The translations under genes and the position numbers were made by a program. Positions 1 to 64,000 of a stretch of 64,000 bases of DNA are shown here, piece after piece; within the stretch, counting starts at the first letter, position 1; each line of letters begins with the position of its first letter. The DNA is from Protoeuglena noctilucae (Eukaryota): the NCBI GenBank assembly GCA_958009085.1, contig OY253670.1, positions 496,001 to 560,000 of the forward strand, in the 5' to 3' direction. Under the pieces are notes generated by a model. The model saw nothing but the letters and a program-made list of their open reading frames with translations. It ran no database searches and was not told where the DNA came from.

Positions 1-1516
1 ACCGGGTTGGTCGCACCGGGCGAGCGGGCGGGGAGGGGCTGGCTGTGACGCTGGCGTGTCCGGAGGACGAGGGCATTATTCAGGACATACACGAGGCGTT
101 GGGGTGAGCGATGGGGGAGGAGGGGACGTAGGTGGGGGTTTGTTGGTGACGGTGAGGATGAGTTGTGCGGGTGCTGGGGTGTATGAGCGGTGATCATGGC
201 GGACACTACCTCACGCAGTGGTGCCAGTCGCCAGCCCTCGTTGCCCTCGGGCGACGCCGAGAGGGACATGGATGACGAGAAGGGTGGCGATGACATGGGT
301 GTCAGTGATAGGGGCGATGGTGGGGCAGAGAGGGCGGAGGGGCAGAGGCTGCGGCGGGGCGGCTTGCGGCCCTTCCGGAAGCTCAAAAAGGACATTGTGG
401 AGGGATTGAGGTACCGCGCGGAGGACGTGGCGCGGGGCCTGACCAAGAACGTGCTGCGGGAGGCCAGGGTCAGGCGAGAACGTGCTGCGTGGTGCGCGCT
501 GTGCCGTTCGACCAATACGGATCGCAGTAGCCCCGACTCAGGCAATCTTATCCCGAATTTTCAAATCGTGCTGCGCGCAGGGACGTGCGCATCGAGCTGC
601 TCAACTCGGAGCGCCTCCAGTCGCATTTCGACGCCAACCCTCGCGATCGTGAGGTGCTGAGGCACGACAAACCCCTTGCCAAGGGCCCGGGGGCGGCCAA
701 GGCCACGCGGGGCATACCCTCCTACATCCGCCAAAAACCCATGACGCAGGGGGTGAGCTGGGGTGGGGAGGTGGGGGTGACAGAGTGGCTGGGAGCGCTG
801 CTTTGGGAGGCGGGGGTTTGCTCTTAGTTCTTTCTAAGCCCGCGGCTGGCCCGACAACTAAGTGATCGTATCACTCAGTCGATCGGTTAGATAGTACGGT
901 AGTGCGATGTGCAGCCGAGTCGGTCTCACCTGTCGTGCGGAGCGATTCCCGCAGTGCGATGCGGGGAGCGGGGGGGGTGGCAAGGCCGGGGGCCGTGTGG
1001 GGGGCAAGAGGAAGAGGTCGGGAGACGACCCGTTGAAGGCGGGGTTCCTGAAGGTGAGAGTGGGAGTAGATAGGCACTAGGAGATATCTACTCCTGGCAT
1101 CTAGGAGTAGATGCCACTAGTAGGCAGGTCTAGGAGTAGGCAGGTCAGCCTACTCCTAGTACCTGACCTGGTACTAGGAGTCAGGTCAGAACCGGGGTCT
1201 AGGAGTAGGCAGGTCTAGGAGTAGGCATCTAGGAGTAGATATGCAAGTGGCCCAGCATGTCGTATCCTCACGCCACCTCCGCTCCTCGGTTGCGATCTGC
1301 GAGCTCCTCTTTGCTGTGTGCCATGGCACGCCACACGTGCACATTGCCGCGCCGTGTGTCATTGCACGCCACGCATGCATGTTGCCACCGCGTTGCCACG
1401 GCCACCCGCGCTCTCAGGTGGCTCCGAGGGACGAGGGGATGACGCTGATGGAGGCCAGGGCAGCCAAGGTGGCGAGGAAGGAGGAGAAGAAACGGAGAAA
1501 GGCAGGGCGGCGATAG
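1..1516 (+). CDS. DDX56: DEAD-box RNA helicase DDX56/DBP9, 3' part (multi-exon, 5' end outside window)
   Basis: Motif VI (H)RVGRTGRAG at the window start; LRYRAEDVARGLTKNVLREAR; RIELLNSERLQSHFDANPRD..LRHDKPL; DDPLK. Exons include ..473, 581-752, 955-1053 and 1418-1516 (TAG). Intron 474-580 is GC-AG. Confidence 0.9.
1063..1240. repeat. Cluster of direct and inverted CTAGGAGTAG repeats in a DDX56 intron
   Basis: CTAGGAGTAG at 1101, 1130, 1199, 1215 and 1229; reverse complement at 1150-1159. Perfect 12-bp inverted pairs at 1130-1141/1148-1159 and 1152-1163/1170-1181. Confidence 0.85.
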
Positions 1517-2714
1517 CTGCGTGGCTAGGCGCTGATATCAGCGGGTGGCTAAGCGTGGGGGGTGCGAGTGCGGGGCATGGGTCGGGTTTCACACGGGTGC
1601 GAGTACGATCATAGCTTCAAAGAAAAGCTGCCAAAGCTGCCTCCTATTGCTATGAGCTTCACACAAGCGCTGCAGCGAGCAGCTAGGCGCGCGTTGGGAC
1701 CTGGCAAGGAGAGCAAAGTATCCTACAATGCGCTTCATAACAAGGCGAATTACGTCATCTTGAGGACAGAGATAGGCCCAGGGAGGCTGCAAAAGCAAGA
1801 GACGAGGACAAGAGTCAGCGGCTGGCATTGTGTGCATGGTGTGATTATTGGAACCGACGGGGGGTGGTGCTGGCAACTGCACGAGGGTTGTGTGGCACGA
1901 CCAAAGCGTCCGGCTTGGCTGTGTGCTCTGCCCGAACGGGCGGCATGGTGGCTGAGGCTTGGGAGGACCACGATCGTACGAGCCCCGATGGGCTCCGTGG
2001 CGAAGGGCCTCGCGAAACCGGGACGCTGGCAGGGACTGGCGCCCGCAAAACGTCAGACGGGGCGCCAGAGGCCTGGGCCATGCAGGCTAGCTATTGGGAG
2101 CGGAAACTGAGGATCAACGAGAAAGGAGGGGTGACGCATTTCTGTGTTGAGCGTCCGGGTAGAGAGGAAACGGGTAGCGATGCCCGCGATTGGCGACGCG
2201 GGCGGTGCTGCGAGCAGGCCGACTGTGCGGGGGTGCGTGAGGGGTTGGGCGCCCGCCAACACGGGCGCTCCGAACCCTGACACCTCCGCGGCCCACTAAA
2301 GGTGAGAAAAGGGGTCCCGCTTGCAACACGATGATGATGTCGCGAAAAGGCCTTGGCAAAGGCGCAGTGGTGGCGGGCACACGGCATGTGCATGTGGCGT
2401 GCTTGCAGGAACACGAGACAGGGCCTGGGGTATGCAAGCGCACGGGGTGTGCCAATGGCATGCGCGCGGGAGTGTGCGAGGCCACGGGTGGGTGTGCGCA
2501 CACGGGTGAAGGCAGGTGGGTGTGCACGAGTGCATGGCTGGGCTCTGAGACAGTGCAGGGGCCATGCGGGGCAGCGTGGGCCATCTGGCTGCGGCCGGCG
2601 CGGCGTGGAAAGAGAGAAGACCGCGACCGCGCTCGTCATGCGGTGGTGGGAGCCGGGTTGCGACAATCGCGTGCGTCGCACACCACCCGAGCGCGCAATG
2701 GCCGTCAGTGCGCC

Positions 2715-5267
2715 TCATGGCCGGTGCGGGGCCTGCAGATCATCGAACCAATCGGCGGACCCCGGCACGAGGATGCGTGGTGTCCCGGCAGATGTGGGGG
2801 CGTGGGGTCCCGCGGTGCCCGGGGGCGGGCACGAGGTGGGGGCGAGGCCAGAGCCGAGGACGGTGCCGGAGAGCGCCGGAAGCTGCGCGACCAGGGCCGT
2901 GGGGTCCATTGGCGAGCTCGCATGGGGCGCATAGGCTCCGAGGCGCGTGGCAGGTGGGGGCGCTGGGACGGCGGTGTCGCTCGGGGCGGCCCTGCGTGCG
3001 CAAAGAGCGTTTTGGGGTGGTGGGAGGTGGCTATGGCCAGCTGCGGGGTGGCTACAAGGCGCGCCTGCCCTGCGTGGGGCCGGCTGGGCTAGCAAACGCG
3101 TCAAGTCGAGCGCAACATCGCACAACCACGACCGTCACTAGCGCTACCATTGGGCGTTCACGGCAGCAGGCGCGCGGACGCCGCCGCTTACCCTCCCACT
3201 CCCGCCCCCACTCCCACGCGCAGCGCTTGCAGGCCAGCGACCAGGGCGTCGTCCGTTGCCTGCGACGGCGGGGCGGGGATGGGGTGGTTGTGAGCGTTTG
3301 ACGGCGCTCCCGAGCCGATCCCTGGTTGTTTGTTGTCGAGGACAATTCACTAGAGATACTATGTCACGTAAGGACAGGAGACCAACGAGCATTGGTCTGC
3401 CCTGGCTGCGTGATATTCGTAACATGGCGTGCGTGACCGTGTCTCACCGCAGCGCGCGCTGCCTCGAGCATCCCGTGCGTCACCGCGTGCCATGCGCCAG
3501 AGTTGACGGCGGAGAGTGCCAGGGCAGGGACGTTGGTGACAGGCACAGGAGTGTGTAAAGCGGCGGGGACAGACAGCGATGGGTGCGTCCCTTGGGCCAG
3601 CGACTGCGGGGATGAGGGAGCACGCCGTGAGCTGAAGCGATGCCTGCGTCACGTATTTGGCATGTAATTGCACGGTATAGCAACAAGGTGCTCCTGTCGA
3701 GTGGCTGAGCACCCTGGCGTCCGCGCGTGGCTGACGCTGTGCTAGCACTGATAAGCAGCTTGCAGGCAGCTGCCACTCGCCTGCATCACCAGCATCTGCT
3801 GCGCCAGGTCGAGTCCTCCCTGGGGCGCCACGCCCGGGAAGTAGGCCGGGAATGCGACGTAGGGCTGCAGGGACCCTGGGATGCCTCCCGGCAGTGCGGG
3901 TACCGCCGTCAGTCCGCCCATGCCGACCAGGGTGCGTGGTCCGACCATCCCGGGCACCACCGCCGGGTGCAAGGGCGGCACAGGTACCCCTAGCGGTATG
4001 CTGAAGCCGCTGGGGGAGTGCGGAGCAGACCAGGGGAGGCGCGGGCGGCGGGCGGGCTGCGGGGCAGGGCGACGGAGTGGTAGGTGTGTGCGCGATGCAC
4101 GTGGTGCGGGCAGGCAACACGCACATACAGCTTCGCAGGGCAGCGGCATACAACTCGGTCTGGTCGCCTGCAGCCGCTGCTTGCAGCCCTGTGCAACGCA
4201 GCGCATTGTATGATGCCCATACGGCGGCAGGTGACATGGCGAGCATGCGACCGGCAGGCACGCGGCTTCAGCGCTCGCCTTGGGGGGCTTGGGCTGGTGT
4301 CGGTTGCGCGCAAAGCGCACGAGGAGAGGCTCGGCGCACCCGGGCGGCATGCTGCCATGGAGTGCGTCGCGTGCTGCTGTTGCGTCCGGCACAGACCCCA
4401 TTTGCACCATGGCGGTGGTGACCGAGGCCCCGCCGCCCGGGGGTGTGAGGATGCGCAGGTGCCGGACGGAGCCATAGGTCTGGAACAGGTCAGTGAGCTG
4501 CTTGTCGGACCATGAGGAGGGCACGCCCTTGACGTAGAGATTGTCGTTGGGTCCCGCGTCCGAGCCAGCGCCGTGCCGGTCCGCCTGGCGACCCCCGACA
4601 GGGTCGCATGCCGCCGCACGCACGCTCAGCTTCTTGCCGCTCACGACGCGGCCGTCCAGGACCCTCAGAGCCTCCGCGGCAGCCTGCGGCGAGGAGGGTG
4701 CCGGGTGCAGGTGAACGCTTGGGGAGTGCACAGATGGGTTTGGCTCATCTACATCGCACCATCGTCCACGCATACCACAACACGCCACATCACACCACAC
4801 CCCACCGCACACGCACCTCTGGGCTGTCCATGTTGACGAAGCCGTACCCCCGAGAGCGCCCTGTCCGCAGCTCCCTGGCAATCAGCGTGCTCCTGACTGT
4901 CCCGAAAGCCCCGAAGAGCTCTTGCAAAGTGGCTTCTGTCCATTGCGGCGGAATGGACCCCACGAACAGGTTGGCTTTGGCGGCAGAATCGTCGGGCATC
5001 TCGTCCAGGGTAGCCGCGGGGGCGGGTGGTCCTGCGGCCAGGGGGCAGGTTGAAGCGATGCGTGCCCGAATTCGGGAGCGTGATGCACGATACGCTGGGA
5101 GAGCAAAGAGAGAGCGGGTAGGCGACGCGGGCAGGGCTGGGCTCGCCTGATGGCCCTGGTTCTGGCCGTGGAGGAAGCACGTTCTGTCCCGGCGCTTCTC
5201 GGGCCTCTGCAGGCTCGCCGCCCAGCGCCCTCATCTGTCCGCCTTCACTCCCGCCCAACGCTGACAT
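2715..5267 (-). CDS. RNA-binding protein with two RRM domains (ELAV/Hu-like) and a low-complexity C-terminus
   Basis: RRM1 has NLFVGSIP...RSRGYGFVNM (4817-5031); RRM2 has NLYVKGVPSSW...TAMVQM...PLLVRFA. ATG at 5267 with a phase-compatible GC-AG intron at 5146-5032. The 3' exons down to 2715 are modelled on splice phase only and are less certain. Confidence 0.8.
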
Positions 5268-6425
5268 GTCATCGCTGCGGGCGCGCGCGATGGGCGGCGT
5301 GAATGCGGGTTGGTCCGAGCCCTCGGAAAGGGATCGAAGCGCGGAGCAACGATGACGTGCGTGCACGACATTGAAAATTAAAGCTCCTGCAGCTGCGAAG
5401 GGCGGCCGGGAGCACAGGGCGGGGCCGCACGCTGCCCCGCGCCCCTGGACCGCCACTGCCCCATTCGCGCCCTCCCGAGCGAAGCAAAGGAGCGCCCTCC
5501 GTGCAATCATCCACAATGTAGCCAGCCGCATCAGAAATCTCGGCGATGGCGCCGCTCCTGCGAGCCGCCAGCCAAAACCAGCGCCAGCGGAGCGGGCGGG
5601 GACGGAGCGGGCGGCCGGCGGTCGCTGATGGGATCATATCAACATTTTAAGCAACGCGACCTTGTCTCGGGGGCAGGGGTGTACATGATGCTATGTATGA
5701 TGCCATGCGCGCGGCCAGCCAGGGGAAAGCGAGGCCGTGAGTGTGACGCGCGTCACGTGAAGTATGGCCCACACATTCGCGGAAACAGGGGCCAGAGGAG
5801 CTGTCGGAAAAGACCCTCGCCTTCTCTGGTCCCCATCGCCCGGCAGGCGATCCGCCATCGCCCAGCGCACGGGCCCCGCGCAAAGCTCGGCTCACAGAAG
5901 GACCCCGCCGCGCTTCAAGCGATCCCAGAGTTGTGCTGACTGCCCGAAAAGGTGTCCAGCTGTCTTGGCGGTATTCGCCCGTTGGCCGCCAACAGCTCGC
6001 GCACAATGGCTCACTGGGCGTGAGGTTGGACCCCAATGGCCAGCTGTCGGTTTTTTGCCGGGACAGATAAAAGTTTTGAGGACGAACGTCCGACCTGCTC
6101 TGGGGGCGTATTGAGCTGTCTGATGTTTGCGAGCAAAAGTTGCGGCAGTGGGGTCGGCAGGCGGCCGAAAAGGCGGCCTGGTTGCGTCGACCTGCGCTGG
6201 TCAGAACAGGGTGCTCGGGAGGCGTTTCAAGCCCAGCAGCATTCGCGCTCCCCGCGTCTGGGCATCCCGCTCAATCGACGCTCCCCAAAACCGCAGAGCA
6301 GCAAGCCCTCTCGCCGTCCTCCCGTCTCGGTGGAGACGGCATCAACGCATTTGTTCGAGCCTGCGGCAGCCCCGCGACCTCCCATTGCGCCGCTGTCGTG
6401 GGAGTGAACGTCACACCATCTTAGG

Positions 6426-9400
6426 ATGTCAAACATCCTCAGCCCGAGGTGAGATAGGGCAGGGATGCGAGGCGGGGGGCCACGGCCATCGAGGAGTGTC
6501 CTGGACGTCACGGTTCTCCCAGCTGAAAAGGATTCATGCCCCGGCGAGGGGTCCGCGCGACGGGTGGTCACGGTTCATTCGCGGTTGCCTGATGATTCGG
6601 CAGGGGAAAGCCCTGGGTCGCCGCGCGATCCGCAGCATGCGACAGGGCTGGGTCCGTGGGGCCCTGCTGCTCCCGCAGCGCGCGAGAACCGCCCGGGCCA
6701 TCCGCGGTTGTTGCGAGAGAAATTTTCGTCCCTGTCGTGGGCGCCGTGACGCCAGTCCTGCCCCCGTGCGCGCAGGCACGTGTTTGGGCTCAAGGGGGAT
6801 GTCACGAGCAACGTTTTCCACCTGGACGACAACACAATCATTTACCCCGCGGGCAACTTCATCGTGGTGTACAGCATCGACTCCAAGACGCAGAGCCTCA
6901 TTCCGTGCTCCCCGGTGAGCGCCCCATTCAAGAAGCCCTGTCCGCGCGCCCTGGCCTGTCCATGTCATTGAGAAGCTTCCTCGCGACGCTCTTTGTATCG
7001 TCGAGGACCCTCCGGACCCGTCCCCGCCCCGCCCGGTCCGCAGGACTCGATCGGCATCACGGCGATGGCGCTGTCGCGCAGCCGCAAGTTCCTCGCCGTG
7101 GCGGAGCAGTCGGACAAGGCGATGATTTCGATTATCGAGCTCCAGGGTCACGCCAACAAGCGCCGCAGCAAGCCCCTCGTCACGTCCGAAGCGCAGTCGT
7201 CGCGCTATGTGTCGCTCGCATGGTCGCCCAACGACGACTGGTTGGTCGCGCAGGGCGCCGAGCCGGAGTGGAAGCTCGTGCTGTGGCGATCCCCGGCCCT
7301 CCAGAGGTCCCAGGCGAGGGCGCGCGAGGCGGAGGGCCGTGCGTAACGTAGCGGCACATGCGCGACCGCACACCGACATGCGGCCGGCCGATGTCACACC
7401 CTTTTTACCCCCCTCGCCCGGCCCCCCAGGTCATGTTTTCTGACAAGGTGCTGAGCAACAACCAGGGCGAGGCCTACCAGTGCCTGTTCCACCCCGTGAA
7501 CGGGGAGACTGTGACGGTAATCGGTGCGTCGGTCAACAGGGTGCTGCGCCTGGCCGACGAGCGCGAGGGGCTGCTCAAGCCCGCCAGCTACGGCATGGGC
7601 AAGGCCGCGGAGTCTCAGGCCAAGTCCCTCACCTGCCACTGCTGGCTGATCGACGGCGACATGAGCCGCATGCTGCTGGGGACGGAGCTGGGCGAGGTGT
7701 ACGTGCTGGACTACGACCGCAACTGGGAGCCCATCCGCGTGCTCAACTGCCCCGAGGGCGTGGGCGCCACGAGCATCGCGGCCTACAACAACGGGAAGGC
7801 GTTTGCGGTGGGCGGGACGCAGGGCACGGTGGCGTTCTTCGCGGCGCAGGATAACGAGAAGGAGCCGTATCGCATGGTGCGATCGGTGCAGATCAAGGGG
7901 GAGACCGGGTCGGTGCGGGCCATCAGCGTGTCGCCTTCGGAAGAGTCGCTCGTGCTGTCCACCTCCACCAACCAGCTCTGGGTGCTCGAGTTCAGCAACG
8001 CCGAGCTGGCTTCTAAAGCTGACGAGGCTCCCTCGAAGCTTTTAGTTGCTGCCTTCCACAGCGGGGAGGTCACGGGGCTGGACACGTGCGTGCGCAAGCC
8101 CCTCCTCGTTTCGTGCTCTGGCACCCCCGAGGACTCTTCCATCAAGATGTGGAACTATTTAGAGAGGACCTGCGAGCTGTCCGTGCGGTTCGAGGAACAG
8201 CCCCTGTGCGTGTCCCTCCACCCCACGGGATACGTGCTGCTGGCCGGGTTCACAGGTGAAGGGGTATGCTGAGCTGGGGTGGGCTGGGGTGATGATTGAG
8301 TGATTGTGCGAGGATGTTGACCGCGCAGTCTTGCATTTCCTCTTCCATCACTACTACCCACTGCTGCCCATCTTCCTCACCCCACCCGCACCCATTGCCC
8401 CACCCATCCCACTGCCCCTGCCCCTCCCTGTTCCCCAGACAAGCTCCGTTTAATGACGGTGCTGATGGACGATTTGAAGCCGGTGCGGGAGTACCCCGTG
8501 AAGGGATGCCGCGAGTGCCGCTTCTCCACGGGCGGCCAGTTCTTCGCAGCGACCGACCCGACCAACCACACGGTCAAGGTGTGGGCTACGTTCTCGGGAG
8601 AGCAGGTGGCCGAGCTGAGTCGCCACGCGAATAAGGTCTGGAGTATTCAGTGGAACGCGGAGGACACGAAGCTGGTCACGTGCTCGAGCGACGGGATCGT
8701 GATTGAGTGGGACATGCGGGGGTATCGCCCGTTGCGCCTGCACCAGACGCGCGGCATCTACTACACCTCGGCGGTGTTTGGGCTCGACGCCAAGACGCTC
8801 ATGGCCGCGGGGGGGGACAAGGGGATTAAGGAGCTGGGTGAGCGGCGGGGCAGGGCGGGTGGGGTTGCGAGGGGGGTGCTGGGGTGCGAGTGATGGTGTG
8901 GGTGGTGAGCAAGCAGGGATCAGGGCAGGGAGCAGGGGAGGGACGGAGGGGTGGAAATCGTGTGACCGTGTCACCCTAGTCATGCAACTTGCTTACCCTC
9001 ACCCTCACCCACCCACGCCATCATCCTCACCCACCCGTCTCATCCACCCCAAGACCCTTAACCCCTCACCCTCACCCCCAGGCGAGGACGGCGACGTCCT
9101 CCGCCACGCTTTCCAGGAGGAGGAGTTCTCTCAGATCGTCCTGGCAGATTCTGGCAAGATGGTGTTTGGTGCCACCGAGTCAGGCATCGTGAAGGCGCTC
9201 AAGCTGCCGCTCACGGGGGAGGTCGTTGCGCCGCCCATCAAGGCCCACGCCATCGTGGCGGGGAGCCAGAACTACTGGTGAGGCACATAGTCATGTAGCT
9301 GACTGTGTCAGTAATGCGGTGATGGGTCGGTGATGGCTCGTGAGAAGGGTCTGCTGTGGCGGGTAGCCAGAACTACTGGTGAGGCGAATACAGACATATA

Positions 9401-12400
9401 TAACAGGGACTAACACACTGCCGGTGGTTGTTGATGACGAACAGTTGATTGAGTGCCGGTGAGCGCCATGACAACCCACGTCTCACCCCTGCACCCCACC
9501 CCTCCCGCCCCTCACCTCCCACCCCACCCACCCCACCCCACCCCACCCCATCCCACCCCACCCCACCCCACGCCCCCCGCAGCGTCTCCCGGATGATCCT
9601 GGGCGACTCCGGGTCCCTCTGCGTCACGGCGGGCCACGACGGCAGCCTGGTGGTCTTTTCGGTGAACCGAGACCGTGACGCGAATGCCGACAAGGGCGGG
9701 GAGCGCGGCAGGGAGGCCATGCCCCTGGCGGAGGAGGTGTTGGTGACGAAGGTGGATTTGGAGGAGAAGAGGCGGAACATGCTGGAATTGGAGCAGCGCG
9801 TGTCGGACAACCAGTCCAAGTACGAGTGGGAAATGACGCTGGTGAGATGGGGGCAGGAGAGGGGGTGGTGAGATGGTTGACGAACCAATGATATTGGTCT
9901 GTTGATGCGGGTGAGATGAACGAGGGATGGTAGTGCTATCGTTTAACACACTTCGTATGCCATACCCATCCTCTATCCACAACTGCAGAACAAGATGCAG
10001 GAGGAGATCCACAAGCTGACTGTCACACAATATTAACTATAATATATATAACTATATATATTCCCCACTCTCCCTCCCCAGTTGGAGAACAAGATGCAGG
10101 AGGAGATCCACAAGCTGACGTCGAAGTTCACGGACGAGCTGGAGAAGGACCGCCGCAACTACGCCAAGCTGTCGAGCGAGAAGGGGGAGATGGAGACCAT
10201 GTACGACGACAAGATACGCGCCGCGGAGCAGCAGCAGAGGACGGAGCTGCAGACGCTCGAGGCGCAGTACCAGGCGAGGGATGGGAGATGGAGATGCAAT
10301 GAGTGGATGTAACGTGTATTAGTGGTCTGGTAGTAACCAGTGCAGCAGCAGAGGACGGAGCTGTAGTGCTTAGAAGTAGGGCGAGTGGATCCTTCATCAC
10401 CCACCGTCACCCACGCCGCTCCCTCGTCACTCCCTCATTTCTCACTGTCACTTGCGCCCCTCTCATCCTGCCCACCCACCTTATCAATCTCCCTCCCTCG
10501 CCTCCAGGAGAAGATCCAGCTGGAGGCGCAGCGGTACCAGGAGCTGGTGCAGGAGATGGAGCGGATGAAGGAGCAGTACGAAGAGAGCGACACCTTCCTG
10601 CACGATAGCCACCAGCGAAAGATGGAGGAGCTGGCCGAGGAGTACAACAAGCAGCTCAGGCGAGAGAGGGAGAGATATCAATGATATGGAGAGCGGAAGA
10701 GGGCGACGCGCCGCGCCGGGGGAGGCCGCGGGGGCGAGGGGCGGGTGCTGGCAAGCCCGAGTCGCGCGTCCGGGACGCCAGAGCGCGTCCCTCGCGCGCC
10801 GTATCGATGATTTGATGTTTAACGCGTGTATTTCGCGTATATTCTTTCCGCAGAGAGGAGCAGGAGCGCAGCGACCGCCTGGAGCAGCAGAAGCAGGAGA
10901 TGGCCCGGGAATACGAGGAGATGCGGCAGCTGATGGAGGAGGACGCGGATCGCGAGATCGAGGACCTCACGCACTACTACAAGGTGGCTCTGGCGCGGGA
11001 GCGGGAGGACGCAGCGGGGCTTTCGGTCAAGAACACGAGCATGAACCAGACCCGGGAGGAGCTGGAGCAGAAGATCGGTGAGAGGACGTATGAATTGAGA
11101 TGTATCGATGCTTGCAGGTTAAGGTTCGGGCGCTGCGCTATGTGTACTGTATAGGCCTTACAGCGTGCCGCAATCGTGCGCAGCGTGACCCATCTGCGCT
11201 GTGTTGATTGCTTGGTTGTCACTTGCTTGTCTTCCGTTGCACCCGCAGACAAGCTGAAGCAGCAGATCCGGAGCCTGTTTAGCGAGGAGAAGCAGCAGTA
11301 CAACCAGATCCAGGCACACGAGAAGGACAAGGAGACGCTGAGGAAGGAGATGAGGGAGAGGGAGGAGACCATCGCGGAGGTGAGGGGATGTGGGTGAATG
11401 TGAGGGTGAGGGTGTAGTAGTGGGGGTGGCAGTAAGGGTGGCAGTGGGGGTGGGGGTAGCGGTGGCAGTGAGGTCACACTCCACCATAACACCTCAACCG
11501 TTGCCACTCGCTCGTCACCTTCCTGTTGTTACTCGGTCACACCAGCACTCGCTCATCCCTCACCCTCACTGTCCCCATCCCTCACCCTCACCCTCACCCT
11601 CACTCTCACCGTCCCCATCCCTCACCGTCCCACCCCTCCCTCACATCTCCCCAGAAGGAGAAGCGCATCTACGATTTGAAGAAGAAGAATCAGGAGCTTG
11701 AGAAGTTCAAATGGATGCTCGACTACAAGATCAAGGACCTGCGAACGATGATTGAGCCGCGCGAGGCGGAGATCGGGGCCATGAAGGAGCAAGTGAAGGA
11801 AATGGACCTGGAGCTGGAGGTGGGGGGATTTGAACGTGATGAGAGTGTTAGTGAGATGATGGGGTTTGAGTGACATGAGGGGCCATGAAGGAGCAGGTCA
11901 AGGAGATGGATGGACTGCCTTTGCATATCCCCTGGCCCCTGACCCCCCTGCCCCTTCCCCCCTCCCCCGCAGCGTTACCAGAAGCAGAACGCCAGCCTGG
12001 AGCTGACCATCTCCGAGCTTAAGCTGAGGATGCAGGCGCTGCAGGGGGAGCAACAGGCACAGGTGCGCGGGATGCCATGCCATGGATGCTGTCACTGTGC
12101 ATGCCGCCACAGCACTCCTGCGGCCAATCTGCTACTGCAACTCAAACTATTGATACGCACTGCGCATCACGCGCCGCGATCGCACGACTGCCGCAAATTT
12201 GCTTAGTGCTTCCACGGCACATATGCTGCCATTGCGCCCAATCCTCTCTGACATGTCGCCTCTCCCATACAACCCCCCCACGGTCTCTGACTTTTCACCT
12301 CCCCCCCTCCCCCCCCCCCCCCCCAGGGCACGCGGCTGGACGCAACCGGCCAGGTCATCCGTCGCTTCCAGCGCGACCTCTTCAACGCAGTACAAGCACT

Positions 12401-13846
12401 TGGAGACGTGAAGGCACTGAAGGCCAAGGTCAAGGCACTGTACCAGGAATACGCAGAGGCGGAGGCGGAGGAACTGGAGACGGTGGTGGAGGTGAGGGGG
12501 GTGGTGGGGTGGGGTGGGGTGATGGTGGTGGGGGTGGATGGTGGTGGAGGTGGTGGTGGAGGTGAGGAGGTTACCATTGGGGTGGGGTGGGGTGGCATTA
12601 GTGGGTAGAGATGTGGTTGGTGGGTCATGATGGTGGAGGTGGGGTGGTAGGGTGGCAAGGGGGATGAGTGACCAACAAGACTTTGCCACTCATCGACTGT
12701 CACTCATCCGCTGCCATTCGCCATTTACCGCCAGCTTCTATCAACAACTTCCCACTCACCACCACCCCTTGCAGGCGGAGAGCGAGTACGGCCGCCAGCG
12801 CGACTACCTGGAGCAAACCGTGGAGTCCCTGAAGCGCAAGCTGGCCAAGGACGTGGATAAGGCGAGGGCGGATAACATGAGGATCATGGCGGAACACGTG
12901 GCGTTGGTCCAGGAGATCAACGAACTGAGGCGCGAGATGAAGGCGGTGCGAGCGGGCATGCCGGGGACCACCAACACGGGTGCCGAGGCCAGGGGCTTGG
13001 GCAAGGGCGCCGCCGGGGGGGTGCAGCGGTCCGGGAGCCTCCTGCCGCCGCTGCGGCGGGGCGCGGGGTCGGGGCCGCAGAGGGCGGGGTCGTTGCGGGG
13101 AGCGGGGTTGCGCAGTGTGGGCGGGAGCGGGCGCGCGTCCCCTGCAGTAATGGATGGGGAGATGCTGGCTCAGATGGACGCGATGAGGGTTTCGCAGGAG
13201 GGCGCTGGGGTGGATGGGAACGGGGCGTGGGTGGCGGGGGCGGGGCGGCGGTCCAGGCCGGCGTCGGGGGGTCTGCCACCGTTGGGTGGCGGTGCGGGTG
13301 AGGGTGGGGGTAGCAGTGGGGGTAGTAGTGAGGGTGACGGTGAGGGGGGCAGTGGGGGTGGTAGTGAGGGTGGCAGTCAAAGGGGCAGAGTGGAGTGATG
13401 AAGATAGGTGACAGTGAATGGTCTTACTGACATGTCGCCCATCTGTTGCGTTGCTCGCAGAAGGGATGGCATTGGCGACCGATGGGGGCATGCCCCACGC
13501 CGAGGGATCGGAGCCGTTTGCGCGGTTGGAGGGGAGTTACGAGGATGTGGGCGCAGAGGGGGCGACAGTGGATGGGGCGGGTGGGGTGGATGCGAGCATG
13601 GGCGAGGATGGGGCGGAGATGGGTGCGGAGATGGGAGATGTGGGAGATGAAATGGGAGAGGAGTTGGGGCCAGAGGAGGAATTCCTAGCTCCGGATAACG
13701 GTGTCGAGGAGGCGGATGCGGATGCGGAAGGGCCGATGGATGAGGGGGATGAGGGGGAGGGTGAGGATGAGGGGTACGGGGATGGCGATGAGGGGGCGGA
13801 GGTGGGAGAAGGCGAGGAGGTGGGGGATGACGAGGCAGGGGCGTGA
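6426..13846 (+). CDS. CFAP57: Cilia/flagella-associated protein 57 (WDR65/FAP57): WD40 repeats plus coiled coil, 16 exons
   Basis: [86 protein letters not shown]. Exons: 6426-6448, 6776-6914, 7044-7313, 7430-8255, 8439-8837, 9082-9277, 9583-9841, 10082-10273, 10508-10659, 10854-11077, 11249-11379, 11655-11819, 11973-12062, 12327-12491, 12775-13297, 13461-13846. The last exon is less certain; an alternative stop lies at 13398. Confidence 0.93.
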
Positions 13847-14238
13847 AGCGTGTTAGTGTGTAGCACATGTTAAGTGAAATTTGTGAAGTGTGTGAAATTT
13901 GGTGTGAAGTGCGAACGAACGACGGGCGCGTCGTGTGGGCTGTTCGATGCCTCGCGTGGTCTCATGGTCGTGTGCATTTTCAAAATGCGTTGATTGTCGC
14001 GCCGTGGGACTGTTGCTCGGCGATGGGTTGGGGGAAGCATGCACGCTCTTGGACGGTGCGGAGAAAGGGCGCGCAATGGCAACGGTAATGACAACAACAT
14101 TTGCGTTACTCTCAAAGGGTCACCGGCACGCAACAACGCAGCACTATTAATTTAGACGGAAACCGCGACATTGTTCTATAGAGATGAACAGAATGGCTAA
14201 ACTCTGACCCCTATACCAAGCGCGCATCGAGAAAGCAC

Positions 14239-14243
14239 TTACA
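14239..14243 (-). promoter_or_regulatory. Possible TGTAA polyadenylation signal of RP2
   Basis: TGTAA on the minus strand about 70 nt after the RP2 stop. TGTAA is the known chlorophyte poly(A) signal, but a 5-mer can occur by chance. Confidence 0.3.
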
Positions 14244-14310
14244 CCCACGACCCACCGTGGGGTGAGATAGCACACGCACCCCATGTCGCAGCCACCGCAG
14301 CCAGCCGCCG

Positions 14311-16337
14311 TCACGACCCAGCGCCCTCGATCCCCGCATGCATGAACCGCTTGCAGAAGGCGCGCCCCTCCTTGCCCCCCAGCACATGCACCGCCAGCAC
14401 CTCGCCCGTCCGCGCCTTCGCCACCTCATCCGCCACACCCTGCAACTGCTCCCCGCACTTCGGCCCAAACACCTCGACGGCCGCGACGGCGCCGCCCTTG
14501 CCGCGCAGCGCGGGCACCAGGTCCTGCCAGTCACTTTCCATACATGCGACGTGGTTGGTACGTATGACGCTCAGCCGGTCCGCCACGCACCGCCGCGCCA
14601 CCTCCATCGCCGCCTGGCTGCACGTGGGCCCGGTAAAGACAGCGACGGCTGCGTCTCCGTATGCCGCACCCAGCGGTGGGCGCTCGCCCCAGGTCCTGAT
14701 GAGGCTGTCCGGGAGGGCGGGGGACGTGACGGGCAGAGAGGCGTCCTCTGCGCAAGGCGGCAGGGGCGGAGTGGGGTCAGACCATGAGTTGACGGGTGTT
14801 GAGTTGAGTCTAGAACGTGTTCATTCACTCATTCGCTTCTCCCTGCCCCCAACACCCCTCTCTCTGCCCCTCAGCTGCTCACCCTGCCCGTCGCCCCCCT
14901 CACCCTCTCTCTCTGCCCCCCACCACCCCTCGCACCCACTCACCCCCTCACCCTGCCCCCCACACCCACCCCCCCCACCACCCCTCACCCCCCTCACCCG
15001 CCATCTCCGGCCCGTGCAGCAGCTCCTCCCCCGTCACGAATGGCGACATGAACTCCCACGAATCGGGATTCTCATCAGCGGTGAAGTCGAACACCAGCGA
15101 CCAGAAGTTACGCAATGGGTCGAGACCCGCGCTTTTCAGATGGTCGGCCATCCCTGGATATTCGGCGTCCAGGCACCCGAAACGGACGCTCGAGCAGGAT
15201 TCGATCGCGGGCTGCGTGGAGTGAGAGGGAAGGGTCTTTGTTGGGTCCCAGGTGGCGTGGGGCAGGTGGTATGGCATGGGTGGCAGGCAGGGGTACGCAG
15301 CTATGCAAGGCCGGGTGAACACCATTACATTTGCACACCCGCATCGGCCCTTATCTCCACCCACCCTCGTTACACACACGCGCGCATACACATACACATT
15401 CACCCACCCATCCCGCCCCTCGCCTTGCTCCTGCACAGTAGCATGCCATCCACATCCGTGCAGTCCCGTAGCCGGAACTGGTGGCACGCGCATACGATGG
15501 CGCATCGGTCGCAGTCCCGCACGAACACGCTGCCGGACGCGGGGCCTAAGAAGATGCGGCAGTTGCGGCAGTCGTCGATTTGGGCGCTGTCAATGCCGTC
15601 CATCACCAACACCGTGCAGTCCGTGCAGTTCTGCGAAAGACGAGTTCTTAACATGGATAATATAAACAAAGACATCTATCAAACGACATTCGATAACAGT
15701 TATCGAAAGTCGTTTCACGCAAGCCCTCACCTGCACCACGAACTGCTGCCCGGCAATCTGCCCCGCGGTCCTCAGCACCGTTTTCCCGGTGAGGCCCGAG
15801 ACGACGAAGTTGCCGACGTCCGCGGCCCGCCCCTTGCTGCGAAGGAGCGCGGCTGTGAGCTGTCGCGCTGGCTTCGATATTTGTTGCAAAGGGCCAGGCA
15901 CGTGGAGTGGCACCCACCTTGCCCTAGGGCTGCCCACGGCGCCTCCCGGAGGCGAGCCCCGACCATCCCCTGAATTTGTCTCGGCTCCTAAGTCAAGGAA
16001 TTTGCCATCCTTCACGTCGGCATCCTTCCGTCGGCCCCACAGGCCCTGCGAAGATGGACGCGACTTGAGCTCGCCGTCTCGACACCAGCAGGCATCCGCT
16101 GCCCCGCGCGAGTGATCGATTATTCTATCCTCCGACTTGCGCAACTGCTCGGAAGCGGATATGATTTCGTGTCCCCCGCGCACGCTCGTCACCTGCTCGG
16201 ATGCCTTGCCGACAACCGTTTCCCCTCTCGGCTGCCCCTGCGAGCCGGAAAAACGCTGCGATTGGACCAATATAGGTTGAAGTCTCGTATTGCCACACGT
16301 GCCTTCGCAAGCTCACCTTGCTGAGCCAGCAACCCAT
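14311..16337 (-). CDS. RP2: RP2/XRP2-like protein (TBCC domain, ARL3 GAP)
   Basis: First exon MGCWLSK (16337-16317) carries the myristoylation/palmitoylation motif. Also GQIAGQQFVVQ; IDDCRNCRIFLGPASGSVFVRDC..ACHQFRLRDC; PAIES...FWSLVFDFT. Intron 15423-15212 is GC-AG. Confidence 0.9.
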
Positions 16338-16562
16338 CGGTCCATGGGTCGCCCACGAAGCGCAAAGAACGATTGAGCAAATCGCCTCCACGCAGTTGCC
16401 AAGCAAAGTACCTCTCACATGCGGTCATTGCGCGAAACCCTGGACGCGCTCATCGCTTGTGCAAGCGCTCAACCACCCTCTGACGCACCGTTGTGGCAGT
16501 GTAACTTCAATTTGGCACCGACTCGTCACGCGGCCTTCATATTTTCTGCTCCGATCGGCAGA

Positions 16563-17519
16563 ATGTTGGTCGCCCGCGCGGCCATCGCGCGCCCCCAGCC
16601 CTCTCTGCCGCGGGCTGCGCTTGTCACGGTCCGTGCGGAGCGAGACGGGGCTTCCAGCGAGGCGAAGGACTGGCGCCGATCGCAAAAGGACAAGGATTTG
16701 GAAATGCCGGCCCTAACACGCCATTCTCTTCCCACCCAGGCCTGCCCACCGCCCCTCGCGCTGCTGTGCTTGGCGTCGTTTGCCGCAGGGAGCGTCATTG
16801 GTCCCCTCTGCGACGGCCTGCACTCCTCCAACGACGTCTTGCACTACGCGTCCCCCGTCTTCGTCCCTCTCTTGGGCAGTCGCCTGGAGACCGCCCCGTG
16901 GGTCCCACCGCTCTTCGGTCTGGCCGCCACCGTCCTCTGTGCCAGTCACGTCTTTGCTGACCGGGCCCTCGCGGGCAGGCCCGGCTGCAGCCCCCGCCTT
17001 GGCCACGCGCCCGCAGCTGCGTGGGTGGTGGTCGGCATCGCCTCCTTCGTCGCACAGTACGGCGCCAGTGGTGCCCTGGCGGCCCCATTACAGGGCGCGA
17101 ATCTCCCAGGGACGGGCCTACCAGCACTCGACGCCCTGCTCGCTGTCTGGGGTGCGTGGGCCGCATGCCTGGACCTGACCAGTGCCCTCGTTATGACACG
17201 GTCACCCATGTATCACATGCCCACCCTTTGCGCCCACGCAGCTCTGTTCCAGTGGGCGGTCTTCGACGCCACGCTTCAGGGATTCGCCTGGGCCTGCGCC
17301 ACGGCACTATTGGGCCCTATCGTGGAGATCACGCTCATCCAAGGTCTGCACGCGTATAGCTACACGCATCCCGACGTCCTCGGCGTGCCTACGTGGATCC
17401 CCTGGGTCTATTTCTGCGGGGCGCCCGCGAACGCGAACCTCGGGAGGGTCATCGCAGCGAGCCTGACGCGATTGACCCCGGGCAAAGCACGAATGATGGG
17501 GCGGCGACACGACGAGTAA
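16563..17519 (+). CDS. Multi-pass membrane protein of the plant/algal INSIG-like family, probably plastid-targeted
   Basis: Hydrophobic segments with GPLCDGLH..LHY, WVPPLFG, GPIVEITLI and Y.HPD.LGVPTWIPWVYF; Arg/Ala-rich N-terminus. Probable in-frame intron at 17152-17241. Confidence 0.7.
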   Translation: MLVARAAIARPQPSLPRAALVTVRAERDGASSEAKDWRRSQKDKDLEMPALTRHSLPTQACPPPLALLCLASFAAGSVIGPLCDGLHSSNDVLHYASPVFVPLLGSRLETAPWVPPLFGLAATVLCASHVFADRALAGRPGCSPRLGHAPAAAWVVVGIASFVAQYGASGALAAPLQGANLPGTGLPALDALLAVWGAWAACLDLTSALVMTRSPMYHMPTLCAHAALFQWAVFDATLQGFAWACATALLGPIVEITLIQGLHAYSYTHPDVLGVPTWIPWVYFCGAPANANLGRVIAASLTRLTPGKARMMGRRHDE

Positions 17520-17625
17520 TGATAACCACGATAACCCCGGCAAAGACAGTTAGATAGCAGAGAGAGATACCAGAGAGAGAGGTGGATAGATAGAGCATCA
17601 TTTGCGGTGCGTGTGAAGTCGCTCG

Positions 17626-20249
17626 CTACCCCTCTCCCAGGCCCATGCGTGACAGACCGTCCCTGGCCGCACGCACGCCCTCGGCACCGACCCGCCCCAC
17701 CCAGCTGGGCAGGTCCACGCCTGGGGGCAAACCCAGGACAGAGGCCACCACGCCCGCCGCACCTGCGTGTGCAGGGACGATATAGATGCCTTTGGGACCA
17801 GGGCACTGCCAGCCTTGGGATAACCTGTTTGCCAGGATAGCCTCAACACCTTCACACCTTCGCTCAGCTCTCGCCCCAGCACCGCACCGCACCGCACCTT
17901 CGCTCAGCTCCCGTGCGGCACGCGCCAGCTCCTCCGCCCCATCTGACCCCGCCACCACGCGCTGCACAAAGGCACGTGCCTCGGCCTCAGACTCGGCGCC
18001 CGGGAGCGGTGGGCCGGCGGAAGCTGCTGCGTCCACTGCCGCGGCGCGCTGGGCTGAGCCATAGTACCACACTGCGGGGGAGATAAAAGGGCTTTTTATG
18101 TATTTGTGCTAGTGATGTACACAGCAGCAAGAACCAGTGGCTTAGACTGACCAAGCACGAAACTGCGCACATAAGGGCATGAGGACATGGCCCACTTTGC
18201 GCCCTCTCACCGGTCATGGCGTGGCGGTGCGCGAAGCACGGCCGCACTTCGTGTGCCACCGCATCAGCGAAGAAGAGAGCGACGCGGCCCGCCTCGGGAA
18301 ACACATCCACCGCCTCGAAAGCCCCGGCCGGCGCAGGCGCGTCCCCCACTCTCGCGTCGAACACGCGCAATGCCCCGCCATGGGCGCGGTCCCATCCCGG
18401 GTTCAGATAGACCAGGGCGGTGAGCAGTCGCCCGTCTCCGGCCGTGTTGTCGACGTGCCGCTGGAACCGCGCGCCCTGGCCGGGGTAGACGGCCAGCATG
18501 CAGTCGGAGCGGCGGGTGAGCGCTCCCCGCAGGCGAGGCACGCAGTCCGAAACGTGCTGCACCAGGGCGTCCAGAGCACGTATCACGTCCCGCACCGCCG
18601 AGAAACGCGTTTGGCCGACCCGGCGGGCCGCGGCGGGGTCTGCGAGATGAGGCAGCGGGGCTTACGATCAAAGACAAGGCAGCGCTTGATTCCATCGGTA
18701 GGGCGTGACGTGCATCAACACCGCCAGGTTCCAGCGGAGTTTGAAAGCATCATGGATAACCGATTGGATGAACACAAGCGAGCGTGTGATAACACATCAC
18801 AAATCACAACACGGTTGAGCATGTCCCATGTAATGTTCTCACCGCAGGGCTCCACGGCTCCCTTGGTCTTGAGCTCCCGAGTGTCGACGACCCCCGCAGC
18901 ACGCGCGTGTCCCCCGCACATCCACAACACCTGGTCTCCCCGCACCGACGGCGCCGCCACTTGCGCGCCCACGCCGGGTGCCCTGCCCACCCAGATCTCG
19001 CTCTGCCGGTACTCACTCCCCAGCAAGGCGATCTCTGCAACCAGGCCAGGCGGGGCTGGTATGTATGCTAGCAGCGCACCTGAGCTGCAACATCCAAAGC
19101 ACAGTCGATGACACATCAGTAACGAATGCCAGGCATGCACCGCACAGCACTCACCCGACCGCACCGCCCGGATCGCGTTCATGTCGAACACGTCGTCGAT
19201 CACCGCCCACCCCCGCGCGCACAGCGACTCGGCCGCGGCCCCCGCTGCCCTCTGCACGCGTTCCCTCAGCCCTCGCTTCTTCGCCTCTTTCCCAGACACC
19301 AGCACCGCCTCGCCCACGCCCCGGCCCGGCAGGAACGCATGAGGTGCTGTCACGGTCGCGTCCGCACCCTCGTCGGTCGACGCCCCGCCACTCGCCAGGT
19401 CCACCGCATCACCTGCAAAGCGCGGTGCGTGATGCTGCGCTGCAGGCGTGTCTCCTGCCCCCGCCGCCACCCTGCCTGCCGCCCTTGCTGGCGCTCCCGT
19501 CCCGCCCGCGTCATTCTCAGCGCTCGCGATGACGTCGTCTCTCAGGAAGGTCAGCACGCGGGCCTTGACCTCCTGCCCCGCGGCGTTGGCGAAGGCGATG
19601 TTGTCGTCGAGCACGCTTTTGAATGCACGGTCCACCTGCCCCTTGCGCACGTACGCGAGGGTGAGGTCCCGCAGCACTCGAGCATCGCCTTTGGACACCG
19701 CCAGCAGCTTGCGGAGCCTGGAAAGATCGGGCAGAAGGGCGCGGGCTCAGGGGGAGCAGAGCGGGGCAGGCAGAGCAGGGCAGACGAGCACCGCACCGGG
19801 TTGACATGGCAGCAAGCAGAAACTGGGGCATTTCATGGAAACGCAGCGATTTCACTCACCTGTCTCCGGCCGCTTCCTTTGTACGCTCTGTGACGACGCG
19901 CACCGCTGCGCCGACGGCGAGGAAGTCGCGAGAAGACCCGGCGCTCTCCTCCGCGGCCGCGCGCACCGCCAGCGCCGTGCGCACGTCGTCGTCCAGCAGA
20001 TCAAAGACGCTCTCTACAGTCTCCAGTAGCTCCTCGGATGAGCCACGCTGTGAGAAAGAGGGAGGATTATTGGACACACTTCTGAAATGGCAGGGCCGTC
20101 TGCGCTCGCTGGTGTGGCCAGCCCTTCGCAGATCTCACCTGCGCGACCTGTACGAGGGTGTCTAACAGCGACGACACGCTATCAGCTGATGGAGACGGGC
20201 CATCGGCGCCATCCAGGCCCCGAATGACCAACGATTGCGGCCCCTCCAT
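17626..20249 (-). CDS. 2OG-Fe(II) oxygenase, EGLN/PHD-type prolyl-4-hydroxylase-like
   Basis: MLAVYPGQGARFQRHVDNTAGDGRLLTALVYLN..W..GGALR..HEVRP..R.A.T|VWY, giving the HxD...H iron ligands and the 2OG-binding Arg. Multi-exon, ATG at 20249. Confidence 0.85.
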
Positions 20250-20589
20250 CCTGCCGCCCGTGGCAATGCGCAGTGCGCAATAACGCCCATGCCTTTGCAT
20301 GCAGGACAGCTGGCCCGCGCGACTGAGCGCCACCGCCGAAGAAACAGCCGGAACACTGCGCTGGAGATCCTGGCACGACGTGGACTGGCAACGCACGCGC
20401 CCACCGGGGCCTTCTCCGCCACGATTTCCCTCATCACCTAAGTCGTTCGATAAAGAACTCGGCTGTAGCACTCTCCTGGGATCGCAGACGATTGGGCGGT
20501 CCCGCAGCGCCTTTCCCGCCCCTGTCGCTGCGCTCGAGGCACGGTTCGAGGCACCAGCCTGACCAGGGCGCGATGAGAGCGGGAGAAAG

Positions 20590-23500
20590 ATGGCGGCGGT
20601 CAAGCAGCTGAACCAGAACGCCGAGATCATCAACCGGGCGGGGTCGCTGTTCATGAACATCAACGCGGCCAAGGGCCTCCACGACGTGATGCGGACCAAC
20701 CTCGGTGAGTGCGCCGGAATCCCTACGTGGGGAGGGACGCTTGGCCGGCGCCCAAGCCCCAGATCTTGCGCCCCTTGCGCATGCTCCCAAATTTGGGCCG
20801 TCCTGTTCGGGCCGCTCCCGCCGCTCAGGGAGGCCCGCGCGATCGATGTCGCATTGTCTTCAATTACTTTTTAATCTAACAGTTCCTCGGCGACAGGCGG
20901 ATGGAGTATCGCGGCCTCCCGCGCGCTGCTCGGCGCACCGGCCCTGAGCAGGACGGTCCCGACCCCGCCGCGACGCCCCGAGGACTGCCATGGCCCTGCC
21001 TCGCCGCTGCTGGCCGGAGATGCTTGCGACGGATGTCCTCCTGTCGCTCCCGCGCCCGCAGGCCCCCGGGGCACGGTGAAGATGCTCGTGTCCGGCGCCG
21101 GGGACGTGAAGCTCACGAAGGTGACGCGATGGCCGGGGACGCACGCTCTGCCCTTGTCGCTGCAGTCACAGGAACGACCTAGCGACTAGTCGCTCGATCC
21201 CTGCCCCGCCCGCGCGCGCCTGACCCGCGCTGTGCTTTCAACAGCGCAAAACGCGGACCTTTGTCGCCCGCCGCAGGACGGCAACGTGCTCCTGCGGGAA
21301 ATGCAGATCCAGAACCCGACCGCGGTGATGATCGCGCGGACGGCGGTGGCCCAGGACGACGTGACGGGCGACGGCACGACGTCGACGGTGGTCTTCATCG
21401 GGGAGCTTATGAAGCAGGCGGAGCGGTGGCTGACGGAGGGCGTGCACCCACGCGTGCTGGTGAGCGACACCAAACGCATCGATTCCTTTGCCTGAACACC
21501 GGCACAGGCGCCAGGGGGGCACGCAACAGGCTGGCGCAAGGTGGGCAGCCACGCAGGCCGCGAGTCGCAAATAGTTTGACTCCTGTCGTTCTCCTTAGGT
21601 GGACGGCTTCGAGATCGCGAAGAAGGAGTCGCTGGGTTTCCTGGAGACGTTCAAGCAGGCCGCGGGCACCCGTGATCGTGACGTGCTGCACAGCGTGGCG
21701 CGCACGGCCCTCCGCACCAAGCTGGATGAGCGGCTGGCGGACCCCCTGGCCGACGCCGTCACCGACGCGGTGCTGTGCATCGCCCCGGAGGTGCGCTGCC
21801 GGACAGAGCTATTTGGAAGTCCCTCCCGCTGTCGCTGTCCTGCTCACACGGTTCCAGTCGACCCCACCTGCTCCCGCCCTCCGCACTCATCTCCCTTACT
21901 CGCTCACCCCCACCCCGCTCACCCCACCCCGCTCACCCCCACCCACTTAACCGCTCCCTTCCCCCTCCCCCAGGACCCGGACGTGAGCCCGGACCTGCAC
22001 ATGGTGGAGATCATGCACATGCGCCACAAGCTCGACTCGGACACGCGCCTGGTGCGGGGCCTGGTGATGGACCACGGCAGCCGCCACCCGGACATGCCCG
22101 CACGCGTCGACGACGCCTTCATCCTCACCTGCAACATCTCGCTCGAGTACGACAAGTCGGAAGTGAGTTACTCAATGCAACAGTTGCAGGTGCTGGGCTG
22201 CATGGGTCACCTGCAACATCTTGCTCGAGTACGAGAAGTCAGAGGGAGGCGCATATGCAAGATTTGACAATTAGTGTTAATATGCAGTGTTAGACAAGCA
22301 GGCACTGATAGTCACCTCCACGACGGCCATGCAAGGGGCGTTTGTAGACTGGACGCCCCCTCTCCCATCGCCACTCCCCCATTATCCCGTCGACCCCCTC
22401 ACCCCTCTACTATCTCCTCCCCAGGTCAACTCTGGCTTCTTCTACTCCTCCGCCGACCAGCGCGAGAAGCTGGCGGCCGCGGAGCGCAAGCTGGTCGACG
22501 ACAAGGTGGCCGCGATCGTGGCCCTCAAGCGGCAGGTGTGCACGGCAGGGCAGGGGTTCGTCCTCGTAAACCAGAAGGGCATCGATCCCGGGTCGCTCGA
22601 CGCCCTGGCCAAGGAGGGCATCCTGGCGCTGCGTCGCGCCAAGAAGCGGAACATGGAGAGGCTCACGCTCGCATGCGGGGGGTTCGAGGTGTCTGCGATT
22701 GAGGAGCTCAGCCCGGAGTGCCTGGGGTACGCGGGGGAGGTGTATGAGGTGAGGGGGGGTATGGGAGAGGGGTGTATGCGGGATGGGTGTGCGAGGGCCG
22801 GCGTGTGTGGGTCGAGGACAGTGTGGAGGTGTTTTCAGTCATGCATGTGTTTGGGTGGCAATCAAGTCAATGCCTGGGAGCAGTGGGCATGAGAGGACTT
22901 ACGACGCGGGGTAGGAGGTGGGCGGAGGGGTGTCACGATCGCCATGACACGTGCTTTGCCCGTTCCGCCCCGCAGCACGTCCTCGGGGAAGAGAAGTACA
23001 CGTTTGTGGAGAAGGTGCGCCACCCCCGGTCGTGCACGCTGCTCATCAAGGGCGCGAGCGACTACGTGATCGCCCAGATCAAGGACGCGGTGCGGGACGG
23101 CCTTCGTGCTGTGAAGAACGTGATGGACGACCGTGCTGTGGTCAAGGGGGCGGGGGCATTCGAGGTCGCATGCGCAGAGCACCTCCTCGTCAAGGCAAGT
23201 CGCAATTAAGATGCGGGAATGGTTTCTGGGGCAGCATGACTCCCAGAGTTGTCGGTTGCGCATGCATGCATGCGCTTGCGAGGCTCGAGCCAGCCATGGC
23301 GTGTGTCTGAATGCGCTCGTTTTGTCGCGGAGATCGCTGCGTCTCGTTCTTTTGCTCTGCGATCGTTCAGGTCTCTCATTCACTGCAATGCCCATTCCCT
23401 CGCTCGCAGGCCCGCGGGGTGGAGGGCAAGGCGCGGATCGGCGTGGAGGCGTTTGCAGCCGCGCTGCTGGGGATGACCGGGGTTTTGGCCCAGAACGCCG

Positions 23501-23730
23501 GGTTCGACGCGCAGGAGTGCGTTCTGCGGGTGCGCAAGGCCCACGCGGACGGCGTCGCGGCGGGGCTCGACCTGGCGACGGGGGAGTTGCTTGATTGCGA
23601 CCTGGCCGGGGTGTACGACAACCACGCCGTCAAGCGCCAGATCCTCAACTCCGCGCCCGTCATGGCGTCGCAGCTCCTGCTGGTCGACGAGGTCATCCGC
23701 GCAGGCATCAACATGCGCCGCCGCGGCTGA
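20590..23730 (+). CDS. CCT6: Chaperonin CCT/TRiC subunit zeta (8 exons)
   Basis: [89 protein letters not shown]. The last intron, 23195-23409, is GC-AG. Confidence 0.97.
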
Positions 23731-24036
23731 GCTGTGGGCTCTGGCGCCGCCCGCGTTGTTCTGACGTCTCGCCAGTCTCGCTTGAAGAGAGCAGTCGAGG
23801 AAGGGACCGGATGAAGTGCTGGCTCAAATCGCTCTCTAAGCCTCTGCGTGTGCGGACCTGTGTGGCCGCGCGGGATTGAGTAGTTGGTCAGAGGGGTGCA
23901 CTGTGCATCGTGCACCCACTGGGCACGGCGCTCAGAGGGGGCCTGGGTCCCGCGACGACCGCGAAAGTGGTTTGTTGCACTGCATACTTTACACTCGGGA
24001 GGCCCTCGTGCGTTGCTCTGCTTCGAGGTAGCCGTG

Positions 24037-25760
24037 ATGTCGCCGCAGAGGCAGCGCGCGAAGCTGGTCGAGCAACAGGCCCGGCTGCAGCAGAACATCG
24101 AGTCGCGCGACACGCAACGGCAGGAGAACAAACTCAAGCGTGCACTCGCTAAGGTGCGCAGTGGCGCTGCGCGACGGAGCAGGCACGCACAACGTCCGGC
24201 TTCCCGCTGCCCTGCGCTGCACCCAGGAGAGCTCAATAGCCTGATGGTCGCAGCATGAGCTCAATTAGAAAGTGATTTGCATATTCGCAGGGTCTGGATG
24301 TCTATGAGACACGGGAGCGCACGGAGCCGTTGCCCAAGCGCAGCAATGCCACGGGCGGCATTGTTCTGGGCCAGCGGGGAGATGGCTTGGCACCATTAGC
24401 AGGTGAACGCAGACGTCGCTTTACACAGCGCTTGCAGACATAGCGAGGATCGTTGGAAACGCGACCGCTGCTCATGCGACCCTCCTTCACGCCTGCCTGC
24501 AGTCACCACGTTCACATGCGACATCTGCAAGGTCGAATACGCGACCCAGGCAAGTAAATGAATGGTCTTTAATTCGCGCGTGCATCATGGGGGAGCTAGA
24601 GAGGCGCGGGAGGGGCTGTGTTGCGCAGCACTTGCACGGCCATTGATTGATTCGCGTTTTCTGCCGCAGGGGGAGTTGGCTCTGCATCTTCAGGGTCCGG
24701 CTCATCGCGTGGCTGTCGAGAGGGCTCGGAAGGAGGCGGAGGACGCAGCCAGGCCCGAGCGAGCGGCCGCGAAAGCGTGAGGCGCTGCGATCGGGTTGCT
24801 TGGGAGTCAACGACTCAATCCAGAGCAAGGAGATCACATGTTACGATAAGATTGGGCTGAGAATGCTTCTGATATGTAATGGTTCTGGTTGTTTCACATA
24901 CCAAAGAGTCTGGCTCAAATTATCACCTCACGTCGTTCGTGCTGTGCTCGTGTCCCCAGGGCGCTGGAGCAGGCGCGGTGGGACGGCCACGACCTGTCGC
25001 GAGGCGCGGGGTACGTGCGAGTGCCTGCGGGGGGAAGGGGAGGTGAGGAGAGGGGTGGGAGGGGCCCGTGCGAGCACCGGCAACGGGCGGGGAGGGCACG
25101 ACAGGGGCTTTGACTTTGACAGACATTAAACCACCTACCAAGCGCCATCATCGCGACTCCGATCGACCAATGTGTCTTATAATCCTCTTCACAAACGCAG
25201 GGAGAGGCCGTGGGCCCCCCCGGCCGCCACCCCCGGCGGCGTTGGCGCCAAAGCGAGCGGGAGAGGTCACATCTCACGAGCAACACCTGACAGACGTGAG
25301 AAGGCGTGCGGGGGCGGGTCCTCTCGATATCGATGGGTGGGTGCCGCCAGTCATCACAGGCGGGGCGGCGGGGGCATTGGAGGGAGCAGAGGTGGGTGGC
25401 GGGGGTGCGGGTGGGGATGGCAGGGATGGGGCGGGGTGGGGCGATGAGGGTGGGCGGGGTGGGGAGGGAGCGAAGGAGGATGGGAGCGCGGTAGGGTGGG
25501 CGGGGGATGAGGGGGAGTTGAAGAAAGAGGATGGGGGCGCTGTGGGGGTGACGGGGGCAGGTGGTCGAAAAGAGGGGGCTGTAGTGGGGCTGAAGAAGGA
25601 TGAGGGTGGTGGGGTGGGAGTGGATGGGGATGGGGACGAGGCCGACGACAGTGGAGGTGGAGGCGGCATGGGGTTGGTGGGGTATGGGAGTGATAGCGAG
25701 GGGAGCGGTGGGGACGGGAGCGGTAGCGAGGGTGGCAATAATGCAGTGCGGTACTTTTGA
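24037..25760 (+). CDS. C2H2 (matrin/U1-like) zinc-finger protein with coiled-coil N-terminus and Gly/acidic C-terminus
   Basis: The finger FTCDICKVEYATQ|GELALHLQGPAH is only complete if the GC-AG intron 24550-24669 is spliced. RGG-like segment and C-terminal LVGYGSDSE. Start codon uncertain. Confidence 0.7.
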
Positions 25761-25935
25761 AGTCGCTTTAAAGCGATAGCGAGGGTGGCGATGTATTCTG
25801 TGCCTTTGACACTTGTTTGTGGAAGAGGCAGCGACGGTGGCACAGTCGCTGCAGTCGCGTCACGTTGCGATTCAAGGAGCACAGCGTTGCAATGCCTTCC
25901 GCGGCCATATCTTAGCTGGTAAGCACTTCTCTACG

Positions 25936-28290
25936 TCACTCCTCGACCAGCCCCGCGGCCGTCAGCACCTCCCTCGCGCCCGCCGCCCCCGCCCCGCCCT
26001 CGACCATTCGGTACGCCCCAGCTTCCCCCACCCGCACCACCGCCCCCAGCCCCGGCCCTCCCATCCGCAGCGCCACCCCGCCCCCGATATCCACCAGTGG
26101 CCCTGCACCCTCCCCACTTCTTGCATCCTCATACACCACTCGCAGTCCCGGCACCCCATCATTAGACAACGACAGGCCATCTACTGACGGCACTGACACC
26201 GGTGCACCATTCTTACTAGACAAAGGAACGCTCGATGCACCACCAGCTGCACCCCGCGCCCCCACTGTCGCAGGGGCACACGCCAATGGCCGGCCGTAAG
26301 CGTGCGCCAAATCCGACGCAAACCGACCGGACGGCATGAACCCCACTGCCTCCTGCGCCCCGTGGTCCGACCCGACTGCGCCGCCGCAGACAGCCCGGCT
26401 GAGGCGCGGCGGGGTGTCACCCTGGACTGCTGAACGCGAATGCTCCACCCCGCCCGCTGTTGCATCCCCACCCGTCGCCCCCGCCTCCCCATTGGTCCGC
26501 ACCGCCGCCTGCACTGCGCAGGGCGCTTCTAACAGCGTCTCGAGATGCGGGGCAACGGAGGCTGGGACTGCCATGTGCCTCGCCAGGGCAGTGGGAGTGC
26601 CAAAGGCGACGTGCAGCGGGTGCGTGGGTGGGAGGCCCGTCAGGCGCCTGCGGGGGGTGGGGAGAGAGGAAGTGGGGTAACTTAGCATGGGTTTGGATGA
26701 GGAAGCACATCAAGCAGTGGATAGAGAACGCAATTGGTGCGGTGGTGTACGGGACAGGTCACTGTCACAGCTGCGCCTCAGCTGAGCATGCAGCTCCCAA
26801 AATCTGCCGCCCCGTGTCCCTCACCGCATCGCTGAGACGGCTCTGTCGTCAGTCGCGTCGCAGCAAAGCCAGTGCCCCTGCCCTGGCCCCATTCCCGGCA
26901 CCGCCACCGCCTCCCCCGCCGAAAGCGCGCACACCCCCGCCGCCAGCGTCGCGCAGTACGCATGCTGCAGGTCTTCGCTGCTCGGCCCCGCATCCCCCGC
27001 GCCACCTGCCTCCCCCGCCCCGGCACCCCTTTCTGACACGGCGGCCTCTGACACGCCTTGCTCTGGCACGCGCATCAGGGCCGTGCGGGGCCGCCAGGCG
27101 AAGTCAAAAACCACCGAGAGGTGATCGGATGGGAACTGAGTCGACGGCAGGGCCACCTCCCGGGTCACAGCACGTTCGTCAGGCAGGGGTATCTCCCTGC
27201 GATGATGTGATGGAGAAGAGGGGGGTTGGATGGGGTGAGGAGGTGAGGAGGGAGTGGGGAGGGGTAAGGGGGTGAGGAGGGAGTGGGCTGGGTGAGGAGG
27301 TGAGGAGGGACTGGGCGGGGTAGGGGGGGAGGGCATGTGACATCAATGCACCGACAAGGGTGAGGTCCGCTCCCCGCCATGCCTCATGAATCAGTTCACC
27401 TGACTTCTTCCAATGTCGAGTTGTCCAGCCACACGTGGTCGAGCAGTCCCTTGTAACCGCGCACGTAGTTGGTCCAAGGGGCGCGCATGCCACCCGCAGC
27501 AAACTGCGAGTATAATAAGAGCGGAGACTGAGACACTCAATCTCAGCCAGGTCAGACCAAACAGTGACGACAACCCACTCGCAGCGAGGCATGGTATCCA
27601 GCCCTCTCATCTGGCGCATCACCCCTCACCTTCACCAGCAACCCTTACACCGCCCCTCGCTTCCACCCCACCCCATCTCTCACCAGCCGCACCACTACCC
27701 CTACCCTTCACCAACAACCCCTAAACCACCCATTCCATTCACCCCATCTCTCTCACCAGTCTCAGCGGTGCGTCCAGCGAAGGCGCCGCCCTCCACTCCA
27801 ACGGTTCTGGCACCCACGCCGCATCCGGCAGACCGAACCGCCACGGCTCTTCTCCCTCCTCTCCCGCATCCTCCGCGCCACTGTCACCCTCCCCCGCCCC
27901 CTGTGCCGCACTCGCGCTCCCACCCGGTGCGCCGCCCCCACCGCCGCCCCCGCCACCCCTTCCGCCACCGTCCCCCGGCGCAGCGTGACTGTCCTCCTCC
28001 CCACCGCCTCCCTTCCCCTCTCCCCAGGTGAAGTTGTCGATGTCTTTCCAATCCCAGTAGTCGCCACTCAGCCGGCCGTACTGCAGCATCTCTGGAATGC
28101 TCGGGAGGCCGTCATTGAGGTCAGAGTTGAAGTCGCCGCACTGAGGGGTGAGGGAGAGGTGGGGACGGGTGGGAAGGGTGAGAAGGGTGAGGGTGAGGGT
28201 GAGGGGGAGGGTGAGGGTGAGGGTGAGGGAGAGGGGGAGGGTGAGGGGGAGGGGGAGGGGGAGGGTGAGGGGGAGGGTGAGGAGGAGGGG

Positions 28291-28331
<41 letters not shown>

Positions 28332-28356
28332 GGAGGGTGAGGGTGAGGGTGAGGGG

Positions 28357-28387
<31 letters not shown>

Positions 28388-30996
28388 AGGAAAGAGAGGG
28401 AGGGTCAAATGGCAGTGCTCATGCAATCGCTGGCACCTCTTAACTCATTCCAACCCACTGACTCCCGCTTACTCACCCACACCGCCGCTGGCCCTCTCAG
28501 TGCACAGCATTGCCCCCACTCACTCCACCCACTCACCCACACCACCGCTGGCCTCTCCTGGCACTTCCCCTCCGCCACCGCCTCGTCTCTGGCGCGGCGA
28601 ATGAGGTCCGCCATGACATAGGCGTGGATGGAGCGGACGTGGGAGGCGCGCGGGTGGAAGAAGAGGTGGGTGTTGCCCAGGACAAGGGGGTGATCGGGAG
28701 CCGACACGGGGGCGAGCGTCAGCAGCTGTGAGGGGAAAAGGACAGGTGGGTGTTGGGGGTTTGCACAGAATGAGGGAAAGGGTGGGGCCGACACGGGGGC
28801 GAGGGTCAGCAGCTGCGGGTGCAGGGTATGGGCAAGGGCATGCGTATGCACAAGGACAGCGCTTTGAGGGTTTGGTGCGCCCTTAGTTGTCCCCCTCCTA
28901 AGCATGGCAGTCGAATCGCCATGCCAGTGGCAGTAGAACTACCAATCATGACAACCTTGGCCACCTCTCCTGCAGCACCGTCGTCGCTCTCCCCACCACC
29001 TCACCTGCAGCATGCCAGCACCCTCACCAACACCCTGACCATCCTCACCTGCAGCACCGTGGTCACTTTCTCCAACACCTTCCGTAAGTGGGGATACCGC
29101 TCCGCCAGCTCCCTCACAAAGGCGTACCTCTCATGGCCACCCCACGCGCAGTCGCCGTCCACCAAACCACGCATGGCGAACACCTGGCTGTCCACCAACG
29201 TGAACCTGCGATGAAGAGTTAATAGTAAAACGGCATGACTCGAGCTGTGTGAGAAAATTAGCTGTTTGACTTGTAAAGCACGTTAGTGAGGCGCAAGCCA
29301 TGCACGTCGCCTCTCCTCCCCATTGTGACTCTATCCGCCGCCGCCCACCCCCCATCCTAAGCACCCCAAGCAAACACATTCCAAATATCATTCAGCATCG
29401 CGTTTCGGGCACCTGCTGGTCCGCCAGAACGTCGCGCACCCCTCCGTCACCGGCCCCGCCTTTTTGGCGAATCGACCCTCGTATCCCCGCCCCCGCAGAA
29501 CCGGCTCATAAAGCGAGAAAGTCTTTTCGTCGCATTCCTGCAGAGCTACGACGTCGCAGTGGAATCCGAGGATCTCTTGAAGCACCAGCTGACGGCGGTA
29601 TCCGATCTGCGAACACGCAAAGCAGACAGCATCGTGACTATCTCATGACTATGACACAGTGTCCGACACAGGATTAGATACTGTGTCGCAGTTGCACATG
29701 AACATGTGTAAATCGAACCATCCCATCGCACAAGGCTCCCCAGCTCGCCCGCTTGCCTCGAGTGCAGCGGGGGCGCAGTACCCAAACAGCGTGGTCTTGG
29801 CGTAGGTGGAACTGGCGTACTGGTCCGCCAGAATGTTGTACGTCATCACGCGGAGGCCGGGGGACGCGAGCGGGGCGGGCGTGAGGGAGTGGCGGCCCTC
29901 GCCAGGCAGCCGTGCAGGCGCGGCGGCCACCACCCCAGCGTCCGCCCTCTGTAAAGCCCCGCTCACGATGCCGTCCGACGGCGTCGCGTGCACGAAGAGC
30001 CGGCAACCCGCATCCGCGGCGTCGGGCACGTACTCGCTCCCGCGCCCCACCTCGCGCCATGCCACGGCGGGTGCGGCGGCTTTCGACCCGTTGGGCGATG
30101 GCGACGGGGAGGGCGGCGCGCGGGACTGCAGGTGCCAGGTGATGGTCGTGAAACGCTCGTCCGCAAACGCGAGGCGGGCGACGGCGGCGACGGGGACGCC
30201 GGGGATCGGGGAGGCACCGCCCGCTGTGGTCGTGAGCTCCGTGACGGTGGGCGGGTCGCGCGTGATTTGCGCCACGCGCCCGGCGATGACGAGGGAGCGC
30301 GGCGGACGCCACGCCACGTCGTTCGTCGTCGAGGGATCCACCGTCGCAAAGCCCTCTCTGCGGGCGGGGGGGCAAACCTCGCGCGTTGTGCCGTAACATT
30401 GTGCGATGTGCTGACGGGGTGACTGCGACTCCGCGGCCCAGCGCAGAGCCGCCATGCGATGCTGCAAATGAGCATTTTCGTCACCTGAGCTCGACCTTGG
30501 GCAGCGGGCCCTCCTGGCGGCCCTTATTCCCTTTCTTGCCCTTCTTCCATGGCGTGGGTGGGGCCTTGCCCGGCGGACAGAACTCCGGGATCTTCGCGGC
30601 CTCGATGCTGATGCGCTGCAGCACTCTGCCGACCTCCTCATTCCTGGGGCGTACGAATCCCCGGAAACCCATCGGCCCGCCGAAGTAAAGGAAGATCGTA
30701 ATGCTGGGCGTCCCCGGCAGCGCGCGCGCGACGACCCTCAGCTCGTCGTCAGCGGGCGCATCGGAGCCCGACTCCAATATCGAGCGCATCCGGCCCTGTG
30801 GCTCGGCCATCGGGCGCCGGTGCGCGGCGCTGCGCGTGTTGGGGGCCAGCTGGGGCTGTGGCGCTCCGCGCGGGGCCCTTGAGGCGCGAGCGGGGTGGGA
30901 AGATGTCGGGAATTTCGATGAAGTGGAGGATGACCGAACAAGCGCCACCGACATGCCTCGCGCGATGCCAAGCAAGGCGACGCAGCCCCGGCGCAT
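25936..30996 (-). CDS. PDE12: 2',5'-phosphodiesterase 12 (CCR4/EEP-family deadenylase) with a fused C-terminal YrdC/Sua5-like domain
   Basis: RVMTYNILADQYA; YCAPAALE|IGYRRQL..LQECD; NTHLFFHP; CGDFN; TNYVRGYKGLLDYVW; FPSDH. The frame continues into a YrdC-like sequence via intron 26824-26648. Intron 29756-29607 is GC-AG. Start codon approximate. Confidence 0.88.
28185..28390. repeat. (GAGGGT/GAGGGG)n hexamer microsatellite in a PDE12 intron
   Basis: About 200 bp of tandem GAGGGT with GAGGGG variants. It reads (CCCTCA)n on the transcribed strand, just upstream of the acceptor at 28142. Confidence 0.95.
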
Positions 30997-31422
30997 GAGG
31001 TGCCCCAGAGGGGCAGGCTGCTGGGCCGCGCGGGTCAATGCGTGCAGGAGGCGCAAGACGGCTTGATATAGAGCGCGTGCGGACCACGCATCAGCCAAAG
31101 GACGGCCCCTCTCCGCGCTGCCAGTGCCCCAGCCCGCCAGTACTCAGCCGTTCGCGTCAAATGACGGGCCCTTTGCTCCATCACTCACACACTCGGGTGC
31201 AGCGAGGGCGCTGCGTCGTCATCGCCTGGAAATGTGCAGCCCAGGGACCATGGGCACGAGCTGCACTGCATGGGTGACGATGCGGGCTGATGCAGGTGCC
31301 AGACGCGGGCCTCTTAGGCCTTTATTCCGCGCCCGTCTCGTCATACATCCATTCCGCTCTCGCGCACCCGGAGAACCTCCCCAACCCGGCGCTCGCCTCC
31401 CGCCTTGACGTCTGATATCGAT

Positions 31423-32676
31423 ATGCGGTGCCTCGTGATGGCTGCTGGCCTGGCAGCGCTGGCCACCGCGGCCCTCGCCGCGCTCCCCGCCTCCGTGACC
31501 AACCTGAGCTCTTTCCTGGACTACGCCAAGGCTCAGCCGGACGACAGCCTCTTCAAGAGCGGCACCGTGGCTGCGACCGAGCCGGTCGGCAAGTGAGTAC
31601 GTTACGAGGGTGAAAGACGCATCGAGCCCCTGCCGTTCAGCGCCGTTGCGACTCCCCCACCCATCCTCTGTGCGTTTGGCGCGGCAACGCATGCAAACGC
31701 GCATGCAAACGCCCATCCCAGGTATGATGGCGCCATCTACAACGTTCAGGCGGTCCCCTCGCTGAACCAGCAGGAGCAAGTGATCGCCGCCGCCGTCGCG
31801 GCAGGTAAGAGAGGAAGCTCGGGGCCTGTCAGACATGATGCTGCATATTATGCAGCAGGTGGGCGTGCACGGCACGAGCGCCGCTGAGTGGCCGCTTCAA
31901 CCCGCCCCGCCCGCAGGCGCATGGCAGGGGTACTCTTTTGACGGGCACGGCGGCGTGGTGCAGATTCTGCAGGGTGGCCAGACGGGTCTCCCCGGCAAGC
32001 TGTCCAAGGCACCGGCAGTGGCGGACCCCTCAATGACGGTGTGGCGCATAGACTACCCCGACTCGTCTTACATCTCCTTCCTGGTGAGCGCCATGGGTCG
32101 TGGTGGGTGAGCGCCATGGTCGTGGTGGGTGAGCGCCATGGGTCGTCTTAGCTATGGCGCAAATGGGAGCGCAGCTGACGCGCATGTGCGAGTGCTCTTT
32201 GCAGGTGGACGAGCTCGTGGAGGTGCAGCCGGGGTACCTGGCTGGCAGGTCATACGAGAAGGCCAGCAAGACCCTGGTGAGGGAGGGCAGCGGTGGTCAT
32301 GGGCATAGTGAAGTGGCGGTTCATGCGAGGCAAGTGTTTGGGACAAGAGACGAACTACGCTGCTTTCCATCCTCCGCAGCTGTGGGAGTCCGTCCTTGTC
32401 AGCTCATCCATCGATAACAGCGGACCCAGCGCCAGCCCCACCCCTGTTGCCGGCTCTGCCACTTCTGCCACTGCCACCCCTGCCGCCTCTGCCACTGCCA
32501 CTACCCCTGCCACTGCCACTGCCACCCCTGCCGGCACCTCTGCCATCACCACCCCCACCGCCACCGCTGCCACCAACCCCACTCCTGCCGCCACCTCTGC
32601 CACCAGCTCCACGCCCGCCGCCACCTCTGCCACCACCCCCACCCCTGCTGCCACCCCCGCTGCCGTCAGCCCCTAA
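31423..32676 (+). CDS. Secreted protein with a globular domain and a Thr/Ala/Pro-rich tail (5 exons)
   Basis: Signal peptide MRCLVMAAGLAALATAALA; phase-consistent GT-AG introns; WQGYSFDG..WRIDY..LVDELVEVQPGYLAGRSY; ATATPA-type repeats at 32430-32670. Confidence 0.75.
32082..32146. repeat. Three tandem copies of a ~22-23 bp unit that starts at a 5' splice site
   Basis: GGTGAGCGCCATG(G)GTCGTGGTGG occurs three times, the third truncated. Confidence 0.85.
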
Positions 32677-32816
32677 ATTGTGCTCTCGCACGCGCTGACG
32701 TTGAAAGCAGCTTCCCCTTATGTTGACGTTGAAAGCAGCTTTCACTGGCGAGTGCAGCATCCAACAACATCCACGGCGCAGCTAGTGCTGGTGCCATGCT
32801 CAATCCCATCAGATGC

Positions 32817-34564
32817 TCACGCTGCATGAGCGTGGGCATGCACAGGGTACGTGACGCCCGCCAGGCTCTCGACGATGGTGTCCACCGCTCGCTCGCGTGC
32901 CTCGCCCCTGCACAGCTTCATCATCATGTGAGAGAGCTGGCGCACGACAAGGTCGTCGCTGGTGACGACCGCGCCGCGCTGGGCCAGGCGCAGCACCCTG
33001 CGACATTTGCGCCTCGCGGCAAGCTGGATCGGCGTCATACCCTCACTATCCCGGGCCTCCAACTCTGCCCCCGCATCCAGCAGCACGTCCACGCACGCGT
33101 GCTGCGCAATGTGCAAGGGCGTCCTGCCGTTCGCTTCGACAGCTCGCGTGTCTGCCCCCGCCGCCAGCAGCGCTTGCGCCACCTTCACCGCCTCGTGCTC
33201 CGCGGATAGCTGCACCGCGTAATGCAGAGGCGCCTTGCCCACCTCGTCGCGCGCCTCCAGGTCCGCCCCCGCGCCCAGCAGCACGTCCACGCACACCGCG
33301 TGCCCTGCGAAGTGCAGGGGCGTCCTGCCGTGCCCCCCCCCTGCAGTTGACGTCCGCGCCCAGCTCGACCAGGGTGCGGGCGACTTCGACGCGACCGTGC
33401 TTGCATGCCACGTGGAGTGGGGAGGCGTGAGCTCCACTGCCCTGGACGCTCACACCGCGCGCCGCCAGCCACCGCACCACCTCCTCCGTAGCCGCGTAAT
33501 GCATCGCAGTCCGCCCCAATCCGTCAGCGAGGGCCACGTCAGCCCCCAGCCCGACCAAGGCCTCCATAACCTCCACGTTGCCAAACCTGGCCGCCGGGCA
33601 GAGCGCCGTGCCAGACGGGCTCATGGCGTTGACGTCCACCCCCGCCTCCACCAGCCGCCTCAACATGCTCGTCGTAGGATGATACGCGCACACCACGTGC
33701 AAGATCCCATCTTGGCGATCCGTTTTCCAATCCTTCGCCGACGCCCCCGCCTCCATCACCTCCTCGTGGCCCCAGAATGCGGCGTAGAAAGCGCCATCCA
33801 ACCCTTGCTGTCACGCATGTCCACCTCGGCCCCCGCTGCCAGGCACACCACGACCGCCTCCAGGCACCCGCATTCAGCACAGCATGAGAGCACCGACCAT
33901 GCCTTGCACGGAAGCCGGTTGACGTCCGCCCCCGTGGCCACTGCCGTCCGCACCATCCGCGCCACCTCCCTGTCCCCCAGCGCGTACGCCCACTCCACCT
34001 TGCCGTCCGCCCCGCGACCCACCGGCCGCTCTGTTCGCAACGCCACCATCAGCGGCGTCAAGTCCGCGCCAACGTCGCCAGGCACGTGCCAGGAGTCGCC
34101 GTTGATGTCCGGCGACTCCGCCACCAGCAGGGCCAACCAGCACAGCCCCATGCTCGCCAGGTGGTGCGCGTGGGACCCCTCACACGCGTAAACCACCAAC
34201 GGGCCAAAGTTGAGCGCCATCTCGAGCACGCACTCGCCGAGGTGCCGATATATGGAGTCCCGCATGTCCTCCGCCGTGGGCCGGATGCCCCACGCCCTCC
34301 ACACCTCGTCCACCTCATCGCGCATCTCCGGCGACACGCCCCGCGCCGCCGTCGCGTCGCGCAGCGGCACCAGCCGCAGAATCTCGCGATGCAGCTCCCC
34401 GGGCAGGTCGTCCCACCCTGCGTGAGCGAGCGATTGGCGCGCAGTGTCGCAACCATGGCAAACGCAGCAGTCACATCACCAAGCCCCCCTCTGCGCGCCT
34501 CACCGACGCATGGTCCCTTGATTTTGGTCCGCGGCGACCGCTTGACCTTGCGTCCGCCTGCCAT
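32817..34564 (-). pseudogene. F-box plus ankyrin-repeat gene disrupted by two frameshifts (pseudogene or homopolymer assembly errors)
   Basis: F-box WDDLPGELHREILRLVPLRD..ARGVSPEMR; ankyrin repeats (GADVN, GRTAMHYAA, SPLHVACKHGRVEV, GRTPLH). The frame switches at ~33789 (A run) and at 33333-33341 (C9 run). Confidence 0.75.
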
Positions 34565-35529
34565 GGCGCACCGACCTGCGGAGGCGAGCAACCAGCGATG
34601 AGCACGCGTCCCTTCCTCGCGGACGCAGGCCCCGACGCCTGCCGATCCCCGCCACGGACTCGCACGTTCCACTCACGCGTCACACAGGCGTCTCGATCGG
34701 CCTCGCCAGAGCCGCGGACGCCCGCACAGGACCGCAACCCTAGAGGGCGACCTTCGTTCTCTGGTGACGTCCTTCCAGTGTAAGGAACCAGCGCCGTTCT
34801 CCTGGCTCGCAAGTCGGTGTGTTTGGAAGACGCGTTCCTCTTGGGTCAGACAAACGTAGTTGCCTGACAAGATGTTGCAAGAGCACGGACGCACTAAAGT
34901 GCGCTCTGCGGCCCCTTGCTTTATAATTGCCCATCCCAAGGCCATCCCTGGGGGCAACCTCCATCTGCGATGCTTCGCACTTCAACTTTAGCCGATGCAG
35001 ACCGGTGACGTCCCGGAGCCTGGATGGGCTGCAGGTGCCCCGCGCAGCGCAGCGCGAGTAATGCAATGTGGTGCTTATTTACTTTTAAATAGCCGGAACT
35101 ACTCCGCGTTGGGCTTCTGGCCTGGCGTGGTCCGCTTGGCCCTCTACCTGTTTTGACACCTTAGAGTGGCCGCCGCGTCAATCCCGTGCATCTTGCGGGG
35201 CAACAAGTGCGCAGCAGATGTTATATATGCACAATGTCCTCGCCGCAGGGTCTCGGGGTGCGGTACATGCGGTGAATGCGCCGCGGGTCTGCCGGCGCGC
35301 GACGGTTCCAGGTGCAGCGCGGCGCCGCGCTTTCGACCCCATGGCCACGCTATGAACCAACGCTTCGTTCCCGATTACCGGCGGCTGCACCCAATTTGCC
35401 GCCGGATGTGAATCGGTGGACGCAGGCTGTGCATCGCTGCCCACCGTGCCTTGACCCACAGAGTCCCTGGCATCCCTCGCCTCTCTTGCGTCTCGCGTCG
35501 ACCTCTCATGGGTGAGTCATATGGAGCTC

Positions 35530-36667
35530 TCATGGCACCGATTCCAGCTGCTGCCGTAAACCTGCGAGCCCCGCACACCATGACCATGCCGACCCCGCAA
35601 ACTCTTCCCTCCCCACGACGCAGGTGCTGCCGCTTAAGGGTTTCGCCCGCGCGCGTCTGATCGGCGCGGCGGTGGCCGCGTGCGCCCTGGCCGGCCCCGG
35701 CCCTTCAGCCGAAGTCACGATGGGCTTCACGCAGACCGTCTTGAGGGAGCGCGTGTTCGATGACCAAATGGGCCAGGCGGTGTCCAATACGTCCGCCGCG
35801 CTCCTCGCCTTTGCGACGTTCGAGGTGAGCCTTTCCTGGCGCTTCAGCAGTTGCACCCCACCACCGCATGCGGCCATCTCAGCCATGGTGCTGTCCTGCT
35901 CATGCAGGTTGCATCCATCCTCTTCCATCTCTTGCGCCTCCTCGGCGCCACGGGCGTCGTCCTGGCGGCCCTCGCCTCCATCTGGAGCACGTTCCCAGAG
36001 CCCTTCATCTTCGGACCTGTTCCTAGCATCCGTGACGATACCAGTGCTTTCCTCTCCACTACTCCCGCGGTGCGCGCTGCGCTGCGGGCTGCCCTCACGC
36101 GACCCGCGCAATGCCAACAACATTGAGATCGACCTACCTCACCTCGCGCGTGCCCCGCAGAGTCTCTCCACCCTTTTCGTGATCGACCAGAGCCTCGCGT
36201 CCGCCTGCGCGCCCCACCTGTGGTCTGCGTGGGAGAGCCTCTTCCACGCCACGTCTGCCCTGCTCCGCCTAGCCCTGTCGCCCCTCAGTTCCATCCTCTG
36301 GTCCCTCTGCGGTCGCCGCTCGCCCCACCGCCGCTGCCAGCCACGCCGCGTCCGGAGCCGCCGCTCCAAGCACGGGCGGCCCATGCGAGCCCCGTGCGCA
36401 CCCCGGCGTGGCTCGCGCATCTGGGAAGTGTCCGTCTATCTTGGCAACCTCGGCATGTCGATCATCCACAGGAACGCCGCCCTCCTCAGTCCCAGGTACG
36501 TGCGGCCTCCATGCGCGCATCTGTGCACCACCACTGCAACCAGTCGGTGGTGACTGCGTCGAAACCCCGCCCCCCGTCGCGCACCGCAGTTCCACCCAGT
36601 CGGAGAGCCAGCAGGCGGATGCCCACTCCCGATGGGGTCGTGAGTCGACGTCCGCCCCAGCAGCCAA
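35530..36667 (-). CDS. Hypothetical protein (exon structure unresolved)
   Basis: Charged, coding-like minus-strand ORFs at 35530-36123 and 36139-36420 with a GT donor at ~36142. No recognisable domain. Confidence 0.3.
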
Positions 36668-37092
36668 AGCGGAGTCGGTAGCCCACGTGGGCAGGGGCGC
36701 GCCCTTTGCAGGGAGTGCCGCACTGGGCCCCCCCTGGCGGCACTCGCGGCGGTCGGGGGCGGGTCAGGTCGGGGCGTCGGTGCAAGAGGGCGTGCGGCGG
36801 GGGCGCCCGTGGATGGCGCCACCCGGGGTGGCGTGGGGCAGGGCAGGGGCGGGGGTCAGCGGGGGCATGGGCGTGCCCTAGCAATCCTGCTCGAGTATCT
36901 GTGACCTAGTCCTCGTTTATCCGTTCAAATCGTGACTCGTATCGCAACTAGTAGTATCCAGCAAAGCGTGGCGGACTGAAACAGTGCGCAGGAAACCGGA
37001 AGAGAGCAAGCTATCGGGCGCAAGAACCGCCCGCCACTGCGGCGGTGCGGCGGTCCCTCAAGGGTCAGCCGTCGCCGGCGCGGTCCCTCATC

Positions 37093-38060
37093 TCAGGCCG
37101 ACGAGTCGGTGGAGGCCTGCGACCCCGAGGACGAGCGGCGCTCTCCAAAGGTCGAGGACGACTCCTTGCTGCGGTTGAACTCCTCCCAGATCGAGAGGGG
37201 CTTCTGCTGGTCGGGGCCGACGTCGGGGTTGTCGGAGCGGGGGCCGTACCGCGTGGAGGTGTTGAAGTTCCTGCCGGGGTTGAAGACCTCCTGCCACACA
37301 TAGGGCTTGGTCGGGCTCGTGGGGGAGCGAGGGGCGCCCTCGTCATTCCTGAGGAGCAGCGGGGAGCAGCGGGCGACGCGATGAGCGCATGCGACCCCGC
37401 AAGTGCTTGCGGGGAGCGCGCGCTGCGCCGGCGCTCACTTGGGGGCCCGGCGCGAGGAGCCGGACGTGAGCACGTTCAGCGACGAGCCCGTGGTCTCTTC
37501 CCCGATCTGCTCGACGACATTCTCGTAGCCGAGCGAAAAGTCCTGCGAGCGATTCTTAGTACGTTTAGGATTGCGAGCCACGGAGCGTCGCGTCGACGAG
37601 AGCGCGCGGGGAAGGGGACTCACGTTGAACGATCCGCTCGGGTGCAGTGACCCAAGCTTCGCGTCCGGTTTGAACAGCGAGCGCAGCATGACCGCGTTCC
37701 ACTGCGTGCGGGCGGTGAGCGGCCGGCCCTCGCGTGCGCGCGATACGGTCGTCGAAGGGCCCGCAGCGCCGTACCAACCGAACGAGCAGAACGCTCTCAT
37801 CCCCATCGCTCCGCACGGCGCGAGTGCGCGCTTGCGCCATTGACGCGCATTCAAACTGGAATCTCGCCACGAAAAGTCCGCCGATGCCCCATAGCGCGCG
37901 GCTCACCCGTGGCGGTTGGGCGTGCGACCCGGGGAGAGCTTGGAGGTCGAAGCGGGAGTACGTGAGCGTCGAGCGCCAGATGTCCTACAGAGCTGTCAAA
38001 TGTGATCCTTGTTCATGCGGGAAACGGCCTTTCTTTGCATGGCACCACCTTCCCTGACAT
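37093..38060 (-). CDS. Dormancy/auxin-associated (DRM1/ARP)-like small protein, 5 exons
   Basis: Phase-consistent model MSGK|DIWRS..|WNAVMLRS..|DFSLG..K|NDEG. The C-terminal PRSPTSPTKPYVWQEVFNPGRNFNT resembles the DRM1/ARP motif TPTTP..VWRSVFNPGSN. Confidence 0.6.
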
Positions 38061-38416
38061 GGGGCTCGCCCCAGCCTCACCGCGTTCGTCCGGATCCCGA
38101 CGGCGGCGCTGCGAGCCAATCGAGTTTCTTTCATCCTGCGTGCCCCCGTCGCCCCGCTCCCGTGATATCGCGTCCTTGAGGCTCTCTGCTCCCGCGGCCC
38201 CGCCACGACCCAAGCCGCGCTTCTCCGCCTCGCCACGATCATCGTGAAGGGGACATCGTCATGACAGGGGACGATGTGCCCGACGCGGTGAGCAGGGCGA
38301 CGAAATTCCCTCACGGGCATCTCCTTCAACTATCTGCGGCCGGGACCCTCGCATTTCGTCACGGAGGCCGTCCAACTAAGCGAGGGCGGTCTCCCGAGGC
38401 CGCAACGCCGCAGCGG

Positions 38417-40474
38417 ATGCCTGCCCTCAGGGCGCGCCGGTGCCGTTGTTGCTCTCGGAGCTGTCGCGCGGCAGCGGACCCCTGCGCGTGCCGATGGGTT
38501 GTCTGGAATATCGTGCGTGGTGCGGAGACGGCGCGGAGTGACTTCGCGCCCGCAGGGCCACAGGAAGGACTGGGGCGTGGATGTGGAGGAGGAGCGGGAG
38601 AATTTCAAGAAACTGCTGAAGCAGCGCGGGTGCGGCGCACGCCGATGTCGCTCATGTCCGCGAGCAGTCCCTCTGCGGGGATGCGCGCCCCAACTTCCCC
38701 CCCGGGGAGGCGCGCCTTCCTGCGCAAGGTCCCCGCGGTCGTCGCCCCTCCTCGCAGGCTGGCGATTCCTCCGGAGATCGTCATCAAGGGCGACGTCGAC
38801 TGCACCGTCGATCGGTTCCTCAGGCAAGCGAGCGGCGGCGCGGCGGGGCGGGAAACGCCCACGCCGGGCGTCTGCTAACGCCGGCGGAGTTAGGGAGCGC
38901 CCTCCGCTTGCCCATGGGGGCCGCGCCGTTCATCGCAGGGCGAGGAAGTATGACTTGGACGCGTCGTTCAACATGCTGGAGGCGTCGGTGGGCTGGCGGC
39001 GGCAGGAGGACATCAACAAGCAGGTCTCGCACCCGCTCAGCGCGCAGAAGATGCTCGTCATCCGCAAGTGTCGCCCGTCCTCGTACGTGGGCTTCGACAA
39101 GTTAGGCCGCCCCGTGGTGAGGGCCCGGGACGCGCCGGGCCTGCGATTCCCGCCGGCGACATCTGTCGTGACATGCCGCCCCGCCCTCTCCTCTTTCCCC
39201 AGTACGTGGACCGCGTGGGGAAGCTGGACCAGCCCGCCATGGAGGCAGCGGGCGTGACGGAGGACGACTACATCAAGTACCACATCCTGGAGATGGAGTT
39301 CTTCATGCGGTGGCTGCTGCCCACCGCGTCGGAGCGGTCGGGCCGCACCGTCTTTACGTCCATGAACGTGGTAGACGTCACGGGCCTGCAGCTGACCATG
39401 TTCACCAACAAGGTGCGCACCATCTTCCGTAGCATGGCCAAGATCGATTCGGACAACTACCCCGAGACCATGGGCAACACGTTCATCTTCGGCGCCGGCG
39501 TCGTGTTCCAGACCATCTGGAAAATCCTCTCGGTGTTCGTGGACCCCTACACGCGCTCCAAGGTGACGGCCACGGAATGCACCCAAGTGTTGCATGGTGC
39601 ATGGAGTTGGTGCGGGCGACTTGCCGACGCGCGTCGCCTGCGAGCACGCCCTTGGCCTGCCCTCCTCATGCCCGGGCACCGCCGCGCGCAGATCCGGGTT
39701 CTGGGTTCCGGGAAGGAGGCCATCGGCCAGCTGCACCAGTTCATCCCCAGCGATGTCCTCCCGACGTTCTTGGGCGGCCGCGTGGACTTTGAGGTGCAGC
39801 GGCGGCTGTGGGCGCAGAAGTTCGACCAGTGGCTCGAGTCCGAGGTGAGAGGCCGTCTTTGTGCGCAGCCTGGGGTGGGCTGGGAGACAGTGGTGCCTGC
39901 AGTCTGGGTGGCGGCGTGACGGGTGGTGGGAGAGGCCTGTCCGCAGGCGCGCAAGGCGGGGCACACGTGGATGGACGCGGCGACGGCGCAGCACATGAAG
40001 GACTTCTACGAGGGCAAGAGCCTGGCGCTGCCGCCCGAGGCGCGCCGCGCGGGGGGCCCCATTATGCGCCGGCGTCGGTCCATGGCCCGGATGGGCGGGG
40101 AGATCGCCTACTTCGACGACGACATGGGGGCGTCGGACGTCATCCGGTGAGTTTCGCGGGTCTCCTCGGTCTGCTTACGCCATGGCTGGCTGGGTCGGTG
40201 GGCGCGAGCGCTGCGGCGCATGTCGTCACGCCCCGCCGCCCGTCTTGGCCTGCCCAGGGAGACGCGCAAGATGGGGATCCTGTGGCAGATCGCGTACGTC
40301 TTCCTGTGGCTGCTGACGCTGGTGGGGCTGTACAGCAAGAAGCGGTTGCGGCGCGCAATGGGCGTGGAGGAGTACCTGCTGGGGAGCGACCTCGACGACG
40401 TGCCGCACATCGAGGTGTCGCGGTCCAGGACCGGATCGAATCAGCAGCGCCGGGGCTGCTGCACGGTCATGTGA
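38417..40474 (+). CDS. SEC14/CRAL-TRIO lipid transfer protein with a C-terminal transmembrane helix
   Basis: RFLR|ARKYD across the GC-AG intron 38824-38938; GFDKLGRPV|YVDRVG; IDSDNYPETMG; LPTFLGG; terminal TM segment ILWQIAYVFLWLLTLVGLY. Start uncertain. Confidence 0.9.
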
Positions 40475-40760
40475 CGCGGGGGATGCGGAGGCACAAGCAC
40501 CGCAAGCATGGCGGTGGCGACGGGAGATGGAAGATGGGGCGGGGCGGCCTCATCTGTCGGGGACCTCAGCGGGCATGTCCGGGAGTGACGAGACTGGAAT
40601 GGTTTCCCGCCTAGTGTGTTGCCGTCACTGGGCGCACATTCAAGCACCATAGCACGCAGCGAGATGCGTTTCCAAATCGTGCTTCGTTCCACGGCGCCAA
40701 GGCGACCGCCTGTGTCTGCGGAGCTGCTGCGGGACGTGGCCGGCTCGCTCTAAGGTGCGA

Positions 40761-42127
40761 TTATTGGCTGGCCCCATCCGCCGGGGGCTTGCTCACGGCG
40801 AACAGGATGAAACGGTTGAAACGACGGCGACGGAAGTCCCTGCGGCCAGCCGGGGTGGTGCGGGGAGTGTGCTTTGGAGATCACACGGCTCCCCGCAGAG
40901 CAGGCGGGGCGCGGATGGACGTGGCACGTGAGGCAAAACTCGCGCATGTTGTCTTGCTGCCGACTGTGACTTTGCGGGAGCTCACCGCAGTCCCACGGCC
41001 TCGAACAAATCCCTCAGCTCCTCCTCCGACCACCAGCGGTACGCGCTGCGCTCCCCGGGCGCCATCCCCGCCATCGCGTGCAGGGGCCGCGCCAAGTCCG
41101 GACCCAGGAAGTCGTCGAGCGGTGCAGTGGGCACCATGAACGTCGACGCGACGAACACCCCGCCCGGCGCGAGCACCCGGGAGATCTCCACCGCCGCAGC
41201 AAGCGGGGCTGGCCAACAGTGGATGGCCGCCCCCGCGTGCATCCCAGCCACCGACCCCGTCGCAAACGGCTGCCGAGACACGTCCACACGCACCAGCTGC
41301 ACCTGGCCTGCGGGGTTAGGAAGTCTCAGGCCACTGCTTTCATCGACGAAACGCGCTACGCTGAGCAATTGCCATGCACGCGCCCCCGCTCTGGGCCCCC
41401 CTCACCTCGGCTTTCGGTCCCCATGGCAGCGAGGTACTCGTCAGCCTGCCGCAGCATGCTCTCACTGAAGTCGGCGGCCACCACCCGAGGGAACTTGGCG
41501 CTCGCGATCAGCTCGCGGGTGAAAAGGCCCGACCCGCACGACATGTCGACGACGGGGGAGCCCCAAGCGGGGCGGAGGAACTCGAGAGCGATGCGAGCTT
41601 CCTCCTTGACGCCCGGGAACCCAGCCCACGCGAACGACTGCCTCCATCCGCGCTCGTAAGCAAAGCTGACAAGGGGGCTGCGGAAGATTTGCGTCCCTGC
41701 CCACGGCTGGTCGCGGTAGGCCCCCGTGCCGACCGTAGAGCCGATCGTGAGGTCCAGGTAGGGCCCCGATGCCGTGAACGAGGACCGGCAACGCTCGCAT
41801 CGGCACGAATACGCATTCCCGGCGAAGGGCTCGTGGCAGATGGGGCAGGCGAGCTGGAGGTCCGCTGATGTAGCGGTTTCGGCAGCCTGCAAAGTGGAAG
41901 ACAAGCTCGATGATACGATCCATACGTGCAGGCCCTGTCTTCTGCGATTTGGCCTGGCCTGGGCTCGCCTGAGCACGTGTCCGGACTGCGAGCCTGTGCT
42001 CGCTACCGGGGCCCGCGAGAGGCGTGCGCGCGGGTCCGGAGCAGAGCCGAGTTAACGGCCTCCGTGCTAACCCTGCGCGCCCCGCCAATGCGACGCCGTG
42101 CGCTTGGGACGGCATGGAAAGTGCCAT
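40761..42127 (-). CDS. Plastid-targeted SAM-dependent methyltransferase (At2g41040/UbiE-like)
   Basis: Transit peptide ending VRTRA; LACPIC; FRSPLVSFAYERGWRQSF..GFPG; DMSCGSGLFTR; HAGAAIHCWP; EISRVLAPGGVFVASTF. The first intron, 41968-41887, is GC-AG. Confidence 0.9.
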
Positions 42128-43145
42128 GTGGTGCCCAAAACGTTCACGCAATCGGCTCTGATCTTCAGCGCCGTCTCCCCTCAGCCGCGATGATGTCCGC
42201 TGTTCGTGACTGAGTGGCTGCGGCGATAGTCTTGATCACCCAGCGCTGGACGGGAGCCAAGGGGTCGCCCTGTGCCAGACTTGCTATGTCACCAGGGAAC
42301 ACAGTATAACTGACGTCGGTGGCCTTCTTCCTGCTATGAAGTGCGCCGTGAAGACGACGGCCGCGGTTGTGCGGGTGCTCGTTCGCCCTCACATGGGCCC
42401 GGCAAAAAGTCGAAGCCGTCTTTTCTTCCTTCGTCGCTGTGTCGAGAGCTTCAACATCCTACTTTGCCATAGCTGCTTCCGTGGCTAGCGCGCCGCTCAG
42501 CCGTGCACCGCACACGCGTTTCCCAGCCACCGAGGTGGCGACCATCGCGCCAAAATGGCACGAGATATCGTCAAGACCGTCGACTCGCAAACGAGCGTTT
42601 CGACTCTCCGCGATATGGTGCGCTCGGCGCCCTCCCTGAGGCGTCCCTGCAACGCCACATCTTGTACCTGCGACATGGGTTGTTGAACGACCCGAAAGAT
42701 GCACACGCTTTCGGTTTAGTAGGGGCATCTGCAGTCGCTGATTCAACCCCATGCCTCACCCTGTCGACGCAGTCGCTGCTGTCGTCTGGTGCTCCCCGCA
42801 GCTTGCGGACCGACCACCCCCCCGGTGCGCATGCTGCAAGGCGGAATCTTGCATCGAATCGAGCTTACCTGCGTTTCATTCGATTCCATGCAATCAGGCT
42901 TGCGCTTTGCACGCCTCGTGCGCGTTCCGGCCGGCAAGGGCAGCATTCCGCATGGATGCGACGTGTAGCGTTCCCACGGTTCGCGCAGGGTTTCACCGTC
43001 CTTGGGAGCAGCTGCACACGATCGACGATGTTAGTGTGAGATCACAGGCACACAGCCCACAGGCAAGGCACAAGCGCGCGGCGCGGCCTGGGGCTAATGC
43101 CGGCAGCCCTTGCGACTGCAGCTTTGCTCCCGATGCTCTGTGCAG

Positions 43146-44381
43146 GCCGCCACGCTACAGGGCGTGCACGTGACGCCGAGGGATGGGCTGGAGCGCACAG
43201 CACCGCCCCGGGCGGGGCCCCGTCCACGCCGGGAGTCGGAGGTCGTCGCCATCTTTGACCGCAATGGGACGAGGAGCGGGGAAAGCAGCCCCCAAACGCC
43301 GGGCTCGCGGTGGCTCGTCCCCCACACGTGCGCGAGCCGGTCGTGGGGGCGCGTTGCGGTGCTGGCCCTGGCGCCCCTGCTCCTGGTGGGGGGCGTGGCG
43401 TTGGCCATCATGGGAGGACGCGCCATCGCAATGCAGGTGCGAATCGGCGCGCTGATACTCACGCTCTCTAAGAAGTTGTCGGGACAGCTGCTGACACGAC
43501 CACCGTGACACGTCGCCTGGATTGCGAGGACAAAGTCGGGTGCCCAAGAGTTCCCGGAGCGCTGAGGGGACTGCGAACGTGAGACTAAACCTGTGCACCA
43601 CAGACCGCGTGGACCACGCGCAACTACCAGGAGGCGACGTGCCACATGTCGGGCTCGACCACGCCGGGCCAGTACAGCGTGGATGGTCAGACGTTCTACT
43701 GCTGCGATTTCAAGGCCGTGGCTCAGCCCAAGAAGGGCGGCCAGGCAGTCGCACTTAATCTGCAGTGAGGGCGGCGATGGCGCTGTGATCACCGCGTGCC
43801 GTGCTCGCGCTCTTCAGTCTGCTGAAGATAGCTGTGCAACCGTCGCCCCTCGCTTGCAGGCGGGAGGGCTGCAACGTGGACCCATCCGCAGCGTGCAGCC
43901 CGTGGAATACGCAAGCATCCGGCTTCTCATGGGACTGCTGGATCAACACGTCGTTGAAGCAGAGCGACATGTTCCAGTGCCAAGTGACGCAGGTGCGCCC
44001 GCAGGTGGCGAACATGAGGCGAGCGGCTTTGCTGTGCGCAGTTGAGTGCCCGGTGGCTCCGTATGCGCAGTTGGGGGATGGAACGTACGCGGAGCATCCG
44101 TCGTGCAACGCCCTGACAGGTGGGCGCCACCGCTGCGCCACAGCAACGTCTCCTGGTTGCCCCCTGGGTGACCATCTGTGATGTGTGATTGCCCCACAGA
44201 CGAAGATTACCGCACTCTGTCGAGTCGCGCCAAGAACAACACCAGCCGCCGAGACGGGATCCTGATGCTCGCTTGGGGCGTTATCATCTCCTTCCTCATG
44301 GTCTGCTCGCTGGGCTGGCTCCTCTTTGTCCCACACGACTTCCTCAGGGGGCAACAGAAGCGCTCCGACACCCTTTGCTGA
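43146..44381 (+). CDS. Two-TM membrane protein with a Cys-rich extracellular loop (5' end unresolved)
   Basis: TM1 VAVLALAPLLLVGGVALAIMGG; loop WTTRNYQEATC..FYCCDF..GC..C..SWDCWIN..C..C; TM2 ILMLAWGVIISFLMVCSLGWLLFV; phase-consistent GT-AG introns. Confidence 0.65.
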
Positions 44382-44679
44382 GTCTGACAGAGTGCCAGAA
44401 ACGTATGGGCCGCCTCCCCTTTCCCTCGTCGACGGGGCCCAGCTGACCCAATAGCAACCTTAGCAAGCCAACCTGCACCAAATAATTTGAGCCTGCCGCC
44501 TCTCGCGCCGCTTTCCTCGACGAACCCCGCTAGGCTGCCCACAAACCCAGAGCACGCTCCGGTCGAGCGATGCGGGCGTGAATTGCAATCTTTGGGCGTC
44601 GAACGACCAAGGGGACCTAGCGACGGCCCGAGAGGCGTTCAGGGGCCTCCGCGGGACCTGCTCGCGTTGCGGACGAAAG

Positions 44680-46225
44680 ATGCGCTCGGCCCCGGCGATC
44701 CTCGCGGCCACCGTTGCGCTGCTGGCTCTGAGCGCGGCACCATGCTGCTGTATTGAGGCGGACGCTGGAGCTGGAGCGCTGCGATGGCAGGACCGGTGAG
44801 ATACCGGCGGACAAAGGCACCGGCGAATGCTTGAGGTCTCCCGGCGCGCGGGCCGATGTGCGGCAGTCTTTCTGATGCAGGTCTGAGTCGAAGGAGTATA
44901 TGGCTGCACGACTCCAAGCATCGCGGGCGCTGGCGCAGGACGCGCCTGTCCCAGCCGAGCCAACCCCGGCACCGACCCCGACGCCACCCCCGCCCCCCAA
45001 GTTCTACCCATCCGAGTACCCCACCACATCGAGCGACAACCGGCTCCGCAACGCCGTCATGGTCATTCTCCTCGTGGGGGGCGGGGCGGGGGTGTACTAT
45101 GTGTATCAAAAGCTGTGGTCGGGTCCGCAGCAACACGGGCGGCGGGGACCTGGGGGTGGGGCGTATCACGAGCTTGCCGAGGTGCGCCGGTGCTGGTGCT
45201 GGTGGGGTGGGCAGAGGTCCAGGGCGCACTGACTGCGACTGGCTCGCTTTTGACGTCATCTGGCAGAGACTCTATGTCCATGTTTACACTCGGTGACTTG
45301 TGCATGGCGCCTGCAGCACCCGTGCCACATCTTGCGCAACCACTCTGGCTCTTGCAGGTGGGCCGTGACGGTGGCGACGACGAGGAGTCGCAGTTGCTGG
45401 GGAGGGAAGAAGCGCCCTCCGCGGAGGTAGTGCCGGGGCGGGGGCGGGGTTTGTTAGGGAGGCTGGGTGTCCCCGCGAAGGGCGGGGACGGCAACGGGCG
45501 GGAGCCGGCGCTGGGAGGCTTGGGCAGCTGGGGTGGCGCGGCAGGTGCGGAGGGAGCGGTTCGGGGCGGGGTGTGCATGAGTCCAGCGCGTGTCCGTGAA
45601 TGATAAATGACCTGTCGCTGCGGTGCGTGCAGGGGATATGGAGGAGTCGGGCACGGGGGCGTGGGGCGGGGACGGCTGGAGGCAAGTGGATGGGACATCT
45701 GCAGAGAACAAAATTCATTCTTAGCCCTGTAAGAATGAGATGGAGTTTTTATTTGCAGACACATGCCAACCGTGCACGTGGGCCCCTGCACGCAGCGATG
45801 AGGACGAGGACGACGAATGGGGTCCCATCGACACGGCCCCACAAGCATCGGCAGCCACTGCAGCCACGGCCAGCGCGTCGCCCGGGACTGCCGCCAGGGC
45901 GGGCTTGGCGGGCGTGCGGCCTGCGTCGACGGGGCGGTCCCCGCTGGGCGGCGCGTCGCCAGTTGCGGGACCTGGGGCGGGGGCCCCGTCAGCGGCCGCT
46001 GCAGGCGCGGGCCGGGGGCGCCTGGGCCTCGCGGGCGCGTCTGGCGGCGTGAATCGGGAGTCTGCTGGGTCTGCCGGGCCCGGTGCTCGGGCCAGCAGCT
46101 CAGGCGGTGGGAGCGGGGCGGGGGCGTCGAGTGCCGGGGTCGCAGGGGCGAGCGGGGCGGGTGGCGAGGCGGGGGAGCACAAGCGACCGACGGCGCCGCT
46201 GCGCCTCGGCGCGAAGAAGCTTTGA
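44680..46225 (+). CDS. Type I membrane protein: signal peptide, Pro-rich stalk, one TM, cytosolic tail
   Basis: MRSAPAILAATVALLALSA; TM AVMVILLVGGGAGVYYVY; tail with YHEL, GDGWS|DEDEDDEW (GC-AG intron 45682-45795), ending LRLGAKKL. Confidence 0.7.
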
Positions 46226-46486
46226 AGGCCTAGCAAGTGGGGCTGCGTGATGTGAGGCGGCTGTGGTGTGTTCGACCATGCAGCTGGCATCCTTGGCGAT
46301 TGCATTGCTTCATTCGCGACTCTGGCGCCGCTGTTTCGGGCCCCGCGCTTTGCGCTGCGACGATGAATTTGGCAACAATGGCATCATCTTACTGGCAACC
46401 AGTGGGACTGGGTCAGGTACAACTGTGTTCGTGCTACGCTGAGCACAGCTCAGAGCAAAAGCCTCTTCCAGGGCTGTCTCAATCAC

Positions 46487-49400
46487 TCAGTTCTTCTCGG
46501 GCAATTTGGTGGCCAGCCAGCTCAGCTCGGGGTCTCCCTGCAGCGCGATGCGCACGTCTCCGCCCTCCACCATGTCGGGGACGAGGGAGATGCGGGCGTG
46601 GCGGCCCAGGCTGCAGGGCCCACAATCTGCGAACAGCAAGGGGTGTGGAGAGGAAATGTCATACGTTGGCTTTGCACAGTTGCAAGAAATGACATCACGA
46701 GACGAGCAGCAGCCAAGCTGTGTAGTTGCAATGCTTCATTGACACTTCGGACCTCGCGTGGGGGCAACGGCCTGGGGAGCCCACGTGAGAAGCACGGCGC
46801 CAGGTGCGCTCGCGGTGCTCACCCAGTGCGACCACCCCCAGGGCGTGCAGGCGGGTGGCGGCGTTGAGGAGGGTGGTGGCACAGAGGGACCGAAAGGGAC
46901 CCAGGCTCTGAGCGATGTCGAGGGCGGTTTCCAAAGTGGTGGCGCGGATGCCTGGGGGAGCAGACAGGAGTGGGACGGGGTGGGTGGCATAAGATGTGGT
47001 GGACGGTCCCGAGCCACCACGGCAGTTCCACCGCTGGTGCCCCTGTCCCGGCTGCAGAGCTGCCGCTGCTTCGCATCGCTGCTATCGCCAGTGTCCCTCG
47101 GCCTCCTCACTGCCACCACTACCCCTCGCTTGTCGTGCTGCAGTACCGCCGCGCTACCCCTCGCCTGTCTTGCCGAGCTGCTACCCCGTTGTCCCTAACT
47201 GTCCTACCGCCACCACCGTCACTCACCTGTTTTGCGGTGCTGCAGGACGAGGGACGCCAAAAGGACCTTCTCCGCAAAGTCTGCCGCAAACAGCGTCTGC
47301 ACTTTCTGCGACCCCTGCTGGCTCTCCTGGATGATGCTGGCCACCGTGGCGACGGAGATGGCCTCGCGGAGACTGCCCTCCTCGACGTCGCCGCCGGCAC
47401 GGGTCAGCATCTGCTGAAACTGCGTCACGCACTGGCTGCGGGTGCGGGGGGTGGGTTACCGGTGTTAGGTGTGGTGTTGGGGACGGTAGGTTAGCTTTGA
47501 CACCGAGTCTAGCTTAGGTTTGACACCGAATGCAGCTGCTGACACCGAGTGTAATTGAAGAGACAAAGACTCACCGGAGTGTGTCCAGGAGGCGCCTGGC
47601 ATCGCCCCCGGTGTTGGCCACTCTCCGGCAAGCAAGCTCAATGGCTTGCCGCTTGAAGAGAGGCACGTCGCCGATGCGCGCACGCGCGATCTGCTCCAGT
47701 TGCTCGACGGAGTAGGGCCGAAACTCGACACGGCGGCACTGGGGTGGAGTGGGAGGGCGGGGCGGTGAGGGGTGCATGCGAGCGGCGGCAGTCACCGGGT
47801 GATCTTAAGGTGGTGGCCAGTTTGAACACAGTACAAGCACGTAATAGAGTAAGCTACCTCGCACCCAATTGCACCGCCTGGCTCGTCCCTGGCTCACCTT
47901 GCTGGCCGTGCTGGACCCTACGCCCCACACACACTGGGGCAGGTCAGCCCTGTTGCCGATGCCGACCACCGCGAGGCGCGCGCCCCTCTCCGTCGGCCAC
48001 GACAGGAGCTCCTTGAGCACCTCGTTGCGCCTCGTGCACAGCAGGTCCATCTGTGGACGAGCCACATCATCGGTGGCATCAAAAATTGCAGCATTGTTGT
48101 CTTTCGACAGCTTGTCAATGATTCATCAACTCTAGCCGTCTTCACCTCGTCGACCACGGCGACCGTCATCGTGGCGCTGTCACCCCAGAAGCCCCGCCGG
48201 GACCGCAATCGACGTCGGTATTCGTCCCGAGCCTCCGCGGGCGCCCACACCGTGCCGCCCGTCTGCTGTTCCAAGAACGACTGCGGCGCGGAGGGGGGAT
48301 TCGATTCATGGTTTCAAGCCATGAAGGTCGATTGCGATGGGAAGCGCACGGGTGCCGGGCACCAGCATGCACTTGCCTCCGCGCCCCCCAACCCTGCGTC
48401 TGTGCGGCCTCAAGTGCCCCCACTCGCACGCTTTGATCTCTCATCTCGCCTGGAACACGTGCACCGGCGTCCCGACCATCATGGAATTGACGAAAAGGTG
48501 CCGAATAGAGACGGGACCGTCCGCATCCCCCGTCAGCCGCAACTTGACGGCGCGCAGAGCCTCCATGACCGTCGCCGTTTTGCCTGCCGAGCATGGAGAT
48601 AAGAAGCGGTCACCTGCGGCGCGCTTGGTCATGCACACCACCGCACGTCCCGTTGCCATACCACACCCCGCCACCCTGCTAAACCCAGCCTCAAGACCCG
48701 CCTGCCGTTTGCTTTCTATGCCCTTACATCGACCCCTTGGCATCCCACTATTAAGCTCCTCGTTGCCTCCCTCACCAGTGCCAGGCAAGCCATACAAGTA
48801 GAGCATGGGCGACTGGGGCACGCCACCCCCCTTGGCCTCTCGCACAAACGCCTCCAGGAAGTCCTCGATCATGGCGCGCTCGGCGTCCCGGCACGGGAGC
48901 GACGGGGGCCTGGCGCGCAGCTCCAGGCTGCAGTAGAGGGACGCCAGGGTGCCGTGCGGGGTGCGGGCCGAACCCGGACCGTGGGCCCCGCCAGCCTCCG
49001 GGCCCCCGGGCTCCTCTGCTCCCCGCCCTTCCGATTCCAACAGCGACGCCACAGCTATCGCGCGGACTTTGCGGGACTTGCGACGGCGCCGGGACGGGCC
49101 CCGCACGCCCCCGTCGCTGTCCACGCCATGGGCCCAATCCGCGTCCTGCCAGCAGTCATCCTCGTCACCACCACTCCCAGCAGCCGCACGCTTCTTCGCG
49201 TTGCTGCGCAGTCGCCGGTTGCCAAGCGATGCGGCGCCGGGCGTGGACGGCGGGCTGGGTGACGATGAGGGCGAGTCCTCCGCCGCTTCGCGCGAAGGAC
49301 AGGGCCGGGGCTCGGCGGCTGCGTCCGGTTCGAACACTGCCGGTCTGGCCCTCTCGGGGGCGCCGACGCGGAGGGCCGGGGGCGCCAGTGGCACCTGCGG

Positions 49401-49643
49401 CGACAAAGTTGAACGCGTTTCGGTCGAAAGGGCGGGAAGCACATCGCAGCGGCGGGCCGGGGTCAGGCCGACTGCAAAGTGACTCACTGAAAAGAACCTC
49501 TTCTCCGCCTGCCTCTCCATCGCTCTCCGAAGCTCGCGCGAGTCGCTGGCCCAGAACGACGGGAGCCCGTGCAGGCAGTCTCCCCATACCAGCCTCCGAG
49601 CCCTCGGGAGGTCGTCCAGCTGCTCACGCCCCGTCCCCACCAT
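46487..49643 (-). CDS. ORC1: Origin recognition complex subunit 1 (ORC1/CDC6-family AAA+ ATPase)
   Basis: LPCRDAE; Walker A LYLYGLPGTG|KTAT; Walker B VVDE|MDLL; LSWPT..LAVVGIGNRADLP; FRPYS..Q; AIELACRRVA..GDARR; C-terminal DVRIALQGDPELSWLA. Intron 48449-48281 is GC-AG. 5' end unresolved. Confidence 0.85.
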
Positions 49644-50286
49644 CCCTCAGCCTCTATGCGGACAAGCAGCAAGCGCTATACGTTCATTCACCGCGTGAAC
49701 AGACTGCCCAGGACGCAGCGACAGGTCGACGCGACGCAAGCGCGAATCACTCATCAGTATGGCGCAGAGGACAGTGCAGGGGGCCTTTCGGACACCCTTC
49801 AGCTGGCGTCAGAATTTGTCAGGACTGTCGGGTCGCGGGAAGGGCGTGTAGCGAGCGTCGCGTCGTCGCATTATCGAATTGGAACTCCGCGAGTGCCGCT
49901 CCGGCGTGCGCGCGCCTTCCGCTGCGAGTGGCGATCGACATCCCTGCGCGGGCAAGTGGGTCAGCGCTATTGTCGTGATACTTCCCCGGTATCTATCACA
50001 GAAGGAACGATTGGCGCTCCGGCAGCTTTGGTGAGACGCTGGGCGGGGATGTGGCAGACGGCATGCTCACTCCACCCAACCCCTGCTCGCATTCCGCTAA
50101 GCAGCCGGAAGCAGCGGCGGACTGAAGTGGAGCATTCCGCGCACCCTCCTGACCCTGAGACTCGAGCAACCCGAAGCGCATTGCCCGCGTCTCGCGCCGG
50201 ACATGTTGGGGGTCCTTTCGCCGCGAGGGCCGACTCTGGGGCCCGCCACGGGTATCGTGCACGCAGGTGGATTCGGCGAAGTCACC

Positions 50287-52263
50287 ATGGAGCGCCAGCC
50301 TAGCCGGGCCAGCCTGGGGTCGCACCGTTCGGGCAAGTCGCAGGCGTCCAAGTACCGCGTGGTCGCCGCGACGTCCATGGTGGACGAATCGCTGTTCGGG
50401 AACAAGAAGAGCCCGAATGGGAAGGCCGAGGGTGCGCCGCGGGACGCGGCTCCCAAGAGCGCCAAGGCGGGGGGGCTGAGGTCCACGGCGACGCTGGGGG
50501 CGAGCCTGAAGGAGGGCGCCGTGACGGTGACCAAGCACGACTTGGAACGGATGCTCAACAAGTCATCTATTCTGACTGCGGAGGAGGCGCAGGCACTGCG
50601 CTTCGAGCGGGAGGCCCGCCGGGAGCAGGAGCGCAAGGCGGCGAACGAGCGCAAGGTGCGCCCCGGCCCTTTCGCGCCGCGCGCGCACGCCTCCGGGCCC
50701 CCCGCGCACTCCAGCCTTTCTTCCCGCTGTCCAGGCTCGCATGCTGGAGCTCGAGGCGCGTGCGCGTGAGCTGGAGCCCCCGACCGAGTCGGAGATGCTC
50801 AAGGAGGAGGAGGACGAGACGACGCTGGCGCGGACGCGGTTCCTGCTGGACGAGGAGCGCGACGAGGTCAAGGGCATGAACCGCATGATGCTCTACGCCA
50901 AGTGCGTCACGATCCGGGACGCCCAGGTGGCCGAGAAGCGCAGCATTCAGCGCGAGACGGAGGAGGAGGAGCGCCGCATGGACGTGGCCATGGAGATCGA
51001 CCGGGTGAAGGCGCTGGAGGCGTACGAGGAGCGGGAGCGGCGACGGGCGGAGGAGCAACGCAAGGGCGCGGCCATCATCGTGGACCAGATCCACGAGCGG
51101 GAGCAGGAGCGCATCCGGGAGGAGGAGCTGCGGGACTTGGAGCGCCAGCAGCTCATGCGGGAGATCGAGCGGCTGAAGCGCGAGGTGAGGGCCGCGGCGT
51201 GAGAGCCGGTCGTCCGGCCGCGGGGACCGTCGGGCCGCAGCCGGCGCGTACGGAGAAGATGCGGCATGGGAACTCAGGCGCGTGGTTGTCGTGCTCGCAG
51301 GACGAGGCGTCGCGCGAGGCGGCCAAGCTCAAGGCGCGGCAGCTGATGGAGGAGGTGATGGAGACGAACCAGAGGCAGCTGGAGATGAAGCGGATGGCCA
51401 AGCAGGAGGAGGTGGAGGAGGACATGCGGATCGCCGAGTACATCCGGCAAAGGGACCTGCGGGAGCAGGCGCTGGCGGAGGAGAAGGAGAGGATTGCGAA
51501 GGAGAAGGAGCTCGAGATCGCGCGGCTCCGGGCGCAGCAGGAGCGGGCGAATGACCGGCAGGCGGAGATCGACGAGCTGCGGGCGCGGCGGTACCAGGAG
51601 CAGAGCGAGCGCGAGTGGCGGGACAAGGAGCGCCGGGAGCAGGAGCGGCGCGAGCGGATGCAGGACGAGCTGTCGCGGGCCAGGTGAGGAGCAGGGGGGC
51701 TGGGAACGGGCCCTGACGGTGCAACGCGGTTGCTAATATGCGCTTCCCCCGCTCGTGCTCGGCAGGGAGTACCAGATGGCCTCCAAGGTGCAGTCGATGG
51801 CGGAGATGGCTCGCGCGGAGAAGGAGGACTTCGAGCGCGTGCTGCGGGTCAACATGCAACGGCAGCGGGAGGAGGCGGAGGCGCACGAGGCGGCCGAGAC
51901 CATCCGGCGCCGGCACCAGCAGGATCTGCTCGCTCAGATCCACGAGGCGGAGGAGAAGCGCATCAAGCAGCGCCAGGAACACCTGGAGGAGGGCCGCAAG
52001 GTGCGCAACTGGCGCAGTGGTCTCTGTCGGGCAACTGCAAACATGGATGGCTTTTTGCCGGAGCGAATGCTTGGGAGCGTTGCTGGGTGAGCACGTAACG
52101 CGGCGTTCCCGGGTTCCACGCGCAGATCCGCGAGAGGCTGCAGCGCGAGCGCGTGCACCTCGAGATGGTCAAGGAGCGCAAGCTGAGAGAGCTGCGGGCC
52201 GCGGGGGTGCCGGAGAAGTACGTGGCGGAGTTGGTGAAGATGAAGGTGTCCACGGGGGCATGA
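50287..52263 (+). CDS. CFAP45: Cilia/flagella-associated protein 45 (CCDC19/FAP45), 5 exons
   Basis: VDESLFG; DEVKGMNRMMLYAKCVTIRDAQ; RLRAQQERANDRQAEIDELRARRYQE; GVPEKY. Confidence 0.92.
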
Positions 52264-52447
52264 AGAGCGGCTGCCCGCGGCATGCTGTGATTTGTCGCCT
52301 GCTTGAAGGACCCTGTGCGCACACGTCTTCTGCCGAAGAGACCAGCCAGGATGCCGCATGGACACTGGAAGTTCAACGAACTGGGTGCCCGGGATCGGGA
52401 GCCTCGCGCATCACGCTGCGCCTGGCGGCCTCGCCCCGTGACCCCCG

Positions 52448-55107
52448 TCAAGCTTCAAACTTTTTGAATACCACTGCCGAGTTGTGTCCCCCGAACCCGA
52501 ACGAGTTGGAGAGGGCCGCACGGGGCTCGAGCTTCTCCTTCTTGCTCCCAATGAGGAAGTTGAGGTCCAGGTCGTCCTCGGGATTCTGCAGAAACGCCGG
52601 TCGACGCTCGTTGATAGTAACGATACTGGCTCGCCTCGTCGCCGGCACCACGGGACAAGTGAGACAGCCGTGCGAGAGCCGCACGCCACGCGAGGGCATG
52701 TCCACCGTGTCTCACCTCCAGGTTGGCGTTCGGGTGCACCCACCCTGTGGCGAGCGACTGCACGCACGCCACCGCCTCCACGGCGCCCGCCGCCCCCAGC
52801 AGGTGCCCCGTGAACCCCTTGGTCGAGTTGATCTTCCCCTTCCACCCCGCCAGCCCCGACATGATGGCCCTGCGACGCGAACAGGCACACAGTCAGCCGA
52901 GCCCTGCAAGGCTTCAGACCAGAGGAAGCGAAGGGTGCAATGCTCCTTAGATGATGTCCCCGAAGTACCCTTCCCGACTCACCTGTACTCCGCCATGTCC
53001 CCCGCGGGCGTGGACGTGCCGTGGGCATTGACGTAGTCGATATCTTCTGGCCGCATGCGGGCGTCCGCCAGGGCACGCTGGATGCACAGAGACACGCCCT
53101 TGCCCTCCGGGTGCGGCTCCGTCAGGTGGTGCGCGTCGCAGCTGAAGGCCGCGCCCGCAACCTCGCAGAGGATGGGCGCACCTCGTGCCTGGGGAACACA
53201 GAGGACCGGGGACAACGTCGCACTCTCCTCACAAACACCCATGGGGATCTCGGCGCGGCGAGACCTGAAAGGCTAGTTAGACTACCAGGACCTGTCTCAC
53301 GTCAGGACTGCTAGCCAGTCCCTAGCCTCCGACAGAGCACGGCACACCGGCGGGTCAGCCGCCCGTCAGCGCTGCCCTCTGCATGCATGGCACAGGGCGG
53401 CGCGCCCTTCACCTGCGCGTGCTCCAGGCTCTCCAGCACCAGCACCCCCGCCCCCTCGCCCATCACGAACCCGTCGCGCCCCTTGTCCCAAGGCCGAGAT
53501 GCGGCCGCCGGGTCGTCGTTGCGCTGGGAGAGCGCCTTGCAGGCGATGAAGCCCTGGATGCCCAGGGGCAGGACGGACGCCTCGGCGCCGCCCGCGAGCA
53601 TCACGTCCGCGTCCCCACGCCGGATGTGGTCCATCGCCAGCTGCGGGCCACGGGAGGCCAGGCGGGGATGGTGAGCTGTGTGCCGCAGCGATTGCGGTTG
53701 CGGCCGGGGCCTTGCGCGGCCTGAACAGAATGTCCTACGGAGCACCCAGCCGTCGTCAGGCGCTGCTGGTAATCTGTCTGTCACCTTGATGCAGTAGTTG
53801 CCGGTGGCGCACGCCGTGTTGGCGGGGTAGTTGGGGCCCATGAAGTTGAGCTCCATGGCGAGCATCGCGCCGGGCATGTTGGTGATGGCGAAGGGGATGC
53901 AGAAAGGGTTCATTCGCCGGAAGGACTGCGTCACCAGGCTCTGCACCGCCGTGCCGAACGCCTGCGAGGGAAGCCGATGCGTCGAGGGTGACGGACGGCG
54001 TGTGCGATGGGTCCAGAGGAGGCAACAGGGCGCTTTCTGACGGATGCGGGTGGCGCGAGGTGACTCACGTCATAGCCGCCGAGGGCGGAACCTATGAGAA
54101 TGCCTGCCCGGAACTTGTCCAGCTTCTTGAACGCCTCCCCCGTTTCGTCGAGGCCCGCATGGCGCAGCGCAAGCTTGCCGGCGACGACACCAAACTGTGA
54201 GGGATGCGGAGGCGTCATTGCGCGGGACGGCCAGCGCCCCGGCGGGCGGCCTCGAGCACGGGTCGGGACACCCACCTTGATCACGGGGTCCACGCGCTTG
54301 ACGAACTTCTTCTGCATGAGTCCGTCCAGCGCCAGCTGCGTCACCGCCTCATCGTCCACCTCCGCGGCAATCCGGGTCGGGAGCTCCGACGCGTCGAACT
54401 TGCTGATCGCCCGCACCCCCGACCGCCCCTCCAGGAGGTGCCCGTAGAACTCCGCGGGGTCGTTGCCCAGGGGAGACACGAGCCCGAGCCCAGTCACGAC
54501 AACCCTGCGCGGCGGGGGGCGGGGGCGTCGCGGGGGAGCGTGTTGCGCCTGCCAGATGCTCTGAGGCCGCACGGAGGGCCCTTGCCTACGCCTCCCGTCC
54601 TCCTCGCTCGTCACTGCGCAGGCCACATCCCTGCACACCCGCGCCTGCGGCGGGGTCCTCACGCTCCGGAGACTCCCTGCGGGCGACGGACGGGCAGGGA
54701 GCAGCAGCTCGGTCGTGGGCGCGTCCTCCGGCGAGGCCCCACGCCGCAACGACCCCGTTTCCAGGCGCGATGCGATGTTATCGACGAGGAGCCACCGGAG
54801 ATGCGGGCGGGAGCGGTGCCCCGACGAAGCGCGGGCCCGCAAGACCCCGAGGGAGGGGCCAGAGGCCTGAGACGCGCCCGCGGAGGGCCAGCGGAGTCGG
54901 AATCGTGCAGCTCGCGAGCGAATATGCCGCGGATGAGATCGAACGCGGGATCGCCGGGGGATCGCTCGCGCCCGGCCCGAGTAAGATCGCCCGGCGCGCC
55001 TGCCCCGCAGACGCCGCGGGGGACCCGCGCCGGCGGCCCGCACCTGAGATGGCTGCCGGAAAGGACGAAGGGAGGGGCTGGCCGGTGCGAATACCCACGA
55101 CGCTCAT
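52448..55107 (-). CDS. KAS2: Plastid 3-ketoacyl-ACP synthase II (FabF/KASII)
   Basis: [28 protein letters not shown] (catalytic Cys); [36 protein letters not shown]. Transit-peptide exon from ATG 55107; the 5' exon layout is tentative. Confidence 0.93.
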
Positions 55108-55461
55108 GGCTCCAGCCACCTGTCCATGACACGCACAGCGCCCCAGCCTGAGCCTCAGCGTCCGAGCCCCGATCGCCGTCGCTGCGCTATGTTCGAGAAG
55201 AGTGAAGTGCGATGCCGCTGGAGATTTCATGAGACAGTTGATGCACGCAAACTGGGTAGGGTCATCGGTGCCTCTGGCGTGGCGTGGCACAGGCTCTCAG
55301 CTGAACTGCTGCTCGGCCAGGACATGAGCCCATAGCTTTCAAGCCAACTCCAACTGCGCGGCCATGGCATGCGCTCTACAGCTTTACAGCTTGCAGTGCT
55401 GGCAGTGCTGGCAAGGATGACCATCTAAGGCGCTGGCAATAAGCCATGCATGCTCATGTTC

Positions 55462-56485
55462 TCAAGCCATCTCCTTGAACTCCTCGTACGGCAGCGCGCT
55501 GCGGTGGATCCTGAGAGCACAGCGAGGGCGCTGACCCTCCAGCAAGCTGGAGGGGCTGGTAATGCGCTATCATCTTTCACCCCTCGGCCTGCCTCACCTG
55601 CACAGGAGCCACGTCCCGTCCGGCTCCTTGTGCGCGACCAGGGTATAGAACCCAGCCACCTTGTGCTGCGTGCCCTCCGTCTGCGTCTGCGACGCGACCT
55701 TCCCGAAGTGCTCGCGCCACTTATCCTGCACGTTGTAGCACTCGCACGTACGCAGGGTGATGACGGCCAGATCCCCTGAGTCGGCAACTGCGGGCCAGTC
55801 GGAAGGGCGTTCCTCGGTCGCGCTGTGCATTGCCTGGGCCGTCCTGCCCACCGCATCCTACGCTCGCTAGGCACGTTGGGTCGCCCAGCCCACCGCACCC
55901 TACGCTCACTAAGCACATTGGGTCGTCCAGCCCACCGCTGGGTCGTCCATCCCACCGCGCCCTGCGCTCACTCGTCACGTCGTTGATCTCCTCGACCATG
56001 CACTTGAAGTTGCCGAAGAATGCCTCCTTGAGCATCTGCTCCTGGTCGCCCGGCCCGATGAACATGCTCCCGATCTGAGCTTGCGCGTGCGGGGCGACGT
56101 ACTTGTGGAGGTGGCTCCACAGGTCGCGCTGCGCGTCCTCGGCCTCGATGTTGAGCGCGTCCGTCGCCAGGTCCACGCAATGGAACAGATCGAGGTCCGC
56201 CTTGCGCGTCACGTCGCTGCTAACGCGGAAGTGGCAGACCTGCGGGCGATGGTGGGAGGAGCAAGGCACGGCGAGGCACGGCGAAGGGGGTTGGTTACGG
56301 TAGTGCTGTTCAGTGCGGGAGTGCCCGCCACGCGCGGCGGCACCTTGACATTCTCTTATGAAGCAAATCCTAGGCCATCGAGACATCGCCGAGCTCACCT
56401 GCGCGCGGCGTTGGCTGCGCTGGGCCGCAGGCCGGCCCACGATCGCGGCCCGAGGGCCGCAGAGGACCTGTGCGCGCGCGCTCAT
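55462..56485 (-). CDS. NTF2/SnoaL-like fold protein, copy A (possible transit peptide)
   Basis: Four exons; DLAVITLR...FYTLVAHKEPDGTW; Arg/Ala-rich N-terminus; TGTAA on the minus strand at 55384-55388. The fold assignment is inference. Confidence 0.6.
55837..55972. repeat. Degenerate ~39-bp tandem repeat in an intron
   Basis: GGGTCGYCCAGCCCACCGCAYCCTACGCTC-like unit, about 3.5 copies. Confidence 0.75.
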
Positions 56486-56759
56486 CTCGTCTTCTTTTCG
56501 TTATGAGCAAGACAGGAAGCTGATTGTGACTGCGCGAGCGGGGCGGCCAGGCATCAGGTCCAGAAATGCTTCTGACTGCCTTGCATGCCAGAGACGAGAC
56601 AACCCCCGTCGCGGCCCCTCCCATCCGTGCCATGCCATTTCTTCATACACACACTGCTGCTCATTCAGCCAGCCGCAACGTCATCCAGCTACAGTGGCGC
56701 AAGCGGTCCATCAACCAGCCATCAACTACCAGCCCACGCTCTCGTTCCCCTGCTCGGGC

Positions 56760-57359
56760 TCAGGCCTTGCTGGCCGACTCGTACGCCTTGCGGTCCGTGC
56801 AGTTGCGGTGGAACCGGGCCATCTTCCACTCCCCGTCCTCGCGGCGCAGGACGATCGTGTAGAAGCTCTCGGTGTCCTGGTCAATCATGTCGGGGGCCTC
56901 GCCCATCTGCTCCTTGCTCATGTGCCCGTACTGCAGGTTGAAGCTCTTCGGCATCTTGCTCTGCTCGTGCGCACGCACGCCGATGACGGCGAGGTCATTT
57001 GCGTCCGACACTGCGCGGGGATGGAATGGTCCGGCATGCTCGTGTGGCCGTCATCACGGGGCCTGGTCGGATGCGCCCGACGCAGCGCATCCCTCACGTG
57101 CGATGCTGTCGACCTTGTCGAGGCAGCGCTCGAAGCACGAAGGGAAGGCCGTCTCGAGCAGCTTCTCGTGCTCGCTGCAGCCGATCGGGCCCGGCATCTG
57201 GTTGAGCTGGACGTTGCCGTCGCTGGCCGAGAACCTCTTCGTGTGCTCCACGAGGTGGCGCCCAGCCTCGTCGTCGAACTTGACATTCATGAAGCTGTTG
57301 ACGAGCTTCATGACGTCCTGCATCTCCTTATCGGACTCCGGGGGCGCCTCGCATGTCAT
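56760..57359 (-). CDS. NTF2/SnoaL-like fold protein, copy B
   Basis: Two coding exons joined in phase (SIAL|SDAN); DLAVIGVR...FYTIVLRREDGEWKMARFH. Confidence 0.65.
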
Positions 57360-57815
57360 GCGCGCACGGCAGACGGCCTGCGAGGGAAGAACGGACGCGC
57401 AGTGTCCGTGACGTACCCCGAACGCTGATCCTGATCATGCACAGGGACGGGTTGTTTAGGCGCCGGGCGAGGGAGGGCGGGGGTCGCGATCGAGGCACCG
57501 TAAACCGCAGCACCGCCCCGCGAAGCGCTCAGACAGCCCCGCGCGACGCCGACGACACGGTACACAATCCTCTACGCACTTGGCGAGCTGGCTTGGGGGC
57601 CAGGAGGCGCGCAGGACGCAGGCCGTTGCCGGCCCGCATCGTGGGCGCGGCGCTGACCGATCCAATCATCTTGTACTACGAGGAGGTTAGGGAGGAGTGG
57701 CCAAGGTCGGCTGTCGTCGTCCCGGCCGCGGTTGCTTGCCGTTTTCATGCCGTTTTTTCCGCCAGAAACACTCGCTGGGGCAAACCTCGCTTTCAAGCGC
57801 CAGTCGCAGAATGCG

Positions 57816-60800
57816 CTACATGATGGCCTGCAGGTCGGCGTCCTGCCTCGCCAGCTCCAGGAGCATGGGGTCGTCGAAGAACTTGCTGACGCTCACGTCC
57901 TCCGCCATGCCCTTGCGCCTCCGGGTCTTCACCATGAACTCCCGCGCCAGGGCGTTGACGGGGGCGGGCTCCAGGGGCCGCAGCACCACCGTGCGGTCCA
58001 GGGGGTCCCCGGGCACCACCGCCCAGTGATCAAACACCGTCTGGCAGAAGGCCATGCCCTGCGTGGACGAAGAAGGATGAGCCGCTTTAATTTGCAATCA
58101 AACGCGCCAGCAAGAGCCACGACTGCCAGTCACGCAGCCTGGATCCCGGTCGAACTCTCGACTTTCAGTGGTGCATGCAGCACCGTGTGCGCACGTTTGG
58201 GGTTGGCCCCGTATGACATGGCGCCTCACCTGCGTGTGGTATCGCAGGTCCGTCTCGAAGCCAAAGTGCTCCATGGCCGGCAGGTAGGCCTTGACGATGA
58301 AGATGGGCGTGCCTGGCTTGGGGCGCTCCTCCACCACATGGCCCCTCCGCTGGGCGAGGATGGTGTAGATGGCGCTGCGGGGGCGTGGAGCGGGTGGCCA
58401 GCTGTGAGGACGCTGCCATTTCGCTTACAAAAACACCGGCACCTCGCTTCCACGCTTCGGCAATGCGCCTCATCCTCACTGCCCCGCCCATGCTTTTGGC
58501 TCATGCCCGATCCACGCACATCCGCTGCCCTCTCTCAAGCCCTCACCTGATGCACTCGGCGGTCGTGGTGATTTCCGCGAACATGACGGGCTCCATTAGG
58601 CGCGGGGTGGCCATAAGGAAGGCGGAGTAGCACACACAGCGCGCGGTGGGGATGACCTGGCCTCCCGACCGAGCGATGGGGTCCCTGCAAGACACGAGGG
58701 GCGGCATGGTAGGCTTCTATCATAGCAAACAGGTGATCGGGAGAGCGCGGAGCTTGGGCAGACAGCTACATCTCCCCATGAGGCTGTGCCATGGCACAAG
58801 ACACGATGCCTCAGCACCCACACGTGACCGTGAGCCCAGCACTCGCATCTCCATCACATCCACCATCTCCCTCATGTGCCCATCTCCCCATCTCCCCACC
58901 TCCCCGCACGTCTACCCATTTCCCCACCCGCGCGCGCTCACCCCGCCACCTCGGCGTGCATGAGCTTGAACTTGACGTTCCGGACCGGCTCGTCGCACAG
59001 AGGTCCCTCGCGGCAGGCCCACTGGAATCCCTGCACCACGGAGTTGCGCACGGCCGACAGCGCGGCCTTGTCGACGTCGGTGGGCAGCGTGTCATCCAAC
59101 AGCACGTTCGGGCCCTGCACGTCGGGACCGAAGGCCCAGAGAGACCGTGCCGCGAGAGCGTCCCAGCCGTACTTGGATTGGAAGAAATCCGCGACACGCT
59201 TGCGGGGCCACGCAGCACTGCGGGGGGAACGAGGGCGGCGACGGTCGCTGGGTGATTGCGGCGAGTAAGGGCTGCGCGAGGAGGGTGCGTAGAGCCGGGG
59301 CTGCAGAGAGGATGCGTGCGCTTGGGGCGCATTGGGGTAACCGGGTCGGCACATGTCACCACCATCTCACCATGGGTGCGTGACACATGCAATGACACCT
59401 GCAAAGGGCCCCCTCTTTTGGCCAGCACATCAAATGACGCAAGACAGCCCCTCGCCTGACTTTGCCGGCCTCGATGTCCTCCGCCAGTCCCTTCTCGAGT
59501 GGCTCGGCGATCATCGTGATCTTGTTCTTGCGGTTTGGCGTCTCCGCAAAGCACTTGAGCGACGACGTCTCCACCACCGTCTCGCAGAACGCGACCTGGA
59601 AGAACGCGGGACGAAGGGCGGTTTCACTTTATGCGAACCGCGTCTATAGACACTGAAGCAACCCCTGCACAGCCGCAGCGACCCCGGCTCAGCCACCCCT
59701 GCTTAGCCACCACCCCCGCTCATCCACCACACCTTCTCATCCACCCCTGCTCATCCACCGCCTCTGCTCATGCACCCCCGTGCGTCATGTCACGCACCGC
59801 TCCACCTCCTTTCTCACCACAGGGTCTGCCACTTTGATCTCCACCTCCGCGTAATGCTCCCGCAAGTCCCTCATCATCGAATCCAGGTAAAGCTCCCCCG
59901 TCCCAAACACCGTGTGCTCCCCCGACTCCTCCACACGCGTGTGCAGCTGCGGGGAGGGCGCGAGGTGAGACGGCGAGTCTTACGTGGGCCATACTGCTTG
60001 GTCTATGGTCTCTGGTGACCGATATGTGCACAGTGGGGGGCAGCGTTACGATCAACCGCGCGGAAGCAAGCGACGGCGGGGCTGGGAACGCCGGGCACCA
60101 GGCGTTGGCGTCAAGCCTCTGGCATACGTCAGCCGTTGATGTTAGGTGCACTGCCATGCACGTCGGCTCACCAGCGGGTACGATTTGTTGACGCTGCGGA
60201 GGCCCTCGACGACCTTGGGAAGCTCGGGGGGGTTCAGGGGCTCTGCGTGACGCGTGGGTGGGCGGTGGTCGCATTTTCGCACTTAGAAAACTTGGGCAGT
60301 GTGAGCTACAGAGCACAGAGACACCATGTCATGCGCAGAAACATGGCCTGGCCAGATAGCGATCTGCACAATGACTGACGGCGTGACAGGAAGTGTCACT
60401 GTCCCATGCAGTCACCGCACACCACCGTCGCCACCACCACCGCACCGTCTCCGCTGCCGCTCACCGATAGCGATCTTGATGACGCTGCGAAGCATGTACT
60501 GCAGGGATCGGAACACCCGCATCTCCTCCTCGAACCCCTCCGCGACGATGGTCGCCGTCTTGGTCACCGTGTCCCCCACCCCCTCGATCAGCACAAGGTT
60601 GCCCGCCGTGGCCTTGCTGATCCCCACGCGATACCGCGCCTGCCACACCTTGATCCCGGACACCTGCGCGTGGCCGGAAAGCTCCCCTAACGCCCCCGCA
60701 CAGCGTTAATCACGATCACGCCACCTCCCGCACCCGCACCCGCGCGCCATGCGCCCCGCACTGCCCAGCACTGCCCACCTGCGCCACCGCAGAGTCTTCC

Positions 60801-63605
60801 TCGTCCTCCGGAGAGTACGACTCCCCGAGCACCCGCACCGCCTCTCCCGGCCGTAGTGCCCCGCTGATGACGCGGCCAAAGGCGTCGAAACCGGGGTCGT
60901 TCAGCCGGGGGACCATCTTGGCCACGGCCACGACCAGCGGCCCCCGGGCGTTGCACAGCGACATGTTCTGCGCCATGTCGGACTTCTGGTCACCCGTCCA
61001 CGTCCGCTGGACCTTGTGGGCTGTCCCGAGCCTCGCGCTGGGGACATGCTCCGTCAGCATGTCCACCAGTCCCGTCGAGTCGCCGAACACGGCCATGAAG
61101 GCGTCCTTGAGCAGCGGCTTGCTCGACTTGTGCAGCTGCGGCGGGCGGGCGGGCATGGCAGGCATGGCAATCGCTTGACGTCGCCACGCACGGCTGCCCC
61201 TGCATAACACGCAACCCTCCCCAGCCACCCGGCAGCGGGCGGATCCAGCGACCAGCGCGTGTCGATCTTTCCCCCAGCGCGCACACATGCCCCGGCCGCT
61301 GCCCCTCAGGTCACACCTGCGAGGGCCGCAGCGTGGCGCCAAACTCGGCCAGCACCCGCCGGATGGTGTCGATCTCCTCCCCCACGCACGCCGACACGAT
61401 CTTGTAGATGGGCTCGAGGCAGAACTCCACGAACGACCGGTTGCGCGTGCCGACGGGCTTGTTGGAAAACTTGCGGGTCGAGGGGTCGAAGTACCGGTCT
61501 CCCCAGAGCTTGCGGCCGAAGTCGACGTAGTCACGCCGGACGTGCCCGTTGCCCACGGGCTGCGGCAGGTACATCTTGGCGAAGGAGAAGACGGTGAAGG
61601 AAAAAGAGAAGAAGCCTGGAGGAGGCAGGGAGGGGTGCGAGTGGATTGAAAGGATGGGCGTCGGGCCAGGCGGGGCGAGGCTGGCGAGGTGACGATGGGG
61701 TGGGTGGATAGGAGGCTTGGGAAGACACCATTGGTGCTATTCAACAACGCCAGACATAACTCGACGGAGCCATGGTGCGTAAACCCGCCGCTGCGACACC
61801 CACAGCACACCTTCACTGCACTCCTTGATGCCCGCAGCCCTCTGCTACGCCCTCACCTGAGCTGAAGCACACGGACCCCTCAGCCGGGTCGACTCGCTTG
61901 ACGCGGGTGGACCCAGCGGCGTAGGCGCCGATGTACCCGTTGACCTCCTCGATAATGTGCCGCAGCTTGAAATACGCATCGGACGGTGGCAGCTTGAGCT
62001 CCGTCACGAGGCGGTCCAGCTTGGCGATCATCAGCACGATCGGGAGGTCCTCCTGGCAGGCCTGCCGCACAGCACGCTCCGTCCCCATCATGACCTGCGC
62101 AGGGCCGAGGTCCACTTGGTTCGTGAGATGCGAGATGCAGGCCGAGTGAGCCCAGTTACGGAATCGTACATGCAAGAGTGTACATGTTGATTGCGAACAC
62201 CCGCGCTCGCCCGCGCAGCCCCTGCTCGCCATACCCGCCACGCCCACTGCACCGCTTCGCAAATGCGCCGTTGCCGGCACAGTCGTTGCAGCCCTCACCC
62301 CCTCTGCGGCATCGACCACCAGCATGACGCCGTCCGCCAGCCGCATCGCAACCGCGACCTCGTCGTTGAAGTTGGCGTGGCCCGGGGTGTCGATCATATT
62401 GCAGAGGAACGACTTGCCCTGGCTGTCCTGCAGGCACGGGTGCGGCACAGGCACTGCACGTCAGAACATTAACTATCCAACAGGCCTGGCGAACCGTGGG
62501 ACACATGGTACGCTGAGATGGTGACACACGGATCCCAAACTCGTCAGCGCAACCATCAGCGGCACGTGGGCAGGTGCACACGGGCCCGCACCGCCCGTTT
62601 TGGGTCTCACACCTGGAGGACCAGGGACATTGGCGTCATCTTGATCGAGATGCCACGGCTGACTTCGTCGAGTCGCGTGTCGGTGTACTTCAGCATGCGA
62701 CCGTCGTCCCGGGTCTCGAATCCCGTCTGGTGCGTCTGCTGCACCACCATGTCCATCACCGCGGTCTTGCCGTGGTGCAGGTGCCCCACCACCGCCACGT
62801 TCCGCACCAGCTCTGCGCGCGGAGGCAACAGGTCCTGTCAGAGCGCGTACCGGCGGAGCGGGTGCGCTTTAAAGCGACGGAGGGGCCGGCGACTCGCCCG
62901 CGTTGCTCATGAGCCCCGTGAGGAACTCCGCCGAGTACGCCGTCTCCGGCAGCTCCTTCTCGACAATCTCGTGCTTCTTCTCCGTCACCGGCGCGATGAT
63001 CGGCTTCTCCAGCGGCTGCGCGTCCTCCTCCATCACCAGCGTCTCTGCGCACGCCGCAGCAAGGCCCGTGAGGCCGCCTGCGCCCCTCGCGGCGCACCAC
63101 CTCAACAAACAAATCATACGCGTTGCGGGGAGACCAAGACCCGCGCGGGCGCGCCTGTCTCGGGTCCGTAAACCTCCTCGGCGCTGGGGTAGTACTTCTT
63201 GTCCTCGTGGAGGACGATGTCGGTGCCTGGCTCCAGCCCCGGCCAATCCTGATCCATCATCTCGTCCTCCTGGTCGAGCTTGCCACGATCATCGACTTCG
63301 TCGCGCTCCCCATGGGCGCCGGACGGCCCCTGCGCGAAGAAGCGGCCGGCAACGAGATGCCGGCGAAGGCGCGCTCCGCACACCTCCAGCACGCGCTGAT
63401 GCAACGTTTATGTGATGCATCGCAAGTGAAGGACGACTGGAGCAGCGCATGTCAGCGAGAGCACAACCCACGCCCCTCCCCGCACAGACAGCCATCAGGC
63501 CCCGCCTCGCACCTCTCCCCCCGGCCTCCCATCCTCGCTGCTCTCCGACCCGCTGAGTTCCGGGCCAATGTAATTCCCGAACTCATCATAGAGGTCCTCG
63601 TCCAT
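57816..63605 (-). CDS. EFTUD2: U5 snRNP 116-kDa GTPase EFTUD2/SNU114, 16 exons
   Basis: [96 protein letters not shown]. Exons: 63605-63513, 63329-63155, 63044-62898, 62812-62613, 62427-62299, 62094-61857, 61615-61317, 61135-60779, 60663-60465, 60242-60172, 59946-59818, 59595-59456, 59217-58942, 58684-58547, 58374-58230, 58058-57816. Confidence 0.97.
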
Positions 63606-64000
63606 CCTATGCACCGGCAACCGGCCGGGCACCGGCAGGTGCGGGTTCGGCCACCGGCAGCGGCCCCGCGCGCAGCTGGTAGCGGATCCGAGGTCTCAGA
63701 TGGAGGCAAGTGTGACAAAGATGCAAGCGCTACTGTTACAACTTCTAGGATGTGGCCCAGAAATCCACAGGCTGGCCGTCCCCACAGCCCCCGCGATCTG
63801 GCTCGGCCTCTGGATCGCGGATCCGGGCGCTTGCAGAATTAGGTGACGAGACAGGTGTGTTTCAAGGCCCATGCGCCAGTGCCGGCTTTCCCCGCCGGTG
63901 GGCGATCCTGGCCATCGTTCTGGCAGCGCGCCGCAGCGCCAGCCCCTCCAAGCCCTCGAACGCGTGCGCAAAAGAAGTAGGCTGATTTATACGGCTGCAA

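What the first reader, a model, noticed from the sequence alone, without database searches (positions are those of the whole stretch)
474..63154. Unusually frequent GC-AG introns (about 15% of introns in the window)
Seen: restoring conserved protein motifs or reading phase requires GC 5' splice sites at 474 (DDX56), 3780 and 5146 (RRM), 7314, 10274 and 10660 (CFAP57), 15423 (RP2), 23195 (CCT6), 24550 (inside the C2H2 finger), 29756 (PDE12 ALE|IGYR), 38824 (SEC14 RFLR|ARK), 41968 (methyltransferase), 45682, 48449 (ORC1), and 59455, 62897 and 63154 (EFTUD2). That is 17 of roughly 110-120 introns modelled by eye, and 7 of 37 in CFAP57, CCT6 and EFTUD2. Nearly all fit AG|GCRAG. Established: GC-AG is about 1% of introns in most eukaryotes, with high values known only in a few lineages such as haptophytes and dinoflagellates. 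Inference: this lineage has relaxed or altered 5' splice-site recognition (U1, U6 or associated proteins), or strong GC-biased T-to-C conversion at +2.
Basis: partly seen in the sequence, partly recalled or inferred. Interest (0 to 1): 0.85.

Follow-up and report, generated by a model that had tools for sequence, protein, structure and literature searches.

The report
Frequent GC-AG introns, GC-rich green alga
About a quarter of the introns in this GC-rich marine green-algal DNA really do begin with GC instead of the usual GT, which is a known quirk of a few GC-rich algae and matters mostly because GT-only gene finders would break many of its genes.

Summary
Spliced contigs from four marine metatranscriptome runs, laid on window 1-20000, show 15 joints. 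Each fits only one standard boundary: 10 GT-AG and 5 GC-AG.

Spliced protein alignments that treated GT and GC donors alike added 35 junctions in EFTUD2, SEC14, CFAP57 and CCT6. Evidence-based tally: 12 GC-AG of 50 (24%, 95% CI 14-37%). A self-trained ab initio parse settles at about 21% (25 of 120) from priors of 1%, 25% or 60%.

Of the 17 claimed donors:
- 3 are RNA-confirmed.
- 9 are homology-supported (23195 narrowly).
- 3 rest on the model alone.
- 2 are unverified.

These are ordinary U2-type GC-AG introns with compensation. The full AG|GYRAG context occurs in 12 of 14 GC donors against 8 of 38 GT donors. Within that context, C at +2 is about as common (11 of 19) as intron composition predicts.

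High GC-AG shares are already published for GC-rich algae: Micromonas pusilla 22%, Aureococcus, Chlorella and Emiliania huxleyi. This is a new member of a known kind. Altered U1/U6 could not be tested.

The parts
3604..3780 (-). GC-AG intron in the two-RRM protein gene (claimed donor 3780), cag|GCGAGT...CGCAG
   Evidence: Skipped in contigs of all 4 RNA runs. It is the only canonical placement. The spliced ORF of 520 aa stays open across it.
4057..4278 (-).
   Evidence: Skipped in contigs of all 4 RNA runs.
5032..5146 (-). GC-AG intron in the RRM gene (claimed donor 5146), cag|GCGAGC
   Evidence: RNA joint 5030/5146 has 4 nt of ambiguity. Only shift +1 gives canonical ends, and those are GC-AG.
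5275..5820 (-).
   Evidence: Skipped in contigs of all 4 RNA runs.
15212..15423 (-). GC-AG intron in the TBCC-domain (RP2-like) gene (claimed donor 15423), aag|GCGAGG
   Evidence: Skipped in contigs of all 4 RNA runs.
7314..7429 (+). GC-AG intron in CFAP57 (claimed), cag|GCGAGG, phase 0
   Evidence: Best spliced alignment to P0006 scores 1152 against 1103 for the best GT option. It is in the ab initio model.
10274..10507 (+). GC-AG intron in CFAP57 (claimed), cag|GCGAGG
   Evidence: Best alignment to P0006 scores 364. No in-frame GT alternative was found within the search range.
10660..10853 (+). GC-AG intron in CFAP57 (claimed), cag|GCGAGA, phase 2
   Evidence: Alignment to P0006 scores 411 against 390 for the best GT option.
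23195..23409 (+). GC-AG intron in CCT6 (claimed), aag|GCAAGT
   Evidence: CCT6 PDB chains: the exon ends correspond to residues 425|426 and the acceptor lies exactly at 23409. P0158 gives 741 against 732 for a GT donor at 23189. P0160 gives 588 against 590, a tie. The competing donor ctc|GTCAAG lacks the -1 G seen in 51 of the 52 evidence-supported donors.
29607..29756 (-). GC-AG intron in PDE12-like gene (claimed), gag|GCAAGC
   Evidence: The flanking exons align to 2',5'-phosphodiesterase 12 chain 4zkf_A, ending at residue 180 and resuming at 181. It is in the ab initio model.
38824..38938 (+). GC-AG intron in SEC14/CRAL-TRIO gene (claimed), cag|GCAAGC, phase 2
   Evidence: Alignment to P0004 scores 183 against 155 for the best GT option.
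59218..59455 (-). GC-AG intron in EFTUD2/Snu114 (claimed), cag|GCGAGG
   Evidence: Alignment to P0001 scores 642 against 618 for the best GT option. The junction reads GKV|SAAW against GDVSAAW in P0001, without a gap.
62813..62897 (-). GC-AG intron in EFTUD2 (claimed), cgg|GCGAGT
   Evidence: Alignment to P0001 scores 429 against 318 for the best GT option.
63045..63154 (-). GC-AG intron in EFTUD2 (claimed), cag|GCGCGC, the weakest GC donor
   Evidence: The flanking exons align to Snu114 chains with exact spacing: 8xi2_C 84/87 and 3jcr_B 76/79, with two residues supplied by the exon end and the split codon. It is in the ab initio model.
474..580 (+). Candidate GC-AG intron in the C-terminal tail of a DEAD-box helicase gene (claimed), cag|GCGAGA
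   Evidence: Ab initio model only. Forbidding GC donors costs this gene 5.6 log-odds units. No RNA joint was displayed and there is no informative homology.
24550..24669 (+). Candidate GC-AG intron splitting a C2H2-type finger (claimed), cag|GCAAGT
   Evidence: Ab initio model only, in a low-scoring gene (score 20). The exon ends join to ...CDICKVEYATQ|GELALHLQGPAH. Read-through hits a stop within 4 codons.
48281..48449 (-). Candidate GC-AG intron in ORC1/Cdc6-like gene (claimed), cag|GCGAGA
   Evidence: Ab initio model only. PDB searches with the two flanking exons were uninformative.
41887..41968 (-). Unverified candidate GC-AG intron in front of the methyltransferase ORF (claimed donor 41968), cag|GCGAGC...TTGCAG
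   Evidence: The methyltransferase ORF has no ATG upstream of the domain. A Met-initiated exon in another frame ends in phase 0 at this donor and joins in frame at 41887. It is not in the ab initio best model.
45682..45683 (+). Claimed GC donor in a low-complexity Gly/Arg-rich gene; unsupported
   Evidence: The motif gag|GCAAGT is present, but the site is not in the best model. No homology or RNA evidence is available.

Best explanation
These are ordinary major-spliceosome (U2-type) GC-AG introns of a GC-rich, intron-rich marine green alga, present at about 20-25% of all introns.

Shown:
- They are removed from RNA.
- They end in AG.
- Nearly all GC donors carry the full AG|GC(G/A)AG context. 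That context supplies extra base pairs to the canonical U1 5' end and so offsets the mismatch at +2.

Inferred:
- In a 65% G+C genome, T-to-C change at +2 is frequent.
- Where the rest of the donor is optimal, C at +2 is tolerated, so such donors drift to the compositional equilibrium.
- Donors with weaker context must keep T.
- No change in U1 or U6 is required.
For: RNA: 5 of 15 displayed joints are GC-AG, and no alternative GT placement fits. The RRM transcript keeps a 520-aa ORF across four of them.

Homology: 7 further GC-AG among 35 junctions scored without regard to donor type. Total 12 of 50.

Compensation:
- AG at -2/-1 in 13 of 14 GC donors against 19 of 38 GT donors (p = 0.008).
- Full AG|GYRAG in 12 of 14 against 8 of 38 (p = 4e-5).
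- Mean matches to the U1-complementary consensus at 7 other positions: 4.93 (14 GC donors) against 3.78 (32 GT donors, before the CCT6 junctions were added) (p = 6e-5).

Context dependence: in the full context GC is 11 of 19 (58%), close to the intron-interior C/(C+T) of 0.56. In other contexts it is 1 of 31 (3%).

Strand asymmetry: AGGCRAG occurs 25 times on the sense strand of gene spans (16 at donors, 2 in 26.9 kb of exon) against 8 times on the antisense strand. This resembles AGGTRAG, at 28 against 7.

Ab initio parse: it converges on 21% from priors of 0.01, 0.25 and 0.6.

Composition: the window is 60-68% G+C.

Literature: the same link to G+C was reported for M. pusilla, Aureococcus and Chlorella, with a canonical U1 5' end (PMC3033335).
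Against: - In the merged models, which include ab initio calls, the GC share in full-context donors is lower: 16 of 38, or 42%. 'Neutral at +2' may therefore be overstated.
- A simple mutation-selection estimate, using the selection strength implied by 1% GC-AG elsewhere, predicts only 1.3-1.9% here from composition alone. Composition cannot be the whole story.
- Iwata & Gotoh note that Micromonas RCC299 (64% G+C) has only 2.7%.
- U1, U6 and splicing proteins of this organism were not seen.
- Only 15 of 30 RNA joints were displayed, and only 20 kb could be laid.
- 23195 is a near tie with one of two homologs.
Confidence: 0.62

Rival explanations
1. Lineage-specific relaxation or alteration of 5' splice-site recognition lowers the cost of C at +2. 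Candidates are the U1 snRNA or its modifications, U1-C, U6, or Prp8-side proofreading. Composition only fills the space that this opens.
For: - Composition alone predicts 1-2% under the selection strength implied by other genomes.
- Full-context donors look unconstrained at +2, with GC in 11 of 19.
- Iwata & Gotoh call the excess in two algae an enigma. They suggest base modifications or U1 snRNP proteins, because close relatives with similar G+C differ tenfold.
Against: - GC donors are confined to the best U1-complementary context: 1 of 31 in other contexts. That is what an unchanged U1 would give.
- The U1 5' end was canonical in the species examined in PMC3033335.
- Nothing about this organism's snRNAs or proteins could be examined: no genome and no Rfam hit in the window.
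Confidence: 0.28
2. By-eye artefact. GCRAG motifs abound by chance in GC-rich DNA, and the true donors are nearby GT sites or the introns are retained.
For: - GC dinucleotides are far commoner than GT in this DNA.
- Two claimed sites (41968, 45682) could not be supported.
- Some ab initio GC calls in weak context are probably false: 9 of 81.
Against: - Five GC-AG joints are seen directly in RNA contigs of up to four runs, and no GT placement fits.
- Nine claimed sites have homology support.
- Forbidding GC donors lowers the score of 14 of 20 gene models. It shortens CFAP57 from 1181 to 937 aa and EFTUD2 from 993 to 883 aa.
Confidence: 0.03
3. The GC-AG introns are copies of a mobile introner-like element that carries a GC donor, as has been discussed for Micromonas pusilla.
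For: Intron lengths are fairly uniform, with a median of 170 nt. M. pusilla, the closest published case, has introner elements; this is recalled, not read here.
Against: All-against-all BLASTN of 124 introns found no shared family. The only matches are simple CCCTCA-type repeats in three introns.
Confidence: 0.03
4. The GC donors are minor-spliceosome (U12-type) introns.
For: None beyond the non-GT start.
Against: All 14 supported GC donors read GC(G/A)(A/C)G, not the U12 donor box. That consensus is recalled; ATATCC is quoted in PMC3033335. Their acceptors, CGCAG or YCCAG behind a pyrimidine-rich tract, are the same as those of GT introns.
Confidence: 0.01

Closest known systems
GC-AG excess in GC-rich algae: Micromonas pusilla 22.2%, Aureococcus anophagefferens 39.6% (14-17% in a 2024 re-annotation), Chlorella sp. 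7.7% (Iwata & Gotoh 2011, PMC3033335, passages read; bioRxiv 10.1101/2024.10.30.620910, passages read)
   Same: - Genomic G+C is about 65%.
- The GC-AG share is in the tens of percent and the acceptor stays AG.
- Green-algal affinity: the best named CCT6 hits are chlorophytes at 79-81% identity, and a SEC14 hit is from a pedinophyte.
   Different: - This genome is intron-rich: 122 modelled introns in 20 genes. The pelagophytes have under one intron per gene.
- No introner-like families were found among the introns.
- The strict dependence on the AG|GYRAG context is measured here.
Emiliania huxleyi, where GC is the majority donor (56-65% of junctions; Feldmesser et al. 2014, PMC4028052, passages read)
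   Same: - A 65% G+C marine alga with GC-AG verified by RNA.
- GT-biased gene finders mispredict junctions.
   Different: - The share here is a minority (about 20-25%).
- The organism is a green alga rather than a haptophyte.
- No sign of the GA donors reported there: 0 of 15 RNA joints.
Ordinary U2-type GC-AG introns of animals and plants, about 1% of introns, with a stronger donor consensus (1.3% over 61 species in PMC3033335; Thanaraj & Clark 2001 seen only as a reference title, its content recalled)
   Same: - Same intron ends.
- Same compensation by extra consensus matches at -2, -1 and +3 to +5.
- No difference in length between GC and GT introns.
   Different: The frequency is about twenty times higher.

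Membership tests
U2-type GC-AG introns | Intron starts with GC and ends with AG | tested here: met
   This holds for 5 RNA-defined and 9 homology-defined introns.
U2-type GC-AG introns | The segment is absent from mature RNA | tested here: met
   Met for 5 introns in contigs of RNA runs X1-X4. The other 9 rest on protein continuity only.
U2-type GC-AG introns | Donor otherwise close to the U1-complementary consensus (compensation) | tested here: met
   AG|GYRAG occurs in 12 of 14 GC donors against 8 of 38 GT donors, p = 4e-5.
U2-type GC-AG introns | No U12-type donor or branch boxes | tested here: met
   The donors read GCRAG or GCGCG. The acceptors are identical in type to those of GT introns. 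The U12 consensus is taken from recall and from PMC3033335.
U2-type GC-AG introns | Removal by the major spliceosome through U1 and U6 pairing | not testable with these tools
   No snRNA gene lies in the window and no genome is held.
GC-AG excess of GC-rich algal genomes | Genomic G+C around 64% or more | tested here: met
   4-kb bins range from 0.603 to 0.675. This covers the window only.
GC-AG excess of GC-rich algal genomes | GC-AG share far above the 1-3% norm | tested here: met
   12 of 50 evidence-supported junctions, CI 14-37%. 25 of 122 in the merged models. This covers the window only, not the whole genome.
GC-AG excess of GC-rich algal genomes | Canonical U1 5' end despite the excess | not testable with these tools
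   No U1 gene in the window, no genome.
Introner-element introns (Micromonas pusilla type) | Introns form families of near-identical copies | tested here: not met
   All-against-all BLASTN of 124 introns gave only simple-repeat matches.

The most novel reading that the evidence does not exclude
In this alga the spliceosome has effectively stopped discriminating T from C at donor position +2 whenever the other positions pair fully. The GC share in AG|GYRAG donors then equals the neutral base composition. This tolerance would reflect a lineage-specific change in 5' splice-site proofreading (U1 snRNP proteins, snRNA modification or U6/Prp8), not composition alone. An intron-rich green alga with such a property would give a tractable system for the 'enigma' that Iwata & Gotoh raised in 2011.
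Probability: 0.25. Interest if true: 0.6.

Novelty: new member of a known kind. Interest (0 to 1): 0.35.

Why it matters
Practical. Any GT-only or GT-biased gene finder will mis-model this genome. With GC donors forbidden, 14 of 20 gene models lose score, CFAP57 loses 244 residues and EFTUD2 loses 110. The same problem was documented for E. huxleyi.

Biological. The window gives a clean quantitative picture. C at +2 is common, at roughly compositional frequency, in donors with a full complementary context. It is almost absent in weaker donors. This fits the view that donor strength is a summed pairing budget.

It also offers an intron-rich green alga in which to ask why some GC-rich genomes reach tens of percent GC-AG while close relatives of similar G+C do not.

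Tried and rejected
- no genome is held for this window. No genome-wide tally or snRNA search was possible.
- earlier scan notes hold nothing on this genome or on look-alikes. The word search returned only notes on Ostreococcus GT-AG introns, which were not used.
- the 'longer' protein search with an EFTUD2 exon gave one hit (P0001) at my strict cut-off.
- I used stop-free exon references afterwards.
- Claimed sites 474, 7314, 10274 and 10660 could therefore not be read from RNA. Parts without displayed cover are not counted as evidence either way. A joint from 436 to 12453 with two extra letters, seen in three runs, rests on about 20-nt matches and I treat it as a foreign transcript.
- the whole-window single-chain parse threaded all genes into one and was discarded. 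Strand regions were then set from Pfam hits, RNA contigs and a coding-potential track.
- **Ab initio parse errors:** the parse mis-modelled the weakly biased RRM gene, missing 5 of its 7 RNA-supported introns. It also missed 2 other RNA-supported introns. Its counts are approximate.
- PDB searches with the two ORC1 exons were uninformative.
- an alignment of P0001 with exon fragments was not usable as a query.
- the metagenome scan found only distant EFTUD2 relatives (49-67% identity). Orthologous GT/GC switches in close relatives could not be examined.
- no Rfam family in the window.
- The listing of cluster members could not be made because the database is switched off. The names of P0001, P0003 and P0006-P0009 are unknown.
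- introner hypothesis rejected.
- full-text searches for 'GC-AG' with 'green alga' or 'Chlamydomonas' returned no paper, among the titles and abstracts listed, that reports a high GC-AG share in an intron-rich green alga. I read none of those papers.

Full report
**What the window is.** The 64-kb window is 60-68% G+C throughout and is packed with intron-rich protein genes. Pfam hits on open frames place the following:
- a DEAD-box helicase tail;
- a WD40/coiled-coil CFAP57-like gene (6.4-13.2 kb, + strand);
- a TBCC-domain gene;
- an INSIG-like gene;
- a 2OG-Fe(II) oxygenase;
- CCT6;
- an ankyrin/F-box gene;
- a CRAL-TRIO (SEC14) gene;
- a methyltransferase;
- an ORC1/Cdc6-like gene;
- a TPH-domain gene;
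- a ketoacyl synthase;
- EFTUD2/Snu114.

The best named relatives of a CCT6 exon are chlorophyte green algae at 79-81% identity, followed by land plants. The only named SEC14 relative is from a pedinophyte. Two N-termini look like simple green-type transit peptides (my reading). The source is therefore most likely a marine green alga. No genome is held for it. I did not try to identify the record.

**RNA evidence.** A run search with window 54001-64000 found four marine metatranscriptome runs (X1-X4) that hold 23-45% of the sampled words, as expected if they hold only the exons. Their contigs were laid on window 1-20000, the one call allowed, and gave 30 joints, of which 15 were displayed. The listed pieces match the window with no differing letters.

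For each displayed joint I tried every placement within the stated ambiguity. Exactly one gives standard ends. The result is ten GT-AG and five GC-AG. The GC-AG introns are 3604-3780, 4057-4278, 5032-5146 and 5275-5820 in a two-RRM protein gene, and 15212-15423 in the TBCC gene. Joining the RNA-defined exons of the RRM gene gives a 520-residue ORF with two RRM-like segments that stays open across all seven junctions. Two (4278, 5820) are not.

**Homology evidence.** For genes with good relatives I scored every in-frame GT or GC donor and AG acceptor pair near each exon boundary. The score was the alignment of the joined translation to the relative, with no weight for donor type or motif.
- **EFTUD2 against P0001:** 13 junctions, 2 GC (62897, 59455).
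- **SEC14 against P0004 and P0003:** 4 junctions, 1 GC (38824).
- **CFAP57 against P0006:** 12 junctions, 3 GC (7314, 10274, 10660). The one junction also seen in RNA (12063-12326) came out identically, which checks the method.
- **CCT6 against P0160 and P0158:** 7 junctions, 1 GC (23195). Junction 21791 is a tie, which I resolved as GT by site quality. For 23195, P0158 favours GC by 741 to 732 over a GT donor 6 nt upstream, while P0160 gives 588 to 590.

PDB chain numbering supports the GC version of 23195. Separately, PDB alignments show exact residue continuity across 29756 in PDE12 and across 63154 in EFTUD2. These two were checked because they were claimed, so I keep them out of the rate.

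**Rate.** Counting every junction covered by a piece of evidence, whatever its type, gives 50 distinct junctions, of which 12 are GC-AG. That is 24%, with a Wilson 95% interval of 14-37%. The chance of 12 or more is 8.5e-14 at a true rate of 1% and 2.2e-08 at 3%.

By gene the counts are: RRM 4 of 7, CFAP57 3 of 12, TBCC 1 of 1, INSIG-like 0 of 1, 2OG oxygenase 0 of 5, CCT6 1 of 7, SEC14 1 of 4, EFTUD2 2 of 13.

It uses codon log-odds, donor and acceptor matrices, and a prior on the GC share that is re-estimated at each round. It was run on strand regions set. It converges on 25-26 GC among 120-123 introns (about 21%), whether started at 1%, 25% or 60%. Even its first round at a 1% prior of 88.

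Its final models contain 14 of the 17 claimed donors. They miss 7 RNA-supported introns, mostly in the weakly biased RRM gene, so its counts are approximate. With the RRM gene replaced by the RNA-defined chain, the merged models have 122 introns, 25 of them GC.

**More than chance.** On the sense strand of gene spans AGGCRAG occurs 25 times: 16 at donors, 7 in introns, and only 2 in 26.9 kb of exon. On the antisense strand of the same spans it occurs 8 times (binomial p = 0.005). The canonical AGGTRAG behaves the same way, at 28 against 7. The donor labels partly depend on my models. The strand asymmetry does not.

Forbidding GC donors lowers the score of 14 of 20 gene models. It truncates CFAP57 from 1181 to 937 residues and EFTUD2 from 993 to 883.

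**How it works.** GC donors are not sloppy sites. Among 14 supported GC donors:
- A at -2 is 93%;
- G at -1 is 100%;
- A at +4 is 93%;
- G at +5 is 100%.

Among 38 GT donors, A at -2 is 53% and A at +4 is 76%. The full AG|GYRAG context is present in 12 of 14 GC donors against 8 of 38 GT donors (p = 4e-5).

Matches to the U1-complementary consensus at the seven positions other than +1 and +2 average 4.93 against 3.78 (p = 6e-5, computed on 14 GC and 32 GT donors before the CCT6 junctions were added). A at +3 tends to be commoner in GC donors, 3 of 14 against 1 of 38 (p = 0.055).

Lengths, acceptors (mostly CGCAG) and pyrimidine tracts do not differ between the two classes.

Seen the other way, in the unbiased set donors with the full context are GC in 11 of 19 cases (58%). 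Donors with any other context are GC in 1 of 31 (3%) (Fisher p = 2e-5). Intron interiors have C 28.4% and T 22.0% on the sense strand, so C/(C+T) is 0.56. In optimal donors the +2 position therefore sits near compositional equilibrium. Elsewhere T is required.

In the merged models, which include less certain calls, the full-context share is lower: 16 of 38, or 42%. The true value probably lies between 40% and 60%.

This is the compensation known for GC-AG introns in general. That is recalled knowledge; the relevant paper appears only as a reference title. Here it is combined with strong GC pressure.

**Is composition enough?** A rough mutation-selection estimate takes the selection strength implied by 1% GC-AG in genomes with a neutral T/C of 1.0-1.5. 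Applied to the T/C of 0.77 measured here, it predicts only 1.3-1.9% GC-AG. The assumption is crude, because selection at +2 surely depends on context. It agrees, however, with Iwata & Gotoh's remark that G+C content correlates only weakly with the GC-AG share. It also agrees with their observation that Micromonas RCC299 (64.1% G+C) has 2.7% while M. pusilla (65.9%) has 22.2%. Some lineage-specific tolerance therefore remains possible. I could not examine snRNAs or splicing proteins of this organism.

**Other readings rejected.**
- The introns are not copies of an introner-like element. An all-against-all comparison of 124 introns found only simple CCCTCA-type repeats.
- The donors do not resemble U12-type boxes.
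- Strain polymorphism, with T in the transcribed population and C in the assembly, is implausible. It would need five independent differences exactly at +2, while the listed contig pieces show no other differences.

**What is known.** GC-AG is 1.3% of introns over 61 species. It is 39.6% in Aureococcus, 22.2% in Micromonas pusilla and 7.7% in a Chlorella, the three highest-G+C genomes of that survey. Their putative U1 5' ends are canonical (PMC3033335, passages read).

Newer pelagophyte annotations give 14-17% and attribute it to G+C content (bioRxiv 10.1101/2024.10.30.620910, passages). E. huxleyi has 56-65% GC donors, verified by RT-PCR, while GT-biased models showed only 15% (PMC4028052, passages).

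The present case is a further member of a described phenomenon. I found no paper reporting it for an intron-rich green alga in the searches. Those were listings only, apart from the passages named above. Supplementary tables of PMC3033335 were not opened and may list other species.

**Verdict.**
- **Observation:** confirmed, and slightly understated.
- **Interpretation:** partly supported. GC pressure with compensation fits. An altered machinery is untested.
- **Novelty:** a new member of a known kind.
- **Interest:** modest. The main value is for annotation, plus a clean illustration of context-dependent tolerance at +2.

Noticed in passing
window 9965-10020 and 10064-10119 (+): A 56-nt direct repeat (86% identity) duplicates the 3' splice site and the first 38 nt of a CFAP57 exon inside the preceding intron. 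The peptide [13 protein letters not shown] is therefore encoded twice. This could be a pseudo-exon or an alternative acceptor.
   Followed up: partly
window 28184-28390, 11552-11649, 14887-14999, 9492-9571, 59693-59788: Many introns hold simple repeats that read C/A-rich (CCCTCA, CACCC) on the sense strand of their gene. One example is (AGGGTG)x34 on the + strand inside a minus-strand PDE12 intron. These repeats are the only similarity found between introns.
   Followed up: partly
window 16558-19716: One RNA contig spans a + strand GT-AG intron (17152-17241, INSIG-like gene) and several minus-strand introns of the 2OG oxygenase gene. The two convergent genes therefore overlap or abut at their 3' ends.
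   Followed up: no
window 1604-5858 (-): The two-RRM protein gene has 4 GC-AG among its 7 RNA-defined introns, the highest share of any gene here. With these numbers it is not clearly different from the rest.
   Followed up: partly
all evidence-supported donors and acceptors: G at -1 occurs in 51 of 52 donors. G rather than A at +3 occurs in 97% of GT donors (GTGAG or GTGCG). The acceptor is CGCAG in 31 of the 46 evidence-supported introns examined. The splice signals are GC-shifted and unusually uniform.
   Followed up: partly
window 39563-39691 (+): A 129-nt GT-AG intron in SEC14 is in frame and free of stops. The protein database accordingly holds a read-through ORF of the window (P0002, 237 aa) with 43 intron-encoded residues.
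   Followed up: yes
window 415-436 joined to 12453-12471: Contigs of three runs join these two short stretches with two extra letters and run on unlike the window on both sides (tables 5c and 7). This is probably a transcript from elsewhere that shares about 20-nt matches. It remains unexplained.
   Followed up: no

Follow-up and report, generated by a model that had tools for sequence, protein, structure and literature searches.

A PDE12-type nuclease gene of Protoeuglena noctilucae with a C-terminal extension of YrdC kinship and without the YrdC catalytic signature

What lies behind the nuclease domain of a PDE12-type protein when the reading frame does not close after the last catalytic motif? 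The question is raised by a minus-strand locus in the window analysed here (the whole stretch of 64,000 nucleotides of Protoeuglena noctilucae DNA), for which a first-pass annotation had proposed a PDE12 deadenylase fused to a catalytically degenerate YrdC/Sua5 (TsaC) domain. Human PDE12, 2',5'-phosphodiesterase 12, is a mitochondrial poly(A)-specific exoribonuclease, reported to strip mitochondrial mRNAs of their poly(A) and to clear mt-tRNAs of spurious tails (PMC3177208, PMC5544427, PMC11729904). Joining the exons from window coordinates yielded a nine-exon coding model (25936..30954, minus strand; exons 30954-30485, 30357-29757, 29606-29413, 29205-29049, 28725-28537, 28140-27757, 27503-27400, 27196-26825 and 26647-25936) that forms a single open frame of 3183 nt encoding 1060 aa. 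RNA contigs join five of its introns (29206-29412, 28726-29048, 27504-27756, 27197-27399 and 26648-26824), the sole support for intron 29607-29756 in these contigs is a loose end of 12 letters, and the start codon and introns 30358-30484 and 28141-28536 are predicted.

The nuclease part proved to be of the PDE12 type, as the first pass had held. Comparison of exon 2 with the PDB returned PDE12 chains only (4zkf, 4z2b and 4z0v; best E 1.7e-19, query 30-200 on chain residues 9-180), which places a PDE12-like N-terminal domain at model aa 186-321 (29865..30272, minus strand); Pfam PF21171 matched the same exon alone with E 7e-4 and 20 bits, under its cut-off of 27. The EEP nuclease domain that follows, as in human PDE12, occupies aa 325-736 across exons 2-8 (27088..29855, minus strand), where PF03372 matches exon 3 with E 0.001 and the PDB matches are CNOT6L, PDE12 and nocturnin. 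All five EEP motifs are kept, namely YNILA, ALQEC, GNTHL, CGDFNS and PSDH, which we take to carry the catalytic Asn, Glu, His, Asp-Asn and Asp-His, and the last of them, FPSDH, lies at 27121..27135 on the minus strand. The C-terminal 34 aa of the EEP domain align residue for residue to the final residues of the PDE12 chains, and the human chains stop exactly where the algal tail starts. The algal protein differs from human PDE12 in a Gly-rich insert of 59 aa within the EEP domain (27847-28023, minus strand) and in running 324 aa past the end of the PDE12 chain. Its first 50 residues (30805..30954, minus strand) resemble a transit peptide, containing 7 R and 1 K, 0 D and 0 E, with a pI of 12, and this basic, acid-free N-terminus is the sole basis on which we infer import into an organelle.

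The continuation beyond FPSDH depends on one splicing event. On the minus strand, the stop-to-stop frame holding FPSDH is open until a TGA at 26821-26823, which falls inside a GT-AG intron of 177 nt running from 26824 down to 26648. The codon split by this intron, CG/G, brings the next exon into phase, and that exon is open up to the TGA that closes it (25936..25938, minus strand). One contig in each of the RNA runs X2 and X3, which belong to the same single study, joins 26646/7 to 26824/5 with 177 bases skipped and with 74 and 76 letters, respectively, on the shorter side; the junction is thus present in two of three RNA runs, with no contig containing it in X1 or in X5, a run of unrecorded kind. 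Both the removal of this intron and the lack of a stop after FPSDH in the mature frame, as first proposed, were therefore borne out. A further joint in X3, connecting 25993 to 26901, has the non-canonical borders CC..CA and a shorter side of 21 letters, and was taken as an artefact.

The tail that is opened in this way has 324 aa and a net charge of -10. It begins, in the same exon as FPSDH, with an acidic Gly/Ala-rich linker that matches no family (aa 737-782; 26950..27087, minus strand). To examine the remainder, we joined the tail exons by script and built a YrdC-family profile from 53 bacterial domains. The spliced tail scored 30.2 bits against this profile (E 1.2e-11 for one target) in a match that crosses the splice junction, a score reached by 0 of 6000 composition-matched shuffled tails, whose maximum was 10.6 bits. 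The first part of the match, comprising a helix, a strand and the CDA region, is tail residues 83-123 at the end of exon 8 (26825..26949, minus strand), and the second, comprising the KxR position, which reads TGL, the PL strand, helices and LLEAP, is tail residues 124-169 (26512..26647, minus strand) and reaches position 95 of the 197 of the family profile; this N-terminal half alone gave 27.9 bits as one domain. By hhalign the kinship of the tail with the YrdC family has a probability of 90% (P 1.6e-6) over columns 22-147 of 212. The alignment passes over a Gly/Ala-rich insert of 55 aa without any match inside the domain (26347..26511, minus strand) to a middle motif (26278..26346, minus strand) that corresponds to GVRxP, a helix and PL, with APAT after it in place of the expected TSAN. 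This motif is colinear with the N-terminal half in the family hhalign, and aligns with P 0.054 to three E. coli paralogues. The last 113 aa (25939..26277, minus strand) have no detectable family signal either by hhalign or with a profile of the C-terminal half, and the latter gave the tail 4.7 bits through one motif, a score that 13 of 3000 global shuffles and 8 of 3000 local ones reached as well. Of the YrdC motif order read in the first pass, five motifs thus stand (helix, strand and CDA; the KxR position with PL; LLEAP for LLPGP; VGFMP for GVRxP; and GRPLAC for PL..TS), while the sixth (STxVD, here GPLVD) is statistically unsupported. At the level of sequence, YrdC kinship is shown for the first two thirds of the domain only, and the fused architecture of PDE12-type and YrdC-like parts is supported.

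Searches with the two tail exons taken separately gave fainter signals. The ORF of exon 8 is the best of the 988 ORFs of the window, with 11.3 bits for the family profile and 17.9 bits for a HypF-type profile, and the last-exon ORF scored 3.6 bits, the best unrelated window ORFs reaching 6.9 bits (family) and 9.6 bits (HypF-type; ORF 23193-23366); no second YrdC-like ORF was found among the 988. NCBIfam hypF TIGR00143 touches the first YrdC-like part alone at profile positions 193-228 with E 0.12. In a protein language-model (ESM) search with the last exon, the three best matches were YrdC/PF01300 clusters (0.88, 0.87 and 0.87) and 10 of the 10 best family-bearing matches share family or clan, which we use as a lead only. 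PF01300 matched neither tail exon at E up to 10 in Pfam and NCBIfam searches of the single exons; since the domain is split by the intron, we do not count this miss as counter-evidence. Homologues of the last exon were confined to its own ORF call among 1.84 billion representatives and 5.8e9 clusters, two scans of metagenome contigs returned none, and a single-sequence AlphaFold model of the exon is of low confidence (mean pLDDT 36.5). Several other candidates were discarded: SH3 and unnamed clusters returned by the ESM atlas for an N-terminal piece of 53 aa, too short to mean anything; the BTK motif in the tail exons, with 17.3 bits over 14 residues against a cut-off of 24, and FANCE and herpes LMP1 (Pfam), all sub-threshold noise; a cytochrome c555 trimer with E 1.3e-5 only through the sum of three 8-bit repeats; and, likewise as noise, an RPL22 match with E 5.6.

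Is the YrdC-like domain a t6A enzyme of the TsaC/Sua5 kind? It has in common with the threonylcarbamoyl-AMP synthases TsaC/YrdC and Sua5 (PF01300; EC 2.7.7.87), in order, the N-terminal helix, first strand, CDA, PL strand, LLPGP equivalent and GVRxP...PL. The t6A enzymes are described as defined by the signature KxR...SxN (PMC3223725, PMC4615747). In the tail these positions are occupied by T, L, P and T, so that all four signature residues are absent (K to T and R to L are read from the alignment itself; for S to P and N to T the alignments were extended without gaps), and the PTDT loop has become PGMG with a 3-aa insert. The replacement of PTDT, KxR and SxN reported in the first pass is therefore seen in our alignments as well, and because of it the domain cannot be expected to make an acyl-adenylate. 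In contrast, the Sua5/TsaC label was too narrow. Among subfamily profiles the tail scored 20.5 bits with HypF-type (n=17), 12.2 with Sua5-type (n=15), 2.1 with YciO-type (n=16, Pseudomonadota only) and -1.1 with TsaC-type (n=5), and the C-terminal domain of Sua5 was not found in the tail exons by Pfam. HypF-type, the subfamily of the HypF, TobZ and NodU carbamoyltransferases, gives the best score, but acylphosphatase, zinc-finger and Kae1-like domains were not found by Pfam, the conserved K and TSGN are not kept and the KG.GG equivalent is replaced. YciO offers a parallel of another sort, in that a YrdC fold lacking the t6A function is connected with an RNA exonuclease: yciO is reported to co-localise with rnm, the gene of the 5'-3' exonuclease RNase AM, and YciO to have a conserved basic surface patch with predicted RNA binding (bioRxiv 10.1101/2024.07.01.601547), and a YciO-type gene, At3g01920, is listed for plants (PMC3223725). 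Besides its low YciO-type score, however, the algal tail is acidic and not basic (K+R 5.9% in its YrdC-like part versus a YciO median of 11.65% in the Pseudomonadota set), and its partner nuclease differs in fold and polarity and sits in the same protein instead of being encoded next door.

Three alternative explanations dispute one or another of these steps. Two products would result if the message usually kept the intron and stopped at the TGA at 26821, or if the last exon were a separate transcript. The first pass had named this as one of the cases that would speak against it, and the RNA contigs are divided: an X1 contig (26731-27075) is unspliced and runs over the donor, and none of the contigs reaches all the way from FPSDH to the last exon, while X2 and X3 contain spliced contigs. 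Moreover, the exon and open frame that contain FPSDH also contain the initial 41 residues of the YrdC-like match. Taken separately, the two ORFs score 11.3 and 3.6 bits with the family profile, and 30.2 bits are reached only by their spliced product; we consider two products improbable. Still less credible, and already close to refuted, is a chance resemblance in a lineage-specific low-complexity tail without YrdC ancestry; the strongly biased composition of the tail and the failure of curated models on single exons would fit it, but neither any of the composition-matched shuffles nor any of 986 other window ORFs (0/986) came near the score, and the weak matches fall at the expected colinear places (hypF positions 193-228, the hhalign of the E. 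coli trio, the ESM features). We grant just as little likelihood to a YrdC-fold adenylating domain that is still an enzyme, its catalytic residues having moved elsewhere or its substrate having changed. HypF and TobZ are described as diverged YrdC-fold domains with other chemistry (PMC4615747) and YciO as keeping residual activity (bioRxiv 10.1101/2024.07.01.601547); against this, the four KRSN positions, the PTDT loop and the HypF-type KG.GG and TSGN equivalents are all replaced, and the Kae1-like partner domain was not found in the tail exons by Pfam.

A more serious rival is that a YrdC/YciO-type gene was fused, lost its function and is now drifting as a tolerated, largely disordered tail without a role. 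The loss of all four signature residues, the unrecognisable C-terminal third of the domain and the low pLDDT of the model agree with such a decaying relic, as does the lack of homologues of the last exon among the representatives, clusters and metagenome contigs searched. Composition points the same way: G+A make up 35.8% of the tail, the YrdC-like domain is broken by further Gly/Ala-rich stretches besides the 55-aa insert, and at third codon positions the last exon is less GC-rich (GC3 71.7%, with one 150-nt block at 48%, versus 73-89% in the other exons). On the other hand, the 324 codons are still open, the intron is still spliced in phase, and the 27.9 bits of the N-terminal half exceed what would be expected after long neutral drift, the rate of which is not estimable without relatives. 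Weighing these points, we regard the relic as possible but rather doubtful. The explanation that we favour, with somewhat more than even confidence in it as a whole, is that the locus is a nuclear gene, in a green alga with GC-rich DNA, for a PDE12-type 3' exoribonuclease with a C-terminal extension. The nuclease would most likely trim oligo(A) or poly(A) off the 3' ends of organellar RNA, as PDE12 does. An older gene fusion may have put a YrdC-fold (PF01300-type) domain, intron included, behind it, so that the 324-aa extension, not present in human PDE12, would descend from that domain, and the YrdC remnant could serve as a non-catalytic appendage helping substrate choice or partner docking. 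The tail had been taken for an RNA- or tRNA-binding module. Its acidity and its scarcity of basic residues speak mildly against this idea, which is pure inference: the YrdC-like part has 5.9% K+R versus subfamily medians of 8.2-16.1% among the 53 bacterial domains. That the dead YrdC fold is a substrate selector, tethering an organellar PDE12-type deadenylase to the 3' ends of tRNAs or rRNAs or else to a partner from t6A/RNA maturation, is a tentative and on present evidence unlikely proposal.

In the collection of papers searched, none has PF01300 and PF03372 together, and the publications naming YrdC as well as PDE12 are, judged by title, reviews or work on unrelated subjects. YciO-type proteins have been tied to an RNA exonuclease through gene neighbourhood only. 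If the substrate-selector reading were true, a YrdC fold and an RNA exonuclease would be physically coupled here for the first time, and the algal protein would parallel, in a eukaryote and as a fusion, the unexplained linkage between YciO and RNase AM in bacteria. Should the architecture turn out to be only a decaying relic, it would illustrate how fused genes in GC-rich algal genomes leave behind fossil domains that escape searches made one exon at a time. If the fusion is conserved and functional, it would offer a direct handle on the unsettled substrate choice of PDE12 and on the role of YrdC-fold proteins outside t6A synthesis, notably YciO, and would clearly exemplify the reuse of an ancient enzyme fold as a module without catalytic function.

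The evidence supports an architecture in which a PDE12-type nuclease of the EEP family is followed by a catalytically dead YrdC-derived domain; literature searches, which missed most subscription journals, returned no description of an EEP-YrdC fusion. The window is eukaryotic, GC-rich and rich in introns, and the gene of interest, on its minus strand, was modelled from the sequence and RNA contigs as nine exons at 25936-30954 (-) that yield a single open frame of 3183 nt and 1060 aa. RNA contigs bridged five of the eight introns (29206-29412, 28726-29048, 27504-27756, 27197-27399 and 26648-26824). The intron at 29607-29756 (-) seems to combine a GC donor (GCAAGC) with an AG acceptor; its sole RNA backing was a contig from sequencing run X3 whose 12-letter loose end agrees with the first letters of the following exon. 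The start codon and the introns at 30358-30484 (-) and 28141-28536 (-) are predicted. Within the last of these introns lies a long hexamer microsatellite (28175-28398, CCCTCA-like on the minus strand), at which the contigs of all runs break. Neighbouring ORFs carry RRM (3745-4881, -), WD40 (7352-8269, +), Cpn60/TCP1 (22281-22889, +), CRAL/TRIO (38954-39916, +), TPH (50770-51684, +), ketoacyl-synthase (53934-55103, -) and EF-Tu-type GTPase (61816-62460, -) domains, and the neighbourhood is one of ordinary nuclear genes.

When exon 2 (200 aa) was compared with the PDB, it matched human PDE12 chains only (best E 1.7e-19, chain residues 9-180), a match that takes in the PDE12 N-terminal domain, and Pfam PF21171 was weakly concordant for this exon alone (20 bits, where the cut-off is 27). 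Exon 3 matched PF03372 and, as EEP structures of the CCR4 type, CNOT6L, PDE12 and nocturnin; all five EEP motifs, which we take to have catalytic roles, are present in the gene model. The EEP domain also contains a 59-aa Gly/Glu/Ala-rich insert (27847-28023, -; model residues 577-635), for which the aligned exons revealed no counterpart in PDE12 chains. The first 50 residues, of which 8 are basic and none acidic, fit an organellar presequence as far as composition goes. The final 34 EEP residues align at the extreme end of the PDE12 chains, so that these chains end where the algal EEP domain ends, whereas the algal protein extends 324 aa further into a tail encoded by the end of exon 8 and the last exon.

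The frame of the last EEP motif, FPSDH (27121-27135, -), is free of stops until a TGA at 26821-26823, which already lies within a 177-nt GT...AG intron running from 26824 down to 26648 (-); the last exon follows in phase through a split CG|G codon and stays open up to the TGA at 25936-25938 (-). The exact joint of this intron was found in metatranscriptome contigs of runs X2 and X3, with 74 and 76 letters on the shorter side, but not in contigs of X1 or of X5, a run of unrecorded kind. Since X2 and X3 come from the same study, they count as one independent source. An X1 contig (26731-27075) is unspliced across the donor, indicating that unspliced RNA or contaminating DNA is present too; it could be pre-mRNA, intron retention or library DNA, and with retention the TGA at 26821 would become the protein's stop codon. 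The fusion rests on more than the intron, because the YrdC-like match has its first 41 residues in one exon and one open frame together with FPSDH. Frame reading and the X2 and X3 contigs bear out the stop-free frame past FPSDH and the in-phase GT-AG intron that the first-pass annotation had described.

Searched singly, the tail exons gave little. PF01300 was not matched by either in Pfam at E up to 10, nor did either match the PDB; the last exon had no match in NCBIfam; and tail-exon homologues were limited to the exon's own ORF call among 1.84 billion representatives and 5.8 billion clusters, with none in metagenome contigs. Three weak leads agreed in direction. A search with ESM features put YrdC/PF01300 clusters in the top three places for the last exon (0.88, 0.87, 0.87; by the tool's own rating a lead only), and 10 of the 10 best family-bearing matches shared a family or clan. 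Positions 193-228 of the 741 in the NCBIfam hypF model, presumably the start of HypF's YrdC-like part, weakly matched residues 83-121 of the exon-8 piece (E 0.12), and hhalign weakly aligned the GVRxP...PL motif of E. coli YciO, TsaC and the HypF domain with the last exon (P 0.054). A BTK motif match at 26839-26880 (-), which in the exon-8 piece takes up residues 106-119, reached 17.3 bits against a Pfam cut-off of 24 and was read as chance; it sits on an H-W-x-C-C stretch that coincides, in the YrdC-like match, with the CDA region.

We then scored the tail, its two exons joined by script, against a profile built from bacterial sequences only, namely 53 domains of the YrdC family, 3 of them taken from E. 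coli K-12 and the other 50 from 61 Pseudomonadota genomes. The spliced tail scored 30.2 bits (E 1.2e-11, single target), with a single 27.9-bit domain in which positions 12-95 of the profile's 197 align with tail residues 83-169, across the splice junction (residue 123/124). The highest score was 8.5 among 3000 global shuffles and 10.6 among 3000 window-wise ones, so that none came up to the tail's, and with the same profile the reversed tail scored nothing. When 988 stop-to-stop ORFs from the window were scored, the exon-8 ORF ranked top (11.3 bits with the family profile, 17.9 with the HypF-type profile), the last-exon ORF scored 3.6 bits, and unrelated ORFs reached at best 6.9 bits with the family profile and 9.6 bits with the HypF-type one. 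The latter HypF-type score belongs to a short ORF at 23193-23366 (-; E 0.03 over the 988 ORFs, 6.0 bits with the family profile) and is probably chance. That 30 bits appear solely in the spliced product is as expected for an intron within a real domain. By hhalign the family alignment matched the tail with 90% probability (P 1.6e-6) over columns 22-147 of 212, spanning a 55-aa Gly/Ala-rich insert and reaching the GVRxP...PL motif. A C-terminal-half profile scored 4.7 bits through that motif only, matched by 13/3000 and 8/3000 shuffles, and neither method found family signal in the last 113 aa. The YrdC domain proposed earlier is supported over the matched columns.

Subfamily profiles gave 20.5 bits for HypF-type (n=17), 12.2 for Sua5-type (n=15), 2.1 for YciO-type (n=16) and -1.1 for TsaC-type sequences (n=5); as the pooled profile (n=53) scored highest, the tail is, by these bacterial profiles, a divergent superfamily member of no clear subfamily. 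A passage of PMC3223725 defines t6A enzymes by the KxR...SxN signature, which is named the 'KRSN tetrad' in part of PMC4615747. The tail has T and L at the K and R positions of KxR, and P and T at the S and N positions of SxN (by ungapped extension after GRPLAC), while PGMG plus three additional residues replace the PTDT loop; these alignments agree with the replacements reported in the first-pass annotation. The HypF-type equivalents are likewise missing. Because the aligned tail lacks the published signature, we conclude from sequence that the domain would be incapable of making threonylcarbamoyl-AMP or carbamoyl-adenylate.

For what the tail may do instead, we rank a non-catalytic accessory role first and consider this reading as a whole somewhat probable. 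Within this reading, RNA binding, as had been suggested initially, seems unlikely. That idea draws on double-stranded RNA binding by COG0009 proteins, for which the source cited is reportedly Teplova 2000, and on a link between YciO and RNase AM. The binding is stated in a section of PMC3223725, and portions of bioRxiv 10.1101/2024.07.01.601547 tie YciO to RNase AM through gene neighbourhood and describe a conserved basic patch on the surface of YciO. Against RNA binding count the tail's net charge of -10, its single lysine in 324 residues and a K+R content of 5.9% in its YrdC-like part versus subfamily medians of 8.2-16.1%; also listed against it is the third-position GC of the last exon, 71.7% (48% in one block) versus 73-89% in other exons. 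That the tail is a relic without function ranks second and appears doubtful, though less so than RNA binding. The accessory role would be attached to an enzyme whose relative PDE12, according to parts of PMC3177208, PMC5544427 and PMC11729904, strips poly(A) from organellar RNAs, and our analysis suggests that the algal nuclease would most likely act in the same way.
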